From Candidatus Poribacteria bacterium (GTDB lineage: Bacteria > Poribacteria > WGA-4E > PCPOR2b), in NCBI GenBank assembly GCA_965215015.1, contig OZ244042.1, positions 4,480,001-4,544,000 on the forward strand: a DNA stretch of 64,000 nucleotides, written 5' to 3'. Below, in pieces: positions 1 to 64,000 of this stretch. How positions within the stretch are numbered: position 1 is the first letter of the stretch; the number at the start of each line of letters is the position of its first letter. The notes under the pieces were generated by a model. That model saw only the letters and a list, made by a program, of their open reading frames with translations, did not search any database and was not told the origin of the DNA. Position numbers and translations under genes: made by a program.

Positions 1-1
1 C

Positions 2-940
2 ATTCCCAAGATTTACGACATCACCCTCTGCCGCGTTCAGACCGACGAAGGCATAGAGGGCTGGGGCGAGTACAACGGCACACGATCTGCACATGCGGGA
101 ACGGCCGAGGCTTACATCGGTCAAGACCTTTTGGCGTTAGACCCATTCGCACAACCCGATGCATTTACCTGTGCACTGCTGGACATCACCGGCCAGATGC
201 ACGGCATTCCACTCCACCGCTTTTTTGGTCAGAAGGTACGCGACGAGGTGCCAGTCTCCTATTGGTCCTGTCCTATGGAGCCGCATGAGACAGCTGCACA
301 GGCAGAGGTGGGGGCGCGTTTGGGATTTACAAACCACAAACTGAAGGCGCGTTCTTGGAACATTGTGGAAACGGTGCGCCTCATGAAGGAAGCGGCGGGA
401 CCGGATTACACCGTCGGCGTGGATCCTAATACGGAATTCAAATATGTACATGTCGCCACGCGTCTGGCGAAACAACTTGAACCTTTCGGAACGGTCGCCA
501 ACTTTGAGGATCCGGTTCTCAAAAGTAACTTAGATTGGTATCGCTTGTTGCGTGAGAAAACCCATATCCCTCAAGCCTTGCACTTGGGCCCACCGAGTGG
601 GGTTCTTGCAGCACTCAAGGCAGAGTGCATCGACTACGTGAACTTGGGTGGTTCTGCCCAAAGTGTGCGAAAGTCCGCTGGATTGGCTGAAGCCGCAGAT
701 GTGCCTTGCTGGGTACAGATGGGGGGGCTCTGTTTGAGCATTCTGGCTGCCTATTCCGTCCATGTGCAATGCACGCTACCCAACGCGACCCTGCCTTGTG
801 ACGAGTTGCCCCACACGCGCATCGCCGACGTTGTGAAAGAGGGATTAACGATCAAGGCGGGGCATTTTCTGGTGCCGGAGGCTCCAGGGCTTGGTATCAC
901 AGTGGACATGGGGGTCATTGAAAAGTATCGGGTAGCATAG
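2..940 (+). CDS. Mandelate racemase/muconate lactonizing enzyme (enolase superfamily) protein, 5'-truncated by window edge
   Basis: Frame stays open upstream of 131 to the edge (CRVQTDEGIEGWGE, typical N-terminal enolase motif); KLK, DPN, EDP and C-terminal PEAPGLGI motifs. Confidence 0.85.
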   Translation: MPKIYDITLCRVQTDEGIEGWGEYNGTRSAHAGTAEAYIGQDLLALDPFAQPDAFTCALLDITGQMHGIPLHRFFGQKVRDEVPVSYWSCPMEPHETAAQAEVGARLGFTNHKLKARSWNIVETVRLMKEAAGPDYTVGVDPNTEFKYVHVATRLAKQLEPFGTVANFEDPVLKSNLDWYRLLREKTHIPQALHLGPPSGVLAALKAECIDYVNLGGSAQSVRKSAGLAEAADVPCWVQMGGLCLSILAAYSVHVQCTLPNATLPCDELPHTRIADVVKEGLTIKAGHFLVPEAPGLGITVDMGVIEKYRVA

Positions 941-998
941 GGCGATACACCCCCAGTTCTTACACAAGGTTTCGCTATTCAAGAGAGATTATACCTGA

Positions 999-1754
999 AT
1001 GCCGTTAATTGAATTGGAAATCTCCAATCGGGTTGCCACGCTGACCCTGTGCCGCCCTGAAGCCCTGAATGCTATCAATCAAGCCTTATTGCGTGATTTC
1101 GAGGAGGCACTGCGTCAGGTGCGGGTAGCTTCAGAAGTGGCGGTACTTGTTACGCAAGGCAGCGGGCGAGCGTTTTCTGCGGGCAGTGACCTGAAGGAGT
1201 TGGCAGAATGTTCGCCTCAACAGGCGGCTGCGTTTGAGTATGCACACGGACAGGTTTTTACACAGCTAGAAGAACTTTCGCAGATTACCGTCGCGGCATG
1301 GGAAGGATATGTTCTGGGTGGAGGGCTTTTCTTGGGTGTTTACCACGATTTTCGCGTGGCTGCACAGGAGGCCCACATCGGTCTCCCAGAGGTGGCTCAC
1401 GGGTGGACGCCGCCTTGGGGCGTTTCACGATTGGTAGAACTGGTTGGGTATCAAGTTGCCCGAACGTTGATGCTGTGTGGTGGGCAATTTGATGGGGCAG
1501 CGGCGCAGCAGCTCGGCTTGGTCGATGAGGTATGGTCTAGTAAGGAATTTAACACCCAATTGCGTGATTGGATTAAGGAACTCGCCTCACGTCCGAAGGC
1601 TGCACTGGTTGAAACCAAAGCCTTATTGCGTGAGATGCGGGTTCTCGACCACGCCCACTGGGAGCGGCGGACGGTTGAGGCGTTTGAAAGGTGCTATGTG
1701 ACACCGGAGGCACAGCAGTCAGTGCATCAGTTCGCGCAAGTGAAAAAAGAGTAA
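999..1754 (+). CDS. Enoyl-CoA hydratase/isomerase family protein
   Basis: VATLTLCRPEALNA, AFSAGSDL, GYVLGGG, IGLPEV crotonase motifs. Confidence 0.9.
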   Translation: MPLIELEISNRVATLTLCRPEALNAINQALLRDFEEALRQVRVASEVAVLVTQGSGRAFSAGSDLKELAECSPQQAAAFEYAHGQVFTQLEELSQITVAAWEGYVLGGGLFLGVYHDFRVAAQEAHIGLPEVAHGWTPPWGVSRLVELVGYQVARTLMLCGGQFDGAAAQQLGLVDEVWSSKEFNTQLRDWIKELASRPKAALVETKALLREMRVLDHAHWERRTVEAFERCYVTPEAQQSVHQFAQVKKE

Positions 1755-1884
1755 TTGAATTCTGAAAACTAAATTTGCTTCGTTTTAACTTTCACAAATG
1801 AAGATTATCAAACTTAATTCTATGAAGCATAAAAAAATCAACTTCTTTCGTTATCCAAGTGGAAAACAAGGAATTCGGATGAAC

Positions 1885-2108
1885 TGTCGCGGCCCGATTC
1901 ATCGGGCCGCGTGAGTCGTATAGATACCAACAACGCTGCGCGACAGGTCCAGGCTCAATTCACCAAACACGGTCGCACAACATACCGGGCATTTGATGAG
2001 TCACCGAGGATACCATGACTATTGCGCCATAATCCTGGCTCAACCAACCATAACCATTGCGCGACCTTTTTTGGTGTTGGGTTTGAACATTCAACTCCGT
2101 AAGTCCTA
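1885..2108. repeat. Intergenic palindrome (gcggcccgattcatcgggccgc) plus terminus of the TAGGACTTACG repeat family
   Basis: Hairpin near 1889-1910; 2079-2108 (gggtttgaacattcaactccgtaagtccta) matches 28189-28218 and the reverse complement of 31075-31104. Confidence 0.65.
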
Positions 2109-2135
2109 TTTTATTGGAACACACACAAAAAACAG

Positions 2136-3890
2136 GTGGTGATTAATATAATTGGCGAATTACTACAATATATCTTTAGTCTTGAAGACCCATTTGGTAG
2201 AAACATTGTACGGTTTATTTTCTTTGTATTTGGGCTTGGCGTTATAAACTACGCGGTTCATATACTGCGAATAGAATATGATTATTTCTGCCTCAAACGT
2301 GTTCAAAGCTATATCAAAGGCAACCATGGGCTTGATGATATTTCTCCCGGTTTACTTGACAAATTACGCGCACAGAAATTCATAGTACAGGAATACTTAG
2401 TTATAAGCAGCATTTACAAGCGAATTCGTGATTTAGTCCAGATTAAGCAGAATCACGGGAAAATTGATCATGACGTACTCGGAGACATTCATGCAGGCGC
2501 AGCCAGCAGAAAGGCTGGTTTATCGAACTATATCCTCGGCACTCTCATCATCCTCGGTTTAATTGGAACATTAGGCGGATTAATTACCGCAATTAGTGAA
2601 GTGCAGCCCCTTCTGAGAGACATTCAAGACCTTGACCAGCTCCCCGAAATTCTTGATGCCCTTCGACTTACATTGAGCGGCATGAGCACTGCATTTGTAA
2701 CAACGTTAGCCGGATTAGTAACATCACTCGGTTTAGGGTTATGTGGTTGGCTCTTTAACCTTTCAAACTCTGCTTTTCTCACTAAATTTGAAACAGTTGT
2801 ATCAACGGAAATACTTCCCCACTTCACACAAGCCCCAGAATCCGCCCTTGAATCCTCTATGGATCGACTTCAAGTGAGTGTTGACGAATTTAAATTAGCA
2901 ACGGAAGACAACGTTCGGAGGATGGAACAGGCAATTCAACAATTAACGGAAAAGTCATGGGATGCTTATCTTGAACAACAATATGTCATTACGCAAGAGT
3001 TGGGTAAAATTCCGGCAGAACTTCGGGGAAGTTTAGGAGGGATAAATGAATATCAAGTCCTGATTCAATCCACAGTGGAGTCTTCTGAGGAAACAGCAAA
3101 ACAGTTCATGAATAAAATCTCAGAATTTCAAACCGCTGTGGATACGATGATGAACGATTTTAAGCGGATGACAAAGGAGGCTATATCTCAGGTTTCAAGA
3201 GATCAGGCTACACTGCTTGAGGGTGTAGAAAATGTCGTATCGGAGCTCAGAGAAGAAAGCGCAGGATTAGAAGAGACAATTCGTGAGACTCAGCGTGAGA
3301 CTCAGAGTTCACAAGCAAGATTCGCTGACGAACTTGCTAATAACCTTGCTGACACTCTTATCAAGGGTCTTGATACACAGCTTCAATCAGTGCTTCAACC
3401 CATCACAGATAGTCAACAAGATATGATGGAAGGACTACGTGAAGTTGAGTCGAGGATTAGTTCTGGACTTGAGAATCAGAATCAAGTTTTTGAAAGAATC
3501 AGAACCGAGTTGATAACCAATCGGCAGGAAATTGGTAATAGACTATCGCAATTGATAGGTGAGCTTCAAATTAGACCTACCCTTGAGGCACAGAATCAAG
3601 TGTTTGAGCGAATTGAAGGACATCTACAAGGGCAACATGAATTGGTTGATGAACAAAGGCAAATAATGCAAACATTAGATACTAGTGTGAGGCAACTTGA
3701 ACGAACTTTTCCAAGCGCAGCATCAGATGAACAGCAACGCACAGAGGAAATGTTGAAGCAACTCTCGGCAAATTTTGAAACATTAAACGAAAAGATAGGG
3801 ACATTGAACCACACCATGAGTCAACCTGGTTTGTATCGTTGGGGGGCAGCATGTCTCCGCTGGATCCGAGGTGATCGCAAGTGGCGATAA
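2136..3890 (+). CDS. MotA/TolQ/ExbB proton-channel family protein with long helical C-terminal tail (ZorA-like)
   Basis: TM motifs LIILGLIGTLGGLITAI and GMSTAFVTTLAGLVTSL followed by ~350 aa of Q/E-rich coiled-coil-like sequence; directly upstream of a MotB-like gene. Confidence 0.8.
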   Translation: MVINIIGELLQYIFSLEDPFGRNIVRFIFFVFGLGVINYAVHILRIEYDYFCLKRVQSYIKGNHGLDDISPGLLDKLRAQKFIVQEYLVISSIYKRIRDLVQIKQNHGKIDHDVLGDIHAGAASRKAGLSNYILGTLIILGLIGTLGGLITAISEVQPLLRDIQDLDQLPEILDALRLTLSGMSTAFVTTLAGLVTSLGLGLCGWLFNLSNSAFLTKFETVVSTEILPHFTQAPESALESSMDRLQVSVDEFKLATEDNVRRMEQAIQQLTEKSWDAYLEQQYVITQELGKIPAELRGSLGGINEYQVLIQSTVESSEETAKQFMNKISEFQTAVDTMMNDFKRMTKEAISQVSRDQATLLEGVENVVSELREESAGLEETIRETQRETQSSQARFADELANNLADTLIKGLDTQLQSVLQPITDSQQDMMEGLREVESRISSGLENQNQVFERIRTELITNRQEIGNRLSQLIGELQIRPTLEAQNQVFERIEGHLQGQHELVDEQRQIMQTLDTSVRQLERTFPSAASDEQQRTEEMLKQLSANFETLNEKIGTLNHTMSQPGLYRWGAACLRWIRGDRKWR

Positions 3891-3912
3891 ACACCCGTAG
3901 GAGAATGCTTCA

Positions 3913-4539
3913 ATGAACCTTCGTATGCGTCAGAACTCTGTCTTGAATATCTGGGCCGCTTTTACCGATGTATTCATAGCGATGCTGCTCATCTTTCTGT
4001 TTTTTATTTTTATTCAATTTATCTCTAACAGCAAACTATTCCTGAAAATCCGAATGGAGAAAAAGCAAGATACGATACAGGAAGCGTTTGAAAAAAGGTT
4101 TGCCAGTGAGATAAGGCAAGGTATTATCTCTATTGAGCGGGACGGCAACCTGCAACGTTTTATGTTTAGCAACCGAATCCTGTTTAGAACCGCTGAGGCA
4201 GAACTGCAGCCACTTGGACGGTCCACCTTGATCCCTGTTGGTAGATTATTACAAAAACACAAAACAGGGTCTTATCAAAGTATACAGATTGAAGGGCATA
4301 CAGACGATGTTCCTATTGTAACACCACAATTCCCATCTAACTGGGAGCTATCGGCAGCACGGGCGATTGCGGTTTTACGCCTTTTTGTTGATGACATCGG
4401 TATTAACCCGAAAATGTTGACTGCAACAGGCTACGGAAAATTCCACCCTGTCGCACCGAATACCACAGTTCACGGACGAGCGAAAAACCGCAGAATTGAG
4501 ATTGTTTTAGTCTATTCCGAAACAGAGAGAATTCAATGA
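3913..4539 (+). CDS. MotB/OmpA family protein (ZorB-like)
   Basis: N-terminal WAAFTD plus TM helix carrying the conserved Asp; OmpA-like peptidoglycan-binding domain IEGHTDD, NWELSAARA, NRRIEI. Confidence 0.9.
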   Translation: MNLRMRQNSVLNIWAAFTDVFIAMLLIFLFFIFIQFISNSKLFLKIRMEKKQDTIQEAFEKRFASEIRQGIISIERDGNLQRFMFSNRILFRTAEAELQPLGRSTLIPVGRLLQKHKTGSYQSIQIEGHTDDVPIVTPQFPSNWELSAARAIAVLRLFVDDIGINPKMLTATGYGKFHPVAPNTTVHGRAKNRRIEIVLVYSETERIQ

Positions 4540-5906
4540 ACATCTGTCCCTACAAAAACGAAAGCACGACATGCGGTTTACTTTCACCAGAAGTAGAGGG
4601 AACAATCGCTTATTGTAACCAGTGTTCTCAGCTTGCTTTTCGGTGTGCTGCAGGGCATTGGAACCGTGCCTTTGCGCGTTATTGCACGCAATGTAGTATA
4701 CGACTTGAGAAGCCCACGGTATGGGACATGGCATCGGGTAATCCGCATCGCACAGCAACATCTTCCACAAACTCAGTGGATGTTAATCTTCCGTTAAATT
4801 CAGGCGTGGTGGATATACCGCCCATAGAATCGGTTGACAACTTGCCGGGACTACTCGCAATTGATGGATTGATTGTTGTGCCAAATCCGCGTCAAAGAAA
4901 GCTTGATGCCTACACGATTGAAAATATACAAAACAGCATCCGTCTAAGGAATCAATGGGAGATTGAATTTGATACACCGTTGACATACGGTTCTACCCCA
5001 ATCTATCATGGACTCCATCTATATTTGGTTGTGTCGGGTGGGATCCAAAAAACGGATATTATTAATGGAGAAACAGAACTTATTAATAATATCAATGGTG
5101 TTGATGCCGATCGGATTGAGCCGATGCCTGGGTGTGCACCACTGAAAAGTGACGTGAACGGTAAGCCGACACTGATCGCTGGCGTGAAAAATGGTATGCT
5201 GCGGTTTGACTTCGCTAACAATATCGGTGAATATATCCAACATCCCTTCTTTGACGAGGAAAAAGGACCTTTGTCGCCTACGCTGTGCGGGAGTCATATT
5301 GTTTTTACATTTAAACGGGGATGCGTATTATCGTTCAACATTGACACATATCCATTGAATAGAAAAAGTCTGTTCCTTGAAAATAGGTACTTTTCGGCAC
5401 CTGTTTCGCTCAACGGTTTGGTCTATTTTGAGGTGTTGAGCGATAGAGGTATGCGTAGCCTCGCACGTTTTGATCCGAATTCAGGACAATTGTCAAACGC
5501 AGCGGATCTGGATCTTCTGCCGAGACGCGCTTTTGAAAGTCGCCCATCCCTGTTCATACATCCGCCGCTTACTAGTGGAAAACGGGTGTTTTTATCCGAT
5601 AGATCAGGAAAGAGCGTCTATACTTACGATAGCGATAGAGGTGCTTCTTTACCGATTAGGCGGTTGCTAGGAAACGATAGTCAGTATCGATTTGTACCGC
5701 ACCAATCCATTGTGGCGAACAATCAGATTTATTCTGCACATTCTTACGGATTAACTATTCTGCCGCTTGGACAAAATAATGCCAATCAACATCATTCGTT
5801 AGCGATGGGACAACCGACCAATCCGACACCCGTTGCACGCCCTATCCGGTATGGAGATAAAATATTCATTTTGTGCAAAGATCGACTCTTATGTCGGGAC
5901 TATTAG
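4536..5906 (+). CDS. Double zinc-ribbon plus PQQ/BamB-like beta-propeller protein
   Basis: Cys pairs YCNQC and YCTQC; WDMASGNPHRTA resembles the PQQ-propeller lead-in; blade-like motifs GSTPIY, FSAPVSLNGLVYF, PIRYGDKIF. Confidence 0.6.
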   Translation: MNICPYKNESTTCGLLSPEVEGTIAYCNQCSQLAFRCAAGHWNRAFARYCTQCSIRLEKPTVWDMASGNPHRTATSSTNSVDVNLPLNSGVVDIPPIESVDNLPGLLAIDGLIVVPNPRQRKLDAYTIENIQNSIRLRNQWEIEFDTPLTYGSTPIYHGLHLYLVVSGGIQKTDIINGETELINNINGVDADRIEPMPGCAPLKSDVNGKPTLIAGVKNGMLRFDFANNIGEYIQHPFFDEEKGPLSPTLCGSHIVFTFKRGCVLSFNIDTYPLNRKSLFLENRYFSAPVSLNGLVYFEVLSDRGMRSLARFDPNSGQLSNAADLDLLPRRAFESRPSLFIHPPLTSGKRVFLSDRSGKSVYTYDSDRGASLPIRRLLGNDSQYRFVPHQSIVANNQIYSAHSYGLTILPLGQNNANQHHSLAMGQPTNPTPVARPIRYGDKIFILCKDRLLCRDY

Positions 5907-5920
5907 GAGGTATATTGCGT

Positions 5921-7804
5921 ATGCTCCATTTAATAAATGTTCTAAGATTCACACTCACTATTAGCATATTTCTCATTTTTATCTTATTTCCGCCTATGGC
6001 AGCTGCCAAACATATCATCATAGTTTATGATGTATCTGGTAGTATGGTGAGCCTCAGGGGTGGCGGGCGCGTAATCACATACATGGAATCCGAAGATATC
6101 CGTCGTGTCAATGAATACCTGACAGCCCTCTTATTCACAAATACTTCACAGTCTTTGCGCGATAGGGTCAACGACTCATATATCAAGGAATGTGATGCCG
6201 CGTTTGTCGGTAAACCCCTATACCAAAGTGGCGATGTCCTCACCTACGCCGAGTATGCAGAAGAGCGAACCCCAAAAATTAATAGAGCACAAGTTAGCAA
6301 AAACGAGTTGCAAGGGCAGCTGCCGAATCGGGACTCTCTCAATGGACAGGTCTCTTACTTACTGCGCGCAGAAGTTGAGGTGTATGATGTGTTATACAAT
6401 AATGCAGACGACGAAACGTATTGGGTTTTCGTAACAGATGGTGACATTGATAACAGTGGTAAAAGCGACCCAGATGTATCTAGGATTTTAAGACGACTTG
6501 CTGAAATTGAAGAGGAGTTTTTTGATCCAATGATTTATGGTGTCTTTGTCAATAACCATGTAAAAATTGAAGTCAGGCGACTCCAAAAACGGGACGACAT
6601 CGATTCAATTTTCATTGCTACATCAACGACATCGAAAGAGCCGGTGCAGGAAATTCAACTATCACTAGATGAAGAAGGAAAGTTTTTCAGCGAAACGCTA
6701 ACTATCGACACGGAGAGCTCTGAAAAAACGAAATTTAATCTCAGTAACGTCAATGTGGAGATTGTTGACCGAGATAATAGACCGCTTCAAATAACGAATG
6801 AAGACAACACAACAGGCATTCTCAGTATCGATCCTGTTGAGCTTCATGGGAATCCACCCCCGCATGAATTTCGTATCCTACTTCCCGGCAATCGTGAGAT
6901 CGCTGCACCGGACAACAGGATGAATCTTGAAGTTACCTATAGTTTCAACGGAGAAGATAAAGTTTTTACTGCACCCCAGATGAACTATACTGTGGAAATT
7001 AAAATCATCTATGTTGCCAGACTGAACGATCCCGATCGTCCTGCAAAGCAGTTAGAACTCCTGTTTTCTGACGACAAATATAGTGAATCTTTGACGATTC
7101 AGACTGAAAGTCCAAAGATAGATGCATTTCAGATTGACCAAATCCAATGTCATATTCAATACAGGGATAATCGTAAACTTAGTGATGCGGTTGTGCCAAA
7201 AAACATAAAACGTATAGATGAATCGTTTAGCGTGGAAGTGCCGAAGCAGGATCGTTTGGATTGGTATGGTAACAAGGTTGTCCTTGAAATTGACTATAAA
7301 TATAAAGAGGAAACGTTATCTAAAACAATTGAGATACCCTATAAATTGGTAGGCGGTGGCACTGGTTTCCCAATCTGGCTGCTCTGGGTGCTCCTTGTTC
7401 CAGTTTTAGGTGTAATAGTCTTTTTTCTGATTCGTAAGATAATAGGATGGATAAAAGTTGAACATCGAATTAGGTTGACCCAAGTCAACGAGGCAGGCAC
7501 GCCGTTGCATGAAACAGCGCATTTTACACTCGAAAACAAAATGACTCTTGAATTTGGGCCTCGGGGTCCCAATGAATTACGTTTTGATGTCGGAAGCGAA
7601 GCTTTTCTACATTGCGTCAAGAAAAATCTAATCCTATTTGCGGATGGTGATGATGAGGAAGGACAGATATTGGATTTGCCCGAAACATTAACATTAAGTC
7701 GTGGCGAAGATGAGGACGATGTCTGTGTCAAGTGTGAGATAACGGATGGTGCTTATGACGAACCGGAGGAAGATGATGATGATGCCAACCCACTTGATAT
7801 GTAA
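5921..7804 (+). CDS. Membrane-anchored von Willebrand factor A (vWA) domain protein
   Basis: AGGAGG before ATG 5921; signal peptide ending AAA-K; MIDAS IIIVYDVSGSM and VFVTDG; TM helix WLLWVLLVPVLGVIVFFLI; acidic C-terminal tail. Confidence 0.8.
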   Translation: MLHLINVLRFTLTISIFLIFILFPPMAAAKHIIIVYDVSGSMVSLRGGGRVITYMESEDIRRVNEYLTALLFTNTSQSLRDRVNDSYIKECDAAFVGKPLYQSGDVLTYAEYAEERTPKINRAQVSKNELQGQLPNRDSLNGQVSYLLRAEVEVYDVLYNNADDETYWVFVTDGDIDNSGKSDPDVSRILRRLAEIEEEFFDPMIYGVFVNNHVKIEVRRLQKRDDIDSIFIATSTTSKEPVQEIQLSLDEEGKFFSETLTIDTESSEKTKFNLSNVNVEIVDRDNRPLQITNEDNTTGILSIDPVELHGNPPPHEFRILLPGNREIAAPDNRMNLEVTYSFNGEDKVFTAPQMNYTVEIKIIYVARLNDPDRPAKQLELLFSDDKYSESLTIQTESPKIDAFQIDQIQCHIQYRDNRKLSDAVVPKNIKRIDESFSVEVPKQDRLDWYGNKVVLEIDYKYKEETLSKTIEIPYKLVGGGTGFPIWLLWVLLVPVLGVIVFFLIRKIIGWIKVEHRIRLTQVNEAGTPLHETAHFTLENKMTLEFGPRGPNELRFDVGSEAFLHCVKKNLILFADGDDEEGQILDLPETLTLSRGEDEDDVCVKCEITDGAYDEPEEDDDDANPLDM

Positions 7805-7917
7805 AGCGCATGAAACAAAAACACACGAAGGATATTTGTTGTAAAGTATTTCTGTTCATGGTATTTTATGGACATACAATTCAGAAATTAATTAACACAT
7901 AGATAATAGGAGATTAA

Positions 7918-8316
7918 ATGGAAGGCATTGCTGATTTTTTTGGAGATCCGTTAGTATGGCCAGCAGTTGTCTACTTTATTGCTTACACTCTTGTATGGAT
8001 AATTGCATGGGCACTCGGTCAGTTGTCCAAGCAGCGAGTAAGTGTTGAACGTGCAGCAGCATTCGCCTGGGGAATTGCGCTTTTTATGCACCTACTCGGC
8101 GGAATTGTACTTATAATATGGCTGTGGGACAGAGCAAATAATCGATTCGCTGAATGGATGCATACAACCCTTTATCTATTATTCTATATAGTCATTATGA
8201 TTGTCGATGTTTGCTTGTTGTTTTCAGTACTAACCAAAAATACGAAAAAAAGAGGGACTGCCGCGCCGATGCCAAAACCAACACGTAAACCTCGTAATCC
8301 AAAAAAGAGGTCATAG
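7918..8316 (+). CDS. Small three-TM membrane protein with basic C-terminal tail
   Basis: AGGAG RBS; three hydrophobic segments; K/R/P-rich C-terminus. Confidence 0.75.
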   Translation: MEGIADFFGDPLVWPAVVYFIAYTLVWIIAWALGQLSKQRVSVERAAAFAWGIALFMHLLGGIVLIIWLWDRANNRFAEWMHTTLYLLFYIVIMIVDVCLLFSVLTKNTKKRGTAAPMPKPTRKPRNPKKRS

Positions 8317-8362
8317 ACAATGATGTCGGCGAAATCTCTAACTAAATACGAAGGAGAACACG

Positions 8363-11300
8363 GTGATTACACCTACGATATTTGTTGGACTTGGAACAAC
8401 CGGAACCGATATTTTAAAAAATTTACGTGAACTTATGGCTGAAGAGTATGGGCACGCGGGGTTGCCACTTTTCCGCTATATTGCCATTGAGACAAATGGG
8501 GACGTGAATGTGCAAAATACAAACCAAATGGAGGATTATGAACGAATCAACCTTATAAGGGCAACAATTCCGAACGTTAAACCGATTGACCTTAGGTTAA
8601 CGCCTGGAGAACCACGATACAACCCACATTTGGCGGATTGGCTGGATCCTGAACTCTTGAAAATTGAAGCGGGTGGTTTTATGGCTGGGGCTTCAAATAT
8701 ACGCATGGCAGGTAGATTGTGTTTATGGGAAAACTGGGCAAACGCCCGATCTACATTCGTCAACGCAATCGGTGCTATTACGGCACCCGCTACGAAACGG
8801 AAAACAATCAATATTCTAACAGAGCGTAATAAAATTGCAGGACACCCACTCGATGATGCCGGCTTCATTAAGGTCTATGTGCTTGGATCCCTCTGTGGAG
8901 GTTCTTGTAGTGGGATGCTTATTGATGTCGGATATTTTTTTAGACATCTCCTCAGTGCATACGGCGATAAATCAAGAATTGATGGTATTTTCACAATGTT
9001 CGACGAAACCCACGCTGCGAATCCTGACGACATGTTTAACATACGTTCAGCCAATTGTCATGCAAGCCTTTCGGAGTTAAATTACTATCATGATCAGGAG
9101 ACAACTTACGATATAACTTTTCCAGATGGGCGGAAGATTGAGAATATGCGAAAAAAGCCGTTTGATTATACGCTGTTTGTATCACCCAGTGGAGAAACTG
9201 CGGGCAACCAATTCTTAACAGGAGCCGGCGACTTTGATGAAGACGGTTTGAACTTGATGGTAGCACTGAATCTTTTTGCTGAATCTGCTGCAGACACAGC
9301 CGATATAAAAAATGCAATTCGCACAAATTATATATCTCATGCAAATTTTGGGACACGAAACCCCGTGAGACAGGGTGAAATCCCCACTATGATACGCTAT
9401 ATGGCCAGTTTCGGATTAACAGCAGTATGGTATCCCAAATATCGCATCGCAAGTGCTGCTGCCTGCTCAATCAGCGATAAATTATGTGAAAATTGGTTGG
9501 GATCACACATTCCCCAAGCCACAACTGTAAGAGATGCGGAAACGGAATGGAATCAGATTCTAAAAGAGAATATCGATACATTAACTAGTCCAGAAGGACA
9601 GCTCTCAATTAGAAATCGGATTAATACGCATCTTGAAGATGCAAGGCAACAATGGCTCAATACAGAAATCTCAGCCAATCAACTAAGTCAGAATATGACG
9701 AATTTTCCAGACGGTGATTCATTCAGGAAGAAACTTGAGCAGGGTGGAGAGTATGTTGAATTGATGAAAATGCAAGTGTCTGAATGCAAAAAGGCGTTTC
9801 TCGATGCGATTGAACAAAGTTTGAGGAACCAATTAGGAAGTATTGATTTTGAGGGAACGCGAGGCCTGGAAGATGTGAAGATATTCTTTGAAACGCTCGA
9901 TAAAGGTATAGAAAGCTCTATACAAAAGTGCCCTGATCGGATGCCGCCTTTAAAGTTGGATAAATTGGATTTCTCCGCGATGGAGAGAGCAGATAATAAT
10001 CTTTGGTTGAGGCTTATTTTTCTCCGGGATGATGCTGTTCAAGCACATCGAAAAAACATGGTCGAACAATATTGCAATTTGATTACCGCACCTAGGAAAG
10101 GTTTTTATGAGTCGGTTCGGAATCATTTCATCAGACCGATATTGCAGGAAATTCGTTCCGAACTCGGTTTCGGCGTCATCCCGACAGATGAAGGTGAACC
10201 TAACCGGCGTCGAACGATTAAACAGCGATTGGATCAGATAGAAGGGAATCTAAGCCAGTGCATTCAGAAATTCAAAACCAAATATGATAAAGCTATTAAT
10301 CCACCAATATCTGAATGTGTGAAAATTGTTGCTAATAACCCAGAAAATCGAATTGATACGGATGCAATTACACTGAGCCACCAGATCTCACAATCGGATG
10401 AGGGTATTGACTTGCTTGGTGGGGAACCGATGGCTGCTTTTTTAGAAAAAGAACAGAAAGACATTATCGCTCAGATGACTGAAACTTACCGACAACTATC
10501 ATTAGATCGGATTCAAGTTGATGATGTCGTTACAAAGGCTCAGGAACTTTTGGGCTCGGGGAGTTTCGATATCCAGAATCTCGCCAGCCGCTCAAATCCA
10601 TACCAAATGTTTACCCCTACTTACGAACCGTTTGCTGTCGACGATTCACCAAATATCATCTTTGGCAACTCAGGGGAGGCTTTAACTGACTTGAATAACA
10701 GTTTGAGTGGGCAAGGATTCTCGTTTCAAGTCAGTCCCTCTTCTGTAGAGCATCTCCTTTTTTTCTATCAGGAGGAAGCAGGTTTCGCCTTAGATGACCT
10801 TGAGTCTCATGACACGCTTGCCGCTAAATACAGCCAGTCTCCAGGAGAGTATGGACATTCAACCCATAAAGATGCTGACTTTTATAACCTTGAGTTTTAC
10901 TACAAAAAGCAAGTATTGCAATACTGGTGTCTTGCTTTAGGAAGGATTGTCCCTGAAATCTGGAAGCATATCAATAGAGACGCATTTTCTGGCGTTTTTT
11001 ATCAAACTCAGACCGAAGATATTTATTATGAATATAACGTTGACGGGTTATCTGAACGACTCGGCTTACATAACGATCCAGGGGGAATTAGAAATCTATC
11101 CCAGAAGCGAAACGAAACTGAGTATAACGGATTTATGAGATTAATCCGATCGTGTTTCGCAGATCTGGATCGCGAACAGATTGAGCAGCGCATTAATTCA
11201 TTGCTGAGGGAGATTGAAGACCCCAAGGAACATAGGGATATAAGTAAATTCTTTCGTCAGTTTTTAGATGATGTCTACCCTGAAAATGCTTCGATAGATT

Positions 11301-11743
11301 ATACAGTTTATAATTCAGTGACAGGTTCTACCTTTTTCGAGAGACCACCTCAAGGACCAGACACCACACCTACACCCCCACCAAGCCAAGATCCCAGCAA
11401 TCAAATAGACCCAGACTCTTATGACGCAGTTGCTCCCGAAGAAAGTGAGATTGATGCTGGATCATCTAATCCGCCTGATAACGAACATAATGAGGTGGGG
11501 GCAACATCGCCTCAAGACACACCATCACCACCAGCTGCAACCAAAGATGAATATAAGTGGACTGAGGCAGAACCAACGCTTGACGAAGAAGCAACGGACG
11601 AAGAAGATACACCTGAACAACAATCGCAGCCTGAAACCGATGGGCAGAAAAAACAGCCACATTCTTCTAAAGCCTTCGATGTTGCTGATGTCGATATGCG
11701 GAAGGTATTGAGTCGTGATAACACACCTAAAAAAAAGGAGTAG
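8363..11743 (+). CDS. Tubulin/FtsZ-like domain protein (Tubulin_2/FtsZ-like family) with helical extension and acidic tail
   Basis: PTIFVGLGTTG, GASNIRMAGR, VLGSLCGGSCSG (variant tubulin signature), ANCHASLSEL, PFDY, SFG; AAGGAG RBS. Confidence 0.8.
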   Translation: MITPTIFVGLGTTGTDILKNLRELMAEEYGHAGLPLFRYIAIETNGDVNVQNTNQMEDYERINLIRATIPNVKPIDLRLTPGEPRYNPHLADWLDPELLKIEAGGFMAGASNIRMAGRLCLWENWANARSTFVNAIGAITAPATKRKTINILTERNKIAGHPLDDAGFIKVYVLGSLCGGSCSGMLIDVGYFFRHLLSAYGDKSRIDGIFTMFDETHAANPDDMFNIRSANCHASLSELNYYHDQETTYDITFPDGRKIENMRKKPFDYTLFVSPSGETAGNQFLTGAGDFDEDGLNLMVALNLFAESAADTADIKNAIRTNYISHANFGTRNPVRQGEIPTMIRYMASFGLTAVWYPKYRIASAAACSISDKLCENWLGSHIPQATTVRDAETEWNQILKENIDTLTSPEGQLSIRNRINTHLEDARQQWLNTEISANQLSQNMTNFPDGDSFRKKLEQGGEYVELMKMQVSECKKAFLDAIEQSLRNQLGSIDFEGTRGLEDVKIFFETLDKGIESSIQKCPDRMPPLKLDKLDFSAMERADNNLWLRLIFLRDDAVQAHRKNMVEQYCNLITAPRKGFYESVRNHFIRPILQEIRSELGFGVIPTDEGEPNRRRTIKQRLDQIEGNLSQCIQKFKTKYDKAINPPISECVKIVANNPENRIDTDAITLSHQISQSDEGIDLLGGEPMAAFLEKEQKDIIAQMTETYRQLSLDRIQVDDVVTKAQELLGSGSFDIQNLASRSNPYQMFTPTYEPFAVDDSPNIIFGNSGEALTDLNNSLSGQGFSFQVSPSSVEHLLFFYQEEAGFALDDLESHDTLAAKYSQSPGEYGHSTHKDADFYNLEFYYKKQVLQYWCLALGRIVPEIWKHINRDAFSGVFYQTQTEDIYYEYNVDGLSERLGLHNDPGGIRNLSQKRNETEYNGFMRLIRSCFADLDREQIEQRINSLLREIEDPKEHRDISKFFRQFLDDVYPENASIDYTVYNSVTGSTFFERPPQGPDTTPTPPPSQDPSNQIDPDSYDAVAPEESEIDAGSSNPPDNEHNEVGATSPQDTPSPPAATKDEYKWTEAEPTLDEEATDEEDTPEQQSQPETDGQKKQPHSSKAFDVADVDMRKVLSRDNTPKKKE

Positions 11744-11749
11744 GCGGTT

Positions 11750-14440
11750 ATGGTAGATGTGGTCTGCTCAAAATGCGATGTTGGATGGGTAATACATTCG
11801 CATGATAAATACTGCGGCTATTGTGGGTGTAAAGTCTTCGATTTTTCGGTGAAATGGGAACAAGAACCGCGGATTTATGCTGGCGACGATGCGAATATCC
11901 ATGTCTTAACCATTTTCGTAGAAAACACCGGGGCGTATCCGATTACATTCCAACCGATACGAACAGGACGAGATAATACAATTCTATTTCCACAAGGGAA
12001 CGGCAGCTCATTCACAGTTAACGCAGGTCAACGGCACCCTATCCCGATTCAGGTAAATCCCGCAAACTTAGCACAATACGCTGAGACCATCACCGTGCGA
12101 GCACAAGAGGCACCGCAGAATCTTGTCAGTGAGAAATCACTGCATCTTGAAGCCTTACCCCCTCCCGACTTTAACCTGACTCCTAATCCAGTAACGGTTC
12201 GTTATCGGAAGGGCACTGAAAGGGTTGAGGAAGAACTCTACCTTGAAGTGCAGCAGAGTCAATTTTATATCAGTGATATTACAGCCACGGGAGGATCAGT
12301 CCTTCGCGTTGCCTATTCCCAACAACTCCACCAAGAAAACAGCGCATTCAAAAAAATCCTATTGAAGATTGATTGCAACCAACTCACCGATGAACCAAAT
12401 GGGGTAAGACTCAGCTTTGAACTCTGCGGCTTATCTCAACCTATTGAAAAGCGAATTGAGATTCAAAGAGAGATAGTACCAGATCCGCCAAGACTATTCG
12501 TTCCACAAATGAATCTGGACATTACACAGGAACGTGAGAGAACACATACCCTAACGCTTCAGAACAGAGGCGAACGCACGTTGACAATCCAAAATATCGC
12601 ATTCACCGATCCTTGTAATTTAATCCAAATGTTAAATGTTGAGTGTCCAATCACGGTTGAAGGAGGCGGACAACATAATGTTGAAATGCAGTTATTGGCT
12701 GTTGATGTTGAACCCGGAGATTACCCCATCAACTTCACCATCCACTCCAATTGTGAGACTCGTCCAGAATATGAAGCGGGCCTGAATGTACAGGTTAATG
12801 CACTGGAACCATATCCGCATTATCTCGCTATAGATTTCGGCACAACGAATTCGTGTTGTGCCTACCTCGGGTCTCAAGATGTTCCACAACTTATCCAATT
12901 AGACGGTCACTCGGAAATCATACCTTCCTCAATTATCTATCACAGCCAACCCCAAAATGGGGTAGAATACACAGTTGGTTATGGAGCTGAGACTTATCGT
13001 ACCAGCGAAATTGATGGACCTTACTACATCAGTTCTGTAAAAAGGTGGTTAGGATTTAACTGGAATCGCCAATTTCCTAACAATCGGAGATTGCAACCAA
13101 GCGATGTAGTTGCTGATATACTCAAACATATCATTGAGCGCGCTGAAAAACATCTTGACACGATTTCAACAAGATCAAAAATCAAAAAATGTGTGATTGC
13201 GTATCCGACGATGTTTGATACAAGAAGACGGGAAGGCATAAAACAAGCATTAAGAAGAATAGGAATTACAGATCTTAAACTTATTGATGAGGCATCCGCG
13301 GCTTCGCTCGGAGCTATCTCTCAACAGAGGCAACAAGGTGATTATAGGTTATTGGTTTATGATTTTGGCGGCGGCACGATTGATATCGTCTTATCACACG
13401 TAACAAACCACGGACAGGAAACTACAATTGAACCCCTTGCACACGGCGGAAATCCAAGATATGGTGGTGATGATGTAACACAAGCAATTGTCGACTTTGT
13501 GTTAGATGAGTTTGAAAGACGGATTCAACAAGAAAATCCAAACCTTAGTTTTAGTATCCCTTACCTGAGTCCGAGAAAAGTATGGCAGCCTTCAGGAGAT
13601 CGGGAAAGGGATAGAGCAACACTACTTAACACGCCCTTTTTGTATAATAGAGCAGAAGAATTAAAAAAAGAACTAAGCAATCAAGATACAGCAAATCATG
13701 ATTTTCCTTTGAGCGTTGTTGTTGGAGATGATGTCCGCTCTCTTGATAATCTCACACAAGGTAACATAAACGTGAGTATTTCAAGAGAAGAATTAAATTC
13801 TCTTGTGGCTCATGAATTACGCAAAACCTTTGTTGAAATTGACACCATGATTAGTAATCATGGTGGAGCCCCGCCTGATATCGTGATACTCGCAGGGCAG
13901 TCATCAAGAATGCCTATAGTCAAAGAGATGATGGCAGCCCACTTCCAAGAGGAATATCACACAAACGTTGATATCCAACTCAGTGAGCTCCCCAAAGGAT
14001 GCGTTGTAATAGGTGCAGCGCAATACGGTATGACTTACTCAATGCCGAGTCAAGTTTGGTTTGATATTAGAAGATTTCAAAGAACACACTCCAGCATCGG
14101 TATAATGCAATTTGATGGCAGCCGACAGATTTTTACAGAAATTATTCCGAGAGGGCGACTTATACCCGACGAAAGTTTCGGTAGTATGAATTTACCGCTA
14201 CGCACGGTAGAAACTAATATTGATGTCTGTGAACGTTTTGGAGAAAATGGTGAGCTCTCACCCATTGCCGAATACACCCTAGAACTACCAGAAAATATAC
14301 CAAGAGAAGCGTTAAGAAGAGCACAATTGCAAATGTCGGTTGAAGATAGCGGTGAGATTAAAGTGGTCGCCATTGTAGATGGTGAAGAATATACATTCAC
14401 AGTAAGAAGGAGAACACCAGAGTTTGTAGATGAAATCTGA
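11750..14440 (+). CDS. Hsp70 family protein with N-terminal zinc ribbon and Ig-like domains
   Basis: CSKC and YCGYCG; Ig-like motifs VENTG and LQNRGERTLTI; Hsp70 signatures AIDFGTTNS, VYDFGGGTID, GGDD, AEELKKELS, ILAGQSSRMP. Confidence 0.9.
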   Translation: MVDVVCSKCDVGWVIHSHDKYCGYCGCKVFDFSVKWEQEPRIYAGDDANIHVLTIFVENTGAYPITFQPIRTGRDNTILFPQGNGSSFTVNAGQRHPIPIQVNPANLAQYAETITVRAQEAPQNLVSEKSLHLEALPPPDFNLTPNPVTVRYRKGTERVEEELYLEVQQSQFYISDITATGGSVLRVAYSQQLHQENSAFKKILLKIDCNQLTDEPNGVRLSFELCGLSQPIEKRIEIQREIVPDPPRLFVPQMNLDITQERERTHTLTLQNRGERTLTIQNIAFTDPCNLIQMLNVECPITVEGGGQHNVEMQLLAVDVEPGDYPINFTIHSNCETRPEYEAGLNVQVNALEPYPHYLAIDFGTTNSCCAYLGSQDVPQLIQLDGHSEIIPSSIIYHSQPQNGVEYTVGYGAETYRTSEIDGPYYISSVKRWLGFNWNRQFPNNRRLQPSDVVADILKHIIERAEKHLDTISTRSKIKKCVIAYPTMFDTRRREGIKQALRRIGITDLKLIDEASAASLGAISQQRQQGDYRLLVYDFGGGTIDIVLSHVTNHGQETTIEPLAHGGNPRYGGDDVTQAIVDFVLDEFERRIQQENPNLSFSIPYLSPRKVWQPSGDRERDRATLLNTPFLYNRAEELKKELSNQDTANHDFPLSVVVGDDVRSLDNLTQGNINVSISREELNSLVAHELRKTFVEIDTMISNHGGAPPDIVILAGQSSRMPIVKEMMAAHFQEEYHTNVDIQLSELPKGCVVIGAAQYGMTYSMPSQVWFDIRRFQRTHSSIGIMQFDGSRQIFTEIIPRGRLIPDESFGSMNLPLRTVETNIDVCERFGENGELSPIAEYTLELPENIPREALRRAQLQMSVEDSGEIKVVAIVDGEEYTFTVRRRTPEFVDEI

Positions 14441-14458
14441 ACTGAGAATGGAACACCA

Positions 14459-15718
14459 ATGCCAAAAAGCGTATGTATCATCAACCTTTCAGCACCTGAA
14501 ATTCAGATAACCGTTTTAGTTGACAATCAGCGACAAGACATCAATCTTCGACTGCCATGGGAGGTAGGGTTTCGGCAAGAAAATGATAACACACTAGTTC
14601 CCTGTTTCGGTGAGGCATTCAAACGTCTCAACTCAAACCATCCCGCAGAAGTGCGGTTTCCGGATTTAGATGTGAAATTCAAGGAAATCAGGGATGAAAA
14701 AACCTTGCAATGCTTGTTTCACGCTTTTTTTGAGGAGATTTTTCACCAGCAGTTACCCGAACATGGCTATCCGATAGATGCGATGTCTGTATATGCCATC
14801 ACACCGTATCACTGGACACCAACACATCGCCAACAACTCAGAAAGGCACTCAAGCGTGTAAAAAGTAGGGAGCAAGTTTCATTTCTCAAGCCATCAAAAG
14901 TAACACTTCGGGGCCTGTTCAGCCAAATTCTATGCCTCTCGGCATATTATCAGAAGGCATGGATGGATATACTCACAGCCCCAAACAACTGCCATCTATT
15001 TCTAATAGATTTCGCACGGGACGATCTTGTTGTCTATCAAATGATTTGTAGTCAGTTGGAAGACAATGTTAAGGTTGAGCTGACCGATATGCTGCGATTT
15101 ACCGAATACTCCTCGGAAATACAAAAAACGATTGCAGGTGTACAAAAGGCATTGCAAAAGGTTAAAGGTGAACAGCACGTTGTAGTCGGTTTTTCTGGCA
15201 GAATTGACGATGATGATAATGTTGCGTTAACTATTATTGAATCGTTGCGCGCACGGTGCAGGGCAACTTTTCTCGAGCCACAGCCAATCGCAACACTTTT
15301 GGGCGGCGCAGAATTGGTTCGGCAATTTGAGAAAAAAAATCTTGAAAGACCACTTCACTTTGTCTATCATTTCTGCTACGGTGTGCGGTTACCTGATGGA
15401 AAATGGGTTGAACTTGTCCCCAAAACATGGACACCCCCTTATCACCGCAAAAAGGCCTTTCGCGCCACAGAATCGCTTGAAAAATTCGATGTCCAGCTTT
15501 TCTGCGGTTTATCCTTGACAAATAACAGCGATGTCCATCATGTCGCGACGCTTGAGATTGACTATACGGAGAATAACAATTTTTCATCGCGCAATGCGAT
15601 GGAATTTATACTTTCAATTACCATGAACGCCTCTACACACGGCACATTTACTGTACATTTTCCGAATCCGCAGGAACCGAGATCTGTTGAATTCACAGTG
15701 CCAACTTTGATGGACTAA
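14459..15718 (+). CDS. Degenerate Hsp70/actin-fold paralog lacking ATP-binding motifs
   Basis: By-eye alignment to the upstream Hsp70: AITPYHWTPTHRQQLRKALKR, LIDFARDDL, ATLLGGA, YGVRLPDGKWVELVPK; glycine-rich loops absent. Confidence 0.6.
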   Translation: MPKSVCIINLSAPEIQITVLVDNQRQDINLRLPWEVGFRQENDNTLVPCFGEAFKRLNSNHPAEVRFPDLDVKFKEIRDEKTLQCLFHAFFEEIFHQQLPEHGYPIDAMSVYAITPYHWTPTHRQQLRKALKRVKSREQVSFLKPSKVTLRGLFSQILCLSAYYQKAWMDILTAPNNCHLFLIDFARDDLVVYQMICSQLEDNVKVELTDMLRFTEYSSEIQKTIAGVQKALQKVKGEQHVVVGFSGRIDDDDNVALTIIESLRARCRATFLEPQPIATLLGGAELVRQFEKKNLERPLHFVYHFCYGVRLPDGKWVELVPKTWTPPYHRKKAFRATESLEKFDVQLFCGLSLTNNSDVHHVATLEIDYTENNNFSSRNAMEFILSITMNASTHGTFTVHFPNPQEPRSVEFTVPTLMD

Positions 15719-15755
15719 AACCTTAATCACTTCAGATTATACAAGGGAAAACGCT

Positions 15756-16922
15756 ATGTCCTATTTTAGATTTATGTTATTACTCCTCGTATTAGTACTG
15801 TTTGGATTCGTTTCAATTGGGTATTCACAAGGTAACACAGAAAACCCATACGCTGATCCCATTTTTTGGAAATTTTTGTTATTCGTTGTGGTTGCAGGCG
15901 CGATTTCTACTGTGGTTATATTGTTCGTGTTTCAAATGGTTAAGTGGTGGAAATCAATGTGGCTAAGAACACAAGCATTTCTGACAGAAATGGATCGAGT
16001 TAAACAGGAATTGACGGTAAGATTGGACTCCATTCAAAAAATTAGTATAGATTCCGCCAACAAATTGGAAAAAATGACACATGAACAAACATCAATTCAA
16101 AATGAACAGAAAAATATCCTGAATGATATTGGGCAACTAAAAGACATTACTGTATCTAATACGGAAATTGAGGGGGGCGAGGAGCATACATCAATTGATT
16201 ATCGGAGGGCAGCGGCGAGTGAGGTCCAATCAGCGCAAGAGCAAGTATCGGAATTGGTTGAGGCTTACAAAGATGGAGAGCCAATTGGGTTCATTAACAT
16301 TAAAGATCCAACGCCGGGTCAAAAGGCGTTGATGATTTTAAATTGGATAGCGCACGCTATAGAGGACTGGGTAAATGAATTAGAACAGTCCCGAACAGCG
16401 AACCCAGACCTCATTCAAACGCTGAAATCTGCGAATCAGGCTATCAAAGAGAAACTAAAAAAGGCCCGTGGACAGAAACCACCTTCGCCAGAACCACTCG
16501 ATCTGGATACTGATGTCAGCACAGATGCAGCATATAACGAACTAAAAAATGAGTGTCTTGTGTATGTGTCGCGTTATGAAGCGATGCTTCGTAAGCATCA
16601 ACTGGAATGCAAAATAGCCGAAACAGAATATAACCAGTTCATTCCGAAATTTATCAAAGATAGGTTATTCAATGGTGTGGCGAGATTTATCAATTTTGAA
16701 CAATTGCCTGAACAAGTCGATAAATTTTTACAAATTGTGGATTATGAGGTGGTCCCGATTGAGATAGGAGAAACGAAAGCCGACGCGCGTTTGCATGACA
16801 TTCAAGCCTCACGGCGAATCGGTGTTGACCCTGGAACCATTATTGAGGTCGTTTTACCGGGATTGCGACGGAAAGCAGACGGTGAAATCGTGCAAAAACC
16901 TGTGGTGATTCGCGGAGAGTGA
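15756..16922 (+). CDS. Membrane-anchored GrpE-like protein
   Basis: Signal peptide plus TM; coiled coil; C-terminal GrpE-type head DARLHD, PGTIIEVVLPGL, IVQKPVV. Confidence 0.65.
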   Translation: MSYFRFMLLLLVLVLFGFVSIGYSQGNTENPYADPIFWKFLLFVVVAGAISTVVILFVFQMVKWWKSMWLRTQAFLTEMDRVKQELTVRLDSIQKISIDSANKLEKMTHEQTSIQNEQKNILNDIGQLKDITVSNTEIEGGEEHTSIDYRRAAASEVQSAQEQVSELVEAYKDGEPIGFINIKDPTPGQKALMILNWIAHAIEDWVNELEQSRTANPDLIQTLKSANQAIKEKLKKARGQKPPSPEPLDLDTDVSTDAAYNELKNECLVYVSRYEAMLRKHQLECKIAETEYNQFIPKFIKDRLFNGVARFINFEQLPEQVDKFLQIVDYEVVPIEIGETKADARLHDIQASRRIGVDPGTIIEVVLPGLRRKADGEIVQKPVVIRGE

Positions 16923-18165
16923 CTTGATGAAAGAAAAGGATACCCGACCCGCTAACATTCAAAGCAAAGAAACTGTCCGCCCCCAAAATCAAATTGGAAG
17001 CATATTGAACATATCTGTCATAACAGAATATGAAAATGGAGATGTTTATCTAATCTTGGACAATAGAGATGAAAAAGCAATATCAATTACCATTTCCTAT
17101 GCGGAATCTGATAAGTCAATCGCCAAACCATTGGAACACTTTGAGCTGTCCGGTGATAGTCAACGAAAAGTGTCATTACCAAAGGGATTTGAGAAATGGG
17201 AAGAGCTCAAATTTGATGTAAGGGAGGAAAATCCAATAAGGGAGAAAAATAGACAGATTCCTAATACTTCTCTAAAGAAACTCTCGGATGAAGCTAAACG
17301 GCAGACAAAGGGTGATCCGCCCCAACCTAAAACCGAACCTTCAATTTCTAAATCAGAACAAACGGACAACCCAATAAATATAATAGGCAAAGATCTAAAA
17401 CCTGACATAGAAACGATCAATCCGCCTGAGCGACGTTCAACTGATTATCAGCGCAAAGCAGAAACAACTGTTCAAGAGACACGGGAACAAATAACAGAAT
17501 TGGAGTGTACCTACAAGGACGGAGGGCCAATTGATTTCATTAACATTCAAGATCCAACGCCGGGTCAAAAGGCGTTGATGATTTTAAATTGGATAGCGCG
17601 CGCTATAGAGGACTGGGTAAATGAATTAGAACAGTCCCGAACAGCGAACCCAGACCTCATTCAAACGCTGGAATTTGCGAATCAGGATATCAAAGATAAA
17701 CTAAAAGAGATCCGTGGACCGAAATCACCTTCGCCAGAATCACTCGATCCGGATACTGATGTCAGCACAGATGCAGCATATAACGAATTCAAAAATGAGT
17801 GTCTTGTGTATGTGTCGCGTTATGAAGGGATGCTTAGCAATTATCAACTGGAGCGCAAAATAACCGAAATAGAATATAACCAGTTCATTCCGAAATTTAT
17901 CAAAGATAGGTTATTCAATGGTGTGGCGAGATTTATCAATTTTGAACAATTGCCTGAACAAGTCGATAAATTTTTACAAATTGTGGATTGTGAGGTGGTC
18001 CCGATTGAGATAGGAGAAACGAAAGCCGATGCGCGTTTGCATGACATTCAAGCCTCACAGCGAATCGGTGTTGATCCTGGAACCATTGTTGAGGTCGTTT
18101 TACCGGGATTGCGACGGAAAGCAGACGGTGAAATTGTGCAAAAACCTGTGGTGATTCGCGGAGAA
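16266..18165 (+). repeat. Near-identical ~650 bp direct repeat (16266-16919 and 17512-18165) encoding the shared GrpE-like C-terminal regions
   Basis: Long identical DNA runs in both copies, e.g. gatccaacgccgggtcaaaaggcgttgatg and gtggtgattcgcggaga. Confidence 0.9.
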
Positions 18166-18168
18166 TAG
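16924..18168 (+). CDS. Soluble GrpE-like protein, paralog of the upstream gene with an unrelated N-terminus
   Basis: C-terminal ~215 aa nearly identical to 15756..16922; no TM; start may be ATG 16927. Confidence 0.65.
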   Translation: MMKEKDTRPANIQSKETVRPQNQIGSILNISVITEYENGDVYLILDNRDEKAISITISYAESDKSIAKPLEHFELSGDSQRKVSLPKGFEKWEELKFDVREENPIREKNRQIPNTSLKKLSDEAKRQTKGDPPQPKTEPSISKSEQTDNPINIIGKDLKPDIETINPPERRSTDYQRKAETTVQETREQITELECTYKDGGPIDFINIQDPTPGQKALMILNWIARAIEDWVNELEQSRTANPDLIQTLEFANQDIKDKLKEIRGPKSPSPESLDPDTDVSTDAAYNEFKNECLVYVSRYEGMLSNYQLERKITEIEYNQFIPKFIKDRLFNGVARFINFEQLPEQVDKFLQIVDCEVVPIEIGETKADARLHDIQASQRIGVDPGTIVEVVLPGLRRKADGEIVQKPVVIRGE

Positions 18169-18174
18169 CACACA

Positions 18175-19149
18175 ATGTCTATCAGACTCCTTATCGTTTT
18201 GCTCTTCAACGGGCTTCTTATCAATGCGGAGGCTTTTGCACAAGATGCTCTAAGCTTTGTCCAGATTGTAGATGGAATGATTCAGCGGCGTCCGCCCAAT
18301 ACTCGGCAGACAATTGGAAGGCGATATGTGTGGAATTTTCGCGGAAGACCCTACACCATCCTAATGACAATTGGCTTGGAGCAGTATAATTCTTACTCCG
18401 GCAGAGAACGCTACGATATTCCCAAATTAGTGGAAGAAGGGAGAACAACAATCGGCAATCTGACGCGTGAGTTCCGACGTACCTTCCAACGAAATCAGAG
18501 CTGGACCAAACAGGACCGCGTTGATTTCGTTTTAAGCTTTGTCCAATCCCTGCCGTACACGCTTGATAACGTGACTACAGGCTATGATGAATTTCGACGA
18601 TACGCAATTGAAACTTTGATTGAAGGAGGCGGAGACTGCGAAGATACGACGATCCTTGTGGCGGCTATCCTGCGCGGGTTAGGAGAAAAGACCGCACTGA
18701 TTTTCACCCCGGGACACATCGCACTCGGTGTCAGCGGAGACTACACAGGTACATCGTTTACCTTCAACGGCACAAACTACTACTACTGCGAAACAACCGG
18801 AACCGGTTGGACTGTTGGCAGGCTGCCTGCATCTGTCGGCAATGTGGCTGCGATTGTCCCGTTAAGCCCCTCTACAATACCCACACCTGTGCAGCCTAGG
18901 CCGACACCGCAGGTGCCAGAGCTTACACCTACACCCGAACCGCCACCTATACAACCAGAGCCGCAACCCGATAACAGAGAATCTTCAGAAACAAATAGTG
19001 CAGCCGGTATGGTGATTGTTACGCTCTTTATTCTCATCGGTTTGGGGATACTGATCGCGTTTCTGGTCTATCGTTTCATCATTTCAGATAACGATGATGA
19101 CATAGAAGATGATGACACACACGAATCAACAAATCCGTTAGATTGGTAA
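18175..19149 (+). CDS. Exported, membrane-anchored transglutaminase-like (Cys protease fold) protein
   Basis: Signal peptide AFA-Q; FVQSLPY, GGGDCED, PGHIALGV, YYYCETT; Pro-rich linker; C-terminal TM and acidic tail. Confidence 0.8.
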   Translation: MSIRLLIVLLFNGLLINAEAFAQDALSFVQIVDGMIQRRPPNTRQTIGRRYVWNFRGRPYTILMTIGLEQYNSYSGRERYDIPKLVEEGRTTIGNLTREFRRTFQRNQSWTKQDRVDFVLSFVQSLPYTLDNVTTGYDEFRRYAIETLIEGGGDCEDTTILVAAILRGLGEKTALIFTPGHIALGVSGDYTGTSFTFNGTNYYYCETTGTGWTVGRLPASVGNVAAIVPLSPSTIPTPVQPRPTPQVPELTPTPEPPPIQPEPQPDNRESSETNSAAGMVIVTLFILIGLGILIAFLVYRFIISDNDDDIEDDDTHESTNPLDW

Positions 19150-21728
19150 CCGATTCGCCTATGATTAACCACCTCAAAGAAATCTATCGCGAATTATATC
19201 TACCCCCGGCAGATTCCGCAAACCCACCGTTCAGGGTTACACAGATTAATGCCCCTTACCTTTATACCGATGCGAACCTCTATGTAGATACGTTCGATAG
19301 TCCGAACCAATCTGTAAAGTTTGAGGTATCAAATGTTGGGAGTGGAAGATTAAATGTAGAAGGGATTCGTATTCCCCGTGGGGCCAAAAGGTGGATAAGG
19401 ACAGCTGAGGGCCCACAATCTGCTACACTCACATCAAATTCGGAACCGAAAGAAATTGAGCTGAACATTCTGCTAAGAGAACTACCGAACCCTTCATCCG
19501 TGAATGTTGTAAAACTGACCGTCCTCTCCAATTCAGAACGGAAAACGTTTAGCGAGATATTGTTAGGTGTGCGTCCCCCAGAAAATCAGTCTGTGAATTT
19601 GACACTTCCCGAATATCTCAACTTTGGAGAAATAACTGTCTGTAAGGTTTTGATTGCTAATCGTCGTGAAGATGCGGCGGCACCCCCAGTCGAATTTCTA
19701 CTCATCGAAGATTTTACACTTAATCCACCAACACGTCTTGAAATAACACAAAACGATGAATCCACTTTTGACGCGTATATTTTCACTTCAAAAGGTGAAC
19801 TACATTACAAATTAGATTTACGGACACCGGGTGTCGTAATGCCACAACAGGAACAATCTGGAATTAATTTCCAACAGACTGTTCCTGTGTCAATTGTTAG
19901 TCAAATATTTTCTGAGCATGCGATAACGTCCGATTCTGACTGGTTAATTGCACCGTCTCAAATCTTTACTACTGGATCTGCTATAATCGATTTACCTGTT
20001 TCTGTAAACGTTGAAAAACTGGAACCGGGGCGAAATTGCGGCGAACTTGTTGTAGCCGATAAGAAAACACAGGTATGGGTATGGTCCAAAGTTGTTAATG
20101 AAACAGCACTGACGTTAGAGAAGGAACAACCGAATATCCGCCACGTTGAACAATTCTCAGACCAAGAAGAGCCGCTGCCAATTGAAGTTGTATCAGCAAA
20201 TGAACCTTATCAATCTCTGATGATTTTTGAAGACATAGATTTTCAATTCCCACTGGCAGGCGATCAACGGACAGGTTATCTGATGGGCGACTTTAATCAA
20301 TGGGCACCGCGCACGTTGTTCCTTGAGAAAAGAGATGATAGAGGTAGCGTCACGTTAAGTGTTTCTGAAGGAATATACTGTTATCATGCTGAAATTGACG
20401 GTGAGATGCGGCTTGACCCTGCGCGGTTATACGAAATAGTCTGCTGTCAACACGGGTTAGCGTCCAAATTACAGATCGACAGAGCTGAACAAAAGGTGAC
20501 ACTGGAAAACAGGTCGGAACAGAAGTTAAAGCTAAAACTTCAATCTGCTACCAAATGGATGCGAATTAAACCTGAGACAATTGCTCTTCCCGCCAGCAAA
20601 AGAACTGAGATAACTGCGGTATTCCACCCGGAACATCTGCTGCCGGGGCTCAATTTAGGCTGGCTCCAGATGGAAACCGTAAGAGAACCGAAAAGGTCGC
20701 TTCATACGCCAATCTATGTTATCGGTATGACAAATGGGGCTGTTCCTGTTCTCCGAACTAAAGAGTTGGATTTTCCACAAATGGAACAGGGGAAAGTAGA
20801 AGGCATTCCGCTTACGATCGATATACTCGGTGAAGGAGAACTAAAGGGGGAAATTCAGCCGTCTACAGTCTTGCGTTTTGTGGAGGGCGATCTACATGTC
20901 CGAAACACAACAGCATTTAAACCGATGGGGGTTGCCCCACTTGTCCAGGTGTTAACTGAAAGACCCTCTAACGCTTATCGTAAACAGATCTCTGCGTCTC
21001 TGCTTACGGACTGCTATCTTATGAACCACAGGATGCATCGTTTCAAAGCCAAATATGATATGATTCACCTTGTCTCAGACCCGCCCGCTCTGTGCTTTCC
21101 TAAAGTTTATCTGTTTGATGACCCACAGCACGTCGATATAACGATAAAACGCAGTGATGGTAAAGGTAATGTTGTGTGTAGCGTTGAAATACCCGATGCT
21201 TTAACAGAGGGTGGATTCTTGAAGGTTAAGAACAGTGCTGCGAAAAATAATACTGGACATTATGAATTTGTTATTAATCCACAGGCTCGCACAAATGCTG
21301 GACGAGTTTCAGATACTTTACGCTTTATGGACACAAATTCCGGAATGGTACTGCCAATTCAATTCGTGGCAGATATTGTCGGAGGTGAAGCGAAGATTGA
21401 TGTTAAGACTCAGGGACAACGTTTAAATCTATTATCTGGTGGCATACCGTTAGTGATTACCAACATCAGTAAAGCTGAATTGCGGATATTTAAGTTGCTA
21501 TTTAAATATCGGCGGTTTTCTCTCTCTCCATATCTGACCTCGCAGCAGCGCACCCTCCTTCCCGGGGAATCTATTGAGAGGTTCATTAAGATGGAAGCAA
21601 CAGTCGGCTTGTTAGGTAGAACAATAGTCAAGGATACGCTTATTATTAGACTCAATGATCCACAATTTCCCAAAGGTGTCCTTAAAAAGGAGATTGTGGC
21701 TGAAATCCAAGGCCGTTTCCTGAATTGA
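19143..21728 (+). CDS. Multi-Ig-like (BACON/ASH-like) protein with internal CBM48/AMPK-beta-like glycogen-binding domain
   Basis: FEVSNVGSGRL, YLNFGEI, SDSDWL; GYLMGDFNQW, GIYCYHAEIDG, DP matches the CBM48-like pattern; no signal peptide; start may be ATG 19161. Confidence 0.55.
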   Translation: MVTDSPMINHLKEIYRELYLPPADSANPPFRVTQINAPYLYTDANLYVDTFDSPNQSVKFEVSNVGSGRLNVEGIRIPRGAKRWIRTAEGPQSATLTSNSEPKEIELNILLRELPNPSSVNVVKLTVLSNSERKTFSEILLGVRPPENQSVNLTLPEYLNFGEITVCKVLIANRREDAAAPPVEFLLIEDFTLNPPTRLEITQNDESTFDAYIFTSKGELHYKLDLRTPGVVMPQQEQSGINFQQTVPVSIVSQIFSEHAITSDSDWLIAPSQIFTTGSAIIDLPVSVNVEKLEPGRNCGELVVADKKTQVWVWSKVVNETALTLEKEQPNIRHVEQFSDQEEPLPIEVVSANEPYQSLMIFEDIDFQFPLAGDQRTGYLMGDFNQWAPRTLFLEKRDDRGSVTLSVSEGIYCYHAEIDGEMRLDPARLYEIVCCQHGLASKLQIDRAEQKVTLENRSEQKLKLKLQSATKWMRIKPETIALPASKRTEITAVFHPEHLLPGLNLGWLQMETVREPKRSLHTPIYVIGMTNGAVPVLRTKELDFPQMEQGKVEGIPLTIDILGEGELKGEIQPSTVLRFVEGDLHVRNTTAFKPMGVAPLVQVLTERPSNAYRKQISASLLTDCYLMNHRMHRFKAKYDMIHLVSDPPALCFPKVYLFDDPQHVDITIKRSDGKGNVVCSVEIPDALTEGGFLKVKNSAAKNNTGHYEFVINPQARTNAGRVSDTLRFMDTNSGMVLPIQFVADIVGGEAKIDVKTQGQRLNLLSGGIPLVITNISKAELRIFKLLFKYRRFSLSPYLTSQQRTLLPGESIERFIKMEATVGLLGRTIVKDTLIIRLNDPQFPKGVLKKEIVAEIQGRFLN

Positions 21729-22113
21729 TACCTTCAAGATATCTTCTGTAAGGGGTGTCCTCAGATTACGGTTGCACAGGTGCTATTGCAGCACACGAGC
21801 CATACCCGCGCATGTGTGACGGCCGCACACAAGGTTCTGTTGCGATTGAGATTGAAAAATACACTTCATTGATATCGCAGATATCGCATCCGAGGCAATA
21901 GAAATTAAAAGCTGCACCTCAGTTGGGGTCTCCTGCTAAAATGCGGGGATATGTAAATGTTTATCAAAAGCTGCTATACACCTTTCGCCTCTCTGAGGCT
22001 CGGTGCAAAATTTGTCGTGATGCTATCAACATTCCGCCCTCTGGGGCTATGACAACGCATATCTGGTAGTGTTCACTTCATGAGGAAAACATAGCTACAT
22101 AAATAGGTGCTAA

Positions 22114-23676
22114 ATGGACATCGCTGGTAATCGCACACTATCGTCTATCTTTAGCCAATTCGCAGCATATCATCCCGACAAGACATATCTGATTTTTGAG
22201 GGCTTGGAAGGGTATTGTCAACAGTGGAGCTTTGCACAGTTTGAGGCGCGGGTGAATCAGACTGCTGCGTGGTTGCTGGAGATGGGGCTCAAACGGGGAG
22301 AATCGTTCGCTTTTCACGCTCCCAACTCACCCGCTTTCGTGCTGCTTGCCATCGCTGCGAGTCGCATTGGAGCGGTTATGGTGCCGACCGACCACCGTGC
22401 TACGGTTGATGAGCTTATCTATATCCTAGACCACTCGGAGTCGCGACTCGTTATCACAGAGTTTGATCAACTGACAGTTGTACAGGCGGCATCGGCAGCG
22501 ACCTCTTGTGTGCAGGAAGTTGTGCTGTCTCAATGTGAGCATCCGAGCGGACACCCGATATTTGAGCGTGAAGTTGCACGGCAGGATACCTCCCCACCCG
22601 ATGTTGAGACTTCGCCCGACGATGTGGTGCATATGATATATACCTCTGGCACAACTAGCAAACCCAAAGGCGTACTGATGACCAACAGAGCATTGATTTA
22701 TGGGGCAGAGGTCTTCGTGCGTGCTAGTGGTCTGCGAAACGAAGATCGGCACCTCATCACACTCCCTGTTTTTCATGCGGCTGCACACTGCCACGCTTTT
22801 TGGCCCTCTCTGGTTTGTGGTGCCAGCATCGTTGTATCTCCGCGATTTAGCCCCTCCCGATTCTTCGGGTTGGCGGTTCGGCATCAATGCACGATGGCGG
22901 CGTTGTTCTCCGCGCCGCTGCGTATGTTGCTCGCCCAACCTCCCAACGAAGGCTGGAGATTCCACCGTCTGAGAAACGTTACCTTTGCCATCGCTCTAAC
23001 CGATGAACAATTTGCCGAGTGGGATACGCGCTTCGGCGCACCGCTTCAGCACCTCTGGGGGATGACCGAAACGGTTGGTCTACCCCTGATGAGCCCACTT
23101 TACGGGCCGCGCAACCTGCCCTCAATGGGACAACCTGTCTTGGGTTACGATGTGCGAATCTTTGACGACGAGGGCAACGAAGCACCCCCGGGAGAGGTTG
23201 GGCAAATTGTGGTTGGGGCAGATCCCGGCCGCACGGTGATGAAAGGATATTTTAAAAATCCAACGGCGACGAATGAGACAGTGCGGGATGGCTGGCTATA
23301 CACCGGCGACAATGCTTATTACGATGAGCAAGGATATTTCTATTTTATTGACAGGGGCAAGGATATCATCAAGCGCGGCGGGGAGAATGTTGCCCCCAGC
23401 GAAATTGAGTCGGTGATTAAGCAGGTTGATGGTATTTCTGATGTTGCGGTCGTGGGTATGCCTGACCCGATGTACGACGAGGTGCCTCAGGCGTTCGTGA
23501 TTCTCCGACCGGGCGCGGCACTCACCGAAGAGCAGATTATAGAACAGTGCAGTCAGTCACTTACGCGGTTCAAAGTGCCTGTGGCTGTCACGTTTTGCAA
23601 TGAATTTCCCAGAACCTCCGTGGGGAAGATCCAGAAACACTTGTTGCGGGAGCAGGCGTTGGAGTCAGCCGAGTAA
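22114..23676 (+). CDS. ATP-dependent acyl-CoA ligase (CaiC-like AMP-binding enzyme)
   Basis: YTSGTTSKPKG, WGMTET, GWLYTGD, IKRGGEN, PRTSVGKIQK. Confidence 0.9.
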   Translation: MDIAGNRTLSSIFSQFAAYHPDKTYLIFEGLEGYCQQWSFAQFEARVNQTAAWLLEMGLKRGESFAFHAPNSPAFVLLAIAASRIGAVMVPTDHRATVDELIYILDHSESRLVITEFDQLTVVQAASAATSCVQEVVLSQCEHPSGHPIFEREVARQDTSPPDVETSPDDVVHMIYTSGTTSKPKGVLMTNRALIYGAEVFVRASGLRNEDRHLITLPVFHAAAHCHAFWPSLVCGASIVVSPRFSPSRFFGLAVRHQCTMAALFSAPLRMLLAQPPNEGWRFHRLRNVTFAIALTDEQFAEWDTRFGAPLQHLWGMTETVGLPLMSPLYGPRNLPSMGQPVLGYDVRIFDDEGNEAPPGEVGQIVVGADPGRTVMKGYFKNPTATNETVRDGWLYTGDNAYYDEQGYFYFIDRGKDIIKRGGENVAPSEIESVIKQVDGISDVAVVGMPDPMYDEVPQAFVILRPGAALTEEQIIEQCSQSLTRFKVPVAVTFCNEFPRTSVGKIQKHLLREQALESAE

Positions 23677-23831
23677 CTCTCCTGATGCGAGACAAAAAAC
23701 CTTAATAGCTTAGAAGTTACGCCTTGAGTTTGTCGTAATGCCATTCAACCCGCATCACCATATAAATCGCCCGATAGTAGTAGGCACACATCGTATGCTA
23801 TCCCCCTAAAGGATTTTTGATAAATTAGGTT

Positions 23832-25508
23832 TTATGTTTTACGGTTGACGTGCCCTTCAACCTGTATTGGGAAATACTTCATCAAGCTCTCGGTGATATT
23901 TGGCGCAGCGGTTCCGAGGCTACACGCGCTAGTTGCTTTCATAGTATTGCCGATATCACTGACCTCACCTCTCCACTTTGCCAGATCCCTAGGCCCTGCT
24001 TCACCGGCGAGCCGTTCGGTGAGACGTTGCGTGCCGATACGGCAGGGGAAACACTTGCCACATGACTCCTCAGCGAAGAATTCCATCGCGTTATGTGCCA
24101 TTTCGATTATGTCCCTGCTGTCGTCGAACACTATAATCCCAGCGGCACCGAGCATAGCCCCGACCTTCCCAATGCTTGGTTCATCGAGGGTCACGTCAAG
24201 GTCATCTCCAGCGAGAAAGCCGCCGGAGAGGCCCGCCATTGTGACGGCTTGAATCGAACGCCCTTTCCGTGGGCCGCCCGCCCAGTCGTAGAGCAGGGTC
24301 TTCAACGACAACCCAAACGGTACTTCGTAATTACCCGGTTTCTGTATGTCGCCGGAGAGACTGATGACCTTCGTACCCGCGTGCCCGTTCATTCCGAGAC
24401 TACTATACCAGTCCGCTCCCCGTCGCATAATCTGGGGCGCAGCCGCAAGGGTTTCGACGTTGTTGACGACCGTTGGCAGGTTGTCGTAGCCGTGGGTCAC
24501 AGGGTAAGGGGGACGATTGCGCGGGAAGGGGTGCTTCCCTTCGAGACTATTCAGAAGCGAACCTTCCTCACCACAGATGTAAGCACCGGCACCGCGTCGC
24601 AGGTAGATGTGGAAGCTAAAGTCTGTATCAAGAATCTGTTCACCAAGGAAGCCTGCTTCCTCTGCTTCGGCGATTGCTCGTTCTAAAGTGTTGAGAGTAT
24701 CGGGATATTCATATCGGAGGTAGATGAAACCGCGTGTCGCACCGGTCGCGTAGGCGGCGAGAACCATCGCCTCAATGACTGCGTGTGGGTCATGGTCGAG
24801 GATTGCGCGGTCTTTAAAACAACCGGGTTCCCCCTCGTCCGCGTTGCAGACAATAGTTTTTGGATTCCCGGAGGCTCCAGCGACTGCCTGCCACTTGAGT
24901 CCGGTGGGAAAACCTGCCCCGCCACGCCCCGCGAGCTTGCTCTCTATGATGACTTCGATAACCTCGACTGGACGCATCTCCTGCACTGCGCGCGTAAGTC
25001 CCTCGTATCCACCAGTGCGGCGGTAACCCTCAATACTAGCGCGATTCGGTTCGCGGATTGCGCCAAAAACACACTCATCAATGCCGCCCGGATTTGGCGG
25101 CGGCAAAGGGGATGGTTTAACTTCGAGCGCGTCTGGATCCACACCGATGAGCACTTGATGCCCTTTGAGAATCGGCACAAAATCATCACAGCGACCAGCA
25201 CACGGCATTGGCGTTGCACCCGATTCTTTAAGCGCAGCAAGGATTTCATTTCCACCGACCAAGCAGCAAACGGGGCCCGTACAGACGCGGGGCGCACTTT
25301 GTCCCGGTGCCGTACGCGAGAAGTGATGGTAGAACGTAACAGTGCCGAAGAGATCTGCGAGCGGAATCCTGAGGCCCACTGCGATGTCACGGAGAGTGCC
25401 CTCAGAGATAAAACCGTCTCGGTCATGGAAGGCGTGGAGCAGCGGGAGCAACGGTGCTGGCTCATTACGCCAGCACTCAATCAACTCTCGGTTCGTTGCG
25501 GATGACAT
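23832..25508 (-). CDS. NuoE-NuoF-like fusion (NAD(P)H-oxidising flavin/Fe-S module)
   Basis: GGAGGA before ATG 25511/25508; NuoE-like TFY, CTGPVC, CAGRC; NuoF GRGGAGFPTG, NADEGEPG, GAGAYICGEE, ESCGKCFPCRIG. Confidence 0.85.
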   Translation of the reverse strand: MSSATNRELIECWRNEPAPLLPLLHAFHDRDGFISEGTLRDIAVGLRIPLADLFGTVTFYHHFSRTAPGQSAPRVCTGPVCCLVGGNEILAALKESGATPMPCAGRCDDFVPILKGHQVLIGVDPDALEVKPSPLPPPNPGGIDECVFGAIREPNRASIEGYRRTGGYEGLTRAVQEMRPVEVIEVIIESKLAGRGGAGFPTGLKWQAVAGASGNPKTIVCNADEGEPGCFKDRAILDHDPHAVIEAMVLAAYATGATRGFIYLRYEYPDTLNTLERAIAEAEEAGFLGEQILDTDFSFHIYLRRGAGAYICGEEGSLLNSLEGKHPFPRNRPPYPVTHGYDNLPTVVNNVETLAAAPQIMRRGADWYSSLGMNGHAGTKVISLSGDIQKPGNYEVPFGLSLKTLLYDWAGGPRKGRSIQAVTMAGLSGGFLAGDDLDVTLDEPSIGKVGAMLGAAGIIVFDDSRDIIEMAHNAMEFFAEESCGKCFPCRIGTQRLTERLAGEAGPRDLAKWRGEVSDIGNTMKATSACSLGTAAPNITESLMKYFPIQVEGHVNRKT

Positions 25509-25536
25509 CATATCCTCCGATACATAAGCGTCTACG

Positions 25537-26331
25537 TTAATAACCTGCCAACAGTGTGCGTAGGTAGCTAGCAGCTTTCCGTACCTGATCGATACGATCT
25601 GGGTGTTCGCCTTCGTAGACAATGGAGATACAGCCGTTATAGTTAATCTTTTTCAAAATCCCTGCGATTCGCTCATAGTCCAGCCACTCCTCTGTGCCAC
25701 TCTCGACCTTGTAAAATTTTGTGCGGACATACAGGGCATAGGGCGCAGTCTGCTCCATAAACTGGTAAAAGTCAATATCCGGGTCTGTCTCTCCCTTTGG
25801 TCCGGATCCAGGCGAACCAACCCATTGACCCGTGTCCATAATAAAAGAGAAGTTCTCTCGATCTGTCTCGCGTCGGATACGCAGCATATCGTCGCCTGTA
25901 GATGGGTGATTCTGCAACCCCACAGCGATGCCTTTCGTGGCTGCATAGTCCGCAACCTCCTGATAACCCCTGATCATCGCCGGCCAAGGATTATCGCCAT
26001 CGCCGTTCTTTTCTGGTATCACAGCGCAGAACACGCGGATGAGCGGGGAACCGAGAAACGCAGCGAGGTCAACCGCATCTCTGCAATCTTGAGCGTGTTC
26101 CTCCCGTTCCGCCGCGTTCCCAACGAACAAACCACTCACACCGATGTAACCGATAGGTAAGCCGTATCTGAGGCACATCAGCTTGATATTGCCGAGATAT
26201 TCTGGATCTGTGGAAGTAAAGGCCCGGTGATGGAAGTCAACGACGTCCATTCTTAAATCGTGGGCAACTTCAATGAAGGTCTCAACATCTGTATTGTGCA
26301 GACTCAGAAAGTTACAGCCAATTTTAATCAT
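25537..26331 (-). CDS. Sugar phosphate isomerase/epimerase (xylose isomerase-like TIM barrel)
   Basis: AAFLGSPLIRVF, LQNH, MDTG, YNGCISIVYEG. Confidence 0.85.
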   Translation of the reverse strand: MIKIGCNFLSLHNTDVETFIEVAHDLRMDVVDFHHRAFTSTDPEYLGNIKLMCLRYGLPIGYIGVSGLFVGNAAEREEHAQDCRDAVDLAAFLGSPLIRVFCAVIPEKNGDGDNPWPAMIRGYQEVADYAATKGIAVGLQNHPSTGDDMLRIRRETDRENFSFIMDTGQWVGSPGSGPKGETDPDIDFYQFMEQTAPYALYVRTKFYKVESGTEEWLDYERIAGILKKINYNGCISIVYEGEHPDRIDQVRKAASYLRTLLAGY

Positions 26332-26474
26332 GTTGTTTATTTTCCTTTCATTTTAAGGGCCGCCATCGCAGCCGATTAAATTACAAGAGGTTATCCCAAC
26401 GTGAAGCCTGATGATGTTATCAAGGTCTCCAATCAAAAACCTATGCTACTATATATACCACAAAAAATCAACGA

Positions 26475-27983
26475 TTAATCCCTCCATGAATAACTGAACA
26501 GTTTCGCATTTTGAAGTGTAAAGCGGAGTTTTACTCGCTGACCAATTAAATCGTTGAAGGGCTTTGAGAAGGAGATGGGAGCCTCAATATGATCTCCTCG
26601 TATCACCTGGGAATGCTCGTAACCTTTCAGTGGACGTCCTCGCTCTGTCAGAACGCTCACGACCAACTCGCCATCTGTTGCATCGAGATTAACTAGCAAA
26701 CGATTATCGCTCACAGTCAGTGCTTTCGTCGTTACACGCCCGGGACGGTTGCCCGCTTCTAGAGCGATGTAACGGTCGGGCCGAAAGCGCACACAACCGA
26801 TTGTTTGGAACGGGTGTCGTTTTCCCGCTTCAATAAGCCCCCGCTGTTCATATAGCCACTGCTGATCTACAGAAGGATGCGGAAGATTACCAGAAGAGTA
26901 GTACTGGTACATCCAATCCCCCACACGTATAGGGACACTGTTGAAGTGTATCATCGCACAATCCTGTTCACCAGCTTCACCCCTTGCAATCCACGGCTGG
27001 CGGTCCCCAAGCCGATCCCAATGCACCAGATCGCGGCTATACACCAGTTGGGTCTCCATGATACCGTGCTGATTCCACATGCTATGTTTGTACATATCCA
27101 TGCTGACATCAAAGATATAAAGTGCCCCAAAAAAAACATTGCCTACCGTCCACGGCTGCATAGTATAAAATTCGCAGTGCTGGTCTACCGGATCATTGTA
27201 GTGGATAATCCCATCGGCGTAGGCGTTATCCAAGCGTTCGCGAGCCATTTCATCGTCAATCAGATCCGGCGCGAGCACGAGGCAGGAACGCGGCCAATCT
27301 AGCATCAGTCGAGCACGGTTGGGGAGAGAATTAGCGAATGTCATCCCCACAGCCCGTCGGCGGAAACGACCGACAGTTGCATGGAGCCGTGGAAAGGCAA
27401 CATAGCGGCCGGGCACATCGTCGCGCATCATTGGGAAAGCATCGTCGGCGACCAAAAAGGTGCCGGTATCGCCCACACCATCGCTGATGCCGGGCTCCGC
27501 CTCCGCATTTTCCGCTGTATGCCAAGTGAATCCGTCCGGGCTGAAGATTGGCAGGTATCGCTGGCTCCACTCGCCACCGGGAATCCACGAAACCGTTCGA
27601 TATAACGTATCTTCACCTTCAGAAAGGGTGGACTCAGGACAGTAAAAAACAGCACCGGGCCCAATGCGCCCTGGTGTCTTAACTTTGTTGTTCTCGGTAC
27701 TACCATTGATTTCCGATAGATGGAGGATGGGCTTCTCCCAGTGAAGCCCATCCTCACTGGTCGCGTAAAGGTCGTTAAGTTCGTCTTTCGAGTTCCAATA
27801 CCACATTTTGAACGTCCCCTTCGGATCACGGATAACCATAGGACAGGCACAACCAGACTTATCTTCCCATGGCTGATCCGGTTGGAGGACTGTGCCAACC
27901 TTTTCTGGTAGATAGAACCTTCGCTTGAGGTTCTGTTTGGAATCAATCTCGAAATCGTCAATAAACAGACGCTTGTTTTCCAT
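26475..27983 (-). CDS. Hypothetical five-bladed beta-propeller glycoside hydrolase-like protein
   Basis: LFIDD, YATSEDGLHWEKP, SPDGFTW, SRDLVHW repeats; C-terminal beta-sandwich ending KLFSY. Confidence 0.6.
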   Translation of the reverse strand: MENKRLFIDDFEIDSKQNLKRRFYLPEKVGTVLQPDQPWEDKSGCACPMVIRDPKGTFKMWYWNSKDELNDLYATSEDGLHWEKPILHLSEINGSTENNKVKTPGRIGPGAVFYCPESTLSEGEDTLYRTVSWIPGGEWSQRYLPIFSPDGFTWHTAENAEAEPGISDGVGDTGTFLVADDAFPMMRDDVPGRYVAFPRLHATVGRFRRRAVGMTFANSLPNRARLMLDWPRSCLVLAPDLIDDEMARERLDNAYADGIIHYNDPVDQHCEFYTMQPWTVGNVFFGALYIFDVSMDMYKHSMWNQHGIMETQLVYSRDLVHWDRLGDRQPWIARGEAGEQDCAMIHFNSVPIRVGDWMYQYYSSGNLPHPSVDQQWLYEQRGLIEAGKRHPFQTIGCVRFRPDRYIALEAGNRPGRVTTKALTVSDNRLLVNLDATDGELVVSVLTERGRPLKGYEHSQVIRGDHIEAPISFSKPFNDLIGQRVKLRFTLQNAKLFSYSWRD

Positions 27984-28109
27984 GTGTTTTTTTTCGCTCC
28001 TTTACACCATATTATTATAGCATGTTTGGGTCTGGCATCTACTTCTAAAAAAATGTCTGGCATTGACACTCCAAATCGTTTATCCTCTTAATAGGAATCG
28101 TTTAAACGA

Positions 28110-28218
28110 TAGAAGTTACGCACTGTAGCCCCCCGATTCATCGGGTGTTGGAAATTGTGTTCTGCGGCGATGAATCATCGAGCTACAGGGTTTTGAGCAT
28201 TCAACTACGTAAATCCTA
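28110..28218. repeat. Composite palindromic element: TAG(A/G)A.TTACG termini enclosing a GTAG-type REP pair
   Basis: tagaagttacgc and cgtaaatccta ends; internal tgtagccccccgattcatcggg and cgatgaatcatcgagctaca. Confidence 0.6.
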
Positions 28219-28252
28219 AAACGATTTACAAATTCAAAGGCTGGAGGGAGAA

Positions 28253-29083
28253 ATGTCAGTTCAAAACGATTTGACCGAATACGCGGTCTTGACTCCAGAA
28301 CAACAGGAGTTCGTTGATGCTAATGGATATCTTGTAATCGAAAATGCACTAGAGCCAGATATAGTTGCCGAAATCAACGCAGCGATTGATGAGCTTCATG
28401 AACGCGAGGAAAAGGCTGGGCGTTTGGAAGCCGATGGAAGGCTGAATATGCGTAACTGTATCACTGAGCACGATGCCTTTTTCCAATTACTTGATTGGCC
28501 CAAAACAGCACCGCTCGCTTGGGGCATCCTGAATTGGAATATCCAGATGATTACGTCCCATCTACTTGTGCTTCCATCGAAGGACGAACCGCCACCGAAG
28601 GTCAAGGAGAGAATCGGTTTACACCGCGATGGTGGGACTTCACCGAGTGAGATGCAAGAGCCCCATCCTAGGATTTTGCTCAAGATTGCCTATGCCCTCA
28701 GCGATCAGTCAGATCCGGCTTCAGGCGCGACGGTGCTTGTCCCCGGTAGCAACCGTCTCACCGGCACCCCCCCTGTGGATACGGAAACCGGTAACGCGAG
28801 AGGGGCAATCTCTATGAATGTAAAGGCGGGAGATGCGTTCATCTTTGAGCAGCGGACTTGGCACGGTCCTGGACATAACTGGTCTGGTAAGCCGAGGAAA
28901 ACAATCTTCATGGGCTATGCTTATCGGTGGGTCAAACCGATGGATTATATCGCAATGCCCGACGAACTGATTGCTAAGTGCACAACACCTCTGCAGAAAC
29001 AGCTGCTCGGCGTGGTCAGCGATCCACTGAGTTATTATCTTCCCAAGGATGAGGATGTGCCTTTGAGAACGTTGTTGAGTTGA
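28253..29083 (+). CDS. Phytanoyl-CoA dioxygenase family (PhyH) Fe(II)/2OG oxygenase
   Basis: GYLVIENAL, HRD, GATVLVPGSN, KAGDA, TWH, R motifs. Confidence 0.9.
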   Translation: MSVQNDLTEYAVLTPEQQEFVDANGYLVIENALEPDIVAEINAAIDELHEREEKAGRLEADGRLNMRNCITEHDAFFQLLDWPKTAPLAWGILNWNIQMITSHLLVLPSKDEPPPKVKERIGLHRDGGTSPSEMQEPHPRILLKIAYALSDQSDPASGATVLVPGSNRLTGTPPVDTETGNARGAISMNVKAGDAFIFEQRTWHGPGHNWSGKPRKTIFMGYAYRWVKPMDYIAMPDELIAKCTTPLQKQLLGVVSDPLSYYLPKDEDVPLRTLLS

Positions 29084-29130
29084 ACAGGATTTACGGATAA
29101 TCGGAGAAATCTCCAAAATTCCAATCCATT

Positions 29131-31017
29131 TCATACCCGTTTCTGAATGAAATACACGATAGCAAATAATCCGAGTGCAATCACGAAAGTATAGATATTG
29201 TAGATATATGCTAGGAAAGTAGCAACTGCGAGGATAATCCATTCTATCCATGTCGTTTTTCGGAGGAAGTATCCCATCGTAACGATTGAAAAGATGAATG
29301 TGCCCGCCACAGCCGTTACAACAGACAGGACATTTTGTAACAGTGTGCCATCAAGCAGGATGTGGGTATAAGCGAACAGCAGCGGCATAATATACAGGAA
29401 CTTGGCAAATTTGAAACATGCCCAGCCGGTTTTCCACGGATCCGCACGCGCAACCGCAGCCCCGGCGTACGCGCCAAGGGCGACGGGCGGCGTGATATTG
29501 GAATCTTGACTGAGCCAGAAGACAATCAGGTGTGCTGCAATTAGGGAAATTCCCATCTGATCACTTGTGAGGATGGGGACAGCGAGTTCGGAGGTAATCA
29601 GATAGGCAGCAGTAACGGGGATGCCCATCCCCAAAATAAGGGACGCCCCAGCGAGCAATAGGATAGCGATTGCGCGACTGTCCCCAGCGACAGAGAGCAC
29701 GAGGTTAGGAAAGATTCTCCCGAGTCCGGTGAGGTCTATTACGGCAATAATGATTCCGATGCTGCCCACCGCTCCGCCGATGGCAAGAGAGTTCTTCGCA
29801 CCCCCGACCATCGCCTCCCAGAGGCGTTTGGGCGTGAGGCGTGTCTTCGGTCGAAGGTAACTAACGGCGATTGTAGTCAGGATAGCAAAGAACGCCGCTT
29901 GTGATGCGGTGTGCCCCGCGATTAGGACAGCGATTAGTACAACTAACGGAATCAAGCAGTACCATTGGCTTTTGAGAAGGGTGGACAGGTGAGGCAATTC
30001 TACTTTCGGGAGCCTCTCAATGCCCTCCTTTTTTGCCTCAAGGTGCACCATCACCCATACTGAGAAGAAATACAGCAGTGCCGGGATGAGCGATAGCAGC
30101 GCGATATGACTATACGGCAGCTCGGTGCGTTCCGCCATGATAAACGCGCCAGCACCCATCACCGGCGGTAGGAATTGTCCCCCGACCGATGCTGTCGCTT
30201 CAACGGCACCGGCGACGTGGGACCGAAAGCCAGTACGCTTCATCAACGGGATGGTAAACGCGCCGGTTGCGACCGTGTTTGCAATAGCACTCCCGGCAAC
30301 CGAGCCGAAGAATCCGGAAGCGACGACTGCTACTTTCGCGGGCCCGCCCACCAACCGTCCTGCTACCGCCATCGGGAGGTCAATGAAAAACTGTCCCACC
30401 CCTGACTTTTCCAAGAATGCGCCGAAGAAGATAAACAGTACGACATACGTCGCCATGACGTTTGCCATAATGCCGAAGATGCCAGCTTGGCTGAAGAAAC
30501 TGTATTCAAAGATTCGACGTAACGGGAATCCCTTGTGGGCGATAACGGACGGCATCGACTGACCAAACAGGGCGTACAAAATGCCAACTGTAGCGATTAT
30601 GGTCAACGCCCAACCGACTGTCCGCCGACTATATTCAAGGCTCAAGATCACCGCTACCGCTCCAACGCATACATCGAGCTGGCTGTATGCCCCCGCCCGG
30701 CCTGCTAGCGTTTTGTACTCGACAATCCAATATCCAATCACGAAAATAGTCAAGCCGACGAGTATCAGATCTACCATCGCCGGACGAGATTCGGGTGAGC
30801 TCCGCCTGAACTGATAGAACATGCCGGTCAGGATGAATGTAAGGAGCAGGTACAATCCGACGTGATACTGTTCACCTGACGTTCCAAAACCCGCACCGTA
30901 GATGTAAAAGAGTACAAAGCTGACAGCGATAATCTCAAAAATCCAATTCCATACACCTCTCAGATCTCGACCCGGGCGTTCAAATTTTTTCAATGTTCGC
31001 GCTTCTGGATCTGCCAT
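29131..31017 (-). CDS. TRAP transporter fused 4TM/12TM permease
   Basis: GGPAKVAVVAS, GSAIANTVATGAFTIPLMK, ASVGGQFLPPVMGA, ITPPVA. Confidence 0.92.
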   Translation of the reverse strand: MADPEARTLKKFERPGRDLRGVWNWIFEIIAVSFVLFYIYGAGFGTSGEQYHVGLYLLLTFILTGMFYQFRRSSPESRPAMVDLILVGLTIFVIGYWIVEYKTLAGRAGAYSQLDVCVGAVAVILSLEYSRRTVGWALTIIATVGILYALFGQSMPSVIAHKGFPLRRIFEYSFFSQAGIFGIMANVMATYVVLFIFFGAFLEKSGVGQFFIDLPMAVAGRLVGGPAKVAVVASGFFGSVAGSAIANTVATGAFTIPLMKRTGFRSHVAGAVEATASVGGQFLPPVMGAGAFIMAERTELPYSHIALLSLIPALLYFFSVWVMVHLEAKKEGIERLPKVELPHLSTLLKSQWYCLIPLVVLIAVLIAGHTASQAAFFAILTTIAVSYLRPKTRLTPKRLWEAMVGGAKNSLAIGGAVGSIGIIIAVIDLTGLGRIFPNLVLSVAGDSRAIAILLLAGASLILGMGIPVTAAYLITSELAVPILTSDQMGISLIAAHLIVFWLSQDSNITPPVALGAYAGAAVARADPWKTGWACFKFAKFLYIMPLLFAYTHILLDGTLLQNVLSVVTAVAGTFIFSIVTMGYFLRKTTWIEWIILAVATFLAYIYNIYTFVIALGLFAIVYFIQKRV

Positions 31018-31074
31018 CTCCTCCCATGCCTCTCAAGCCGACAGGTGCAAAAATTTGCATTGTATAACGACGAA

Positions 31075-31248
31075 TAGGACTTACGCAGTTGAACGCTCAA
31101 AGCCTCGGAGTTCCGACGTTTTATGGTTGCACACCAACGCCCGATGAATCGAGCAACTACAGTTAGGTCTGTTTGTAGTCGGGCGATTTATCGCCCACCG
31201 GGCCGGGCAATGAACTGCGCGACTAAGCGTTGAAATACACAAGTCCTA
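31075..31248. repeat. MITE/REP-like element with taggactt and aagtccta termini and internal GTAG palindromes
   Basis: Terminal inverted repeat taggactt / aagtccta; internal tgtagtcgggcgatttatcgccc. Confidence 0.65.
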
Positions 31249-31270
31249 GACGAATTTAACTCTACATACT

Positions 31271-32176
31271 TCACGATGTACGACGCTGCAGTTCAGTCTC
31301 AAGTTGGCGAATCCGCTCCTCTGCCTCAATGCGGGCTTGGGCTTCTTCAGTAGCGCGATTCTCTGCCTCAACACGGGCCTCGGCTTCTTCAGTAGCGCGG
31401 TTCTCTGCCTCAATGCGGGCCTCGGCTTCTTCAGCAGCGTGGTTCTCTGCCTCAATGCGGGCTTGGGCTTCTTCAGCAGCACGAGCCGACACCCTTACAT
31501 AGTCTTCTATCAGATTGCCCGTTTCATCATAACAAACGAGATTTTCGTCCTCCAAGTTCAACCAAATATTGACGGGTTCAATCCAAAGCCAGCCATCCGC
31601 ATTGAGACTCAACTCCTCATAGCCAGCCGGTGTGAGTCGGTATCCCACCAACTCTCGCACCATTACCCCCCGTCGCTTAAATCGATCTACGATGATGTAA
31701 TTCGGTACACCGACCCTCGCATAGTGGTCAACCTTCGTGACAACATCAACTGAGCGGGTTGAAGGTGAGACAATCTCGATAATCAGGCTTGGCTTGGTTT
31801 CCTCCTCTCCCTCCGAAAAGGTACTCCAATTGATGTGCCGATGGAGGTCAAAAATCACTGAAATGTCGGGACCATGCGCTCTCAGACCGGGCAGTGCCCA
31901 CGCCACGCGCACATCGTGCAAGACCACAGCATTCGGATCATCTGCAATCCGGGATGACAATACGTTGTAGAGGTAATTACAAAATTGTTCATGTTCTGCA
32001 TCGTGCATTCGGTAATCTCCCACCTGTGGGTGAAGGATGTCCTCAAGTGTCAGGGGTGTTCGTTCCAGAACCTCTGTTCCGTCTGGCAAAGCGCGTATCG
32101 CTTCACGCCACCCGTAGGGATAAGGGTCTTTCTTATCAAGGATTTCTCCGTTGGTTGGAATGGTTACTATTTTCAT
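31271..32176 (-). CDS. Uma2 family (DUF820, PD-(D/E)xK) endonuclease-like protein, copy 1, with four 14-aa C-terminal repeats
   Basis: GPDISV, PSLIIEIVSPSTRSVD, K, YARVGVPNYIIVD; start set at MKIVT by identity to copy 2. Confidence 0.88.
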   Translation of the reverse strand: MKIVTIPTNGEILDKKDPYPYGWREAIRALPDGTEVLERTPLTLEDILHPQVGDYRMHDAEHEQFCNYLYNVLSSRIADDPNAVVLHDVRVAWALPGLRAHGPDISVIFDLHRHINWSTFSEGEEETKPSLIIEIVSPSTRSVDVVTKVDHYARVGVPNYIIVDRFKRRGVMVRELVGYRLTPAGYEELSLNADGWLWIEPVNIWLNLEDENLVCYDETGNLIEDYVRVSARAAEEAQARIEAENHAAEEAEARIEAENRATEEAEARVEAENRATEEAQARIEAEERIRQLETELQRRTS

Positions 32177-32340
32177 GGCAATCTCCTTCCCTAGTAGGTC
32201 ATAATTCACAAGTCCGTTATCGAGCAACTACAGTTAGGTCTGTTTGTAGTCGGGCGATTTATCGCCCACCGTGCCGTGCAATGAACTGCGCGACTAAGTG
32301 TTGAAATACACAAGTCCTAGACGAATTTAATTCTACTGCT

Positions 32341-33120
32341 TCACGATGTACGACGCCGTAGCTCAGTTTCAAGTTGGCGAATCCGCTCCTCTGCCTCAAT
32401 GCGGGCCTCGGCTTCTTCGTCAGCACGAGCCGACATCCTCACATAGTCTTCTATCAGATTGCCCGTTTCATCATAACAAACGAGATTTTCGTCCTCCAAG
32501 TTCAACCAAATATTGACGGGTTCAATCCAAAGCCAGCCCTCCGCATTAAGACTCAACTCCTCATAGCCCCCCGGTGTGAGTCGGTATCCCACCAACTCTC
32601 GTACCATTACCCCCCGCCGCTTAAATCGATCCACGATGATGTAATTCGGTACGCCGACCCTCGCATAGTGGTCAACCTTCGTGACAACATCAACTGAGCG
32701 GGTCGAAGGTGAGACAATCTCGATAATCAGGCTTGGCTTGGTTTCCTCCTCTCCCTCCGAAAAGGTACTCCAATTGATGTGCCGATGGAGGTCAAAAATC
32801 ACTGAAATGTCGGGACCATGCGCTCTCAGACCGGGCAGTGCCCACGCCACGCGCACATCGTGCAAGACCACAGCATTCGGGTCATCTGCAATCCGGGCTG
32901 ACAATACGTTGTAGAGGTAATTACAAAATCGTTCATGTTCTGCATCGTGCATTCGGTAATCTCCCACCTGTGGGTGAAGGATGTCCTCAAGTGTCAGGGG
33001 TGTCCGTTCCAGAACCTCTGTTCCGTCTGGCAAAGTGCGTATCGCTTCACGCCACCCGTAAGGATAAGGGTCTTTCTTATCAAGGATTTCTCCGTTGGTT
33101 GGAATGGTTACTATTTTCAT
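32341..33120 (-). CDS. Uma2 family endonuclease-like protein, copy 2
   Basis: Same motifs as copy 1; single C-terminal repeat unit. Confidence 0.88.
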   Translation of the reverse strand: MKIVTIPTNGEILDKKDPYPYGWREAIRTLPDGTEVLERTPLTLEDILHPQVGDYRMHDAEHERFCNYLYNVLSARIADDPNAVVLHDVRVAWALPGLRAHGPDISVIFDLHRHINWSTFSEGEEETKPSLIIEIVSPSTRSVDVVTKVDHYARVGVPNYIIVDRFKRRGVMVRELVGYRLTPGGYEELSLNAEGWLWIEPVNIWLNLEDENLVCYDETGNLIEDYVRMSARADEEAEARIEAEERIRQLETELRRRTS

Positions 33121-33161
33121 GGCAATCTCCTTCCCCTAATAGGTAATAATTCACAAGTCCG

Positions 33162-34733
33162 TTAGTGATAATAAATCGAAACCGTCACATCCTTCAGCAC
33201 CAACGGTTCACAGCGTACCGACTGAGGTTTAACCTGTCGAATTTCCAGTTCGTTGATTCCCTGTTTCAAGGGCGGGCTGCCGATGTCAAATTCAAAGGTA
33301 TCGCCGGAAGCCGGCACCTCTTGAGTCCGAGAGGGGTATTGGTTCCAACCCGGTTCGTACTCCACGCGAGTCTTGTTGTCCGAAGCACCCACGCGAGTGT
33401 TCCAAGGAATCGGTGTTTGGTTTAGGCGTATTTCAAACATATCTTCAGCAGTTAGCCCCTCAAATCCCAGATCGAGCGTACATCTGTTCAATCCCCCATC
33501 AGAATTTGCCGATTCTAGGTCGTCAGCGATATCCAGCTGGAGCCTTACACCGCGGCCATAAAAAGTCTGATTGAACTGAACCGGGAGTTGTGCCGCAGGA
33601 ATGGCATTAAGGAACGAATAGCCGAGCTGGGAGGTCGGTTGATGCCGATTGGAGTGGTCTAACTCGTAGCACTTGTTCAACCGCCGTAGTACTATGGGGT
33701 CAGCCAGTTGATTCAAGACATTTCGCTTCCAGTCGTTGGACATGCTGTAGTAGTTGAAGAAATAGAGTCCATCTACGCGAGCCTCCCAATACCGGAGGGC
33801 GAGTGCCTTCAGCGACTTTTCAGCCAATAATGGTCTTAGCCCCTCGAAACAGCCGTAGATTTTGCAATCGGTGCCCTCAGCGATTTCAATCCATTCTCGA
33901 ATCGGCATTTCAAACGGGATAAATCCGCCGCCTGCGATGAGCATGTCCACCAAGCCTTCTCTCATCCACACCGCAGCGTCAAGTCCAATTCGTTTGGCAT
34001 CCGCCAGCGTCGGTGGCGTACGTACCGCCAGATCAAGATGTTTCCCCCTTTCTTGGCTGACTTCGTCTAGCTTTGCTCGAATACCGCATACAAAATCTGT
34101 CATTAGGTATCGGTACTGGTACGCTTCTGCAACGCGGAAGAAGGCGGGATGGCGCATAAAGTCCAGTTCGATGCCATCAATATCAAAGCGTTCAATTAGC
34201 TCGAAGATAATTCGGGTCATGTGGGCACGCACCTCTGGAAATGCGTAGTTCAACCCAGTTCGGATGCCCCATTCAAGGCTTCCATGCGGTATTGATTCTC
34301 CGGGGCGACCGATACACAGTTCCGGCTGCTCGCGGCGAAGTCGTCCGTAATTCGGAGCAGCCTCCTCCATGTCGTAATGCTCATTCATTCTGACGGACGG
34401 GAAAAACGCCATACCCGCCTCATGACATAACTGCGCGATAACTGTTACTGGACCACCGTGCGCTTTTATCATCTGACGGAGATTTTCAGATTTTCTCCGT
34501 TCGCCGGCGTCAAGGTCTTCATACCCGTCGCCGAATCGTTCTCCTACTTCGGTTTCGTAGTCGTAAACCTCGTGTCCCCCAATAGACCAGAGAAAAACAT
34601 CAACCGGTGAACCTGCGTAGGGGGCGATCATTTTATCGCGCATATCGTCTGGGGTCAATGGGGGGCCGTACGCACCCATTATCCAACCGTCATCATTGCT
34701 GAGTACCCGCCAATGCTTCTGTGATGTTGTCAT
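33162..34733 (-). CDS. Hypothetical glycoside hydrolase-like TIM-barrel protein (GHL10/DUF187-like)
   Basis: NDDG, SVRMNE, LNYAFPEVR, FDIDGIELDFMR, DGLYFFNY. Confidence 0.6.
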   Translation of the reverse strand: MTTSQKHWRVLSNDDGWIMGAYGPPLTPDDMRDKMIAPYAGSPVDVFLWSIGGHEVYDYETEVGERFGDGYEDLDAGERRKSENLRQMIKAHGGPVTVIAQLCHEAGMAFFPSVRMNEHYDMEEAAPNYGRLRREQPELCIGRPGESIPHGSLEWGIRTGLNYAFPEVRAHMTRIIFELIERFDIDGIELDFMRHPAFFRVAEAYQYRYLMTDFVCGIRAKLDEVSQERGKHLDLAVRTPPTLADAKRIGLDAAVWMREGLVDMLIAGGGFIPFEMPIREWIEIAEGTDCKIYGCFEGLRPLLAEKSLKALALRYWEARVDGLYFFNYYSMSNDWKRNVLNQLADPIVLRRLNKCYELDHSNRHQPTSQLGYSFLNAIPAAQLPVQFNQTFYGRGVRLQLDIADDLESANSDGGLNRCTLDLGFEGLTAEDMFEIRLNQTPIPWNTRVGASDNKTRVEYEPGWNQYPSRTQEVPASGDTFEFDIGSPPLKQGINELEIRQVKPQSVRCEPLVLKDVTVSIYYH

Positions 34734-35109
34734 GTCAGGGTCTCCTCGAGCGGCAATTTCCGCGCTGTTTCGGGGCTTGTTTGGTGTGCAAAGATGAATC
34801 GCCCCGACGCTGAATCATTATAACACGCGCTAATTTTTCAATCCATAAAAAAATAGGAATTCAATAGGGGGATGATGAATTGGCGGCTTGCTTTGGGAAA
34901 GATTGAATATGGGAGGTTGGTTGTGATATACTCACTGTTGATGCGGAAGATTTGAAGTTATTGTAGAATTGTGAGTTAGATAAAACTGGTTCCGCCTTCC
35001 TGCTAAAGTACCATTGACCTATACCACCAATGGTTGGATGTACTCCGACAGGATTTGTTAATATGTTACCCATTACGCTTCACGTTTGTGGGAAAGTAGA
35101 AAGATTGCC

Positions 35110-37347
35110 ATGAAACCGTTTATGGAAGCCTTGCCTCCCAAAGTGAATACTAAGCTGAAACGGTTAAAACCGCCCGAGGAACAGGTGCTTTTCCAGGTTG
35201 CCACAGATCTCATCAACAATCAATTGTTCGGGGAAAGGTGGTTGGTGGTAACCGATCGGCACTTATTGTTTATACCGACCGAGGGCGTGGATGGCACTGT
35301 GGAAGTGTCACTCGCAGATGTTCAAGAAGCTAGGACAGAGGAGCTCGTTGGGGGAGGACGGTTGGCGGTAGAACGCAAGGTGGGGGGACCTGTCTATCTA
35401 CACTACTCCAGCTCATTAGCACCCAAATTTGCTGAGGTCGCCGAGGGTATTCAGCAGCTCTCCAAAGGGGAACCGATCGAATTACCAACGGAGATGGAGC
35501 GCACACGGTGTGAAAAGTGTGGACGGCTGCTCGCAGAGAAGGATGGCAGATGTATTAACTGTACGAAAAAGCGGGATACGCTCCGGCGGATTGTCAGCTA
35601 CGTTAGACCTTATCGCCTTCAACTTATGCTCGTTTTTGTGATTACGACAATTGCTGCGCTAATCGATCTATTACCCCCCCTCATCACGGAGCGTATTATT
35701 GACGATGTTCTCACGCCGAAATCAAATTTTGGACTTCTAGTTTGGCTTGTGTTGGTACTTTTGGGAATTCGTTTATTGATGTGGGTATCCCAAGTAGGTC
35801 GCGCAGCGATAAGCAGTTGGCTAGGGTTTCGGGCAGCGGAAGACATTCGCATTGAACTCTATCGTGTATTACAGTTCACACCTCTCAGATTTTACGATAA
35901 ACGAAAAATCGGGAACCTCATCTCCCGAATGACTAACGATGCCGAACTGTTAGAGGAATACCTAATCTATGACCTGCCTTTCATCCTGTCGAATATGTTA
36001 TTGTTACTTGGCATCTTGACGTTGTTATTGTATAAAAGCTGGATACTCACGATATATGTGCTCATCCCGGTACCGCCGATTGTTTTAGGCGGGGCACTCA
36101 TCTGGAATCGTATGGAGCGTTACTGGCGGCGTTGGTCTGTCAAGTGGGGCCGGTTTTCAACCCATTTGAACGAGTCAATCACCGGTATTCGATTGGTAAA
36201 AGCCTTTGCCCAAGAAAAGCGAGAGGGCATTCGTTTCAATCAGCGGAATGACGAACTGCGGCAGGTGAGCGTTAGCGCAGATCGGGCGTGGTTTGTCTTC
36301 TTTACGGTGATGAACTTTCTAATGAGTTTCGGCGTGTTCTTTGTCTGGTATTTTGGTGGCCGACAAATCCTTGGCGGAGAATTGACGCTCGGTGAATTGA
36401 CCGCGTTTATCATTTACCTTTGGATGCTCTACCGCCCCCTCAAGTGGCTTGGTGACTTCTACAACTTTATGATCCGTGCCTATGCGGGTGCGGAGCGAAT
36501 CTTTGAAGTGATGGACACACCCGTTGAACCTTTTGATGCCCCAAATGCGAAGGCGATGCCTCAAATCGAAGGACGGGTATCGTTCAAAAATGTTACATTT
36601 GGTTACGATCCGGGCAAGCCCGTTCTTAAAGGGATTAACCTTGAGGTAGTGCCCGGCGAAATGATTGGATTGGTGGGAAAATCGGGCGTCGGCAAAAGCA
36701 CGTTCATCAACCTAATCTGCCGATTCTACGATGTCAATCGAGGTCGTTTAGATGTTGATGACGAGGATATTCGGGACATCCGCCTTGAACATTTACGTTC
36801 CCAAATAGGAATGGTCCATCAGGAGCCAACGCTGTTTAATGTTACAGTTGCTGAAAACATCCGCTACGGCAAACCGGAGGCACCCTTTGACGAGGTGATG
36901 CAGGCAGCGATAGCAGCAGAAGCGCATGAATTTATCGTTGGCAAACCGGACGGTTATGACACAAAGGTCGGTGAAGGCGGTGGGAAACTCTCCGGCGGGG
37001 AAAAGCAGCGTATCGCTATCGCACGTGCTATTCTGCATGATCCTAAAATTCTCATCCTTGATGAAGCGACCTCCTCACTTGATACACAGACTGAGAAAAA
37101 GATTCAGATAGCGATTGCGCGATTGGTCAAAGGGAGGACCACCTTTGCGATTGCACATCGGCTTTCAACCCTGCGAAACGCAGACCGACTGGTTGTTATA
37201 GACGACGGTAAAATTGCAGAGGTTGGCACACATGCGGAGCTAATGGAGCGAAAGGGAATTTTCTACAACCTCGTGCATACGCAGCAGGCAACGACAGCAG
37301 TTATGGCGATTGGTGACGGAAAGGAGGATTCAGAGGAGGATGAATAG
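35110..37347 (+). CDS. ABC exporter (fused TMD+NBD) with N-terminal PH-like/zinc-ribbon extension
   Basis: CEKC and CINC; TMD; Walker A GKSGVGKS, LSGGEKQR, ILDEATSSLD, IAHRLST. Confidence 0.92.
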   Translation: MKPFMEALPPKVNTKLKRLKPPEEQVLFQVATDLINNQLFGERWLVVTDRHLLFIPTEGVDGTVEVSLADVQEARTEELVGGGRLAVERKVGGPVYLHYSSSLAPKFAEVAEGIQQLSKGEPIELPTEMERTRCEKCGRLLAEKDGRCINCTKKRDTLRRIVSYVRPYRLQLMLVFVITTIAALIDLLPPLITERIIDDVLTPKSNFGLLVWLVLVLLGIRLLMWVSQVGRAAISSWLGFRAAEDIRIELYRVLQFTPLRFYDKRKIGNLISRMTNDAELLEEYLIYDLPFILSNMLLLLGILTLLLYKSWILTIYVLIPVPPIVLGGALIWNRMERYWRRWSVKWGRFSTHLNESITGIRLVKAFAQEKREGIRFNQRNDELRQVSVSADRAWFVFFTVMNFLMSFGVFFVWYFGGRQILGGELTLGELTAFIIYLWMLYRPLKWLGDFYNFMIRAYAGAERIFEVMDTPVEPFDAPNAKAMPQIEGRVSFKNVTFGYDPGKPVLKGINLEVVPGEMIGLVGKSGVGKSTFINLICRFYDVNRGRLDVDDEDIRDIRLEHLRSQIGMVHQEPTLFNVTVAENIRYGKPEAPFDEVMQAAIAAEAHEFIVGKPDGYDTKVGEGGGKLSGGEKQRIAIARAILHDPKILILDEATSSLDTQTEKKIQIAIARLVKGRTTFAIAHRLSTLRNADRLVVIDDGKIAEVGTHAELMERKGIFYNLVHTQQATTAVMAIGDGKEDSEEDE

Positions 37348-37367
37348 CGTCATTATCTCAAAGCCGT

Positions 37368-37397
37368 TTGACTTTTTTACCTAGCCTCCGGTATAAT
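37368..37397 (+). promoter_or_regulatory. Putative sigma70 promoter for the DUF1854 gene
   Basis: TTGACT-18nt-TATAAT. Confidence 0.5.
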
Positions 37398-37524
37398 GTG
37401 AAACCCTACTTTCCTAACAGAGCGAATGAAATGGGGTGTCATCTCCGGCGATTGAGTGCTGGATACATTTAGATAGCAACTTAGGTTACTTTATCAAAAA
37501 TCCTTTAGGGATGGGAGTACGTCA

Positions 37525-38100
37525 ATGGAGAATGCAACGGCATCTAAAGAGGAAAAAACCGAAATGAATGGAAAAGCAAAAACGGAGCGGACAATCACCC
37601 CCATTCAGATAACCCATCCGGAGCGGGTTGATCCAGAGGCGATTCGCCTATTCCGCGCCCCACCGTGGGCATTGCGTCTAACAATTGAGGACGACCGTTC
37701 CTACATTAAGGTTCGAGTAGTCTGTGCTGCCCCCCTATCTCAACCGGACCGGTACATCTGCCTGCTCGACGAAAAGAATGAGGTAATCTGTACAATCGAA
37801 AATCCGATCGTTTTGGACGCTGCGTCTCAGCGCATTATCAAGGAGGAGCTTGAGCAACGGTACATGACCGCCATTATCAAGCGGGTTGACTCGCTTAGGA
37901 GTGAGTTTGGGGTGTCTTATTGGGAGGTTCAGACTGACCGGGGGAACCGAGAGTTTGTCGTGCGTAATGTCTCCGAGAACGCGCAGTGGATTTCAGACCG
38001 CCGGTTGCTGCTAGTCGATGTGGATGGCAACCGCTTTGAGATCTCCAATTTGGAGGTTTTTGATAAAAAGAGTCGCGGACTCATCGAAATGGTGCTTTAG
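37525..38100 (+). CDS. DUF1854 domain protein
   Basis: APLSQPDRYI, EELEQRY, WEVQTDRG, DVDGNRF pattern; adjacent to its usual ABC transporter partner. Confidence 0.8.
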   Translation: MENATASKEEKTEMNGKAKTERTITPIQITHPERVDPEAIRLFRAPPWALRLTIEDDRSYIKVRVVCAAPLSQPDRYICLLDEKNEVICTIENPIVLDAASQRIIKEELEQRYMTAIIKRVDSLRSEFGVSYWEVQTDRGNREFVVRNVSENAQWISDRRLLLVDVDGNRFEISNLEVFDKKSRGLIEMVL

Positions 38101-38209
38101 GGCACAATGATTATTACGGTGCCGAAAGTTCGGGCAGATTTTCGACTAGGTTCTGTTGACATTTTATCATAAGCAGATAAACGAGAAGGTGCACAGATAC
38201 ATAGGCGGT

Positions 38210-38476
38210 TCTTACCCCCCCTGCTTGGGGCTGTTAGGGATGCTTTACCTTCTTTCCCCCTGCTTGCGGGGGGGGTAGGGGGGGTTGGGTTCTTAGGGTT
38301 TAATCTCAATGAGCCAAGAAAATTGACCTCCCCCACCGAGTTGTGTCTCCGCTTACCTTCTTTCCCCCCTGCTTGGGGCTGTTAGGGATGCTTTACCTTC
38401 TTTCCCTCCTGCTTGCGGGGGGCTAGAGGGGGTAGCCTTCTTTCCCCCTTGCTTGCGGGGGGGTTAGGGGGGGTAG
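38210..38476. repeat. Cluster of C-rich/G-rich palindromic repeats (ccccctgcttgcgggggg...taggggg)
   Basis: Several copies, including the duplicated cctgcttggggctgttagggatgctttaccttctttccc; same family recurs near 44970, 50700, 50820 and 59910-60575. Confidence 0.8.
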
Positions 38477-41417
38477 CCTCACCTATCGCATCAGCCAAAA
38501 CTTCAATCAGATGCCTCGCCTCCTTACCCGTACCCTCCTTGACCTGCTCGCGGCAAGAGATTCCCGCCACAGCCACCTCAAAATCGCCATTCTTTTCATT
38601 GATTGCTTTGAACAGTTGACGGCTACCGACCTTCATTGATACATCGTAGTGTTCGGCTTCGTAACCGAATGAGCCCGCCATGCCGCAGCATCCAGAATCA
38701 ACGACATTGACGCTATACCCCGGCGGCAAACTCAGAACCTGCTCGGAAGGTTTTAGACCGACGATGGCTTTCTGATGGCAATGTCCATGCAACAGAATCT
38801 CTTTCTGTGTATCCCCAAACTCTAATTCCAATTTCCCCTTCTCGTAGAGAGAGAGCAGGAACTCCTCAAGCATAAATGTGTGCTGTGCCACGAGGTCTGT
38901 ATCCGCATCGGGGATAAGATCGACATAATCGTCGCGCAACGCCAAGAGACAGCTGGGCTCGCAGCCAACAATCGGGATACCTTTGGCGGCGTAAGGTAGA
39001 AGCCGTTCAACGTTATAACGCGCATTCTCAATTGCGCCCTCAAGCATACCCTTAGAGATCATTGGACGCCCACAACATCTCTTTTCTGGTAGAATCACCT
39101 CGAACCCTGCGGCTTCAAGTACGGTAACGGCAGCCTTTCCGATACTGGGATAGTTGTAATTCATGAAGGTGTCGTGAAAAAGAACAACCTGCTTCGCCGT
39201 CTCGTTCCCATGGTCGGCGTGGGAATCCTGATGTTTCTGAAACCACTTCTCGAACGTTTCGCGGACAAAGTTGGGCAGCGATCTTCGTCGATCTATTCCG
39301 GCGAACCTTTCCATCGCCCACTTAGATAGGCTATTATTCATGAACCAATTCGACATCGGCGCACACGCAGAGCCAATCTTGCTGAGTTCGGCGATATTGC
39401 CGAACAACCGATTCCGCAGCGGCAAACCGTGTTCTTTGTAGTAGTGAGCGAGGAATTCGTACTTTAATTTCGCCATATCCACGTTGGATGGGCACTCCGC
39501 TTTGCACGCTTTACACTCCAGACAGAGGTCTAACACTTCGTAGAGCCGTTTACCCTTGAAGTGATCATGCGGCAACGTTCCAGAGAGCACGTTTCTCAGT
39601 GCATTTGCGCGACCACGCGTTGAATGCTCCTCTTCCAGTGTTGCCATGTAGGACGGGCACATCGTGCCGGTCAGTTTCTTGCGGCACGCGCCGACGCCGT
39701 TGCACATCTCGATGGCACCGCCGAATCCCCCCTGACTGGAGAAGTCAAAATAGGTGTCAATCTTAATTGCGTTATATGTGGGTCCAAAGCGCAAATTTTC
39801 CGTCATCGGCGGCGGGTCAATAATCTTGCCGGGGTTCATGATGCCTGTTGGGTCAAACGCAGCTTTGACTTCGCGAAATGCCTGATAAATCTGTGGGCCG
39901 AACATACTCTCAATCCATTCACTTCGCACCAATCCGTCGCCATGCTCACCACTCATCGCGCCGCCGAGTTCCATCAGTAGATCTCGGACATGCCGCGCGA
40001 TGGAGTGCATTTTTTGGATATCCTCTTCCTTTTTGAGATTAATCACGGGGCGATTATGCAGTAATCCAACGCTGGCGTGCGCGTAATAGGAAGCCGTTGT
40101 GTCATGCTCCTCGACAATCTTCCCGAAGCGGCGGATATACTCCGGCAGATTTTCAATCGAAACGGCTGCGTCCTCCACAAACCCGACCGGTTTATAATCG
40201 CTTCGTGCGCCCATGAGCAAGCCCAATCCTGCTTTCCGCGTATCCCATACCCGTTCTTTTTCCTCTCCCGTCATGCAGCGCACAAAGGCGTAGCCGAGTC
40301 CAACGGATTTCATCTTTCGTTCAAGGGTGTCAAGTTGATCGAACAGTTCGTCCTCTGATTCACCGTAGAATTCGACTGCGAGAATCGCTCCCGGGCTCCC
40401 TTGGATAAAGGTGCTGATACGGGAAAACTCCAACGACTGTTTTGTCATATCAATGATGGTTCTGTCAATGAGTTCAACGGCGGTTGGGTTGCATTCGAGG
40501 ATTGGCTGCATCGCTTCCATCGACTCGATCAGTGTATGGAAGTGAATCACGTTGAGTGCAGTCATCTTGGGGGTTGGCACGAGGTTAATCTTTGCTTCGA
40601 CCGTTGTTGCCAGCGTTCCCTCTGATCCAACGACAATTTTCGCAAGGCTAAACGGATGGTCAGCGTCGCAGCCGTCTCTGCGGTACGGTGTCAAATCGCT
40701 TGATCCTGCGTTGGTGATGAACTCATCAAGGTTGTACCCGGCAACGCGACGTAGGACTCGCGGAAATCGTCTCCGAATTTCATCTTCATTTTCCGCGGCG
40801 ATTCGGCATACCTCCCGATAGATATGGCTTTCGCGGGAATCTCCCTGTTGTTTGGCGGCAAGTTCGTTGAGCGAGATAGGTTCAACAAAAATCGCTTCCC
40901 CGTTGGATAGCCGCAGGTCCAGGGACATAGTGTGGTCAACCGTTTTCCCGTAAATCAGGGAGTGGGCCCCCGCTGAATTGTTGCCGATTGTGCCCCCGAT
41001 ATTCGCCCGACTGCTTGTCGCTACGTCGGCAGAATACATCAGGTTATGCGGTTTCAGATAGTGGTTCAATTCGTCAATGACAACCCCCGGTTGCACCCGC
41101 GCCCAGTGCTCCTCGAGGTTGACTTCAATGATCTCGTTCATATACTTGGACATGTCAATGACAATTGCTTGCCCCACCGTTTGTCCCGCCAAACTGGTGC
41201 CGCCGCCGCGCGGCAAAATCGGCAGGTTACGGTCATAAGCGATCTGGATGGACCTAGTCACGTCCTCCTTGTGTCGTGGAATAACGACGCCGATAGGCTC
41301 CATCTGGTACAGACTCGCATCGGTACTATATAAGACTTTGGAATACGGATCGAAGCGCACCTCACCTTCAATCTCTTTTCTTAGTACCTGTTCCAGTTCA
41401 TTGTGGAAATTATTCAT
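38382..41417 (-). CDS. FAD-linked oxidase / Fe-S CCG-domain fusion (YdiJ/GlcD-GlpC-like hydroxyacid dehydrogenase)
   Basis: PRGGGTSLAGQ, GSEGTLA, SGEHGDG, CNGVGAC, CLECKAC, CCG motifs. Confidence 0.9.
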   Translation of the reverse strand: MNNFHNELEQVLRKEIEGEVRFDPYSKVLYSTDASLYQMEPIGVVIPRHKEDVTRSIQIAYDRNLPILPRGGGTSLAGQTVGQAIVIDMSKYMNEIIEVNLEEHWARVQPGVVIDELNHYLKPHNLMYSADVATSSRANIGGTIGNNSAGAHSLIYGKTVDHTMSLDLRLSNGEAIFVEPISLNELAAKQQGDSRESHIYREVCRIAAENEDEIRRRFPRVLRRVAGYNLDEFITNAGSSDLTPYRRDGCDADHPFSLAKIVVGSEGTLATTVEAKINLVPTPKMTALNVIHFHTLIESMEAMQPILECNPTAVELIDRTIIDMTKQSLEFSRISTFIQGSPGAILAVEFYGESEDELFDQLDTLERKMKSVGLGYAFVRCMTGEEKERVWDTRKAGLGLLMGARSDYKPVGFVEDAAVSIENLPEYIRRFGKIVEEHDTTASYYAHASVGLLHNRPVINLKKEEDIQKMHSIARHVRDLLMELGGAMSGEHGDGLVRSEWIESMFGPQIYQAFREVKAAFDPTGIMNPGKIIDPPPMTENLRFGPTYNAIKIDTYFDFSSQGGFGGAIEMCNGVGACRKKLTGTMCPSYMATLEEEHSTRGRANALRNVLSGTLPHDHFKGKRLYEVLDLCLECKACKAECPSNVDMAKLKYEFLAHYYKEHGLPLRNRLFGNIAELSKIGSACAPMSNWFMNNSLSKWAMERFAGIDRRRSLPNFVRETFEKWFQKHQDSHADHGNETAKQVVLFHDTFMNYNYPSIGKAAVTVLEAAGFEVILPEKRCCGRPMISKGMLEGAIENARYNVERLLPYAAKGIPIVGCEPSCLLALRDDYVDLIPDADTDLVAQHTFMLEEFLLSLYEKGKLELEFGDTQKEILLHGHCHQKAIVGLKPSEQVLSLPPGYSVNVVDSGCCGMAGSFGYEAEHYDVSMKVGSRQLFKAINEKNGDFEVAVAGISCREQVKEGTGKEARHLIEVLADAIGEATPPNPPASKGERRLPPLAPRKQEGKKVKHP

Positions 41418-41659
41418 ATCTGTTGGGACTCACTTTCTATTAGAACACTATGTTGTCGAATCACTGGATTAACCTGACATCGTAACACAGTTAAGATGAA
41501 AAGTCTATCAAAATTTGTTGCATACGCTGTTCATCCGTTTCATAAGGGAAAATTACTATGACTTGAGCTGAATTTGTCTATCTTCTACTTTCAAGTTTTA
41601 ATCGTTAACCGGAGCATTTAGGCAAGCAGGGATCGATTATAATTCTCCTAATTCTCGTA

Positions 41660-41688
41660 TTGACACAATTCTAGCCGCGTGCTAATAT
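41660..41688 (+). promoter_or_regulatory. Putative sigma70 promoter for the histidine kinase
   Basis: TTGACA-17nt-TAATAT. Confidence 0.5.
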
Positions 41689-41793
41689 CTTTGGATTGAT
41701 GCGGTTAATCTGCTGAAGCCAATGATATCCACAGACCAAAATACCCAATACCATAGCGCGTCGGAGCTGCTCAATTTTGGTAAAAAGGTTAGC

Positions 41794-43626
41794 ATGAACA
41801 TCCATACCAAATTAATATTGAATTCCATGGGGATTGTGCTGGTTATTTTGCTAGCGATGTATGGCTATTTCGATTACTCGCTGAAGCAGAACTTGAGTGA
41901 GCGAATCACGGACGAGTTGACGGTGCAGGCAAATCTGACGCGAGAATTTCTGCTGGAGACGCTCCCTAACACACTCAGTTACGAAGTCGTAGACAGCGTT
42001 GTAGACCGCCTCGGGACTGATAGCAATGTCCGTCTCACGTTTATTGGATGCGATGGGATTGTATGGGGAGATACGAAGCGTGATGGACGGCATCTGCGGG
42101 ATATGGATAATCACCGAAATCGACCAGAAGTACAAGAGGCTTTGGCAGGCAGAATTGGTACTATTGACCGATATAGCAATACTGTGATGACCACGCTGCG
42201 CTACCTTGCCTTGCCGGTGGTTCGGGAGGGGAAGATGATAGGTATCTGTCGGGTTGCGTTGCCTATGATGGAAATTGATTCAGCCATCGGTCAACTCAGA
42301 TGGCTTTTATTACTGGCAATCAGTGCGGGGCTCGTTTTTGCTATATTGTTCAGTATCATTACCACCAACGTTACCACAAAACCGATTCGGGACTTGACCC
42401 AAGCCACAAAATCGCTTGCGGGCGGGGAGTTAACCTCACGGGTCTCCGTTGCCGCATCGGGTGAGCTTGGAGAATTATCCAACCATTTCAATCAGATGGC
42501 AAATCAGATTGAAACGCAAATCTATGAGATTTCGCGGGAGCGCAATCTAAGAGATAGCATCCTATCAAAGATGGTCGAGGGGGTGCTCCTGGTTGATGAA
42601 CAGTTTGCTATCACTTATGCAAATTCGGCAGCAATCACCATGCTAGACTTTCCCGCCCATTATCAGGCACTCTCCTTAGTTGAAAGCATCCGTGACCCAG
42701 CGTTAAAACGTCTCTTAGAGCAGGTTACAGAGACAGGGAAAGCAGGATTTGCAGAAATCAAGCGGATCGGACCCACCGAGCGTGAAACAGAAATTATTGT
42801 TGTACCCGTCGAGGGTGAGTATCTGGTAAGTCTCCACGATGTGAGCCAATTGAGGAAATTGGAGCAGATTCGATCCGATTTCGTCGCCAATGTTGCTCAC
42901 GAAATGCGGGTCCCATTGACTTCGATTCACGGGTATGCAGAAACACTTCTCAATGGTGCTTTAGACGACACCGACGCAAACGAGCGTTTTGTAGAAAAGA
43001 TTTTACAGCAATCAGCACGACTTTCGCAGTTGGTCTCAGATTTGCTTGATTTATCGCACCTTGAATCCGGGGAAGTAAAGCTTGAATTAGCAGCTTGTGA
43101 GATCAAGGCATTTCAAGATACCCTCTTGGCTCTCTTTGAACCTGTATTTGAGGAGGCAAATCTGACATTTGAATGGAGGGTGCCTAATCATCTGCCCGTT
43201 GTGTTTGCGGACAAACGACTGATCGGACAGGTACTGGCAAACTTAATTGAGAACGCGATTAAGTATACACCGGCGGAGGGATGTATTACAATTTCCGCTG
43301 AAGCCAGCGAATCGGAGGTCATCGTTCATGTGAAAGATACCGGGATCGGTATTCCTGCTGAGTCGCTTCCCCGAATTTTCGAGCGGTTCTACCGTGTGGA
43401 TAAAGGACGTTCACGTGAGATGGGAGGTACAGGGTTGGGACTTGCGATTGCCAAGCACATTTTGCTGCAACATGGCGGCAGGATATGGGTTGATAGCACC
43501 CCTGGGACAGGTTCAGTGTTTCACTTTGCTTTGCCGTTGCAAAGAAGATTCTCGGCAACGGAACAGATAGTGCAAAATTCTCACATTGACGCGGAGCGGC
43601 CCTTTGAATCCTTTAACAATTTATGA
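41794..43626 (+). CDS. PhoR-like sensor histidine kinase (HAMP-PAS-HisKA-HATPase)
   Basis: NHRNRPEV, HAMP, DFVANVAHEMRVPLTSI, NAIKY, RFYRVDKGRSREMGGTGLGL; start could be 41722. Confidence 0.88.
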   Translation: MNIHTKLILNSMGIVLVILLAMYGYFDYSLKQNLSERITDELTVQANLTREFLLETLPNTLSYEVVDSVVDRLGTDSNVRLTFIGCDGIVWGDTKRDGRHLRDMDNHRNRPEVQEALAGRIGTIDRYSNTVMTTLRYLALPVVREGKMIGICRVALPMMEIDSAIGQLRWLLLLAISAGLVFAILFSIITTNVTTKPIRDLTQATKSLAGGELTSRVSVAASGELGELSNHFNQMANQIETQIYEISRERNLRDSILSKMVEGVLLVDEQFAITYANSAAITMLDFPAHYQALSLVESIRDPALKRLLEQVTETGKAGFAEIKRIGPTERETEIIVVPVEGEYLVSLHDVSQLRKLEQIRSDFVANVAHEMRVPLTSIHGYAETLLNGALDDTDANERFVEKILQQSARLSQLVSDLLDLSHLESGEVKLELAACEIKAFQDTLLALFEPVFEEANLTFEWRVPNHLPVVFADKRLIGQVLANLIENAIKYTPAEGCITISAEASESEVIVHVKDTGIGIPAESLPRIFERFYRVDKGRSREMGGTGLGLAIAKHILLQHGGRIWVDSTPGTGSVFHFALPLQRRFSATEQIVQNSHIDAERPFESFNNL

Positions 43627-43640
43627 GGGGGCGAAATAAA

Positions 43641-43673
43641 AAGCCCTGTTCGACAAAACACCGAACAGGGCTT
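43641..43673 (-). terminator. Intrinsic terminator hairpin between the kinase and tRNA-Asn
   Basis: 12-bp stem aagccctgttcg / cgaacagggctt followed by a T-run on the minus strand. Confidence 0.7.
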
Positions 43674-43680
43674 AGGATAA

Positions 43681-43754
43681 CTCTCCCGGACGGATTCGAA
43701 CCGCCGACAAAGTGGTTAACAGCCACCTGCTCTACCAAGCTGAGCTACGGGAGA
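43681..43754 (-). tRNA. tRNA-Asn(GTT), CCA not encoded
   Basis: Cloverleaf: TCTCCCG/CGGGAGA acceptor, GCTC/GAGC D-arm, GGTGG-CTGTTAA-CCACT anticodon arm, GGCGG-TTCGAAT-CCGTC T-arm. Confidence 0.95.
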
Positions 43755-43930
43755 TCGCTGCACAGAAAATCGCTGACAACGCGTTGCAGCGCAACGAGAG
43801 TTAATTATACACGATCGTTTACGGAATTGCAAGGGAAATTGGATCGAGGGGAGAGAGGATACGGTCAATATTGAAAAGAATGTGGTTTCGTTATGAAGAT
43901 TTCCCTTTTTCCAAAGTGCTAGGTATAATC

Positions 43931-43959
43931 TTGACACCGCTCTCTGCGTCTGATATAAT
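43931..43959 (+). promoter_or_regulatory. Consensus sigma70 promoter upstream of mqnD
   Basis: TTGACA-17nt-TATAAT with TGn extension. Confidence 0.7.
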
Positions 43960-44033
43960 CGACGCAAAATCCGTTTGAGGAGAGCCTATGTCAAGCTCCA
44001 CGACCTAGGCACCGCCAGTTGTAAGAGGAGAAA

Positions 44034-44879
44034 TTGATGTCACAATCGGAACAGATTCGTATCGGTCATAGCCCTGATTCTGATGATGCTTTTATGTTCT
44101 ATGCCCTCGCTAATGGACTGATTCCAACCGACGGTTTTGAGATTGTCCAAGTTGCTGAAGACATTGAGAGCCTAAACCGACGGGCGGTCAACGGGGAGTT
44201 GGAGGTGACGGCTATATCAGTTCACGCCTACGCCTACGTTGCTAATCACTATGCGCTGATGCCGTGTGGCGCAAGCATCGGCGATCGGTACGGTCCACTC
44301 GTCGTATCCAAAGAACCGATGCAGCGGGAAGCCCTTGCAGGTAAAAAAATCGCAATCCCCGGGAAGATGACGACCGCTTACCTGACGTTGCGTCTTTTTC
44401 AGCCCGACTTTGACCCTGAAGTTGTTCAGTTTGATCAGATTTTGCCGTATGTTCAGGAGGGCAATGCGGACGCGGGATTAATTATCCACGAAGGACAGCT
44501 AACCTACCGTCGTGCAGGGCTGCATAAAGTGGTAGATCTGGGGGAATGGTGGCATGAGGAAACCGGGTTGCCGCTGCCGCTTGGGGCGAATGCCATCCGT
44601 CGAGATCTCGGTGCGGAAAAAATCCGACGTATCACCGCACTCATCAAACAGAGCATTCAGTATTCACTTGGGCATAGAGAGAAGGGGTTGGCTTACGCGA
44701 TGAACTATGCGCGTGATATGGAGACGGAACTGGCTGACCGATTCGTTGGTATGTATGTGAACGACTACACCCTCGACTATGGTGAAAAAGGCAGGGCAGG
44801 AGTCAGAGAGTTGATGGAGCGTGGCTATCGGTCTGGCGTTATTCCACATCACGTTGATGTGGAATTTGCAGCGGGATAG
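44034..44879 (+). CDS. mqnD: 1,4-dihydroxy-6-naphthoate synthase (futalosine menaquinone pathway)
   Basis: GHSPDSDDAFMF, YGPLVV, IAIPGKMTTA, IIHEGQLTY, DLGEWW, LPLPLG, YVNDY. Confidence 0.85.
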   Translation: MMSQSEQIRIGHSPDSDDAFMFYALANGLIPTDGFEIVQVAEDIESLNRRAVNGELEVTAISVHAYAYVANHYALMPCGASIGDRYGPLVVSKEPMQREALAGKKIAIPGKMTTAYLTLRLFQPDFDPEVVQFDQILPYVQEGNADAGLIIHEGQLTYRRAGLHKVVDLGEWWHEETGLPLPLGANAIRRDLGAEKIRRITALIKQSIQYSLGHREKGLAYAMNYARDMETELADRFVGMYVNDYTLDYGEKGRAGVRELMERGYRSGVIPHHVDVEFAAG

Positions 44880-44917
44880 TTACTCGCAGGTAGGTTGGAC
44901 GTTATAACGCAAGTTGC

Positions 44918-45053
44918 TAGCAGTAGGCATACGCCGTATGCTGTCCCCCTCTTCCCCCCGGACCCCCCTTAGTCCCCCCGCAAGCAGGGGGAAAAGAACC
45001 GTGTGGATATTCAGGATTAGAGGGTGAACGGCACGACGGAGTGTGCCTACTAC
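44918..45053. repeat. GTAG-type REP pair (gtaggca...tgcctac) with a nested C/G-rich palindrome
   Basis: agtaggcatacgccgtatgc and gcacgacggagtgtgcctactac; inner ccccccgcaagcaggggg; a half copy near 23778. Confidence 0.6.
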
Positions 45054-45185
45054 TGTCAGAATTTCGATTGGACGGTCGGTTGATATGAAAAATCCAACAT
45101 TAGATATACCCGCTCACTTCAAAGTTAATTCCTTTTTCGATGAAATGGGGGTCTATATTATCAATAGAGATGCTAATAATAAGTC

Positions 45186-46499
45186 ATGAGAACAGAACAA
45201 ATTTTTCAGCGATTTAATGAAAAACAGATTGATTCAGAATGGGCTTTTAGGGAGTACAAGCCATCGGAAACGAGTAAATGGACGCATGATTACCATCGCT
45301 ACCCCGCTAAGTTTATCCCACAATTGGTCGAAAAATTGATTCATGAATATATAACTGATACTCATGTCCATATCAATGATCCATTTATGGGCAGTGGTAC
45401 GACTATTGTTACTGCTATATCAAAAGGCTTTAAGGCGAGTGGAACTGATATTAATGAAATCTCCTATCTGGTAACGAAGGTAAAATCCAAGCCGATTGAA
45501 CCAAATTATCTCGAAAAAAAGATAAAACAATTGCTATCAAAACTGAGCTGTTTAGACCACCCCCCAGGGCTCCTATTCGATGATTGGACTGAGATTGAAC
45601 CCACAATTCCTGAAAAACACGTTGAGAAGATTGACTATTGGTTTCCAACGAGGCATAAGTATGAGCTTGGTGTAATCTTAACTGTAATCTCTGATGAAGA
45701 AGATGAAACGATTAGGGATTTTTTTCTCGTGGCTTTCAGTAACATTCTCAAAAATTGTTCGATATGGAGCAAAAGTAGTACAAAACCAACAAGGGATTTG
45801 AAAAAGAAGCCCACAGCTCCGTACTCTGCAATTAGGAGACATCTAATGAAAATGCGGAGAGGAAATGAGCAATTTTATCATGCTATCCCCTTCCGCAACA
45901 GTTGTGATGAATACTTAAATATTCGGGCTGGTAATGCAAAAGAACAACCTGTTGCTGATGACTCCGTTGATTTAGTTGTCAGTTCAAGCCCGTATGTAAC
46001 TAGTTATGAATATGCAGACCTACATCAACTGTCAACAATTTGGCTCGATTTAGCAGATGATTTAAATAAATATAAAAAAGAGTTCATCGGAACATCACAT
46101 AAACAGTATGAGAATAAGACATTAAAAAGTCAAATCGCCGCGGATATCGTTTATGAAATGTCCCGTAAAAACCCGAAAAAGGCGAAAGAGATCTCAGCCT
46201 TTTTCATTGATATGGAGGAGGTCTTTAATGAGAGTTTCAGAATTTTAAAGCATGGCGGTCGATGCTGTTATGTGATTGGCAATACACGGTTGAAGGGCGT
46301 GGACATTCTCAATGCCGAAGTTTTCGCTGAGAGTTTGCAATATGCAGGTTTCAACCTCGATCAAATCATTAAAAGGGAAATCCCCTTAAAAATACTTCCC
46401 CAAAAACGAGATGAAAAAACGGGGCGATTTGCTAGTAACGATAAGGCAGATTCTGAGGCGTATCCGACAGAATATATCGTAATTGGCTTAAAGGAGTGA
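45186..46499 (+). CDS. DNA amino-methyltransferase (probably N4-cytosine) of a type II RM system
   Basis: HRYPAKFIPQL, DPFMGSGTT (motif I), SSSPY (motif IV variant), YVIGN. Confidence 0.88.
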   Translation: MRTEQIFQRFNEKQIDSEWAFREYKPSETSKWTHDYHRYPAKFIPQLVEKLIHEYITDTHVHINDPFMGSGTTIVTAISKGFKASGTDINEISYLVTKVKSKPIEPNYLEKKIKQLLSKLSCLDHPPGLLFDDWTEIEPTIPEKHVEKIDYWFPTRHKYELGVILTVISDEEDETIRDFFLVAFSNILKNCSIWSKSSTKPTRDLKKKPTAPYSAIRRHLMKMRRGNEQFYHAIPFRNSCDEYLNIRAGNAKEQPVADDSVDLVVSSSPYVTSYEYADLHQLSTIWLDLADDLNKYKKEFIGTSHKQYENKTLKSQIAADIVYEMSRKNPKKAKEISAFFIDMEEVFNESFRILKHGGRCCYVIGNTRLKGVDILNAEVFAESLQYAGFNLDQIIKREIPLKILPQKRDEKTGRFASNDKADSEAYPTEYIVIGLKE

Positions 46500-47194
46500 T
46501 TACTATGCACTTTGAAGATTTGAAGGGCTTATACCTTGAAAAGAAGAACCTATTTGGTACAGATGCCAACACGCAGATCTCACAGTTGTTGGAAGAAGCG
46601 AAAGATTATCATAAACGAGATTGGGAGGAAAATCCGACTCAAGGCGGCGACCATGAGCAAAGTTGGCGTGCTTTTAAGGGAAAAAATTTAGAAAAGTTAA
46701 TTCAATATATCATTACCGATAAGATCGAAGCACTTGGGTTGGAGGTTATCAACGGGAATACCCTTGAAAGAACTAAAAACTTATCTATGCAGCTCAGCCG
46801 AGTCAAGCGAAATGTGTTAGTGGACTATGGTGAATTTGGTTGTCATCTGCCCGATGTTGATATTATTATCTATTATCCTGATACATGCAAGGTTCTAGCA
46901 GTCATCTCAAGCAAAGTGACTTTAAGAGAGCGTATAGCCCAAACAGGCTACTGGAAACTTAAACTTTTGGCTGATGAAGCAACAAAGCACATCAAGGTTT
47001 ATTTGATTAGCCCCGACGAAGATGGTACGTTGACGCAGGATGATAATCCCCCTAAAAAGGCCAAAGCAATCATAGAAACCGAATTAGATGGGAGCTACAT
47101 TTTAACAGACGCAGATCTTGATGAGAGTGAAAAAGTCAAACCATTTGAACATTTTATCGACGATCTAAAGAGGATACTTGACAATTGTGAGTAA
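46496..47194 (+). CDS. Type II restriction endonuclease, BsaWI-family-like
   Basis: Overlaps the MTase stop (GTGA); QSWRAFKG, PDVD, SSKVTLRERIAQ PD-x-K-R-ER pattern of CCGG-family enzymes. Confidence 0.7.
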   Translation: MITMHFEDLKGLYLEKKNLFGTDANTQISQLLEEAKDYHKRDWEENPTQGGDHEQSWRAFKGKNLEKLIQYIITDKIEALGLEVINGNTLERTKNLSMQLSRVKRNVLVDYGEFGCHLPDVDIIIYYPDTCKVLAVISSKVTLRERIAQTGYWKLKLLADEATKHIKVYLISPDEDGTLTQDDNPPKKAKAIIETELDGSYILTDADLDESEKVKPFEHFIDDLKRILDNCE

Positions 47195-47369
47195 AGGTTA
47201 GGACAATTACATTTGTTTATTTAGAAGAGGGGAACGACCTTAGTAGAGCCCCCAATAACGGGTGATTTGGCGTTGGTATTGAATCAGAATGAGGTAAATC
47301 CCCCCTCCTGAAAATCCCCAAATCCTGTAAATCAAGATTCAGACAACAATTCATCCTGAAAATCCTGAT

Positions 47370-47752
47370 TCAGACACTCTCAAAAACCACCTTCAAACTC
47401 TTCCCCTGCGACCAATCCGTTTTGACCGTATCCTGCCAATCAAACCCCGACACCCACTGCACCACATACACCTCCTCCGGTGCGTCGATGGAGTCAGGGA
47501 TGCAGAGCAACGGTTCACGCCGTCGATAAATCCTTTCGAGCGCGTCCAAGTCAGATTGCGTGAGCCGCTGGAACTCAAACGTCAATTCCACCTTATAGCC
47601 GCTACCATCATTGACCACCAGAGCCGCCGATCCTGCCGGCGATAGCTCCCGCTCCCGACATCAATGAATCGTCGACTGAAGCGCAATAGCTTCGGCGAAT
47701 CCCTAAAATCTAAAAGTACCACGTTCAAGCCTATCTCCAATAACTGCATCAT
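47370..47752 (-). pseudogene. Frameshifted ~127-aa orphan gene, possibly phage tail-like
   Basis: GAGGT RBS before ATG 47752; 383 nt to stop, one base short of a multiple of 3; two overlapping ORFs join near 47625. Confidence 0.4.
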
Positions 47753-47790
47753 AAACCTCACTAACGCCGCCTGCTCCCGAAAATCCCCAA

Positions 47791-47971
47791 TTGTCTGAAT
47801 CAGGATTCTCAAGATTCAAGAATTGACAGGATTTATCCCTAACAATCCCTTGGAGGCTGCCTGTTAGTGCTAACAGACGGTTTACAACCAGAGGGTTATA
47901 AATCCTTAACCCAATCCCGAAAATCCTCTATCCTGAAAATCCTTAAATCCTGAAAATCAAGATTCAGACAA
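47791..47971. repeat. MITE-like palindromic element with TTGTCTGAATC / GATTCAGACAA termini
   Basis: Perfect 11-bp terminal inverted repeat; related ends at 47320-47376, 48762 and in the 54004-54618 array. Confidence 0.75.
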
Positions 47972-48190
47972 ATGCTCACACCTCATGTGATAGATCCTTC
48001 GGGCGGCAAGAGGTTCATTAGAACCTCCTGTCTGCCGCCACGGAGCCTGTTAGCGCATCTGTTTTACTTGCACTTTACTTGCAAAAACGGATATAATAGA
48101 GTTGTGTGCAAACTTTTCCCAATTGACACACGAACGATTTACCACCTTCAGGTATAAATCTTGGAGGTTATAAATCTTGGAGGTCTTCAA

Positions 48191-48535
48191 ATGAACTACC
48201 AGCTCACCGTGATTTTAACACCACAACCCGAAGGCGGTTACACCGTAACATGCGACGAATTACCCGAACTCCTCACCGAAGGCGATTCGGTAGACGAGGC
48301 ATTAGAAAATGTCAAAGATGCCCTCGCCGCGACACTTGAGCTATATGCGGATTTAGAGCGTTCATTGCCGCAATCTATCCGGGCACCCGATGAACAAATA
48401 CCAGCTATAACCCGCCCGTTCCGGTTCCAAACGATGACCCCCAAGTCAAAATCAAAAGCCCTTTCCAATGAAGATATGCCCGTTGAGAACCATTCCTTCT
48501 GGTTTCAAGCGATAGCCTCCCCGGACCCCCAATGA
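48191..48535 (+). CDS. hicB: HicB family antitoxin
   Basis: EGGYTVTCDELPELLTEGDSVDEALENVKDA; GGAGGT RBS. Confidence 0.88.
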   Translation: MNYQLTVILTPQPEGGYTVTCDELPELLTEGDSVDEALENVKDALAATLELYADLERSLPQSIRAPDEQIPAITRPFRFQTMTPKSKSKALSNEDMPVENHSFWFQAIASPDPQ

Positions 48536-48544
48536 ACAAACTCC

Positions 48545-48757
48545 ATGAGATACCGAGAAGTCGAGAAAAAGTTAAAAAAGCTCGGTTGTTATGAACTTAA
48601 AAGAAGAGGCAGTGGTAGCCACCGAAAATGGTATAACCCATTGACGGAGCAGGCCAATATCATACCCAATTATGGCACCCGCGACTTGAAAATCGGAACC
48701 CTCCGCGCGGCAATCCGACAGTTAGGAATTGATTGGCAAGACTTCAACAACGCCTAA
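48545..48757 (+). CDS. hicA: HicA family mRNA interferase toxin
   Basis: KLKKLG, GSGSHRKW, DLKIGTLRAAIRQLGI. Confidence 0.9.
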   Translation: MRYREVEKKLKKLGCYELKRRGSGSHRKWYNPLTEQANIIPNYGTRDLKIGTLRAAIRQLGIDWQDFNNA

Positions 48758-48761
48758 CACA

Positions 48762-49030
48762 TTGTCTGAATCAGGATTCACTGGATTAGAGAATTTTCAG
48801 GATAGGATCTACCACATTGTTAGCGGTCTGTCCTGCCCTAACAGAGGGGTTACAAGACTGCTAACAATCCTGAAAGATTTACATCATTCATGATTCAATC
48901 CGCCTGTTAGCTGTCTGTTATGGGATTGTTAGGATCTTGTAGGGCAAGCCCTACCAATCAACTACCAATTGGCTAACAGACGGTTTATAACCTGAAGGTG
49001 ATAAATCCTTTCCTGAAAATCTTAAAATAT
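48762..49030. repeat. Second, expanded copy of the TTGTCTGAATC element
   Basis: Starts ttgtctgaatcaggatt; shares ctaacagacggttta and ataaatcctt with 47870-47907; right end degenerate. Confidence 0.6.
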
Positions 49031-49107
49031 TGATAGAGGCTATTGCGAATTAGCTCAGAAGCAAATAATGAATATTTGGAGCTATTCGCAGCATTAGAGG
49101 AGTCAAA

Positions 49108-49692
49108 ATGACAGGGAAAATCACTCAAACAGCGTTGGCAATGGAATACTTTACGGCCCACCCGAATCTGCCTATCAAACACTCTGAAGTAATTGACTGG
49201 GTTGCAAAAGAATACGAAGAAAGAACGGGGAGAAAATTTCGCTATCCGGGCCCGGCAATTCGCAGATTGGCACAAGAAGGGAAACTGATAAGGCTCGGGA
49301 GAGGTGTTTATAAATACACCCCCGATCTCATTACAAATCCTGAGCTAGAAGATTTCACCCCTGCCCAAAGGAAACAGATTTTCAAGCGGGATGACTACCG
49401 TTGTGTGATATGCGGCAAAGGACAACGGGATGGTGTCGAAATTCAGGCGGATTATATCAAACCGAAAGACTTAGGGGGCAAAGCAGTAATCGAAAATGGT
49501 CAAACACTTTGTGCAACTCACAATTTCCGTAAGAAAAACTTCAAACAGACAGAAACAGGGAAGAGGATGTTTATTCGTTTATACGAACTTTCAGAATCCG
49601 TTGGCGATCATGAGATACGAGATTTTTGTCGTAATATTCTTGAGGTTTTTGAAGAACACAACATAAATGATCACATTGAATGGAAACGCTGA
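49108..49692 (+). CDS. HNH endonuclease family protein with N-terminal wHTH-like region
   Basis: IFKRDDYRCVICG, ADYIKP, GG, NGQTLCATHN. Confidence 0.85.
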   Translation: MTGKITQTALAMEYFTAHPNLPIKHSEVIDWVAKEYEERTGRKFRYPGPAIRRLAQEGKLIRLGRGVYKYTPDLITNPELEDFTPAQRKQIFKRDDYRCVICGKGQRDGVEIQADYIKPKDLGGKAVIENGQTLCATHNFRKKNFKQTETGKRMFIRLYELSESVGDHEIRDFCRNILEVFEEHNINDHIEWKR

Positions 49693-49761
49693 CACAAGAG
49701 GACTAATAGACGGGAGATTTTCCACAACGAATTTAGGAAATCCCACAGGTTTTTAATGTGA

Positions 49762-50544
49762 CTAGACATCAACCGCGATGCGCTGTCCAATCCCCGTTAG
49801 TAAACGTCCGCCATCAACCACAAACGCACTTCCCGTGACAAATGACGCATCATCAGACGCTAGATAAACGACAGCTTTGGCGGTGTCTTCCGGTTGACCC
49901 GCACGTCCAATCGGTAACTCCTGTGCCCATCGCTCAAGTGCACTGTGTCGGTCAGCGTCAGGTGGCAGAATCATCGGTGTTGCTGTTGGACCGGGACAAA
50001 CTGCATTGACGCGAATGTTGTGTTTTGCGAAATCTAGAGCCATGCACTGCGTCAGAAGAATAATGCCAGCCTTCGATGCCCCGTAGACAGCATAGCCACT
50101 TCCGCCAGACATTCCGGCGGTGGAAGCTGTGTTAATAATCACCCCACCCCCTGTTTGTTGCATTGCGGGGATAGCGTATTTGGAAACCAGATAGACACTT
50201 TTTAGGTTAATGTCGATGCACCGATCCCAGTCGATTTCAGATATTGTGGTAACATCCCCAACAATTAGAATCCCCGCGTTATTATGCAGGATGTCTAACC
50301 GACCATGGCGGCGAAGAGTCTCTTGGATAAGGCGGTCTGCATCATCCGCTTTTGAAACATCGGATCGGACAAAGGATATACTCTTTTGGGTCTCTTGACT
50401 AATCTGTTGTGCAACGGCGTGCCCATCAGGATTTACGTCCGCGATGACGACATCTGCCCCTTCGGAGGCAAACCGTTTGGCGGTAGCCTCCCCAATGCCT
50501 GAGGCTCCACCCGTTACAATGACTGATTTTCCTTGAAATCTCAT
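49762..50544 (-). CDS. SDR family oxidoreductase
   Basis: TGGASGIG, NNAG, YGASK, VNAVCPG, VDGG. Confidence 0.93.
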   Translation of the reverse strand: MRFQGKSVIVTGGASGIGEATAKRFASEGADVVIADVNPDGHAVAQQISQETQKSISFVRSDVSKADDADRLIQETLRRHGRLDILHNNAGILIVGDVTTISEIDWDRCIDINLKSVYLVSKYAIPAMQQTGGGVIINTASTAGMSGGSGYAVYGASKAGIILLTQCMALDFAKHNIRVNAVCPGPTATPMILPPDADRHSALERWAQELPIGRAGQPEDTAKAVVYLASDDASFVTGSAFVVDGGRLLTGIGQRIAVDV

Positions 50545-50667
50545 CTGTTCTCCCTATCATAATTGTGGTTATTGAATGCGGCGCAATTGTACCTTACTCT
50601 GAAGATCAAGTCAACTCTCCTTACATTGTGCGATTCTTTTTGGGAATAAGTAGTTACTAGCTGTTAA

Positions 50668-50946
50668 TAGAACGCAAGCGAGCCCGGGGTCTAAAGAACC
50701 CCCTGCTTGCGGGGGGAATGAGGGGGGTAGGCATTATCAATGGACACCCAGAAAGTCGCGTTTGTAGTAGCACAATTTATTGTGCGTATATAGAACGCAA
50801 GCGAGCCAGGTGTCTAAAAAACCCCCTGCTTGCGGGGGGAATGAGGGGGGTAGGCATCATCAATGGACACCCAGAAAGTCGCGTTTGTAGTAGCACAATT
50901 TATTGTGCGTATATGGTATGCATCATCAATGGACACCTAGAAAGTA
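50668..50946. repeat. 123-bp tandem duplication of a composite REP unit plus a partial third copy
   Basis: tagaacgcaagcgagcc at 50668 and 50791; atcaatggacacc three times. Confidence 0.85.
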
Positions 50947-50956
50947 GGTTTCATGA

Positions 50957-52054
50957 ATGAAAATTGGTATTGTTGGGCTTCCTTATGTTGGAAAAACCTC
51001 TCTTTTCAATGCACTGACACAATCCGAGGCAGAAACGGGGACTTATGCCGCCAAAAAGGGATGGAACATCGGCTCGGTAAAAGTTCCCGACGAGCGGCTG
51101 GCGGCATTAGCAGGGATATTCAATCCAAAGAAGGTTACTCCAACAAACATCGATTATGTGGACGTCCCCGGCGTTACCAAGGGTGATATTGCGCTGGAAG
51201 GATTGGAAGGATTGGAAGCAAGCGTCATCGCTGAACTCCGTGAGGTTGACGCACTCGTCCATATTGTCCGTGTATTTGAGGATGATGCTGTGCCGCATGT
51301 TGACGGCGATGTAGCCCCAAAGCGGGATATCGAAACGATTGACATCGAGCTCGCCTTTGCGGATTTGGGAATTATCGACAACCGATTAGATCGGCTCAGT
51401 CGGGAGCTTCGGACACAGAAAATTCCAGCGTTAGAGCATGAGCGTGTAGTGTTAGAGCGGTGTAAGGACACACTGGAAGGAGGCACCCCCATTCGAGAGC
51501 TGCCGCTTTCCCCTGAAGATGAGCGGGCGATACGCGGTTACGGATTCTTGACGCAAAAACCGCTGTTATTGGTTCTCAATATTGGCGAAGATGAGTTGGA
51601 TAGCACAGAAGAGATACGTGCCAGTTTTGCGGAGTACGCGCAAACACGGCAGATTGAAATTATCACACTTTCCGCAAGATTGGAGATGGAGCTTGCGCGG
51701 CTGGACGCGGAGGATGCGGAAATCTTTCGCACTGAGATGGGACTCAGCGAATCCGCACCGGCCCAGGTGATTGAGGCTTCGTACCGCACTCTTGAACTGA
51801 TAACCTTCTTCACCGTCGTCTCGGATCAGTTGCAGGCTTGGACGCTCAAAAACGGTATGACCGCCCTTGATGGGGCAGCGGCAATCCATACGGACATGGC
51901 GCGGGGATTTATCCGGGCCGAAACCATCCACTGGGCGGATCTGGTAGATTGTGAGAGCTTAACAAAAGCGCGAGACGACGGGTTGTTACGGCTTGAGGGG
52001 AAAGACTATATTGTATCAGATGGCGATGTATTGACGATACGGTTTAACGTTTAG
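50957..52054 (+). CDS. ychF: Redox-regulated ATPase YchF (Obg family)
   Basis: IGIVGLPYVGKTSLFNALT, DVPG, LITFFT, IHTDMARGFIRAE, LEGKDYIVSDGD, RFNV. Confidence 0.93.
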   Translation: MKIGIVGLPYVGKTSLFNALTQSEAETGTYAAKKGWNIGSVKVPDERLAALAGIFNPKKVTPTNIDYVDVPGVTKGDIALEGLEGLEASVIAELREVDALVHIVRVFEDDAVPHVDGDVAPKRDIETIDIELAFADLGIIDNRLDRLSRELRTQKIPALEHERVVLERCKDTLEGGTPIRELPLSPEDERAIRGYGFLTQKPLLLVLNIGEDELDSTEEIRASFAEYAQTRQIEIITLSARLEMELARLDAEDAEIFRTEMGLSESAPAQVIEASYRTLELITFFTVVSDQLQAWTLKNGMTALDGAAAIHTDMARGFIRAETIHWADLVDCESLTKARDDGLLRLEGKDYIVSDGDVLTIRFNV

Positions 52055-52058
52055 AGGC

Positions 52059-52541
52059 TTACGACTCCTTGACATATAAGACGCCATCTTCCACTTTAAC
52101 CGGTAATTTTTCTATCGGCTGGGGCGGTGGCCCTGCGAGGACATTCCCCGCGCTGTCGAACACTCCACCGTGGCAGGGACAGAAGAACTGATCCTTCCCC
52201 TCATCCCATCGTACAAGGCAGCCAAGATGGGAGCAGACACGCGAATAAACCACAAAATTTCCAGCCCCTTGATCTGTCACATAGACGGAGCGTTTTTTAT
52301 GAGTCTCAACCCAACCATCTTTGGCTTGAAAGACGTAGTTGATTTTTTTATAGCGGCTCCCCTTCAGCAGATCGACGATACCGAGATCTACCCATTTTTT
52401 CGATACTTTTCTGAAAGCGGGTGAAATGGCAAACCCTATCAACGGCACAGCCATCGCTAGGCTAATTAGCCCACCGATAACTGCCATACACGCCTTAAAA
52501 AATGTGCGCCGTTTCTGCCTTTTCTCTGAGACGTTTATCAT
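52059..52541 (-). CDS. Rieske [2Fe-2S] protein (QcrA/PetC-like)
   Basis: RRTFFK Tat-like anchor; CSHLGC and CPCHGG boxes; GPPPQP. Confidence 0.9.
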   Translation of the reverse strand: MINVSEKRQKRRTFFKACMAVIGGLISLAMAVPLIGFAISPAFRKVSKKWVDLGIVDLLKGSRYKKINYVFQAKDGWVETHKKRSVYVTDQGAGNFVVYSRVCSHLGCLVRWDEGKDQFFCPCHGGVFDSAGNVLAGPPPQPIEKLPVKVEDGVLYVKES

Positions 52542-52552
52542 GTCAAGACCTC

Positions 52553-53509
52553 CTAATTTAAGTCCTCATCTAGGTCAACCTCCTCCACGCTGAAGCGGAG
52601 ATGTACCTTGTTGACCAGATCGATGACCTCCTGCCACTGTTTTTGAGTTTTCTCAGAGATGCCCTCCGCTTCGAGGGTTTGGGCAAATTCATTGATGGTG
52701 TTATAGAACTGTTGCCGCAAATAGGTATATTCTTCTGTACTGTTTGGATTCTTCGGAGGCTCAAAATCGGCGATTAATTCGGCGTGCTTCCCAAGCCGTC
52801 TTGCCGCTTTCACGGCTGCTTCTTTATCCTGATTATCTCCCTCCTGGAAATACGCTCGGATGAGGTCATATTCATCCTTCATCATAGCCATGACCTCTTT
52901 TAGATCCTCAGGTTCAATGGTTTCTGGCGCCTCTTCCTCAGCTTTCGCTGGTCTCTTCAGGAACAGGGCATAACTGATAGCAAGGGTTTTTTTCGGCAGG
53001 AGTGCAACAGCTTGGGACGCTTCCTGCTCCCCAGCAACCGAGGCAACATCTTTGCCAACCTCAAATTTATCTTCGATTCCCTTGCCACTAAATTGCTTGA
53101 GGAATCTGGCGTTGGCAATCCCAGCGGCTTCGCTGTGTTGATGTACCTCGACTTTGACCACCTTTCCCGTCATATCTAGTCCTACGCCACCGTTGATGAC
53201 ACCGTTCGGTCCTTTGACCTCTACCAACAAGGCTAACCCGATTGTTTTTTTATCCTGATTAACAGCAATATAAAATATCGGTTTAAGGTCTTCGGGACGC
53301 AGCTTTGTGTCAATTTCTGCTTCGATGGCGGCGACTTTTTCAGGCGTTAAGTTCGCCTTCTTTTCGACAAAGTTTGCCGCATTCGGAAAAATGGACGCCA
53401 ATTTCTCGCGGGGCGGGGTTGTTTCTGCCGCCCAAGCGACAGTGGATAGCACGGCAATTAAGATGCTTAAAAGGACGATTCGGTAAGAGGCAACGGCTAT
53501 GGGTTTCAT
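52553..53509 (-). CDS. Exported FMN-binding (RnfG/NqrC-like) domain protein with C-terminal four-helix domain
   Basis: GAGGAG RBS; signal peptide AWA-A; IFPNA, VKGPNGVI, FLKQFSGK; helical C-terminal region. Confidence 0.6.
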   Translation of the reverse strand: MKPIAVASYRIVLLSILIAVLSTVAWAAETTPPREKLASIFPNAANFVEKKANLTPEKVAAIEAEIDTKLRPEDLKPIFYIAVNQDKKTIGLALLVEVKGPNGVINGGVGLDMTGKVVKVEVHQHSEAAGIANARFLKQFSGKGIEDKFEVGKDVASVAGEQEASQAVALLPKKTLAISYALFLKRPAKAEEEAPETIEPEDLKEVMAMMKDEYDLIRAYFQEGDNQDKEAAVKAARRLGKHAELIADFEPPKNPNSTEEYTYLRQQFYNTINEFAQTLEAEGISEKTQKQWQEVIDLVNKVHLRFSVEEVDLDEDLN

Positions 53510-54003
53510 CAGTTTTTCTCCTCGCAAATTATTTTTGTACATCAGTATAACTGGCACAGATAGCAACTGTCAAGCCAATCAGGAAAGTTCACTTACCCCC
53601 ATTTTTTAAAGAGGTATAATGTTGGTTGTTTTTGAGAGGTATAGAAACCGTCAAAACCCCGCATCAACCTGTTATGGCTCTTAGCTTGTATCAGTTATGG
53701 CTTACTGTTTATCACCTATCAAAAGTCAGGCGATCGATGGGCAAAAGCATTCAACACACGGGCAAAAATCTACTCACTGATTACGGTCATAAAGCACGTG
53801 GTGGCGGAGGCGTGGCGCGGGTGGTGTCTCAATCCCTGCTTCACACTCCCACTGTGCAGGGGAGATACATGCCAACACCCTTAATCACAAGTATTCTCAC
53901 TATCCTAAATCATAAAAATAAATCAAATCTATAACCAAAAAAAATGGGGGTAAATGAATTAAGCGAGGGCTATCGGCTTACAGATGCATCAATAGTATAC
54001 AAT

Positions 54004-54618
54004 TGTCAGCATCTGGATTTACCAGATTCTATGATTCTCAGCATTTTTAGATGCTGCCGTTTCTATCCTGTTTATCCTTCCATCTTGGAAACCCTGATTC
54101 AGCACACCGATTCACATAGCCATCTGATTCAGACATCTCCCGCCACTGTCAGCATCTGGATTTACCAGATTCTATGATTCTCAGGAGTTTTAGATGCTGC
54201 CCTTTCTATCCTGTTTATCCTTCCATCTTGGAAACCCTGATTCAGCACACCGATTCACATAGCCATCTGATTCAGACATCTCCCGCCACTGTCAGCATCT
54301 GGATTCACCAGATTCTATGATTCTCAGGAGTTTTAGATGCTGTCGTTTCTATCCTGTTTATCCTTCCATCCTGAAAATCCTGATTCAGACATCTCCCGCC
54401 ACTGTCAGCATCTGGATTTACCAGATTCTATGATTCTCAGGAGTTTTAGATGCTGCCCTTTCTATCCTGTTTATCCTTCCATCCTGAAAATCCTGATTCA
54501 GACATCTCCCGCCACTGTCAGCATCTGGATTTACCAGATTCTATGATTCTCAGGAGTTTTAGATGCTGCCCTTTCTATCCTGTTTATCCTTCCATCCTGA
54601 AAATCCTGATTCAGACAT
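54004..54618. repeat. Tandem array of five palindromic units (143, 143, 113, 113, ~103 bp)
   Basis: Units start tgtcagcatctggatt at 54004, 54147, 54290, 54403, 54516 and end gattcagacat; near-identical, no unique spacers. Confidence 0.92.
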
Positions 54619-54655
54619 TAAGCTCGGACTTGTCGCTATCTCTCAACCCAACCTC

Positions 54656-55993
54656 TTAGCTGGACCCCGTCTTTCCCAAATCGCGGCGGAGCTCATCTGC
54701 TGAGGCAAGGCCCGCAACTGTGCCCGGGGGATGTTTATACCACCCCGGATCATCATAGCTGGCAAGATGCTCTCGAACTTTTAGGAGGGTAAACATACCG
54801 CCCATTGTGATGTAATCGAAGGGGCCCCGTGCACCGACCATAGGGATGCTGTTTTTTGGCACCCCCATGTGGCCCGCTTCGACATGAACCCCGTGTTCCC
54901 CCATGCCGTGTTCTCCCATTGTCATATACCCAGGCAGCAGATGGCGAATTTTTTGGTCAAGTCCGTTTTTCTGAATACCCACAATATTCGGGAAATTGTG
55001 CCCCATCTGATTCATGACATGGTGGGTCATATGGCAGTGCACCGCCCAATCCCCCGGCTCACTGGCGACAAACTCGATATCCTGCGTGTCACCGACTGGA
55101 ACAAAGAGAGTGCTGCCGGGCAGCTGCCCTGAAATCGGGATGCGACCCCCATTCGTTGCAGTAACCTTGAAGTAGTGACCGTGGAGGTGAATTGAATGAT
55201 GGTCCATTGCCGAGAGGTTGCCGAAACGGATCCGCACCCGATCGCCCATTTTGACGACTAACGGCTCGGTTCCAGGATAACACTTTGCATTCATCGTCAG
55301 GACGTTGAAGTCGGTCATCTCGTTAGGATTGGGCGTGGTCGTCCCCGGATCAATTCGCCACTCACTTAACATAATCGCAAAGTCTCGATCTACCCTGTAA
55401 TCGGGCGAGGCTTTTCTGGGATGGAAAATGAGCATTCCCATCATACCCATCGCCATCTGAGTCATCTCGTCATGGTGGGAATGGTACATGTAAGTCCCCG
55501 ATTGGCGCACCGTCCACTCGTATTTGAAGGTCTCACCCGGTTGGATGGCGCGCTGGGTTAGCCCGCCGACGCCGTCCATCCCGTTCGGGAGAAAGACGCC
55601 ATGCCAGTGGACGGATGTAGGGGCTTTAAGTTTGTTGGTGAGGTAGATGCGGATATGGTCGCCCTCCACCGCCTCAATAGTCGGACCATGGACTTGTCTA
55701 TTGTAACCCCAACACTTCGCTTTCAAACCGGGGGCGAAGTTGTGCCATACCTCCTCAGCAATCAAGTGAAAGACTTTAACGCCGTCAACAATCTTCCACG
55801 GTAGAGCGGAATTGTTGGGCGTGATAATCGGCGTATAGTCCTTATCGGGCAACCCCGGCTCCAACGCTGGCTGTTGCGCGACACCTGCGTAAGATTTTTC
55901 CCATTGGGACTCGGTTGAGTTTGATTGAGCCGGCCCCAGCGCAACGGCACCGCCAACCAGTGCCCCTGTTTTCAGCATATCCCTTCGATTCAT
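54656..55993 (-). CDS. Tat-exported multicopper oxidase
   Basis: MNRRDMLK Tat signal; HWHG, MYHSH, HSIHLHGH, HCHMTHH copper ligands. Confidence 0.92.
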   Translation of the reverse strand: MNRRDMLKTGALVGGAVALGPAQSNSTESQWEKSYAGVAQQPALEPGLPDKDYTPIITPNNSALPWKIVDGVKVFHLIAEEVWHNFAPGLKAKCWGYNRQVHGPTIEAVEGDHIRIYLTNKLKAPTSVHWHGVFLPNGMDGVGGLTQRAIQPGETFKYEWTVRQSGTYMYHSHHDEMTQMAMGMMGMLIFHPRKASPDYRVDRDFAIMLSEWRIDPGTTTPNPNEMTDFNVLTMNAKCYPGTEPLVVKMGDRVRIRFGNLSAMDHHSIHLHGHYFKVTATNGGRIPISGQLPGSTLFVPVGDTQDIEFVASEPGDWAVHCHMTHHVMNQMGHNFPNIVGIQKNGLDQKIRHLLPGYMTMGEHGMGEHGVHVEAGHMGVPKNSIPMVGARGPFDYITMGGMFTLLKVREHLASYDDPGWYKHPPGTVAGLASADELRRDLGKTGSS

Positions 55994-55994
55994 T

Positions 55995-57455
55995 TTAGTG
56001 TCCCCCTTCTGCAGCTGCGCTGTCAAAGTGTTTGACAGGGCCGTTCCTTTGCGATAGCGATGTATCTACCTGTGTATCCAGGACTAGCCTACCGTTGAGA
56101 ATCTGATCGAGTTTCGCTCGTGCGACATGATAGTTGTAGAGTATCTGGATGTAATCTCGACCGGCGTCAATCTGCTGTTGTTTCGCCAGCAATAATCGTG
56201 GGGTGCCTACCTGCATTGCATTGTACTGTAATTGAACCTGTTCGAGAATCTTCTCTTGGAGTGGCAGTATCTCGTTCTGATAAGACAGTGCACCCTGTCG
56301 AGCGGTCAGTAGACGGTGGCGTACGGCGCGGACTGCGGAACGAATCTCAACCGCTAGGGCGTGGTATTCACCCTGCCGTCGGCGTAATTCCGCTGCCGCC
56401 GCCGCGCGCTGCCCCCGTTTTTGATCAAAGAGTGGAATCTCAATCCCAAGCGCAGGGCCTGCTTTCCAGGCTCCATCTTCATACTCAAGTTCTCCTCCAA
56501 TCTCTAAGCGTGGTACAAGAGACATCGCTTTTGACACGCCGAGTTGCTTCCCGATAGATACGATGCGTTCCCGCGTGATGGCGAGATCTATGCTATTTTC
56601 GATTGCAATCTTCTCAACGTTCTCAAGTTTCATCAGTTCTGTTGGGATATTCGGTAGCCGAGCCTCAACCTTCCAAGCTGTTTCCTGACCCCACAGCCCC
56701 ATTAACCGATTGAGCCGTTCGCGGCTTTCGGCAAGGGCGACCTCCGCCGCGGTGAGCCCTAGCTTTGAACGCTCATAAAGCGCACGCTGAAGCAGCAGAT
56801 CCAGTGCCGGTATATTCCCCGCTTCGTGAAGTTGATGAGCAAATTCGTATCCCGCCTGAGTTGCTAGAACAACCTGACGCAACATCCCCAACATCTGCTT
56901 TTCAGCCTGAATGCGATAAAACGCCATGCGTGTCTGCCCTGCCAAATCCATCACAGCAGCTGTCACGCGAAGTTTTGCTGTCTCAAACTCCGATTTTGCA
57001 ATCGATCTTCGCATTGACCCATATAGAAACGAGAGGAAGTCCATCTCAATCGCGAAGGCGTAGGTGTCGTGAGCGGGGGGCGCCGTAGTTGTGTCCACGG
57101 GAAGACCAAATGTCGCGTTTCCATGAAAAGCAGGGTTCGAGAAGGAACCAGCCTCAACGACAGCGGCGTATGCGATACCGATCTCCTCATAGGTTGCCTG
57201 TAGGCGACGGTTATTCAGCAGCGCAATTTGAATGGCCGTATCGGTGACCAGCGGCTTATCTAGCAGCTCTTTAATTGTCTGCACTACTTCATCAGCCGGA
57301 TCCATGTTCGTATTCCAGTGAATAGGGAAGCCAATGCGTTCATCCACCTGCTGCTGGACTTCGTTGAAAGCTACTTTTTTCGATACACCAGCGCAGCCGA
57401 TTAGGAGGAATGACGCCGCGAAAAATAACGCGGCGTATCTCATTTTCTCGTTCAT
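55995..57455 (-). CDS. TolC family outer-membrane lipoprotein (copper-resistance associated)
   Basis: Lipobox LIGC; AIQIALLNNRRLQA; IPLFD; YNAMQ. Confidence 0.88.
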   Translation of the reverse strand: MNEKMRYAALFFAASFLLIGCAGVSKKVAFNEVQQQVDERIGFPIHWNTNMDPADEVVQTIKELLDKPLVTDTAIQIALLNNRRLQATYEEIGIAYAAVVEAGSFSNPAFHGNATFGLPVDTTTAPPAHDTYAFAIEMDFLSFLYGSMRRSIAKSEFETAKLRVTAAVMDLAGQTRMAFYRIQAEKQMLGMLRQVVLATQAGYEFAHQLHEAGNIPALDLLLQRALYERSKLGLTAAEVALAESRERLNRLMGLWGQETAWKVEARLPNIPTELMKLENVEKIAIENSIDLAITRERIVSIGKQLGVSKAMSLVPRLEIGGELEYEDGAWKAGPALGIEIPLFDQKRGQRAAAAAELRRRQGEYHALAVEIRSAVRAVRHRLLTARQGALSYQNEILPLQEKILEQVQLQYNAMQVGTPRLLLAKQQQIDAGRDYIQILYNYHVARAKLDQILNGRLVLDTQVDTSLSQRNGPVKHFDSAAAEGGH

Positions 57456-57476
57456 TTGGTAAACTCCTCACCTGTC

Positions 57477-58205
57477 TTAATGGCTGTGTTTGTGAGACTT
57501 CACGGCTTCGGGATCAGACATATCGCTGCGTGAGACGGGCATTTGCGTTTTCTCACTGTGGCACGTGAGCATCGCCCTTCCGAAATATGGGTTGCGAACG
57601 GGCTCGCCCATTTGCAGCCAGATCCCCCCTTCAGGCACCTCATGTGCCATCCCGCACACGTAGCTATAGATTGGCTTCTCGTAAATTGCGGGTATGCCCA
57701 CAGCAGCAATAAAATGCTTGAAACTATCGCTCAGTGAGCCGTAGGCAATCCGAGCAGCTTTGATGTCCGAGGGGGTGCCAAGTTCATGTCCGGCGTCGTG
57801 GATGGCCTCGGTATGGGCTTCGTGAGCACTCCACAGCTCAGCAGGAGCTTCGCCTTCAAGGGTGTGGAAAGCTTCAAGCATTGTATGTGCCTTCATATTA
57901 ACCTCCTCCACCGTATCGGACGCGAGCTGCTGCCCGATACTGAGATAGGCATCAAACATTGACGCCAATGCTTGCGCCCCATTAGGTGAGAGCTCAGGGC
58001 TGCTATGACCTCCATTACCTTCGTGCTTCTCTGCTGCCGACATATTGTGGTAATCGACGGATGCTCCCTGTTCGGCATTGGGATTTGCAGGATGATCTTG
58101 TGAGGTGATAAGGTCAACGGTTTTGCTACTGCAACCGATGGCTAGGAGTAAAAACAGGGGAATAAGTAGGGATAAAATTTGTTGATTGAAAACTCTGGAT
58201 AACAT
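57477..58205 (-). CDS. DUF3347-like His-rich lipoprotein
   Basis: Lipobox AIGC; DHPANP; AYLSI, LASD; CGMA, WLQ, VRNPYFGRAMLTC. Confidence 0.75.
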   Translation of the reverse strand: MLSRVFNQQILSLLIPLFLLLAIGCSSKTVDLITSQDHPANPNAEQGASVDYHNMSAAEKHEGNGGHSSPELSPNGAQALASMFDAYLSIGQQLASDTVEEVNMKAHTMLEAFHTLEGEAPAELWSAHEAHTEAIHDAGHELGTPSDIKAARIAYGSLSDSFKHFIAAVGIPAIYEKPIYSYVCGMAHEVPEGGIWLQMGEPVRNPYFGRAMLTCHSEKTQMPVSRSDMSDPEAVKSHKHSH

Positions 58206-58212
58206 GAGAATA

Positions 58213-58335
58213 ACCTCCGTTTTGAGTGAGAAAAGATCAGAGAAAGACTAGCGGTGTTGTGGTATAGGTGCACAGAAATACCGACCGATCAATACATCTT
58301 AGAATTAGAAAAATTAGGCGAGAGAAAACGGAGGT
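58213..58335 (-). promoter_or_regulatory. SD/anti-SD pairing linking the RAPP codons to the downstream RBS
   Basis: acctccgtttt (58213-58223) and aaaacggaggt (58325-58335) form a perfect 11-bp inverted repeat. Confidence 0.7.
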
Positions 58336-58778
58336 GCCCGAGGGGAAAGCCGGGGGATGGGAGGAGTTGTGTAAGGGTTATAGGGAAGTTGCAGATGAGC
58401 GGCGAAAGAAACGGTGCCGGAAGAGATTTTAGGCGTTGTGGGTATTAGGAGGATAAATGAGAATGTCTTTTTTTGGATTTGTGAGACAAATTGGGGTTCG
58501 CTTGTTCCAAGCGATTCCCACCGGCTGAAGCAACAATGTCCTTCTTTATCCTCTTGGTGCTCATGGAAAGGGGTTGGTTGATTTTCAGGCTGACAACAAG
58601 TAGACTGGTTCGTTTCATCGGTGGTTTGTGAACCAACCAGACATTGCTGATGCCCCAGAAACTTATCGGCTGTGGTGTCTTCACCCGCTTCTCGGATTGC
58701 TGCACATTGTACCGGACAAATAAAGTAAACCGAGGCTATTGAAAGCAAGAAAAGCACGCCAAGGTTTTTGAATTTCAT
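58314..58778 (-). CDS. Cys/His-rich exported leader protein ending in a RAPP motif (CutF/CruR/DUF2946-like)
   Basis: N-terminal hydrophobic segment, CPVQC, TCC, HCC; C-terminus PPIPRLSPRAPPFSLA; first gene of the copper operon. Confidence 0.7.
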   Translation of the reverse strand: MKFKNLGVLFLLSIASVYFICPVQCAAIREAGEDTTADKFLGHQQCLVGSQTTDETNQSTCCQPENQPTPFHEHQEDKEGHCCFSRWESLGTSEPQFVSQIQKKTFSFILLIPTTPKISSGTVSFAAHLQLPYNPYTTPPIPRLSPRAPPFSLA

Positions 58779-58881
58779 TGGATGACCCTTTCCCATACAA
58801 TAATGTAGCTATGCGATCAGAACAGTTATTGTCTAATTACGCACTCCCCGAAGGTGCGTAATCTTCGGAAGGTTGAGACTA

Positions 58882-59469
58882 CTACATATATTCTTCTTCA
58901 TCATCTTCAGCAGGGTAGATGTTGACCTCCGATAAGGAAATCGATTCACCGACATAGAAGGTCAACCAATCCCCAACTCGCTCGACAGACATCATCTCGT
59001 CATCATCATTCGTGTATTCGTGCAACTCTACATTGAATGTCTCCATCTCTAGGACATTGACAACGGTCATCTCCGCTGGGGCAATCTCCTGACGCTCGTA
59101 TTCAACGGAGATCTCTGCATCTTCGTCGTCAGGATCGGGGTAGTGAAGCGTAATTGTATCGGGCAGATCCTCATCGAACTCTTCTTCGCCGTCGATAATC
59201 CAGCGGGAGATTTCATACTCGTTCGTGCCGCCGACTCGGTCCACTCCCAAAACCACTACCTCATCATCGTCCTCAAGACGATACATGTAGCGCAGCAAAC
59301 CGCTGCCTTCATACTTCTTCCGCTCTGTCAACTCAAAGGTGCGGGACGCTGCTTCGCTCATTTCAAACGTAATCGAATCAGAAAGCTCAACCATGCTTCC
59401 AAGCGGAATATCCAACAATTCGTGCCGCTTAGGTTTTTCATCTCTTGATTTGCGGCGAAATAGGCCCAT
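58882..59469 (-). CDS. Acidic hypothetical protein (DUF4178-like)
   Basis: GAGG RBS; MGLFRRK start; ends SVE, FYVGESISLSEVNIY. Confidence 0.55.
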   Translation of the reverse strand: MGLFRRKSRDEKPKRHELLDIPLGSMVELSDSITFEMSEAASRTFELTERKKYEGSGLLRYMYRLEDDDEVVVLGVDRVGGTNEYEISRWIIDGEEEFDEDLPDTITLHYPDPDDEDAEISVEYERQEIAPAEMTVVNVLEMETFNVELHEYTNDDDEMMSVERVGDWLTFYVGESISLSEVNIYPAEDDEEEYM

Positions 59470-59870
59470 TGCATTTACCTCTATTTATTAACTTACTCTC
59501 ACACCCTAAAGGATTCGGGGAGGTTAGGGGGTAGGAGTTCTTACCTCACTGTTTGTAGTAGCGCAATTTATTGCGCGTCTGCCGCAGGTTAGGGGGGTAA
59601 GGGGTATTACCTAACCCCATACCGATTTAGAAGTAGCCTTTATTATACATTATCAAAACGACAACTAGGAGTCGAATTGTAGTATCAACACGGATAGGCC
59701 CGATTTAATCGAGATCTTACAACCGCTACTGCAATGGACAACGCCCTGCCCATTTTGGCGTCCCCACCACACTGACTGCGCCCGCACAGTATGCTGCGAC
59801 GCTGCAATTGGTGCCCCGTGCCAACGATTAAACCTGTTCCCGGAATCAGTAACTGGAACCTATCCTGATA

Positions 59871-60580
59871 CATCGGTGCGAACCGTCCAAGATTTTATCC
59901 CATCTCTTTCCCCTGCGCTTGTGGGGCTGTTAGGTGGGTAGGAGTTCTTACCCCACTGTTTGTAGTAGCGCAATTTATTGCGCGTCTGCCGCAGGTTAGA
60001 AGGACGAACTGAGTCCCCCCAATCGGTGCGAACCGTCCAAGATTTTATCCCATCTCTTTCCCCTGCGCTTGCGGGGGGTTAGGGGTATAGGAGTTCTTAC
60101 CCCACTGTTTGTAGTAGCGCAATTTATTGCGCGTCTGTCACAGGTTAGAAGGACGAACTGAGTCCCCCCAATCGGTGCGAACCGTCCAAGATTTTATCCG
60201 ATTTCTTTCCCCTGTGCTTGCGGGGGGTTAGGTGGGTAGGAGTTCTTACCCCACTGTTTGTAGTAGCGCAATTTATTGCGCGTCTGCCGCAGGTTAGGTG
60301 TGTAGGAGTGCTTACTTCACCCCATACTGATTCCCCCCAATCGGGTCTAACCGTCCAAGATTTTATCCGATTTCTTTCCCCTGCGCTTGTGGGGGGTTAG
60401 GGGTATAGGAGTTCTTACCCCACTGTTTGTAGTAGCGCAATTTATTGCGCGTCTGCCGCAGGTTAGGTGTGTAGGAGTGCTTACTTCACCCCATACTGAT
60501 TCCCCCCAATCGGTGTGAACCGTCCAAGATTTTATCCGATTTCTTTCCCCCCGCTTGCGGGGGGTTAGGGGGGTATACTG
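59871..60580. repeat. Tandem array of composite REP units (150, 149, 169, 169 bp plus partial); related copy at ~59520-59625
   Basis: Unit start atcgg...aaccgtccaagattttatcc at ~59871, 60021, 60170, 60339, 60508; each full unit contains tgtagtagcgcaatttattgcgcg. Confidence 0.9.
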
Positions 60581-60582
60581 AT

Positions 60583-61674
60583 TTAGAAGTAGCCTTTATT
60601 ATACATTATCAAAACGACGACGCCAATAACCAGAATGCTGCCGAAAACAAGGACGAACCAAGTACCCCCAGAGGTCTTTTTCTGAACAACAATCTTTTGA
60701 GGTTGTGTTTGTGTCGCTGATGTTGATGCAGCTTGACCGTCGCCAGCCAAAACAATGTTCTTGAGTGCCTCTTCGTCTGGCAGTTCTTCAACGGTCACCG
60801 TTTCTTCGGCATTCTCACCATAAAATTTGTCGGCGTTCTTCTCGACATGCGACTGGATGTAGTCCTCATCTCGATTCGTCCCGGGATCGACATAGCGTGA
60901 ATCCGGCTTGATGCCCTGACTGTCATAGTAAGCCCGCCAACGTTCGTATTCCATCTGTTTTTCACGGGACCAATGCGATCTATCGTAATTCGGATGGTGA
61001 TGGTGCCACAACCAACTGTGGTGGAGCCGGTGGTTATAGTAATCGTGGAAGTAAATCCCCGAAATCATATTTGCAAATACCATACTCGCAGTCAGACTGT
61101 AGATGGAATAGCCCATAACTGGATTGTACATACCGAAGTTGTTGACGGTAATTGGGGACTGCGCCTCACGGGCTTCGCGGCGTGCACGGGCCGTGTCTCG
61201 CTCTGCGCGCCTAACTTGACGTTTGAGGTTCCGATTTTCCGCCTTGAGGTTTCGAGTCTCCCTACGCTGTTGAGATTGCAGCGATCGTTTTTGGCTGCTG
61301 GTCATGTTTTTCGTGGAGACAGCGGAGCTGGTCCTTGCACTGCCCATCGCGTTCTGTTTTTGCCGCACTGAGCTGCTTGACCGCGCTGCACTCGGTCGTG
61401 ATGAACTAACGGCACTCCTGCCGTAGCTTCTGCTGCTGCTCTCCCTGACCGTTCGGGAACTTGAGCGTGCCGAACTACCGTAAGACCTCGACGATGAAGA
61501 TGCGCTACTTCGGGATGATCTTGAAGCGGATCCGCTGTAGCTCCTGCTAGAACTTCTGCTACCGTAGCTTCTTCCACTGGATCTGAAGCCTTTTGAAAGA
61601 ACATCAGAACCGATGCTGAATGCGAATAAGACCAGAACTGCCACAATCGACACTTTTTGGAAAGGACGTCTCAT
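60583..61674 (-). CDS. Exported/membrane protein with Ser/Arg-rich low-complexity N-terminus and C-terminal TM
   Basis: AAGGAGG RBS; signal peptide; repeated SSRSYG; His/Trp/Tyr-rich core; C-terminal TM. Confidence 0.75.
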   Translation of the reverse strand: MRRPFQKVSIVAVLVLFAFSIGSDVLSKGFRSSGRSYGSRSSSRSYSGSASRSSRSSASSSSRSYGSSARSSSRTVRESSSRSYGRSAVSSSRPSAARSSSSVRQKQNAMGSARTSSAVSTKNMTSSQKRSLQSQQRRETRNLKAENRNLKRQVRRAERDTARARREAREAQSPITVNNFGMYNPVMGYSIYSLTASMVFANMISGIYFHDYYNHRLHHSWLWHHHHPNYDRSHWSREKQMEYERWRAYYDSQGIKPDSRYVDPGTNRDEDYIQSHVEKNADKFYGENAEETVTVEELPDEEALKNIVLAGDGQAASTSATQTQPQKIVVQKKTSGGTWFVLVFGSILVIGVVVLIMYNKGYF

Positions 61675-61791
61675 ATTAACTGCCTCCTTGGGAAGTTGGG
61701 GTAAGCTCTCCTATCTCATTGAACACTTGTGTCCCCATAAAAGTTCCTTACGCATAAAAAATAGGGAGAAATTGGTATCACCAAAATTTGC

Positions 61792-61820
61792 TTGACAATT
61801 TATAATGCGTGCATTATTAT
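61792..61820 (+). promoter_or_regulatory. sigma70 promoter of tRNA-Arg
   Basis: TTGACA-17nt-TATTAT ending 13 nt before the tRNA. Confidence 0.65.
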
Positions 61821-61833
61821 TACAATCCAAGGT

Positions 61834-61910
<77 letters not shown>

Positions 61911-62367
61911 ACCTACCGCATTTCTTTTTATCTTCACACTTCCGACGTGGAATGACCATTAATTTGTAATTTGCATATCCAATAGGAAAATTATACTTTC
62001 TATCTGCTCTCTCTGTCAATGATTTGTTTTCTTACCCGCCATGTTTTATGTATCCTTCCAATTATGTATCCTTCCAAAATAGCAATAAACTGCTACGATT
62101 TTGACGCTATTATCGAACCGCAGATTTTATAGAGGCGAAACCCTAGTGTCTCCCCCGATTCGTGCATATCTAAAACTACCTTCGTTGTCAATGTATCCGA
62201 ACCATTTTTTTGCTTGTATTATTATTAGGGGTATGATACTTTATCGCACATGTATTATATCATAACTTCAAACTTTCACGTTACACATCACATTTTACAT
62301 TCGCTGTGATGCTGCGGCAAGCAGAATATCTGTTGCCTTAGCATACGAAAGACATAAGGAGGCGTAT

Positions 62368-63252
62368 ATGAGTCTTGATGTTCGATCCCCAAAATTATTA
62401 GACCTGATTGATGCCGATGCACAACTGGAGCAACTCGGTACCGGCTGTGAGTTTACAGAGGGACCCGTCTGGAATGCTGAAGGGGCGTTCCTGTTGTTCA
62501 GCGACATTCCTGCAAATCAGATGAAAAAGTGGACGCCGGAGTCAGGTATCACCAATTTTCGTGTCCCTTCCGGTAAATCTAACGGCTTAACCTATGATAA
62601 GCAGGGCAGGCTTATCGCGGCCGAACATGCCAATCGCCGAGTTTCACGGACCGAAGCGGATGGGACGGTGGCCACGATTGCATCACATTATGAGGGCAAG
62701 CGATTGAACAGTCCGAATGATGTGGTTGTGAAATCGGATGGCAGCATCTATTTTTCTGATCCACCCTACGGTTTAACAGCCGAATATGGTGTTGAAGGGG
62801 AGCAAGACCTCGACTTCCAAGGTGTCTATCGGCTTTCCCCCGACGGTCAGACACTGACACTGTTGATTGATGATTTTGATCGCCCGAATGGACTCTGCTT
62901 CTCACCGGACGAGTCAATCCTTTATATTGACGATACAGAACGGATGCATATCCGCGCATTTGATGTTCAACCAGATGGTACAATTACGAATGGACGGATT
63001 TTTGCCGAAGAAGAAGGCGAAGACGGAGTGCCAGATGGTATGAAAATTGATGAGCACGGCAATGTTTATCTCACCGGTCCAGGTGGTATTTGGATTTTCG
63101 ACACATCGGGGCAGCATCTTGGGATCATCCAAATCTCTGAGCAGGCTGCCAATCTCGCCTGGGGCGGCGATGATTGGAGTACCCTTTTTATCACAGCAAG
63201 TACCTCGCTTTATCGTATCCAGTGCAAGGTCACAGGGATTCCTGTTCCATAA
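62368..63252 (+). CDS. SMP-30/gluconolactonase/LRE family protein
   Basis: FTEGPVW, LLFSDIP, SNGL, NSPND, PNGLCFSPD, PDGMKID. Confidence 0.93.
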   Translation: MSLDVRSPKLLDLIDADAQLEQLGTGCEFTEGPVWNAEGAFLLFSDIPANQMKKWTPESGITNFRVPSGKSNGLTYDKQGRLIAAEHANRRVSRTEADGTVATIASHYEGKRLNSPNDVVVKSDGSIYFSDPPYGLTAEYGVEGEQDLDFQGVYRLSPDGQTLTLLIDDFDRPNGLCFSPDESILYIDDTERMHIRAFDVQPDGTITNGRIFAEEEGEDGVPDGMKIDEHGNVYLTGPGGIWIFDTSGQHLGIIQISEQAANLAWGGDDWSTLFITASTSLYRIQCKVTGIPVP

Positions 63253-63282
63253 ATGCTGTCAGTGACTGAGGAGGCGACAAAA

Positions 63283-63798
63283 ATGAAAAAGTTGACGCGG
63301 TTGACGATTCTGATTGCTGTCCTGTCTGTTTTGATACTCAGTCTAAACACACCTATAAACCCAGAAGTTGCTATGAATCCCGATCCAGTCGGGGAGGAGG
63401 GAAACAAGATGGATATGAAAATTTGGAAAATCGCGCTCTTGATGAGCGATATGGAAAAAGCGGAAGACCTGTATGTCAATAAACTCGGTCTTAAGGTGAT
63501 AGACCGTCTAGACCTCGGTGAAATTGGTGAGGCACTCTTCTTGGATGCGGGTAACGTGAATCTAGAGCTCATCCCTGCCGCCGCATTTGAGGGGGTCTGG
63601 GGTTTAGACCGCCCGGGCGTACATCACATCTCGTTTAAGGCTGACGATGTTGAAGCAGGGACGGAAGTACTGCGCGAAAAAGGCATTACTGTCAAAAAGG
63701 AGCCTTTCCAACCGCTTGAAGGAATGACACTTGCCTTCTTTGATGGACTTGATGGGGTCAACCTACAACTGTACCGTCACGATAAGGGAGAGGAATAA
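63283..63798 (+). CDS. VOC (glyoxalase/methylmalonyl-CoA epimerase-like) family protein with N-terminal hydrophobic extension
   Basis: IALLMSDMEKA, LGL, LELI, GVHHISFKADDV, FFDGLDGVNLQL. Confidence 0.8.
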   Translation: MKKLTRLTILIAVLSVLILSLNTPINPEVAMNPDPVGEEGNKMDMKIWKIALLMSDMEKAEDLYVNKLGLKVIDRLDLGEIGEALFLDAGNVNLELIPAAAFEGVWGLDRPGVHHISFKADDVEAGTEVLREKGITVKKEPFQPLEGMTLAFFDGLDGVNLQLYRHDKGEE

Positions 63799-63861
63799 GG
63801 ATCGGCATAGCCCCTATGCTGATATCAAGCTCGAACAATTGCATTACGGATTGGCATACCC

Positions 63862-64000
63862 ATGAAAGTCAAAATCAAACGTCTTGATAAAGCTCTACCA
63901 CTGCCGCAGTATGAAACAGGTGGTTCCGTCGGTTTTGATCTATTATGCCGTGAATCAGTGACGGTCGCGCCTCAGACGGTGGCATTGATTCCGGCAAACG
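63862..64000 (+). CDS. dut: dUTP diphosphatase, 3'-truncated by window edge
   Basis: MKVKIKRLDKALPLPQYETGGSVGFDL (dUTPase motif 1 region). Confidence 0.85.
   Translation, partial: MKVKIKRLDKALPLPQYETGGSVGFDLLCRESVTVAPQTVALIPAN

Follow-up and report, generated by a model that had tools for sequence, protein, structure and literature searches.

Background

Zorya types I-III consist of the motor pair ZorAB together with ZorC and ZorD, with ZorE, or with ZorF and ZorG, and to our knowledge motors of the Zorya kind are known only from defence. Operons that combine FtsZl1, vWA and OmpA-family genes were described in 2010 by Makarova and Koonin, who predicted a role in membrane remodelling rather than defence; the main text of their paper mentions neither MotA, MotB, DnaK nor Hsp70 (PMC2875224). 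Themes of tubulin with vWA and of HSP70 with GrpE were reported from conflict systems by Kaur, Burroughs, Iyer and Aravind in 2020, and according to the available sections of that work the tubulin and HSP70 themes do not overlap and occur mainly in Actinobacteria and Firmicutes (PMC7159879). A further proposal, as far as the accessible text goes, holds that inner-membrane-tethered vWA proteins are "force transducers" driven by 5:2 motors, with vWA proteins being linked to gliding (PMC12204202). A preliminary description of the locus examined here had called it a candidate undescribed system. This stands for the three-way combination of a ZorAB-like motor, Tubulin_2 and Hsp70, on which our literature search found no paper, but not for the parts, since both the FtsZl1/vWA/OmpA operons and the tubulin/vWA and HSP70/GrpE themes were already known.

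A conserved and mobile twelve-gene island

In the window (the whole stretch of 64,000 nucleotides that was analysed), twelve ORFs, g1-g12, all on the plus strand, occupy positions 2136-21728 with exactly the coordinates given before, and the features by which the array had first been noticed held up. The genes are tightly packed (spacing between ORFs -34 to +113 nt), and the array of ~20 kb is AT-richer than its neighbours, with a GC of 0.429 vs 0.547 in the left and 0.512 in the right flank (1-kb windows: 0.40-0.46 inside, with the sole exception of 18001-19000 at 0.50, vs 0.52-0.57 in the adjacent flanks). Domain matches on both sides place it between metabolic genes, namely MR_MLE_C and enoyl-CoA hydratase genes upstream and AMP-binding enzyme, Nuo51-type and AP_endonuc_2 genes downstream, with no defence island in these flanks. 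Integrase, tRNA and boundary repeats were sought at the island and none was found.

The complete set was present in the same order at nine of the 12 fetched loci and g1-g11 at 10 of them, while three more loci from poribacterial MAGs (L043, L046 and L048) hold g1-g11 or g1-g12. Identity across the Candidatus Poribacteria loci of conserved order is 40-85%, and the tight spacing is kept across genera, so that the supposed co-occurrence of motor, tubulin and Hsp70 as one conserved unit is borne out in other poribacterial loci. Within the phylum Poribacteria, which is sponge-associated, an island-type tubulin occurs in 20 of 151 genomes. Among the 19 other genomes of the same genus the site is empty in 14, which makes this a presence/absence island, gained or lost there as a single block. 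The array has at least four different flanking contexts, and its GC was lower than that of its flanks in all six genomes compared. Some flanks of other islands match defence models (HEC-01A, 4e-163; HEC-01B, 8e-55; AriA-like; PD-DExK), although such matches are scarce (raw counts of 2-3 per model among 53 ORFs). A search of viral contigs and phage records found no relatives, so that the variable location is the only mobile-element signature. The twelve genes move as a set, and the island is accessory and mobile, as seen in its patchy presence, varied contexts and low GC.

Divergent cores with no motor in view were observed on one marine metagenome contig and in one other poribacterial genus; the divergent loci L134 and L042, which carry the core and Hsp70, have no ZorAB in the visible sequence, suggesting that the motor may be dispensable for core function. 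Outside the phylum, 40 of 71 loci, mostly cyanobacterial, contain a cassette of vWA-like, Tubulin_2, ZorA-like and ZorB-like genes without Hsp70 (in Scytonema with PADLOC matches to ZorA1, 1e-15, and ZorB1, 3e-7), and the same four-gene cassette is found on a Deinococcus plasmid. In a quick tree the cassette tubulins form a clade far from that of the island. Among non-poribacterial tubulins whose neighbours are readable, the nearest, from Bacteroidetes (37% identity), has TIR_2 and ParA-TPR-TIR proteins after it, and on a conjugative plasmid of N. punctiforme S8 peptidase, CHAT and caspase genes precede those for vWA and tubulin. One may also consider that there is no single system at all, but three modules that merely adjoin one another: the Zorya-like pair, the tubulin with vWA, and the chaperones. 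The cyanobacterial loci that lack Hsp70 and the two divergent cores that lack a visible motor would fit such an explanation, yet it is highly improbable and already largely refuted by the retention of order and tight spacing across genera, by gain or loss as a block at the same-genus site and by the movement of the whole block to other contexts.

The motor pair

g1 (2136-3890) encodes a ZorA-like motor subunit (PADLOC ZorA3, 1.2e-15, with weaker matches to ZorA1 and ZorA2), for which Pfam MotA_ExbB gave no match at E<=0.01. Hydropathy predicts transmembrane (TM) helices at residues 28-46, 128-153 and 186-204 and then a cytoplasmic tail of ~380 residues, helix-rich to judge from its composition; the 11 orthologues listed are 554-735 aa long, except that of L024 (395 aa). 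g2 (3913-4539) encodes a ZorB/MotB-like subunit (PADLOC ZorB3, 6.7e-29; Pfam OmpA, 3.8e-16; NCBIfam matches of the MotD/MotB type, every one below cut-off), with a single TM helix, whose Asp19 is invariant in 12 of 12 sequences, followed by a periplasmic peptidoglycan-binding domain of the OmpA type. The ZorAB-like motor with a long-tailed A subunit that had been proposed is therefore supported by the ZorA3 and ZorB3 models. The ten remaining island proteins have no PADLOC match, including to ZorC, D, E, F and G.

Periplasmic domains and possible adhesion

Topology prediction from hydropathy agrees with the envelope-spanning layout suggested at the outset: the vWA-like, protease and peptidoglycan-binding parts are predicted to be periplasmic and the tubulin, Hsp70 and beta-sandwich parts cytoplasmic, so that g4, g5, g9 and g11 would be membrane proteins, their parts lying in the periplasm or the membrane, and g3, g6, g7, g8, g10 and g12 would be cytoplasmic.

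The type I membrane protein g4 (5873-7804) comprises a signal peptide, a vWA-like domain with an intact MIDAS, a beta-rich region, a TM helix (501-519), a cytoplasmic domain and an acidic tail. Since several orthologues begin ~16 codons later, its true start may be further in. The motifs K-H-I..Y-D-V-S-G-S-M and F-V-T-D-x-D-I-D are invariant in 11 of 11 orthologues, and the DxSxS and TDGD motifs of the vWA-like domain are invariant. The vWA label thus stands on its motifs and on an hhalign comparison with VWA_2 domains of the same genome (53%, E 1.4e-4, 26 columns), but not on the Pfam VWA models, which match none of the 11 orthologues. For g11 (18175-19149) the earlier label, transglutaminase-like, agrees with weak Transglut_core matches in eight of 12 orthologues (best E 0.0098) and can be made more precise, as a periplasmic cysteine protease of the LapG/BTLCP-like, transglutaminase-fold kind. 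Its profile matches PDB 4fgo over residues 116-162 (E 6.5e-5), a structure given in the accessible part of its source as L. pneumophila LapG (PMC4359373). Signal peptide, protease domain, proline-rich linker, TM helix (280-298) and acidic tail follow one another, and G-G-G-D-C155-E-D, H181 and C-E-T-T-G are invariant.

These two proteins raise the question of whether the island controls surface adhesion or surface proteins, in a Lap-like or Agl-Glt-like manner relevant to life inside a sponge. Protease and vWA would act on an adhesin or on a ligand of the host, force would pass from the motor to the envelope and the cytoplasmic polymer would be a track or signal. The LapG match, the predicted periplasmic position of both domains, the origin of the genome (a Candidatus Poribacteria MAG) and the proposal of motor-driven tethered vWA proteins with a link to gliding, as given in the available part of PMC12204202, are in accord with this. 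We nevertheless find it doubtful, as the 12 proteins include neither a large adhesin nor a LapD-like receptor nor a c-di-GMP domain, the signal peptide of g4 is cleavable rather than a TonB/TolA-like N-terminal anchor, the same core exists in free-living cyanobacteria and Deinococcus, and an accessory distribution ill suits a core symbiosis trait.

Tubulin, Hsp70 set and possible remodelling

The proposed tubulin-like gene, g6 (8363-11743), is confirmed as FtsZl1/Tubulin_2 (Pfam Tubulin_2, 4e-43). After an N-terminal GTPase-like domain come helical middle and C-terminal parts. A linker of ~130 aa, rich in acidic residues and proline, and a conserved peptide at the C terminus (F-x-V-A-D-V-D-L-K...K-K-E) follow and are present in most orthologues; the T1 loop (G9, G11, T13, G14) and T4 loop (G179, G180, S183) are invariant even when distant paralogues are included. 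Directly upstream, in 11 of 12 fetched loci and also in L134, lies g5 (7918-8316), a small protein with three TM helices and a basic tail by hydropathy. Its position is kept weakly in the Bacteroidetes locus, and on the Deinococcus plasmid it is taken by a 107-aa protein that has a multi-TM look on reading its sequence.

The dedicated Hsp70 claimed earlier is likewise confirmed in g7 (11750-14440; Pfam HSP70, 1.3e-34; profile vs PDB DnaK, 1.7e-31, spanning the nucleotide-binding domain (NBD) and part of the substrate-binding beta domain (SBD-beta)). It consists of a zinc ribbon, about three Ig-like beta-sandwiches, the NBD and the SBD-beta, with no lid; the Ig-like labels have sub-threshold Pfam matches behind them. 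Its ATPase motifs are intact by alignment, with DFGTTNS, KRW, DEASAA and DFGGGTID invariant. g8 (14459-15718), a family-specific protein (27 representatives among 1.84 billion) with no Pfam match, is probably a degenerate Hsp70-like pseudo-ATPase (NBD and SBD-beta) in which the phosphate-binding glycines are gone: hhalign of g8 (A6) with g7 gave 13% and E 0.0021, with the 108 aligned columns falling in the "TVPAYF...DxGGGT" region of Hsp70, and its best four PDB profile matches are all Hsp70s, colinear, at E 0.18-0.23. g9 (15756-16922) has, by hydropathy and alignment, a signal peptide, a short periplasmic stretch, a TM helix, a cytoplasmic coiled coil and a conserved C-domain of 235 aa, which its soluble paralogue g10 (16924-18168) carries after a small N-terminal domain and a linker. 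The two genes share 90% DNA identity over 300 nt, and the C-domain of g10 is 85% identical to that of g9 in this genome vs 58-70% to the nearest orthologues. The previous assignment of a GrpE is not supported, every sequence test run on g9/g10 having come out negative. Fusion of their C-domain to the Hsp70 gene in one of 12 loci (L024:3508-7002) ties it to Hsp70.

Two further proteins complete the array. g3 (4536-5906), with a CxxC...CxxC zinc ribbon and neither signal peptide nor TM helix by hydropathy, carries a probable PQQ/BamB-like beta-propeller: its best 13 PDB profile matches are all BamB/YfgL, at E only about 1, and weak Pfam matches among 12 orthologues are to Zn_Ribbon_1 (four), DZR (three) and Beta-prop_ACSF4 (two). 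g12 (19143-21728), a large beta-sandwich protein found in nine of 12 fetched loci (the stretch end cuts through it in most), has sub-threshold Pfam matches to BACON_2, Cep192_D3, AMPK1_CBM and HYDIN Ig, and a CBM48/AMPK-beta-like module at ~366-442 (PDB neopullulanase N-domain, 0.0069; AMPK-beta CBMs, 0.13-1.2).

As had been noted, no nuclease or toxin effector is recognisable: the Pfam, PADLOC and NCBIfam libraries gave no such match among the 12 proteins, nor was a Walker A motif found in them. With all 12 being membrane, periplasmic or scaffold-like, the island could be an accessory machine for membrane remodelling or for forming vesicles or compartments, no invader being involved. The tubulin-like polymer, assembled and recycled by the Hsp70 set, would shape the inner membrane, with the motor providing energy and an anchor in the wall. 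The FtsZ-like linker and terminal peptide of g6, which suggest a membrane tether, and the wide occurrence of the cassette in filamentous cyanobacteria speak for such a role, which is also the published prediction for FtsZl1/vWA/OmpA operons in the accessible part of PMC2875224. We hold it to be possible, though unlikely, in view of the patchy spread and empty sites, the variable genomic location, the TIR, CHAT or caspase genes adjoining relatives and the Zorya kind of the motor.

Proposed function

The island is best explained as encoding a single machine that spans the envelope and is of the FtsZl1/vWA/OmpA kind, with the Zorya-type motor as its input or power unit. As to its purpose, we tentatively favour an accessory envelope-sensing conflict system, anti-phage or anti-invader, as the most likely. 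We infer this from the ZorA/ZorB-like motor, from an array that is a conserved unit yet accessory and mobile, from the recurrence of the motor-tubulin linkage in cyanobacterial loci and on the Deinococcus plasmid, from the TIR, CHAT and caspase neighbours of relatives and the defence-model matches in some flanks, and from the tubulin and HSP70 assemblies already described in known conflict systems (PMC7159879). The missing toxin or nuclease, the metabolic flanks, the scarcity of defence-model matches in other flanks, the lack of relatives on viral contigs and phage records, the two cores without visible ZorAB and the remodelling role proposed by Makarova and Koonin argue against it.

Under this conflict reading, and using as a model the Zorya mechanism as set out in the accessible part of PMC11946911, an envelope disturbance (phage attack, wall damage or contact) would let the peptidoglycan-anchored 5:2 motor turn, and its tail, recruiting no nuclease, would trigger or position assembly of the tubulin-like polymer beneath the membrane. 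In the periplasm the vWA domain may bind a ligand, and the LapG-like protease, tethered to the membrane, may cut a target. The Hsp70 set would tune the threshold and reset the assembly, g7 being its active ATPase, g8 a pseudo-enzyme partner and the C-domains of g9 and g10 its membrane-tethered and soluble cofactors. As a result the envelope would be contained or remodelled locally, and nucleic acids would not be attacked.

Comparison with known systems

With Zorya the island shares the long cytoplasmic tail of the ZorA-like subunit and the TM aspartate and peptidoglycan-binding domain of the ZorB-like one; unlike Zorya, it has ten other conserved genes, including the tubulin-like gene and the Hsp70 set, in place of soluble effectors, and no nuclease. 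Types I-III were rejected, as ZorC-G are missing among its proteins. The LapG comparison extends to the catalytic core of g11, its conserved Cys and His and its periplasmic location in the BTLCP family, whereas g11 is tethered through its own C-terminal TM helix and the island has no LapD-like receptor or LapA-like adhesin. As in the TolQR-vWA motors of PMC12204202, in so far as its available text describes them, a 5:2-type motor gene adjoins a gene for a membrane-tethered periplasmic vWA protein; in contrast, the island motor is ZorAB-like with a cytoplasmic tail, there is no TPR gene, and the anchor of g4 is a C-terminal TM helix, its signal peptide being cleavable.

The systems of Kaur et al., to the extent covered by the accessible sections, resemble the island in a tubulin whose C-terminal part is helical, a membrane vWA protein with an extracytoplasmic domain, an HSP70 accompanied by another HSP70-like protein, zinc ribbons, repeated FNIII/Ig-like beta-sandwiches and a membrane-proximal setting. 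They differ in their defining DO-GTPase, an identity rejected here for want of a P-loop, and in that the island unites tubulin and HSP70 in one operon with a ZorAB-like motor. The operons of Makarova and Koonin have in common with it an FtsZl1-type protein whose tubulin-like domain is N-terminal and whose C-terminal part is long and helical, a membrane-associated vWA protein with intact MIDAS, an OmpA-family protein and many lineage-specific membrane proteins, but in the island the OmpA-family gene encodes one of the two subunits of a ZorAB-like motor, there is an Hsp70 module, and P-loop GTPase and protein kinase are absent. Judged by its protein content, the island belongs with the FtsZl1/vWA/OmpA operons and is thematically near the tubulin/HSP70 conflict systems. 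A Zorya-type motor joined to a tubulin, a private Hsp70 and periplasmic binding and protease domains looks like an envelope-to-cytoskeleton machine, possibly an immune one.

Genomic setting of the island

The preliminary description had announced twelve plus-strand open reading frames (g1 to g12, 2136-21728), and these are present at exactly the coordinates claimed, with spacings of -34 to +113 nt, in a genome that consists of a single contig of 5.94 Mb and is placed in Candidatus Poribacteria from named relatives. The array is indeed AT-richer than its neighbours (GC 0.429, vs 0.547 in the left flank and 0.512 in the right flank). Its 1-kb windows lie at 0.40-0.46 except for one (0.50, 18001-19000), those of the adjacent flanks at 0.52-0.57, and island GC was below that of the flanks in six of six genomes. 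It also lies, as had been said, between metabolic genes, which on the upstream side encode a member of the enolase superfamily and an enoyl-CoA hydratase; those on the downstream side code for an AMP-binding enzyme, a flavoprotein of the Nuo51 type and a protein resembling sugar-phosphate isomerases.

No integrase, tRNA (scanned over 1-30000) or boundary repeat was found at the island, including direct or inverted repeats of at least 10 nt common to both boundaries, and no island relatives were found on viral contigs or in phage records. A boundary scan yielded no promoter-like site upstream of g1 and one weak terminator-like hairpin (21813-21831). A dispersed repeat (1875-2110) lies in the interval that separates g1 from the hydratase gene. 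Copies of ~230 bp and ~110 bp (79-96% identity) are present at 20 or more other sites of this genome, and weaker ones occur in further members of the genus; the repeat includes a 16-nt hairpin (1883-1916) and looks MITE- or REP-like. Several genomes of the genus, e.g. G051, G034, G015 and G085, have the enolase-superfamily gene (200-940) in duplicate or triplicate, as tandem paralogues.

Conservation and mobility within Poribacteria

Orthologues of the island-type tubulin were found in 20 of 151 genomes of the phylum, and any match at E <= 1e-10 in 24. Among the 19 other genomes of the same genus, three carry the island-type tubulin (G085, G091 and G059), all at the same site, 14 have an empty site, with no more than 25-130 bp separating the hydratase gene from the AMP-binding gene, and two could be assigned to neither group. 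Outside the genus the island has other neighbours, which brings the number of genomic contexts to at least four. Gene neighbourhoods confirmed the co-occurrence of the parts, since all twelve genes are present in the same order in nine of the 12 fetched loci, g1-g11 in one further locus, and g1-g10 with duplications in genome G110, where g11 lies on a second stretch. Three further loci from poribacterial metagenome-assembled genomes (L043, L046 and L048) have g1-g11 or g1-g12. The island is thus a real, conserved and mobile 12-gene system, and the alternative that it represents unrelated neighbouring modules, set beside this shared gene order, is highly improbable.

Some copies are altered. 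The one in G110 (G110:C1:5680144-5700143, L024/L045) is rearranged, with a duplicated tubulin gene that has in-frame stops in both copies, a split g4, and an extra copy of the C-terminal domain of g9 and g10 fused to the Hsp70 gene to give a 1164-aa ORF. Another genome, G070, has a reduced form (G070:C1:3938670-3958669, L022/L047) that comprises, of the motor pair, the ZorB-like gene only (36% identity), together with g11, a tubulin gene of reduced length and a shortened g12. In a different poribacterial genus (G140, locus L042) the order is zinc-ribbon protein, DVSGS protein, small protein, Tubulin_2, 346-aa protein and zinc-ribbon-Hsp70-like protein. The window's own genome also encodes a second Tubulin_2 paralogue (C1:2291264-2292502; L025:6872-9751), a 959-aa ORF with 40% identity over the N-domain and no other island genes nearby; similar paralogues are found in G109 and G080 and form a clade of their own.

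By raw count, matches to PADLOC defence models are few among 53 flank ORFs from five contexts. Those in the pooled flanks of G111, G080, G027 and G113 (L135-L142) include strong matches to candidate defence models, namely HEC-01A (4e-163), HEC-01B (8e-55), an AriA-like protein (5e-31) and PD-DExK (1e-43), and two ORFs there carry Uma2.

The motor pair

A ZorAB-like pair had been proposed for the first two genes, and PADLOC matched both: g1 (2136-3890) to ZorA3 at 1.2e-15 and g2 (3913-4539) to ZorB3 at 6.7e-29, the latter also matching OmpA (Pfam) at 3.8e-16. The rest of the array had no PADLOC match (none at E <= 0.01 for g3-g10 and none at E <= 0.1 for g11-g12). By topology and composition, g1 has three transmembrane helices followed by a helix-rich cytoplasmic tail of ~380 aa, in which there are no tandem repeats of note, and the transmembrane aspartate of g2 (Asp19, D19) is invariant in all 12 sequences. 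To our knowledge, no 5:2 motor other than ZorAB is known to send a signal into the cytoplasm through a long tail.

The tubulin-like and vWA-like proteins

The tubulin-like assignment of g6 (8363-11743) held, with a match to Tubulin_2 at 4e-43 over residues 6-373 of 1126, and the T1 and T4 loop residues are conserved even in distant paralogues. The globular part of the protein is followed by an acidic, proline-rich linker of ~130 aa and a conserved terminal peptide, a layout reminiscent of the linker and peptide at the FtsZ C-terminus. We know of no function yet assigned to FtsZl1/Tubulin_2 proteins. A 2010 analysis, in its available text, ranks them among those members of the tubulin superfamily that have diverged most (PMC2875224).

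For g4 (5873-7804) the proposed vWA domain was borne out in part: the DxSxS and TDG motifs are invariant and there is an hhalign match, whereas Pfam VWA models matched none of 11 orthologues. An AxA signal-peptidase-type site is followed by an invariant K-H-I..Y-D-V-S-G-S-M and later by F-V-T-D-x-D, and hhalign against the genome's own VWA_2 domains gave 53% probability (E 1.4e-4) over only 26 columns in the region of the second motif. With a transmembrane helix at residues 501-519 and a cytoplasmic domain thereafter, g4 is probably a vWA-like type I membrane protein. The island could alternatively serve accessory membrane remodelling, a reading that we consider rather unlikely.

An Hsp70 and its putative partners

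The Hsp70 that had been claimed was recovered in g7 (11750-14440), which matches HSP70 at 1.3e-34, above the 20.6-bit cut-off. In a profile search against DnaK structures (1.7e-31) the alignment spans the nucleotide-binding domain (NBD) and part of the substrate-binding domain (SBD-beta), and the ATPase and phosphate-binding motifs are invariant. The protein combines a zinc ribbon and putative Ig-like sandwiches with the complete actin-fold NBD and the SBD-beta of an Hsp70.

The neighbouring g8 (14459-15718) belongs to a very small family: a search of 1.84 billion proteins at E <= 1e-3 gave 27 representatives. Its narrow alignment gave nothing against either g7 or the PDB. With a broadened alignment, hhalign placed residues 80-192 on the 'TVPAYF'/'DxGGGT' region of the g7 Hsp70 (13%, E 0.0021), and the best four PDB matches were all Hsp70s (E 0.18-0.23), colinear with that alignment. 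These signals, which come from the broadened alignment only, are each weak alone; in combination they suggest that g8 is probably a degenerate Hsp70-like protein that has lost the phosphate-binding glycines. The vWA, pseudo-Hsp70 and propeller readings of the island's proteins all rest on sequence profiles.

The next two genes, g9 (15756-16922) and g10 (16924-18168), are paralogues with a common C-domain of 235 aa, g9 having a signal peptide and a transmembrane helix and g10 being soluble by alignment and hydropathy. A stretch of 300 nt (16239-16538 and 17485-17784) is 90% identical between them at the DNA level, and in the window's genome the two C-domains are 85% identical, compared with 58-70% to their nearest orthologues. 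Since C-domain identity within genomes (56-85%) is often above that between orthologues (median 52-58%), this points to concerted evolution, or gene conversion. A fusion of the C-domain with the Hsp70 gene, seen in one genome (L024:3508-7002), ties this domain to Hsp70.

The C-domain had been labelled GrpE, a label that failed every sequence test and was dropped. The hhalign comparison of the C-domain alignment with that of the genome's real GrpE gave only 0.7%, and the C-domain profile had no PDB match at E <= 10; a trimmed C-terminal comparison gave a register that looked plausible by eye, but at E 0.1. Pfam PF01025 matched none of 13 C-domain sequences and over the whole genome found the canonical grpE alone, even at E <= 10. 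Searched against 5.8 billion proteins, the C-domain profile returned 284 matches, of which the best 120 all had at least 49% identity and none was tagged as GrpE by Pfam.

g11 and the remaining genes

A weak match of g11 (18175-19149) to Pfam Transglut_core is present in eight of 12 orthologues, and its profile matches PDB entry 4fgo at E 6.5e-5, which is LapG of Legionella pneumophila (PMC4359373, in its available part). As in the BTLCP/LapG family, the sequence combines a transglutaminase-like core with a catalytic cysteine and histidine (Cys155, C155, and His181, both invariant) and a predicted periplasmic location, with a signal peptide and a C-terminal transmembrane helix of its own. It may therefore be regarded as a predicted LapG-like periplasmic cysteine protease. 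A role of the island in adhesion or surface control, which would also make use of such a periplasmic protein, we hold to be unlikely.

Of the others, g3 (4536-5906) has a zinc ribbon and probably a BamB/PQQ-like propeller, on weak but consistent matches; g5 (7918-8316) is by hydropathy a small protein with three transmembrane helices; and g12 (19143-21728) appears from profile matches to be a beta-sandwich protein with a CBM48-like module. Pfam searches at E <= 5 on g3, g4, g8, g9 and g10 gave nothing useful, and no Walker A motif (P-loop) is present in any of the 12 proteins. It had further been stated that no nuclease or toxin is recognisable, and no such model matches any of the 12.

Relatives outside Poribacteria

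When 185,579 species genomes were searched with the N-domain of the tubulin, 79 loci were obtained, 71 of them non-poribacterial. Genes for ZorA-like and ZorB-like proteins both adjoin the tubulin gene in 40 of these 71, and one of the two does so in three more; the motor-linked loci are nearly all from cyanobacteria. There the cassette has the order 380-aa vWA-like/transmembrane protein, Tubulin_2, ZorA-like and ZorB-like, and its motor genes in Scytonema match PADLOC ZorA1 (1e-15) and ZorB1 (3e-7). The same motor-tubulin theme is found on plasmid pRadio2 of Deinococcus radiophilus (L152, NZ_CP086382.1 88093-105181), where an OmpA gene matches the g2 model (51.6 bits). Next to it, downstream of the tubulin-like gene, is one annotated as 'methyl-accepting chemotaxis protein'; this scores 24.5 bits against the g1 model and appears to encode a motor subunit of the ZorA-like type. 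An IS630 transposase lies between the ZorA-like and tubulin genes of pRadio2. A marine metagenome contig (L134) preserves g3-g4-g5-g6-g7-g8 in the same order, much diverged, followed by a g9-like membrane protein (read by eye), with no ZorAB within the 800 bp of upstream sequence available.

Other companions of such tubulins were also seen. In a Bacteroidetes metagenome-assembled genome (L051:9995-16639) a tubulin 37% identical to g6 is preceded by a small g5-like ORF and followed by a TIR_2 protein and then a ParA/MinD-TPR-TIR protein, and the conjugative plasmid pNPUN01 of N. punctiforme (L150, NC_010631.1 131595-150674) has the annotated order S8 peptidase, CHAT protein, caspase-family protein, PstS-like, vWA and tubulin-like.

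The linkage of motor and tubulin thus recurs in three phyla. A quick tree with SH-aLRT support and midpoint rooting only unites the island tubulins (support 97) with those of the marine contig, an unclassified metagenome-assembled genome, the Bacteroidetes locus and the poribacterial paralogues (support 100). The motor-linked tubulins of cyanobacteria are in a clade apart (support 98), and clades lacking a motor fall between the two. Occurrence in three phyla, in far-apart tubulin clades and with different ZorA subtypes suggests that the motor was recruited repeatedly to tubulins, as far as a quick and otherwise unrooted tree can indicate, and the low identity of g1 to the Scytonema ZorA-like protein (25% only, over the transmembrane hairpin) fits this.

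Possible mode of action

We tentatively favour the reading that the island is a conflict system, at somewhat less than even confidence. By analogy with Zorya (PMC11946911, as far as its available text goes), the peptidoglycan-anchored g1/g2 motor would sense a disturbance of the envelope and turn its tail, which would nucleate or position the tubulin-like polymer. The Hsp70 set would gate and reset the assembly, with g7 as the active chaperone, g8 as a pseudo-enzyme, g9 as a membrane-bound cofactor and g10 as a soluble one. On the periplasmic side, a ligand might be bound by the vWA domain and a target cleaved by the tethered LapG-like protease. That no nuclease or toxin model matches would fit the idea of physical containment put forward in the available text of PMC7159879; if defensive, this would be an immune system lacking a recognisable enzymatic killer.

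The broader proposal is that ion-driven rotary motors of the Zorya type pair generally with a polymer of the tubulin family, a combination to which Poribacteria have added a private Hsp70 machine and a tethered LapG-like protease. We regard this as somewhat doubtful. If true, it would mean that the assembly of FtsZl1 is a direct target of the rotating cytoplasmic tail, that a nuclease-free immune or envelope-repair device works by physical containment, and that prokaryotes possess a motor-tubulin-chaperone machine with no described counterpart, in which an Hsp70, a pseudo-Hsp70 and paired cofactors would constitute a rare private Hsp70 machine inside an accessory system. Since the island and the cyanobacterial and Deinococcus cassettes link a ZorAB-type motor to FtsZl1, it can be tested whether the motor tail acts on the tubulin-like polymer, and the four-gene cyanobacterial cassette occurs in genetically tractable organisms.

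Comparison with described systems

With Zorya types I-III the island shares the two motor subunits, g1 being a membrane protein of the MotA-like type whose cytoplasmic tail is long and g2 a MotB-like protein with a transmembrane aspartate and a peptidoglycan-binding domain. The type-specific soluble parts (ZorC and ZorD, ZorE, or ZorF and ZorG) are absent, and judging from its predicted proteins the island is not a Zorya I-III system because no ZorC-G is present. The DO-GTPase GAP1-N2 systems (Kaur et al. 2020), as presented in the available text of PMC7159879, have a GAP1 protein with GAP1-N2, -M and -C domains and, in addition, one or two TRAFAC-clade DO-GTPases; of a GTPase the island shows neither a Walker A motif nor a model match. 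Of their accessory themes, a tubulin and an HSP70 are found here and GrpE was not detected, and for their FNIII-repeat protein the beta-sandwich repeats of the island offer only sub-threshold Pfam matches. Given that it has no recognisable GTPase, the island is not a DO-GTPase system.

A further likeness is to the FtsZl1/vWA/OmpA operons of Makarova and Koonin (2010), as laid out in the available text of PMC2875224. Their FtsZl1, with an N-terminal tubulin-like domain and a long helical C-terminal part, corresponds to g6, and the OmpA-family protein present in several of those genomes corresponds to g2 (3.8e-16); in place of their MIDAS vWA protein there is g4, which has the motifs but no Pfam VWA match. 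A diverged P-loop GTPase and/or Ser/Thr kinases, frequent though not universal there, are absent from the island, with no match to kinase models among its proteins. MotA, MotB, DnaK and Hsp70 are not named in the main text of that paper, as available, and its additional files 5 and 6 may list MotA-like or Hsp70-like neighbours, or loci from Poribacteria. The system had been put forward as undescribed, and this holds for the three-part combination: the literature searched contained no paper joining a ZorAB-like motor, a tubulin-like protein and an Hsp70, though the supplements of PMC2875224 and PMC7159879 may hold more. It does not hold for the underlying type, since the sequence of the island fits the FtsZl1/vWA/OmpA kind, itself uncharacterised, that was described in 2010.

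Follow-up and report, generated by a model that had tools for sequence, protein, structure and literature searches.

The gene cluster described here is an uncharacterised one from a bacterium of the sponge-associated type within the Poribacteria, with a genome of 5.94 Mb. Its twelve genes lie on the forward strand of the window, by which we mean the whole stretch of 64,000 nucleotides that was analysed. The genes and the two C-terminal features under study are as follows.

2136..3890, + strand: ZorA-like membrane protein of the MotA/ExbB type with a long coiled-coil cytoplasmic tail (PADLOC ZorA3, E 1.2e-15; three hydrophobic segments)
3913..4539, + strand: ZorB/MotB-like protein with one transmembrane (TM) segment and an OmpA peptidoglycan-binding domain (Pfam OmpA, 3.8e-16; PADLOC ZorB3, 6.7e-29)
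4536..5906, + strand: cytoplasmic protein with a double zinc ribbon and a beta-propeller, no TM segment (AlphaFold pLDDT 84); candidate tag receptor
5873..7804, + strand: vWA-like exported protein with leader, MIDAS-type domain, beta-rich repeats and one TM segment (7373-7429)
7757..7801, + strand: C-terminal end of the vWA-like protein, with acidic linker DEPEEDDDDA and tag NPLDM (coordinate check; 120 homologues)
7918..8316, + strand: small protein with three TM segments and a polybasic cytoplasmic tail, C-terminus RNPKKRS (translation, hydropathy, coordinate check)
8363..11743, + strand: Tubulin_2 (FtsZl1) family protein of 1126 aa (Pfam PF13809, E 4e-43); candidate tag receptor
11750..14440, + strand: zinc ribbon, Ig-like part, Hsp70 ATPase and C-terminal beta domain (Pfam HSP70, 1.3e-34; Ig-like matches); candidate tag receptor
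14459..15718, + strand: second, very diverged Hsp70-fold protein with a nucleotide-binding domain and a beta substrate-binding domain, no lid (model pLDDT 81); candidate tag receptor
15756..16922, + strand: coiled-coil protein with a membrane anchor, its C-terminal domain possibly GrpE-like (hydropathy, alignment)
16924..18168, + strand: soluble paralogue of the preceding protein (linker PSPESLDPDTD within 17719-17766)
18175..19149, + strand: transglutaminase-like (TG-like; cysteine-peptidase-like) exported protein with leader, Cys/His domain, Pro-rich stalk, TM segment (19012-19068) and a 25-aa tail
19084..19146, + strand: C-terminal end of the TG-like protein, with acidic tract SDNDDDIEDDDTHEST and tag NPLDW (coordinate check; 120 homologues)
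19143..21728, + strand: soluble 861-aa protein rich in Ig-like domains (weak Pfam Ig-like/CBM matches); candidate tag receptor

The original prediction was that two unrelated membrane proteins of this cluster share an acidic C-terminus ending in NPLDx, and the translations and coordinates confirm that both carry it. In the vWA-like protein, the linker DEPEEDDDDA (7757-7786) is followed by NPLDM (7787-7801) and the stop codon (7802-7804); in the TG-like protein, SDNDDDIEDDDTHEST (19084-19131) precedes NPLDW (19132-19146) and the stop codon (19147-19149). The tag region had been set to start at 7759, one base off the frame (7760 is in frame), a trivial deviation that leaves the tails themselves as described. 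Kyte-Doolittle hydropathy gives each protein an N-terminal hydrophobic leader and then exactly one TM segment (residues 501-519, 7373-7429, in the vWA-like protein; residues 280-298, 19012-19068, in the TG-like protein), in agreement with the proposed topology of signal peptide, single TM segment and cytoplasmic tail. By this logic of a leader and one TM segment, both tagged tails are predicted to face the cytoplasm. A cytoplasmic domain of about 110 aa (7430-7756) comes before the linker and tag of the vWA-like protein, and the tail of the TG-like protein has only 25 residues, so that acidic tract and tag would be everything the cytoplasm sees of it. Profile–profile comparison of the two families aligned only their TM helices (probability 2.2%), which bears out their supposed non-homology. 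The domain labels given to them earlier are each backed in part only: "vWA" is based on a MIDAS-type signature and language-model neighbours, with no Pfam or PDB profile match, and "transglutaminase-like" on a single PDB profile match (E 3.5e-5 over 47 residues), which centres on a GDCED Cys motif, together with Cys155 and His181, which are invariant in 120 homologues.

A proteome scan found the tag to be unique to these two proteins in the genome. Only two of 35,711 stop-to-stop ORFs of at least 60 aa end in NPLDx, and both are the tagged pair of the cluster. The looser ending P[LI]xx occurs in 382 ORFs and at least eight Asp or Glu residues at positions −30 to −6 in 113, and the vWA-like and TG-like proteins alone combine these two features. 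Among 30,679 same-strand ORF pairs within 15 kb, 62 have a tetrapeptide at −5 to −2 in common; judged by eye, 60 of them involve paralogues or repeats whose identical ends extend beyond this tetrapeptide, and the remaining two non-homologous pairs are the tagged pair and one SLRL pair. About one such neighbouring pair is expected per genome. Taken alone, a match in a single genome is therefore not significant, and it is the conservation in orthologues that shows the tag to be real.

This conservation is strong. In 120 homologues of the TG type, Leu is found at −3 in all 120, Asp at −2 in 117, Pro at −4 in 100 and Asn at −5 in 93. The 120 vWA-type homologues have Pro at −4 in 115, Leu or Ile at −3 in 115 and Asn or Asp at −5 in 113, D-P-L being the form of many vWA tags. 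Even relatives of the vWA type with 28-36% identity retain an acidic linker and x[P/S/L]L[D/N]x-COOH, with ends such as DPLNR, SPLDL, SLLNR, VLDF and DPLNI.

Two types of cluster provide a natural control. In all 20 type-1 loci fetched, the TG protein has an acidic tail and Leu at −3, and in 19 of them it ends [N/S/D][P/A]LDx. The TG proteins of all 20 type-2 loci, 60-72% identical to those of type 1, stop just past the TM helix and carry no tag. The type-2 cluster is without vWA, propeller or Hsp70 genes; it has a Tubulin_2 protein (PF13809, E 8.8e-10) and weak MreB/FtsA matches (E 0.0015-0.007), and may hold a protein of the actin/Hsp70 fold. One genome (G094) contains both kinds of TG protein, each matching its own cluster type. 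The vWA-type protein was found in 21 of 176 Poribacteria genomes, all 21 of which have a strong TG-type match, and a tagged TG protein was present in 19 of these, namely in every one whose TG locus was fetched. A divergent variant (G007) keeps the acidic tail of the TG protein, but its C-terminus is KILKK. Overall, the tag is real, strongly conserved and specific to the cluster. Since it follows the cluster type, and since the vWA-type genomes all have a strong TG-type match, the view that the cluster forms one functional unit is supported as well.

The acidic tract followed by [N/D/S]-P-L-[D]-x-COOH may be a short linear peptide by which the cytoplasmic tails of both exported single-pass proteins are recognised, and would tie these two periplasm-facing proteins to the cytoplasmic machinery of the same cluster. 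From sequence, we consider it probable that the tag docks on some partner. As its receptor we prefer, tentatively, the pair of lidless Hsp70-type proteins (11750-14440 and 14459-15718), although this assignment has less than an even chance. The first protein matches NCBIfam DnaK/HscA models at 1e-35 to 1e-37, under their cut-offs, and ends in a conserved PEFVDEI; its C-terminal beta domain was read by eye only as a lidless substrate-binding domain. The second, without a Pfam match, has DnaK, including lid-less constructs, as its best Foldseek matches (E 5e-15, about 10% identity). The beta substrate-binding domains would grip the extended tag with the invariant Leu in a hydrophobic pocket, much as a dedicated Hsp70 binds its single client at a fixed motif. 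HscA, which recognises the LPPVK motif of IscU, is a precedent for such a dedicated chaperone. The two GrpE-like paralogues, whose PxPL[D/E]x[D/E]TD linker resembles the tag, could then displace it, and ATP turnover could switch the receptors between a held and a released state. Substrate-mimicking segments are known from exchange factors such as GrpE, with its N-terminal tail, and Fes1/HspBP1.

In favour of the Hsp70 partner, the cluster encodes two Hsp70-fold proteins, no J-domain was found by Pfam in any of its 12 proteins, and the tag itself is a short, extended peptide that contains Pro and has Leu at its centre. In most of 43 aligned sequences, the GrpE-like paralogues of both kinds retain a PxPL[D/E] linker within the protein (PSPEPLDLDTD, within 16473-16520, in the first paralogue of the window). 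This linker is variable, however (PLE, PPE, SLE, PLS, PLA), and such a tripeptide would not be unlikely in the Pro-rich acidic stretch around it. The GrpE label of the paralogues is itself weak: Pfam GrpE matches 3 of 24 family members (best E 0.045), hhalign against the genome's own GrpE gives a probability of 0.6%, and the Atlas GrpE cluster comes at rank 8 (score 0.87). Acidic flanks are unfavourable for canonical DnaK, and the segments that Hsp70 domains bind lie within a chain, so an Hsp70 partner leaves the near-fixed distance of the tag from the free C-terminus unexplained. Moreover, loci L043 and L021 have nearly the same Hsp70 module, yet their vWA tags are DPLKV and NPLDV, a charge reversal at −2 that travels with the module of vWA, small-TM and tubulin genes. 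The TG protein is also untagged in the type-2 cluster, despite the actin/Hsp70-fold protein that this cluster may hold.

Less probable, though still to be taken seriously, is docking on the large non-GTPase region of the tubulin-like protein, by which a polymer would be tethered to the membrane. This would be analogous to the logic of FtsZ and ZipA/FtsA, with the peptide on the membrane partner. The tubulin-like protein comprises a GTPase domain, a large helical region, an acidic disordered linker and a conserved C-terminal peptide (tail alignment). As far as the available part of Makarova and Koonin 2010 (PMC2875224) shows, vWA and Tubulin_2 are the conserved core of such operons. Since vWA-type relatives with as little as 28% identity still carry the tag, its receptor should be of equal age. 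The gene order of exported receptor, small-TM protein and Tubulin_2 is shared with Deinococcus plasmids. Thermales plasmids have a three-gene unit, lacking both Hsp70 and propeller, in which the gene following Tubulin_2 codes for a protein with the C-terminus RPNPLLDE[L/V]xGLL. The joint movement of vWA tag variants with the vWA/small-TM/tubulin module in a mosaic cluster, held against the Hsp70 partner above, also speaks for tubulin. However, the TG protein of type-2 clusters is untagged despite their Tubulin_2 protein, the Deinococcus receptors with the same gene order stop after the cytoplasmic domain and have neither acidic tail nor tag, and the tubulin-like protein, at net −61, is strongly acidic too.

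Unlikely, though likewise a rival to be taken seriously, is a reading of the tag by the cytoplasmic beta-propeller with its zinc ribbons, through recognition of the free C-terminus and the Leu. The WD40 propellers of COPI, which read KKxx-COOH on cytoplasmic tails, offer a parallel. The near-fixed distance from the C-terminus would fit carboxylate recognition, and the protein has the fold of a propeller (best Foldseek matches to BamB-type propellers, E 8e-12, and also to the degron-binding WD40 domain of Fbw7). With a pI of 7.9 it stands apart from the other soluble proteins of the cluster, all of them acidic, and its gene shares 34 nt with the 5′ end of the vWA-like gene in the window, with a like overlap in L001 and L005. 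The propeller was found in 17 of 17 type-1 loci with the region covered and had no match in type-2 loci, but since the type-1 genes all occur together, this does not single it out. Furthermore, nothing specific ties the propeller to the TG-like protein. What is conserved beside the latter is the Ig-rich protein: the Ig-rich gene overlaps the 3′ end of the TG-like gene, and the order of the two is kept in the G007 variant.

About as unlikely, in our judgement, is that the tails are no specific docking site and serve in fuzzy charge pairing or as a turnover or processing signal. In the charge version, the acidic tails would pair with the polybasic tails of the small-TM protein (RNPKKx) and the tubulin-like protein (DN[A/T]PKK[E/G]). 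The small-TM tail ends in NPKKx in 11 of 18 clusters, the window included, and is short in 7; it is also short in L036, which was left out of the 18-cluster tree. Where the NPKK tail is long, the vWA tag has Asp, Gly or Ala at −2 and mostly follows a more acidic linker; where the small-TM tail is short, the residue at −2 is mostly Lys or Pro, the Lys cases having a less acidic linker (a split of 11 versus 6, with L007 the one exception). Neither the basic nor the acidic tails occur in Deinococcus operons, and the KILKK-ending TG protein of G007 has kept its acidic one. However, charge alone does not explain why two unrelated families should have an invariant Leu at −3 and an almost invariant Pro at −4, and TG tags remain NPLD or SPLD where the small-TM tail is short. 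The covariation, moreover, goes back to few independent events; the Lys variants belong to one module that has also moved by recombination. A chance resemblance of two functionless C-termini, for which it could be cited that about one such match between non-homologous neighbours is expected per genome (two such pairs among 30,679), can be dismissed, being contradicted by conservation in 120 + 120 homologues and distant relatives and by the presence or absence of the tag according to cluster type.

In the literature searched we found no shared C-terminal tag motif of this kind. C-terminal docking peptides are known from FtsZ with FtsA/ZipA, from the EEVD ends of Hsp70/Hsp90 with TPR clamps, from KKxx-COOH with COPI and from the LPPVK motif of IscU with HscA, and each specifies one partner. 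By analogy, the tag resembles them in having few conserved residues near the end of a disordered tail, on unrelated proteins; it differs in sequence ([N/D/S]PL[D]x after an acidic tract) and in system, and its docking is putative.

Among the known systems closest to the cluster are the operons of FtsZl1 (Tubulin_2), vWA and OmpA genes predicted by Makarova and Koonin 2010 (PMC2875224), which likewise place Tubulin_2 beside an exported or membrane protein of the vWA type and an OmpA-family protein. According to the sections available to us, their products are predicted to form a membrane-associated multi-protein complex, as for the cluster here, and the neighbour table lists single cases of a MotA/TolQ/ExbB, a GrpE-annotated and a DnaK-annotated protein beside FtsZl1 genes. 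Those sections do not mention shared C-terminal tail motifs, and "C-terminal" has 0 matches in the supplements. Relative to the operons described there, our cluster is without a Pfam-detected P-loop GTPase or kinase and adds the propeller, two Hsp70-fold, two GrpE-like, TG-like and Ig-rich proteins. GTPase-centric conflict systems (Kaur, Burroughs, Iyer and Aravind 2020, PMC7159879) include a theme of tubulin homologues with a membrane vWA protein and one of HSP70 with GrpE and a second HSP70 copy. In the available part of that paper these themes are non-overlapping and centred on a GAP1-N2 GTPase, and have DnaJ or TPR fusions, whereas here both occur in one operon with no GTPase, J-domain or TPR by Pfam.

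The first two genes, which match PADLOC ZorA3 and ZorB3, resemble the ZorAB motor of Zorya, in which a MotA-like protein whose cytoplasmic tail is a long coiled coil is paired with a MotB-like partner that binds peptidoglycan; the ZorA tail recruits soluble effectors (Hu et al. 2024, PMC11946911). Judging from the available part of that description, the partners encoded downstream differ completely. No PADLOC model was matched by the other ten cluster proteins, and thus no equivalent of ZorC-G was found.

The PDB entry matched by the TG-like protein is 4fgo, named "Periplasmic protein", which we take to be Legionella LapG. The TG-like protein shares with periplasmic transglutaminase-like cysteine peptidases the match at the GDCED Cys motif and its export; it differs from peptidases of the 4fgo type in that the match covers 47 residues only and in its C-terminal TM anchor and cytoplasmic tag.

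Twelve tightly packed genes on the + strand (2136-21728), in a genome of 5.94 Mb assembled as a single contig, form the cluster that encodes the two proteins ending in NPLDM and NPLDW. Its G+C content is 0.41-0.46 versus about 0.50-0.55 in the flanking regions. By the names of close homologues, the window belongs to Candidatus Poribacteria.

Genes of the cluster, in order from 2136
gene 1, + strand: ZorA-like MotA/ExbB protein with a long coiled-coil tail (PADLOC ZorA3, 1.2e-15)
gene 2, + strand: ZorB/OmpA partner (PADLOC ZorB3, 6.7e-29; Pfam OmpA, E 3.8e-16)
gene 3, 4536-5906, + strand: cytoplasmic zinc-ribbon beta-propeller (model pLDDT 84; Foldseek, BamB-type propellers, E 8e-12)
gene 4, 5873-7804, + strand: vWA-like exported protein, tagged
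gene 5, 7918-8316, + strand: small three-TM protein
gene 6, 8363-11743, + strand: Tubulin_2/FtsZl1 protein, 1126 aa (PF13809, E 4e-43, residues 6-373)
gene 7, 11750-14440, + strand: zinc-ribbon/Ig-like/Hsp70 fusion (Pfam HSP70, 1.3e-34)
gene 8, 14459-15718, + strand: second Hsp70-fold protein, extremely diverged (no Pfam match; model pLDDT 81)
genes 9 and 10, 15756-16922 and 16924-18168, + strand: paralogous coiled-coil proteins, C-terminal domain possibly GrpE-like
gene 11, 18175-19149, + strand: transglutaminase-like (TG-like) exported protein, tagged
gene 12, 19143-21728, + strand: Ig-like-domain-rich protein, 861 aa

The vWA-like protein ends DEPEEDDDDA-NPLDM and the TG-like protein SDNDDDIEDDDTHEST-NPLDW (C-terminal tail peptides DDDTHESTNPLDW and EEDDDDANPLDM). 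In both, a hydrophobic leader at the N-terminus is followed further on by a single TM helix, so that the tails should be cytoplasmic; since the tail of the TG-like protein comprises only 25 residues, nothing of this protein other than acidic tract and tag is exposed to the cytoplasm. As originally predicted, two proteins of the same build thus carry the tag while being otherwise non-homologous: in hhalign comparisons of the two families the TM helices alone aligned, with a probability of 2.2%. C-terminal sorting signals of the LPXTG or PEP-CTERM type place a motif, a TM helix and a basic tail at the extreme C-terminus. We rejected such a signal because the order here is TM helix, acidic tract and motif at the free C-terminus. 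Among the cluster proteins, the pattern [NDSEP]P[LI][DE] was found only in the two tags, the linker of the GrpE-like proteins and one propeller loop; NPPD in the tail of the tubulin-like protein was discarded as a tag-like motif, as it is unconserved.

Within this genome the tag is rare. Only two of 35,711 stop-to-stop ORFs end in NPLDx, namely the two tagged proteins, and these are also the only ORFs that combine a P[LI]xx end (382 ORFs) with an acidic run before the end (113 ORFs). As a control, we compared the -5 to -2 tetrapeptides of 30,679 same-strand neighbour pairs, 62 of which have this tetrapeptide in common. On reading the list, 60 of the 62 were judged to be paralogues or repeats and two to be non-homologous, including the vWA-like/TG-like pair. 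With two such pairs the match in a single genome is roughly at chance, and the window alone proves nothing; the tag is judged real because of its conservation in homologues. Among 120 vWA-like homologues (54-96% identical), position -5 is N or D in 113, -4 is P in 115, -3 is L or I in 115 and -2 is D, K or G in 109, while the last residue is free; visibly shortened sequences are among the six exceptions. The 120 TG-like homologues, including the protein of the window, have L at -3 throughout, D at -2 in 117, P at -4 in 100 (A in 17) and N at -5 in 93. The vWA-like family is small, with 59 representatives among 1.84 billion proteins, and its full-length members at 28-36% identity retain an acidic or polar linker before ends such as DPLNR, SPLDL, SLLNR, SLLSK, VLDF and DPLNI, or DPLNQI, which is one residue longer. 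What does not vary is a Leu at the third, rarely the fourth, position from the free C-terminus, in most cases directly after a Pro and within an acidic tail. The shared tag is real, conserved and specific to this cluster: it persists in orthologous clusters and is not common among unrelated proteins of the genome, the two points on which the original prediction could have failed.

A natural control is provided by two types of cluster that encode the TG-like protein. A search of 176 Poribacteria genomes gave strong TG-like matches in about 48, and we retrieved 40 loci. Type 1 clusters contain vWA-like, propeller, long tubulin-like, Hsp70 and GrpE-like genes, and their TG protein has an acidic tail and Leu at -3 in 20 of 20 loci, ending [N/S/D][P/A]LDx in 19 and GTLYL in the remaining one (L014). 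In the 20 type 2 loci (L016, L017, L019, L020, L022-L024, L026-L030, L032, L033, L037, L039-L041, L044, L045), the TG protein is 60-72% identical and adjoins ZorA/ZorB-like genes, a short Tubulin_2 gene and a gene for a 1000-aa protein; no vWA-like, propeller, Hsp70-family or GrpE-like match was found there. In all 20, the TG protein ends a few residues past the TM helix (…FLHRAFKEQREY) and is tailless. The type 2 order, exemplified by

L016 5316-17204: type 2 cluster with untagged TG-like protein

is secreted protein, small membrane protein, short Tubulin_2 (479 aa; PF13809, 8.8e-10), 1000-aa protein with weak actin-fold matches, membrane protein, ZorA-like protein (796 aa), ZorB/OmpA and untagged TG-like protein. 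One genome (G094) holds both types, and each of its TG proteins matches the pattern of its own cluster. The vWA-like profile matched 21 of the 176 genomes, all with a strong TG-type match; the TG locus was retrieved from 19 of these, and its protein carries the tag in every case. The second Hsp70 occurs in the same 21 genomes and additionally in the fragmented G146 and the divergent G007. The latter, from another family of the class, carries a divergent cluster variant (L067 2503-6104), whose TG protein has an acidic tail and the C-terminus KILKK, in which Leu once more occupies -3; an Ig-rich gene overlaps the end of the TG-like gene and is followed by ZorA/ZorB-like genes. Longer proteins with a TG domain (L047-L056, 587-1038 aa) are wholly extracytoplasmic or outer-membrane types, and none is fused to any cluster component. 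For the surroundings of distant tagged vWA-type homologues, a scan of genome contigs yielded five loci, all from close Poribacteria, and a metagenome scan one locus of 2.5 kb; tblastn against plasmids gave no match for the vWA-like protein of the window or for two distant tagged homologues (P0261, P0263). The distant tagged homologues (P0255, P0257, P0258, P0261-P0264, P0267, P0269, P0277) lie on contigs of up to 89 kb. An accessory island, possibly one with a role in defence, would agree with the uneven occurrence of the cluster (21 of 176 genomes, and 4 of 19 within its own genus), with its low G+C content and with the presence of ZorAB-like genes.

In its anatomy the tag resembles a docking site: it is a short, conserved peptide at the end of a disordered acidic tail, and it is found on two unrelated proteins and only where particular cytoplasmic proteins are encoded nearby. 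It probably docks to a partner encoded in the cluster. Our first choice of partner, made tentatively, would be the Hsp70-type proteins, two of which are encoded here. Hsp70 substrate-binding domains hold extended, Leu-centred peptides that contain Pro, and substrate mimics on exchange factors are a known device; here, a linker within each of the GrpE-like paralogues, RGxxPPxPxPL[D/E]x[D/E]TD, resembles the tag. No J-domain was matched by Pfam in any of the 12 cluster proteins, so that client choice would have to lie in direct recognition. For the second Hsp70, Foldseek alignments extend over 520-550 columns to the nucleotide-binding domain and SBD-beta of DnaK (E 5e-15), and this copy is modelled with a beta substrate-binding domain. 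Several points speak against an Hsp70 partner. Acidic flanks and a fixed distance from the C-terminus are atypical of Hsp70 ligands, the linker motif is variable, and profile support for the first Hsp70 covers the ATPase domain only, its C-terminal substrate-binding domain being read by eye. Moreover, one locus (L043) has the charge-reversed vWA tag DPLKV versus NPLDV in L021, with almost identical Hsp70 modules. The GrpE label is also weak: 3 of 24 members matched Pfam GrpE (best E 0.045), a genome-wide search with PF01025 matched the housekeeping GrpE gene only, and hhalign against that protein gave a probability of 0.6%, while a GrpE cluster ranked 8 among Atlas matches (score 0.87) and the C-terminal pattern resembles GrpE by eye.

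The tubulin-like protein seems to us an unlikely partner, although vWA and Tubulin_2 form an old operon core in the published gene neighbourhoods (PMC2875224) and the tag is itself old within the vWA-like family. A Thermales plasmid protein ending RPNPLLDE… also lies directly after Tubulin_2, in a unit without Hsp70. However, type 2 clusters have Tubulin_2, yet lack the tag, and Deinococcus operons with the same order of receptor, small TM, Tubulin_2, MotA and OmpA genes have neither acidic tail nor tag. Docking to the propeller we regard as improbable; folds of its class can recognise terminal peptides, its gene is translationally coupled to the vWA-like gene, and it is the sole non-acidic soluble protein of the cluster, which is suggestive and no more. 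About as improbable is a role of the tag in charge pairing or turnover, which could draw on the basic NPKK-type tails of the small three-TM and tubulin-like proteins that covary with the vWA tag but leaves the invariant Pro-Leu unexplained.

In the most far-reaching reading, a lidless, J-protein-independent Hsp70 pair would grip the cytoplasmic ends of the vWA-like and cysteine-peptidase-like periplasmic sensors or effectors, and GrpE-like factors with a copy of the tag would release both proteins again. A ZorAB-type ion-driven motor and the giant tubulin-like protein would complete the machine. That the tag is the handle of such a trans-membrane chaperone switch, in an envelope-surveillance or defence machine signalling across the inner membrane, is a distinctly unlikely proposal, for which BiP acting on IRE1 offers an analogue.

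The tentative vWA assignment of the first tagged protein builds on a MIDAS-type signature (DxSxS): D53-x-S55-x-S57, T182 and D189/D191 are invariant across 17 diverse homologues, and the named Atlas neighbours are all VWA (0.89-0.91). The protein itself has no match to Pfam VWA and no PDB profile match, and one of 17 family members matched Pfam VWA (E 0.27). Comparisons of genomes brought Tubulin_2/vWA operons to light in 2010 (PMC2875224), and our cluster represents one variant of the FtsZl1/Tubulin_2-vWA-OmpA operons described there by Makarova and Koonin. Both Tubulin_2 and the OmpA-family partner of these operons are present here; their frequent, non-obligatory P-loop GTPase or kinase is not, as neither a diverged P-loop GTPase nor a protein kinase was matched by Pfam or NCBIfam among the 12 proteins. 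Their neighbour table contains isolated MotA-, GrpE- and DnaK-annotated neighbours (PMC2875224). In the portions of Kaur et al. 2020 available, the tubulin-vWA and HSP70-GrpE themes are separate and GTPase-centred (PMC7159879), whereas the present cluster unites them in one operon. The GAP1-N2/DO-GTPase systems described there have a core TRAFAC GTPase, an FNIII-repeat protein and DnaJ/TPR fusions (PMC7159879); only accessory themes are in common with our cluster, in which Pfam matched neither GTPase, J-domain nor TPR. The first two genes match the ZorA and ZorB pair of Zorya. Since the other ten proteins matched no PADLOC family at all at E 0.001 or better, and hence none of ZorC/D, ZorE or ZorF/G, the cluster is not a Zorya system. 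In the literature searched, we found no relevant paper among those listed for an NPLD motif (judged by titles and the starts of abstracts), no paper combining Tubulin_2, vWA, Hsp70 and GrpE, and no experimental study of Tubulin_2/vWA operons. By this literature the tag is a novel short linear motif, and the system to which it belongs is a predicted one. A conserved, cluster-specific tag of five residues is a concrete, cheap and decisive experimental handle on how the receptors are coupled. With the Hsp70 pair as partner, bacteria would have an Hsp70 that serves membrane-receptor tails specifically and needs no J-protein, and a tubulin-like partner would reveal how Tubulin_2 polymers are tethered to the membrane.

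Our comparison of related loci also revealed features beyond the tag. On Deinococcus plasmids (L058, L059, L061), genes for an exported receptor, a 108-aa TM protein, Tubulin_2, MotA-ExbB and OmpA follow the order of the window, without Hsp70, propeller, acidic tails or tag. On Meiothermus and Thermus plasmids (L060 11691-13730 and L062 11716-13749), the protein directly 3' of Tubulin_2 has 677-679 aa and the end …RPNPLLDE[L/V]xGLL, and the unit adjoins BrxL and other defence-type genes. The locus L043 is a mosaic, in which the vWA/small-TM/tubulin module is of the L018 type (45-62% identical to the window) and the Hsp70 module of the L021 type (about 70%); its comparison with L021 and L018 indicates a recombination between the tubulin-like and Hsp70 genes. 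Identity between the GrpE-like tandem paralogues is 76% overall and reaches about 90% over a 300-nt stretch (repeat 16239-16538 / 17485-17784), compared with about 43% to 69% to homologues in related loci, a pattern suggestive of concerted evolution or gene conversion inside this genome.

Several other termini in the cluster are conserved. The tubulin-like protein is FtsZ-like in build, with a GTPase domain, a helical region, an acidic disordered linker of ~150 aa and a conserved C-terminal peptide (11660-11740), K-x-F-[D/S/N]-V-A-D-V-D-L-K…[P/R]KK[E/G], which is present in most of 20 orthologues and absent from about five. The Hsp70 fusion ends in P-[E/P/A]-F-[V/A]-[D/N/E/S]-[E/K/D]-I-COOH (14417-14437), with P890, F892 and I896 invariant in 18 sequences; this acidic-hydrophobic terminus is reminiscent of the eukaryotic EEVD. 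A likeness of its Ig-like front to the Ig-rich protein was rejected (hhalign probability 1%). In 11 of 18 clusters, RNPKKx ends the polybasic tail (8233-8313) of the small three-TM protein; in clusters with a short version of this tail, residue -2 of the vWA tag is K or P in most cases, and the K cases also have a less acidic linker. How tag variants covary with other genes was discarded as an indicator of the partner, because of linkage and few independent events. Outside the window, the neighbour-pair control surfaced tandem paralogue arrays at about 1.79, 2.91, 4.94 and 5.34 Mb of the same contig, with …WG[D/E]IK… C-termini (for example APKPWGDIKSNS and YWGEIKAPLLPH), which may represent a family-specific C-terminal signal.

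Follow-up and report, generated by a model that had tools for sequence, protein, structure and literature searches.

Can the ribosome that makes a small, putatively exported protein, by stalling near the end of its message, switch on the copper genes that follow? The question is raised by a 64,000-nucleotide stretch of a Candidatus Poribacteria genome (the window). Poribacteria are an uncultivated, sponge-associated phylum, and the copper-sensing leaders CutF and CruR are recent discoveries from two proteobacteria and one Pfam family. A sequence-only reading of the window had proposed that a leader peptide with a RAPP-type arrest motif carries, in its arrest codons, the complement of the next gene's Shine-Dalgarno (SD) sequence.

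The leader gene and its operon

The leader and the genes behind it have the following features.

58778-58314, minus strand: leader gene, 154 aa, putatively exported, Cys-rich, C-terminus SPRAPPFSLA* (sequence and ORF list)
58698..58778, minus strand: putative N-terminal export signal or signal-anchor, about residues 1-27, read from MKFKNLGVLFLLSIASVYFICPVQCAA
58718-58704, minus strand: CPVQC (C21, C25) at the outer end of the putative export signal, both Cys invariant
58530..58598, minus strand: Cys-Cys pairs C61C62 (58598-58593) and C82C83 (58535-58530), invariant columns
58329..58340, minus strand: RAPP motif R147 A148 P149 P150, invariant in alignment A1, putative arrest site
57477..58205, minus strand: 242-aa His-rich lipoprotein-like protein, DUF3347-like, with a LAIGC lipobox recognised by eye
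55995..57455, minus strand: TolC-like outer-membrane efflux protein (PF02321, E 1.3e-30; TIGR01844 below cut-off)
54656..56026, minus strand: TAT multicopper oxidase (Cu-oxidase_3, E 1.6e-38; Cu-oxidase_2, E 3.7e-27; TAT_signal)

The leader ORF runs from an ATG at 58778 to a stop at 58316-58314 on the minus strand. Its 3' end encodes R147-A-P-P-F-S-L-A (CGG GCA CCU CCG UUU UCU CUC GCC UAA), and the R-A-P-P-F-S ending described earlier is confirmed by both the minus-strand sequence and the ORF list. A longer reading from an ATG at 58796 gives 160 aa and adds six upstream residues, MGKGHP, with one His. The 160-aa form has two Lys followed by a hydrophobic stretch, and contains 7 Cys and 6 His. 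The export signal claimed for the leader stands as these two Lys and the hydrophobic stretch, seen by eye, and as a helix predicted by AF2. That model, built with alignment A1, consists of a single helix (residues 4-19) and has no fold (mean pLDDT 51.5, pTM 0.16), which weakly suits a leader rather than a folded enzyme.

The genes are tightly spaced on one strand, with gaps of 108 nt between leader and lipoprotein gene, 21 nt to the efflux gene and 4 nt to the oxidase gene. The oxidase ORF is listed from a TTG at 56026, and the ATG of MNRRDMLK lies 4 nt past the efflux-gene stop. Pfam matches bear out the TolC and multicopper oxidase assignments; the oxidase also matches copper_res_A at E 2.6e-48, below cut-off. 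The DUF3347 assignment holds in part. The 242-aa protein matches PF11827 at E 0.012 and 16.9 bits, against a gathering score of 25.5 bits, and four orthologues reach E 3.8e-5 to 0.0047 (18.2-24.9 bits). All five proteins fall below the cut-off yet span profile positions 2 to 85-90 of 93, and the gene is best called DUF3347-like. Upstream of the leader, the alignment contains a conserved hairpin after the preceding gene, followed by a semi-conserved region of about 60 nt.

A leader family with a fixed cysteine-to-RAPP distance

The leader ORF represents a genuine gene family of Candidatus Poribacteria, with members in 72 of 176 genomes of the phylum. Same-genus relatives occur in 19/19 genomes, span residues 1-154 and are 57-74% identical; genus g11 has full-length relatives in 10/10 genomes at 32-39% identity. 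A set of 5.8 billion proteins yields 157 relatives, with 24 representatives at 50% identity and RGPP in the distant ones. Relatives are 143-155 aa long. A metagenome scan with A1 found four loci only (L062-L065), of which L065 gave no complete ORF.

The conserved RAPP leader that had been proposed is evident in A1, in which M1, L11, C21, C25, C61, C62, C82, C83, R147, A148, P149 and P150 are invariant. Counted from the second Cys of the final Cys-Cys pair, the R of R[AG]PP comes 64 positions later at 50 of 57 loci and 63-65 positions later at 56. This spacing is kept though family identity drops to about 28-30%; the distance from CPxxC to R, by contrast, varies from 88 to 165. Most loci have four residues after R[AG]PP. 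Elsewhere in the proteome the motif is rare. ORFs of at least 200 aa in the window's genome (G000) contain RAPP once and RGPP once, against 15 AAPP, 16 RAPA, 12 KAPP, 14 PPAR and 18 PPGR as controls, and this depletion agrees with the exclusion described in the available text of PMC12992588.

Profile searches of the leader found no Pfam or NCBIfam match. The DUF2946 profile (PF11162) matches 0 of 35 family members even at E<=10, and its scan across G000 found nothing above cut-off and nothing at the leader locus. The nearest named ESM Atlas cluster (score 0.95), DUF6769 from Bacteroidota, was kept as a lead only, as no A1 member matches it at E<=10.

A long-range helix joins the putative arrest codons to the next SD

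The RNA elements between the RAPP codons and the lipoprotein gene are these.

58325..58335, minus strand: anti-SD arm ACCUCCGUUUU, gcA CCU CCG UUU Ucu in codons (inverted repeat and consensus structure)
58206..58313, minus strand: intergenic spacer (helix loop), 108 nt, U-rich, with more C than G
58213..58223, minus strand: SD arm AAAACGGAGGU, with the GGAGG core at 58218-58214, the SD of the next gene

An inverted-repeat search recovered the perfect complement, GGAGG ribosome-binding site (RBS) included, that had been noticed by eye: the A-P-P-F codons, A-CCU-CCG-UUU-U (58335-58325), pair with AAAACGGAGGU (58223-58213) over 11 nt at 100%. The arms are 101 nt apart, and the ATG of the next gene (58205-58203) begins 8 nt past the GGAGG core. 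Exact 11-nt seeds within 150 nt occur in 18 inverted pairs in the window, and so the 11-mer by itself is not remarkable. Its position is: this helix alone among the 18 has arms more than 30 nt apart. AAAAC directly 5' of the SD is found in 4 of 609 crudely called G000 genes with GGAGG near the start, and a run of 11 nt against the arrest window occurs in 0.08% of 1291 SD-bearing upstream windows.

Folding, which the earlier reading had named as a check, favours the helix. It is present in both the MFE and the centroid structure of a 161-nt fold, with pair probabilities of 0.73-1.0 in a 251-nt context; the 161-nt stretch overall is no more stable than its shuffles (z -0.12). The GGAGG has a P(unpaired) of 0.00 in free mRNA, and opening the RBS from -15 to +3 costs 12.1 kcal/mol. 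The cost drops to 7.6 kcal/mol when the predicted stall site, taken as -12..+14 around the P site, is masked computationally. Among 120 GGAGG genes of the genome the median cost is 6.9 kcal/mol, and 1.7% lie at or above 12.1, so masking takes the RBS out of the top 1.7% and into the ordinary range. At equilibrium with the stall site masked, the GGAGG still pairs with other C/U-rich tracts such as CUCCU 58364-58360, and P(unpaired) in L001 moves just from 0.00 to 0.05. Because P(unpaired) is dominated by such weak alternative pairings, opening energy against the genome background was used as the measure of the switch.

The pairing is conserved and has evolved repeatedly

RNAalifold, applied to 30 orthologous loci, gives the helix as the sole consensus structure. 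Of 32 orthologous loci (genera g1, g4, g7 and g11), 29 have a run of 9 bp or more, which answers the question of conservation that the sequence-only reading had left to orthologues, and L032 keeps 11 bp across a 214-nt spacer. In register, 88.3% of cells pair; with the partner slid by 1-3 columns, 32-52% do.

Codon usage follows the helix. In 33 orthologues Pro149 is CCT in 32 and Pro150 is CCG in 32, and Phe is TTT in 31/31. Synonymous entropy is 0.87 bits (A), 0.20 (P), 0.20 (P) and 0.00 (F) inside the helix, and 1.84 (S), 1.22 (P) and 2.04 (R) in the adjacent upstream conserved codons. No Pro codon is rarer in G000 than CCT (17.5%), a separate RAPP leader family of the same genome uses CCG/CCA CCA, and CCT and CCC alternate in the g14 members, which are without the SD. 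These patterns show that the anti-SD codons are under nucleotide-level constraint.

Sequence changes on one arm have been answered on the other. CCG-CUU pairs with AAAGCGG in L007, where U->C is matched by A->G and the pairing is accompanied by an F-to-L change in the leader. UUUG pairs with CAAAC in L013, where U->G is matched by A->C. Beyond the orthologues, UCCUCCAUAUA pairs with UAUAUGGAGGA over 11 bp in L049 (p=0 of 1291), and UCCUCCUCUUU pairs with AAAGAGGAGGA over 11 bp in L042 (p 0.005). The paralogues L055 and L036 pair the H-S-P codons, two after RAPP, with the SD flank over 10 and 9 bp (p 0.002 and 0.006). These cases show that SD pairing is conserved and has recurrently re-evolved in the family. 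The gene downstream of L042 looks ECF-sigma-like by eye from its N-terminus; Pfam was run on the L056 counterpart alone.

Some loci have lost the pairing or never reach its full length. L017 is the sole g1 locus with CCG -> CCA; its SD flank is altered, the run falls to 5, and its spacer has an insertion of about 115 nt that is unique among g1 loci. It is a natural knock-out of the pairing. Uncompensated breaks occur in L024, where CCA places an A.A mismatch within the SD core, and in L023 (AACCGG). Among the metagenome loci, L062 has UCU for UUU, one uncompensated mismatch that keeps 10/11 pairs, and L063 and L064 have no pairing. Most g8 loci have 5-6 bp, which is what any CCU-CC / GGAGG pair gives, g10 loci have 4-6 bp, and g14 loci have no GGAGG SD. 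The covariation that had been expected in orthologues is partly borne out: compensatory changes are present in L007 and L013 and distinct pairing sequences elsewhere, but covariation inside the orthologue set is weak (two pairs with double changes; 35 of 500 shuffles reach the score), since most helix pairs never vary. Both arms also carry other constraints, the R-A-P-P-F coding and the SD function.

A proposed mechanism

We conclude that the 154-aa ORF is probably a sensor leader that acts in cis and belongs to the functional class of CutF, CruR and SecM, working as follows. The leader would be translated and exported co-translationally. In free mRNA, a single long-range helix with A-CCU-CCG-UUU-U as anti-SD would bury the GGAGG of the next gene. 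The ribosome would arrest at R147-A-P-P; by analogy with the CruR toeprint (available text of PMC12992588), the P site is then expected to hold the Pro149 codon, and the A site the Pro150 codon. The parked ribosome would keep the anti-SD within its mRNA channel and so open the lipoprotein gene, after which the tightly packed TolC-like and multicopper oxidase genes would come. How long the arrest lasts may be decided outside the cytoplasm, where the nascent chain would present its six invariant cysteines; the last Cys-Cys pair lies a fixed 64 positions ahead of the R. By analogy with CutF, copper binding would lengthen the arrest and induce the operon, as is likely for a detoxification operon. 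We infer that the ribosome arrests at RAPP, that the leader is exported, that copper is the ligand and which way control runs; for copper, the only grounds are the operon and the cysteines.

A broader reading is offered tentatively, and we rate it somewhat below even chances. Taken together, the six-cysteine RAPP/RGPP leaders may be a convergent, Poribacteria-specific one-helix switch in which the P- and A-site codons serve as the anti-SD. The switch would have been rewired repeatedly, its complementarity evolving afresh, to outputs that include the copper efflux/oxidase operon, YtkA-like proteins, an ECF sigma factor and a candidate CxxU selenoprotein. The 64-position ruler would set the last Cys-Cys pair at a defined ribosome-translocon point during the stall.

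Alternative explanations

The most serious alternative, which we consider unlikely, is plain translational coupling. Any ribosome completing the leader would open the SD, and the leader would be a working periplasmic or membrane copper-binding protein with no regulated arrest or sensing. The helix overlaps the last eight leader codons, so that each passing or terminating ribosome unmasks the SD, and a modelled terminating ribosome at the leader end removes all helix pairs. The leader is also long at 154 aa and has conserved internal motifs, where filters for CutF-type proteins take <150 aa (available text of PMC9973294). Yet coupling does not need a RAPP motif that is invariant in the leader and nearly missing from the remaining proteome. 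Without a ruler anchored on the ribosome, it is difficult to see why a 64-position spacing should persist across members of about 30% identity. A working copper-binding protein also sits poorly with an AF2 model that has no fold, and with a family that heads genes as unrelated as those for a lipoprotein, a YtkA-like protein, an ECF sigma factor and a candidate selenoprotein.

Marginally less probable still is control of transcription as in CruR. Within the 108-nt spacer, the stalled ribosome would then govern Rho-dependent termination or polarity, and SD pairing would be secondary. CruR, a copper leader with RAPP, acts in this way over a 162-nt spacer (available text of PMC9426467). Spacer length hardly changes here, at 108-130 nt in 30 of 32 loci, and the spacer is U-rich, with a mean of 23% C and 16% G over the 32 loci; g14 relatives have, by eye, a GC hairpin and U-run in place of the SD helix; and an untranslated downstream gene would invite Rho polarity. 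Against this, the C/G bias is modest, and a promoter and terminator scan of the minus strand found no terminator-like or promoter-like site in the leader-lipoprotein spacer. Transcription control also leaves the frozen synonymous arrest codons and the repeated re-evolution of SD complementarity unexplained. Rho polarity and SD masking may act together as layers.

The last alternative, already disfavoured and in our view improbable, is that Pro-Pro codons complement GGAGG by default and that chance supplied the extra 5-6 bp, which shared ancestry and separate constraints on the arms then preserved: the CCUCC/GGAGG core does come gratis, most g8 and g10 members have the core alone (p 0.14-1.0), the orthologue covariation statistic is not significant and 35 SD-proximal nt are conserved past the helix, but AAAC lies just 5' of the SD in only 6 of 609 GGAGG genes, four sequence-distinct cases of 9-11 bp lie on separate branches, the synonymous freeze sets in right at the edge of the helix, both arms were lost together in L017, and L007 paid for its pairing with an amino acid change.

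Relation to known arrest leaders

The likeness to CutF and CruR that the earlier reading drew is apt by their published descriptions, the available parts of which underlie the comparison here. A stalled ribosome that frees a sequestered SD is classical SecM/CutF logic and not a new principle. In SecM, the stalled ribosome prevents a helix from sequestering the downstream SD (PMC7897499).

CutF of Rhodobacter capsulatus (cutFOG) has a CxxxC motif, a Pro-rich C-terminus and a stem-loop that shields the SD (PMC9973294; bioRxiv 10.1101/2025.02.05.636593). Like the leader, for which export, stalling and action in cis are predictions, it is a small exported protein with CxxxC and a C-terminal proline stall site, and it acts in cis. 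Both head an operon with a TAT multicopper oxidase. In CutF the stalled ribosome opens an mRNA structure that hides the next SD, as is proposed for the leader; shielding of the next SD is found computationally here. The leader agrees with the CutF-like rule set (available text of PMC9973294) in its PP motif and downstream genes, exceeds the length filter by 4 aa, and has a signal seen by eye and as AF2 helix 4-19. The differences are several. CutF is a 118-aa DUF2946 member with an EF-P-sensitive PPP, whereas the leader has 154 aa, RAPP and no DUF2946 match. In CutF the helicase of the ribosome melts a stem-loop situated in the spacer, whereas in the leader the codons of the putative arrest site are themselves the anti-SD, pairing across 101 nt. 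Unlike CutF, the leader has six Cys (CxxxC and two CC pairs), and its first regulated gene encodes a DUF3347-like lipoprotein, followed by the TolC-like protein.

CruR (Bp2923) of Bordetella pertussis has RAPP, CXXC and an arrest mapped by toeprinting (PMC9426467; PMC12992588). Both CruR and the leader end in RAPP 3-4 residues from the C-terminus, carry a Cys motif at a fixed distance from it, and form the first gene of a copper operon with a long spacer after. CruR belongs to DUF2946, with CXXC 45 residues ahead of RAPP; the leader has 64 from its CC pair. The output of CruR is Rho-dependent termination, whereas SD unmasking is predicted here. Copper relieves the CruR arrest and represses an importer, whereas the target of the leader is a detoxification operon. 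CruR works independently of its signal peptide, unlike the secretion-coupled control proposed here.

Two DUF2946-type traits are present in the leader: a C-terminal RAPP near the stop and a first place in a copper-homeostasis operon. A CXXC about 45 (+/-2) residues before RAPP, as DUF2946 proteins have it in the available text of PMC9426467, is absent, the cysteines being C21xxxC25, C61C62 and C82C83. A separate CxxC-45-RAPP family does exist in Poribacteria, the window's genome included, and is sub-threshold or marginal for PF11162; hhalign of the leader family against it aligned 11 C-terminal RAPP-tail columns at a probability of 3%. Membership of the leader in Pfam DUF2946 was rejected, since there is no HMM match and profile comparison aligns the RAPP tail alone. 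An explanation of the 64 versus 45 spacing by the translocon path (periplasmic versus cytoplasmic sensing) was also rejected as unsupported, because CutF senses periplasmic copper at a spacing of roughly 41-45. This is our own arithmetic from preprint numbers, which place C41xxxC45 in a 90-aa mature part and PPP at 114-116 of 118 (available text of bioRxiv 10.1101/2025.02.05.636593).

ApdA, ApdP and other RAPP/RGPP arrest peptides resemble the leader in three ways: the RAPP/RGPP core lies close to the C-terminus, the N-terminus carries a localisation signal, putative in the leader, and the motif is depleted elsewhere in the proteome (available parts of PMC7897499, PMC10951233 and PMC12992588). 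An SD-sequestering hairpin was not predicted for ApcA, ApdA and ApdP in the available text of PMC7897499, whereas the hairpin is explicit and conserved here. RAPP/RGPP small proteins upstream of metal-homeostasis genes have already been reported across phyla (available text of PMC12992588), and the literature searched, in its accessible parts, contained no RAPP/RGPP arrest leader from Poribacteria.

Other arrest peptides guard protein export. SecM-secA, MifM-yidC2 and VemP-secDF2 are monitoring substrates of Sec/YidC activity and regulate translocon components. Like the leader, in which export and stall are predicted, SecM, MifM and VemP are exported nascent chains with a stall close to the C-terminus, and their stalled ribosome keeps a helix from sequestering the downstream SD. 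They and ApdA/P have Sec/YidC targets, whereas the leader has copper-related downstream genes and putative metal-binding cysteines.

Implications for Poribacteria and for leader families

The locus would place the logic of CutF and CruR in an unrelated sequence family of Poribacteria. Its readout is unusually transparent, being one helix whose 5' arm is the arrest site, so that synonymous and compensatory mutations could part the effect of the peptide from that of the RNA. The Cys-to-RAPP spacing, 64 here versus 45 in DUF2946, would provide a second independent ruler for the position of metal sensing between the ribosomal tunnel and the translocon. Surveys built on Pfam may also, to judge by this family, count too few such leaders, and a search for R[AG]PP near a stop codon together with complementarity to the next SD could find more of them.

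Locus organization

Four tightly spaced genes lie on the minus strand, and the leader is the first of them.

58778 to 58314, minus strand: leader ORF, 154 aa, ATG at 58778, TAA at 58316-58314 (window sequence and ORF listing)
58335-58325, minus strand: anti-SD arm, gcA CCU CCG UUU Ucu (inverted-repeat search)
58223-58213, minus strand: SD arm, AAAACGGAGGU, perfect 11-nt complement of the anti-SD arm
108 nt past the leader, minus strand: His-rich lipoprotein-like protein, 242 aa (ORF listing)
21 nt past the lipoprotein-like gene, minus strand: TolC-like OEP (PF02321, E 1.3e-30)
4 nt past the OEP, counted to the ATG of MNRRDMLK, minus strand: TAT multicopper oxidase (ORF and profile search)

The leader N-terminus, MKFKNLGVLFLLSIASVYFICPVQCAA, reads as two Lys and a hydrophobic stretch followed by CPVQC. 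Two Cys-Cys pairs are present (C61C62 and C82C83), and the C-terminus is ...SPRAPPFSLA. The GGAGG core within the SD arm (58218-58214) is 8 nt 5' of the next gene's ATG (58205). The sequence-only reading had reported the R-A-P-P-F-S ending, the perfect complement between arrest codons and SD region, and the downstream TolC and multicopper oxidase genes, and these observations are confirmed. Its naming of the next gene as DUF3347 holds in part: the match of the 242-aa protein recurs in five of five orthologues, but always below Pfam's cut-off.

Tandem arrays at window 54004-54618 and 59872-60572 flank the block of the copper operon and an acidic-protein gene (periods 143/113 and 149/169 nt, 2.5-3.1 copies, 93-98% matches). 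A 9-bp hairpin, ATTACGCAC/GTGCGTAAT, lies at window 58836-58862 on the minus strand, 3' of this preceding gene for a 195-aa acidic protein. Orthologous loci have a counterpart at the same place, followed by a semi-conserved leader-proximal region of about 60 nt.

A leader family distinct from DUF2946

Full-length relatives of the leader are present in 19 of 19 genomes of the genus and in 10 of 10 of a genus in another family. Across the phylum they occur in 72 of 176 genomes, confined to four families of one order. Among 5.8 billion proteins, 157 relatives were found at E<=1e-3, none with a Pfam domain and one labelled Candidatus Poribacteria in its source. At 50% identity there are 24 representatives (search without a word index), and the distant ones end in RGPP. 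M1, L11, C21, C25, C61, C62, C82, C83, R147, A148, P149 and P150 are invariant in a 35-sequence alignment. Counted from the last CC pair's second Cys, the R stands 64 positions further on in 50 loci out of 57 and 63-65 further on in 56, whereas the distance from the N-terminal CPxxC to the R varies from 88 to 165. AF2 predicts an N-terminal helix (4-19) alone and no fold (mean pLDDT 51.5).

Known arrest leaders offer a close parallel. CutF (DUF2946) is exported and has a CxxxC and a C-terminal PPP (PMC9973294), and CruR (DUF2946) has a CXXC 45 residues ahead of a RAPP that stands three residues from its end (PMC9426467). CruR arrest has been demonstrated, one of its two Pro codons standing in the P site and the other in the A site; small RAPP/RGPP proteins precede metal genes in many phyla, and RAPP is depleted in proteomes (PMC12992588). 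In G000, the genome of the window, the ORFs of 200 aa or more contain one RAPP and one RGPP, against 12-18 occurrences of each of the controls AAPP, RAPA, KAPP, PPAR and PPGR. PMC7897499 summarizes the SecM logic and states that for ApcA, ApdA and ApdP an SD-sequestering hairpin was not predicted.

Membership in DUF2946 is excluded. PF11162 matched none of 35 family members at E<=10, and a scan of G000 gave no match at the leader locus. Unlike DUF2946, the family has no CXXC, and its spacing is 64 rather than 45. A separate CxxC-45-RAPP family with marginal PF11162 matches exists in Poribacteria, and hhalign aligned the leader with it over the 11-residue RAPP tail only (probability 3%). The leader family therefore appears to work like CutF, CruR and SecM without being a member of their family. 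A literature search outside subscription journals and supplements found no published account of this family or of arrest-site codons serving as anti-SD.

The separate family has three copies in G000, outside the window:

L073, 204-497, plus strand
L074, 205-504, plus strand
L075, 471-770, minus strand

Each has a TM segment, a HEHEHDH run, CSAC and then SRAPPV(S/F)SV*. The CxxC precedes RAPP by 45 residues, a ruler of the CruR/DUF2946 type, although all three copies fall below the PF11162 threshold. At 230-340 nt downstream lies a His-rich lipoprotein-like gene.

Pairing of the putative arrest codons with the ribosome-binding site

In a 251-nt context the helix is favoured, as the sequence-only reading had expected, with pair probabilities of 0.73-1.0 and GGAGG never unpaired. 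When -12..+14 around the Pro149 codon is masked, as a mimic of a stalled ribosome, the helix is lost, and opening -15..+3 of the next gene costs 7.6 kcal/mol instead of 12.1. A background of 120 random GGAGG-bearing genes from G000 has a median of 6.9 (q90 9.6); 1.7% reach at least 12.1 and 39% at least 7.6. The difference that masking makes to the opening cost is positive in most orthologues and amounts to 10-12 kcal/mol at most in genus g11. After masking, equilibrium folding raises P(unpaired) of the GGAGG core to just 0.05, because the freed core takes weak alternative partners. The predicted fallback is a CUCCU at window 58360-58364 (minus strand), in T-P-P codons about 30 nt 5' of RAPP. 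A queued second ribosome would cover this tract.

The pairing might be a by-product of Pro-Pro codons, and any Pro-Pro coded CCU CCN does supply its CCU-CC/GGAGG part at no cost. Exact inverted repeats of 11 nt are also not rare as such (18 pairs within 150 nt in the window), though this pair alone among the 18 has more than 30 nt between its arms, and the 161-nt stretch folds no more stably than its shuffles (z -0.12). It is the position of this repeat, not its length, that is unusual. Among crude G000 genes, 609 have GGAGG close to the start; AAAAC stands directly 5' of it in 4 of these, and AAAC in 6. Of 1291 upstream windows in the same genome that bear an SD, 0.08% yield an 11-nt run with the leader's arrest region.

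Codon choice also speaks against a by-product. In 33 orthologues, synonymous entropy at conserved residues just 5' of the helix is 1.84 (S), 1.22 (P) and 2.04 bits (R), against 0.87 (A), 0.20 (P), 0.20 (P) and 0.00 bits (F) within it. The codons are CCT for Pro149 (32/33), CCG for Pro150 (32/33) and TTT for Phe (31/31), counts that overstate independence because the sequences are kin. In G000, CCT is the rarest Pro codon (17.5%), and TTT makes up 56% of Phe. RAPP itself does not depend on CCT CCG: a second RAPP-ending family in G000 uses CCG/CCA CCA, and relatives in genus g14 that have no SD use CCT or CCC.

The sole structure returned by RNAalifold for 30 loci (genera g1, g4 and g11; each taken from three codons 5' of the R codon as far as the start codon that follows) is a 10-bp anti-SD/SD helix. 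Pairing cells reach 88.3% in register and 31.8-51.9% with the 3' partner slid by 1-3 columns. A contiguous Watson-Crick run of at least 9 bp is kept in 29 of 32 orthologous loci, and L032 retains 11 bp over a 214-nt spacer. The anticipated covariation is weak within the 30-locus set, since 35 of 500 shuffles reach its score; six of 12 helix pairs are invariant and two show double changes. Compensation is seen in L007, where UUU->CUU (F to L) is paired with AAAAC->AAAGC, and in L013 (UUUG with CAAAC). Runs are shorter in L017 (5), L023 (6) and L024 (7; an A.A mismatch in the core from CCA). L017 (genome G006) has lost the extended complementarity; its Pro150 CCA is unique in g1, its SD flank is altered, and its spacer holds an insertion of about 115 nt with a strong hairpin, GACCGGGTTTTT...AAAAACCCGGTT, unique among g1 loci.

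Other branches of the family

Other branches have different downstream genes and different paired sequences. L049 (genus g8; RGPP-Y, YtkA-like gene downstream) pairs UCCUCCAUAUA with UAUAUGGAGGA over 11 bp, and 0 of 1291 background windows are as good. L042 pairs UCCUCCUCUUU with AAAGAGGAGGA over 11 bp (p 0.005); its downstream gene looks ECF-sigma-like by eye from the N-terminus, Pfam having been run on the L056 counterpart only. In the paralogues L055 and L036 the arm is CAUUCACCUC, the H-S-P codons two codons past RAPP, which a stalled ribosome could still reach. Its partner is GAGGUGAAUG, immediately 5' of the ATG (10 bp with p 0.002 in L055, 9 bp with p 0.006 in L036). L037 has 10 bp including one G.U, and L038 is degraded. 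Seven other g8/g18 loci have 5-6 bp only, save 8 bp in L057, at the SD copy that a repeat insertion left behind; g10 loci have 4-6, L056 has 7 and L060 has 5. No SD-like site is found in 7 of 8 g14 loci, where a GC hairpin and U-run stand instead. Extended pairing is therefore recurrent, not universal.

The g14 loci (L043-L046, L052-L054, L058) show by eye an RGPP leader, then the GC-rich hairpin and U-run, and the same sensor may act in them through transcription attenuation. The spacers of L051, L054, L057 and L058 contain a MITE-like element, which has GGACTTACGCA...TGCGTAAGTCC at its ends and recurs downstream of L073-L075. In L057 it splits the SD, leaving GGAGG on both sides.

In relatives, paralogous RAPP/RGPP leaders precede a gene with a signal peptide and, after it, (E/D)SC-x-A and an in-frame TGA:

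L036, 3616-4662, plus strand
L055, 1693-2874, minus strand
L044, 3612-4658, plus strand
L052, 3598-4644, plus strand
L033, 3196-4245, plus strand

With TGA read as U, a conserved ORF of 349-350 aa that contains a single U results in four of the five loci; in L055, read-through passes two more TGAs to give 394 aa. The ORF (in L055, its homologous part) ends ...F or ...SF, outer-membrane-protein-like, except in L033 (...LL). The gene is a candidate CxxU selenoprotein. G000 gave one leader match only and no second leader of this associated type.

Proposed mechanism

Rival accounts of the locus are plain translational coupling and Rho-based control; in CruR, arrest is relieved by copper and termination is by Rho (PMC9426467). 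The interpretation in the sequence-only reading is supported at the level of sequence analysis, and we hold with moderate confidence that the following is the most likely mechanism as a whole. The exported, Cys-rich nascent chain would arrest at RAPP, and there the arrested ribosome would occlude the anti-SD, arrest site and anti-SD being one and the same stretch. This occlusion would open the copper-detoxification operon's ribosome-binding site, and copper would probably prolong the arrest.
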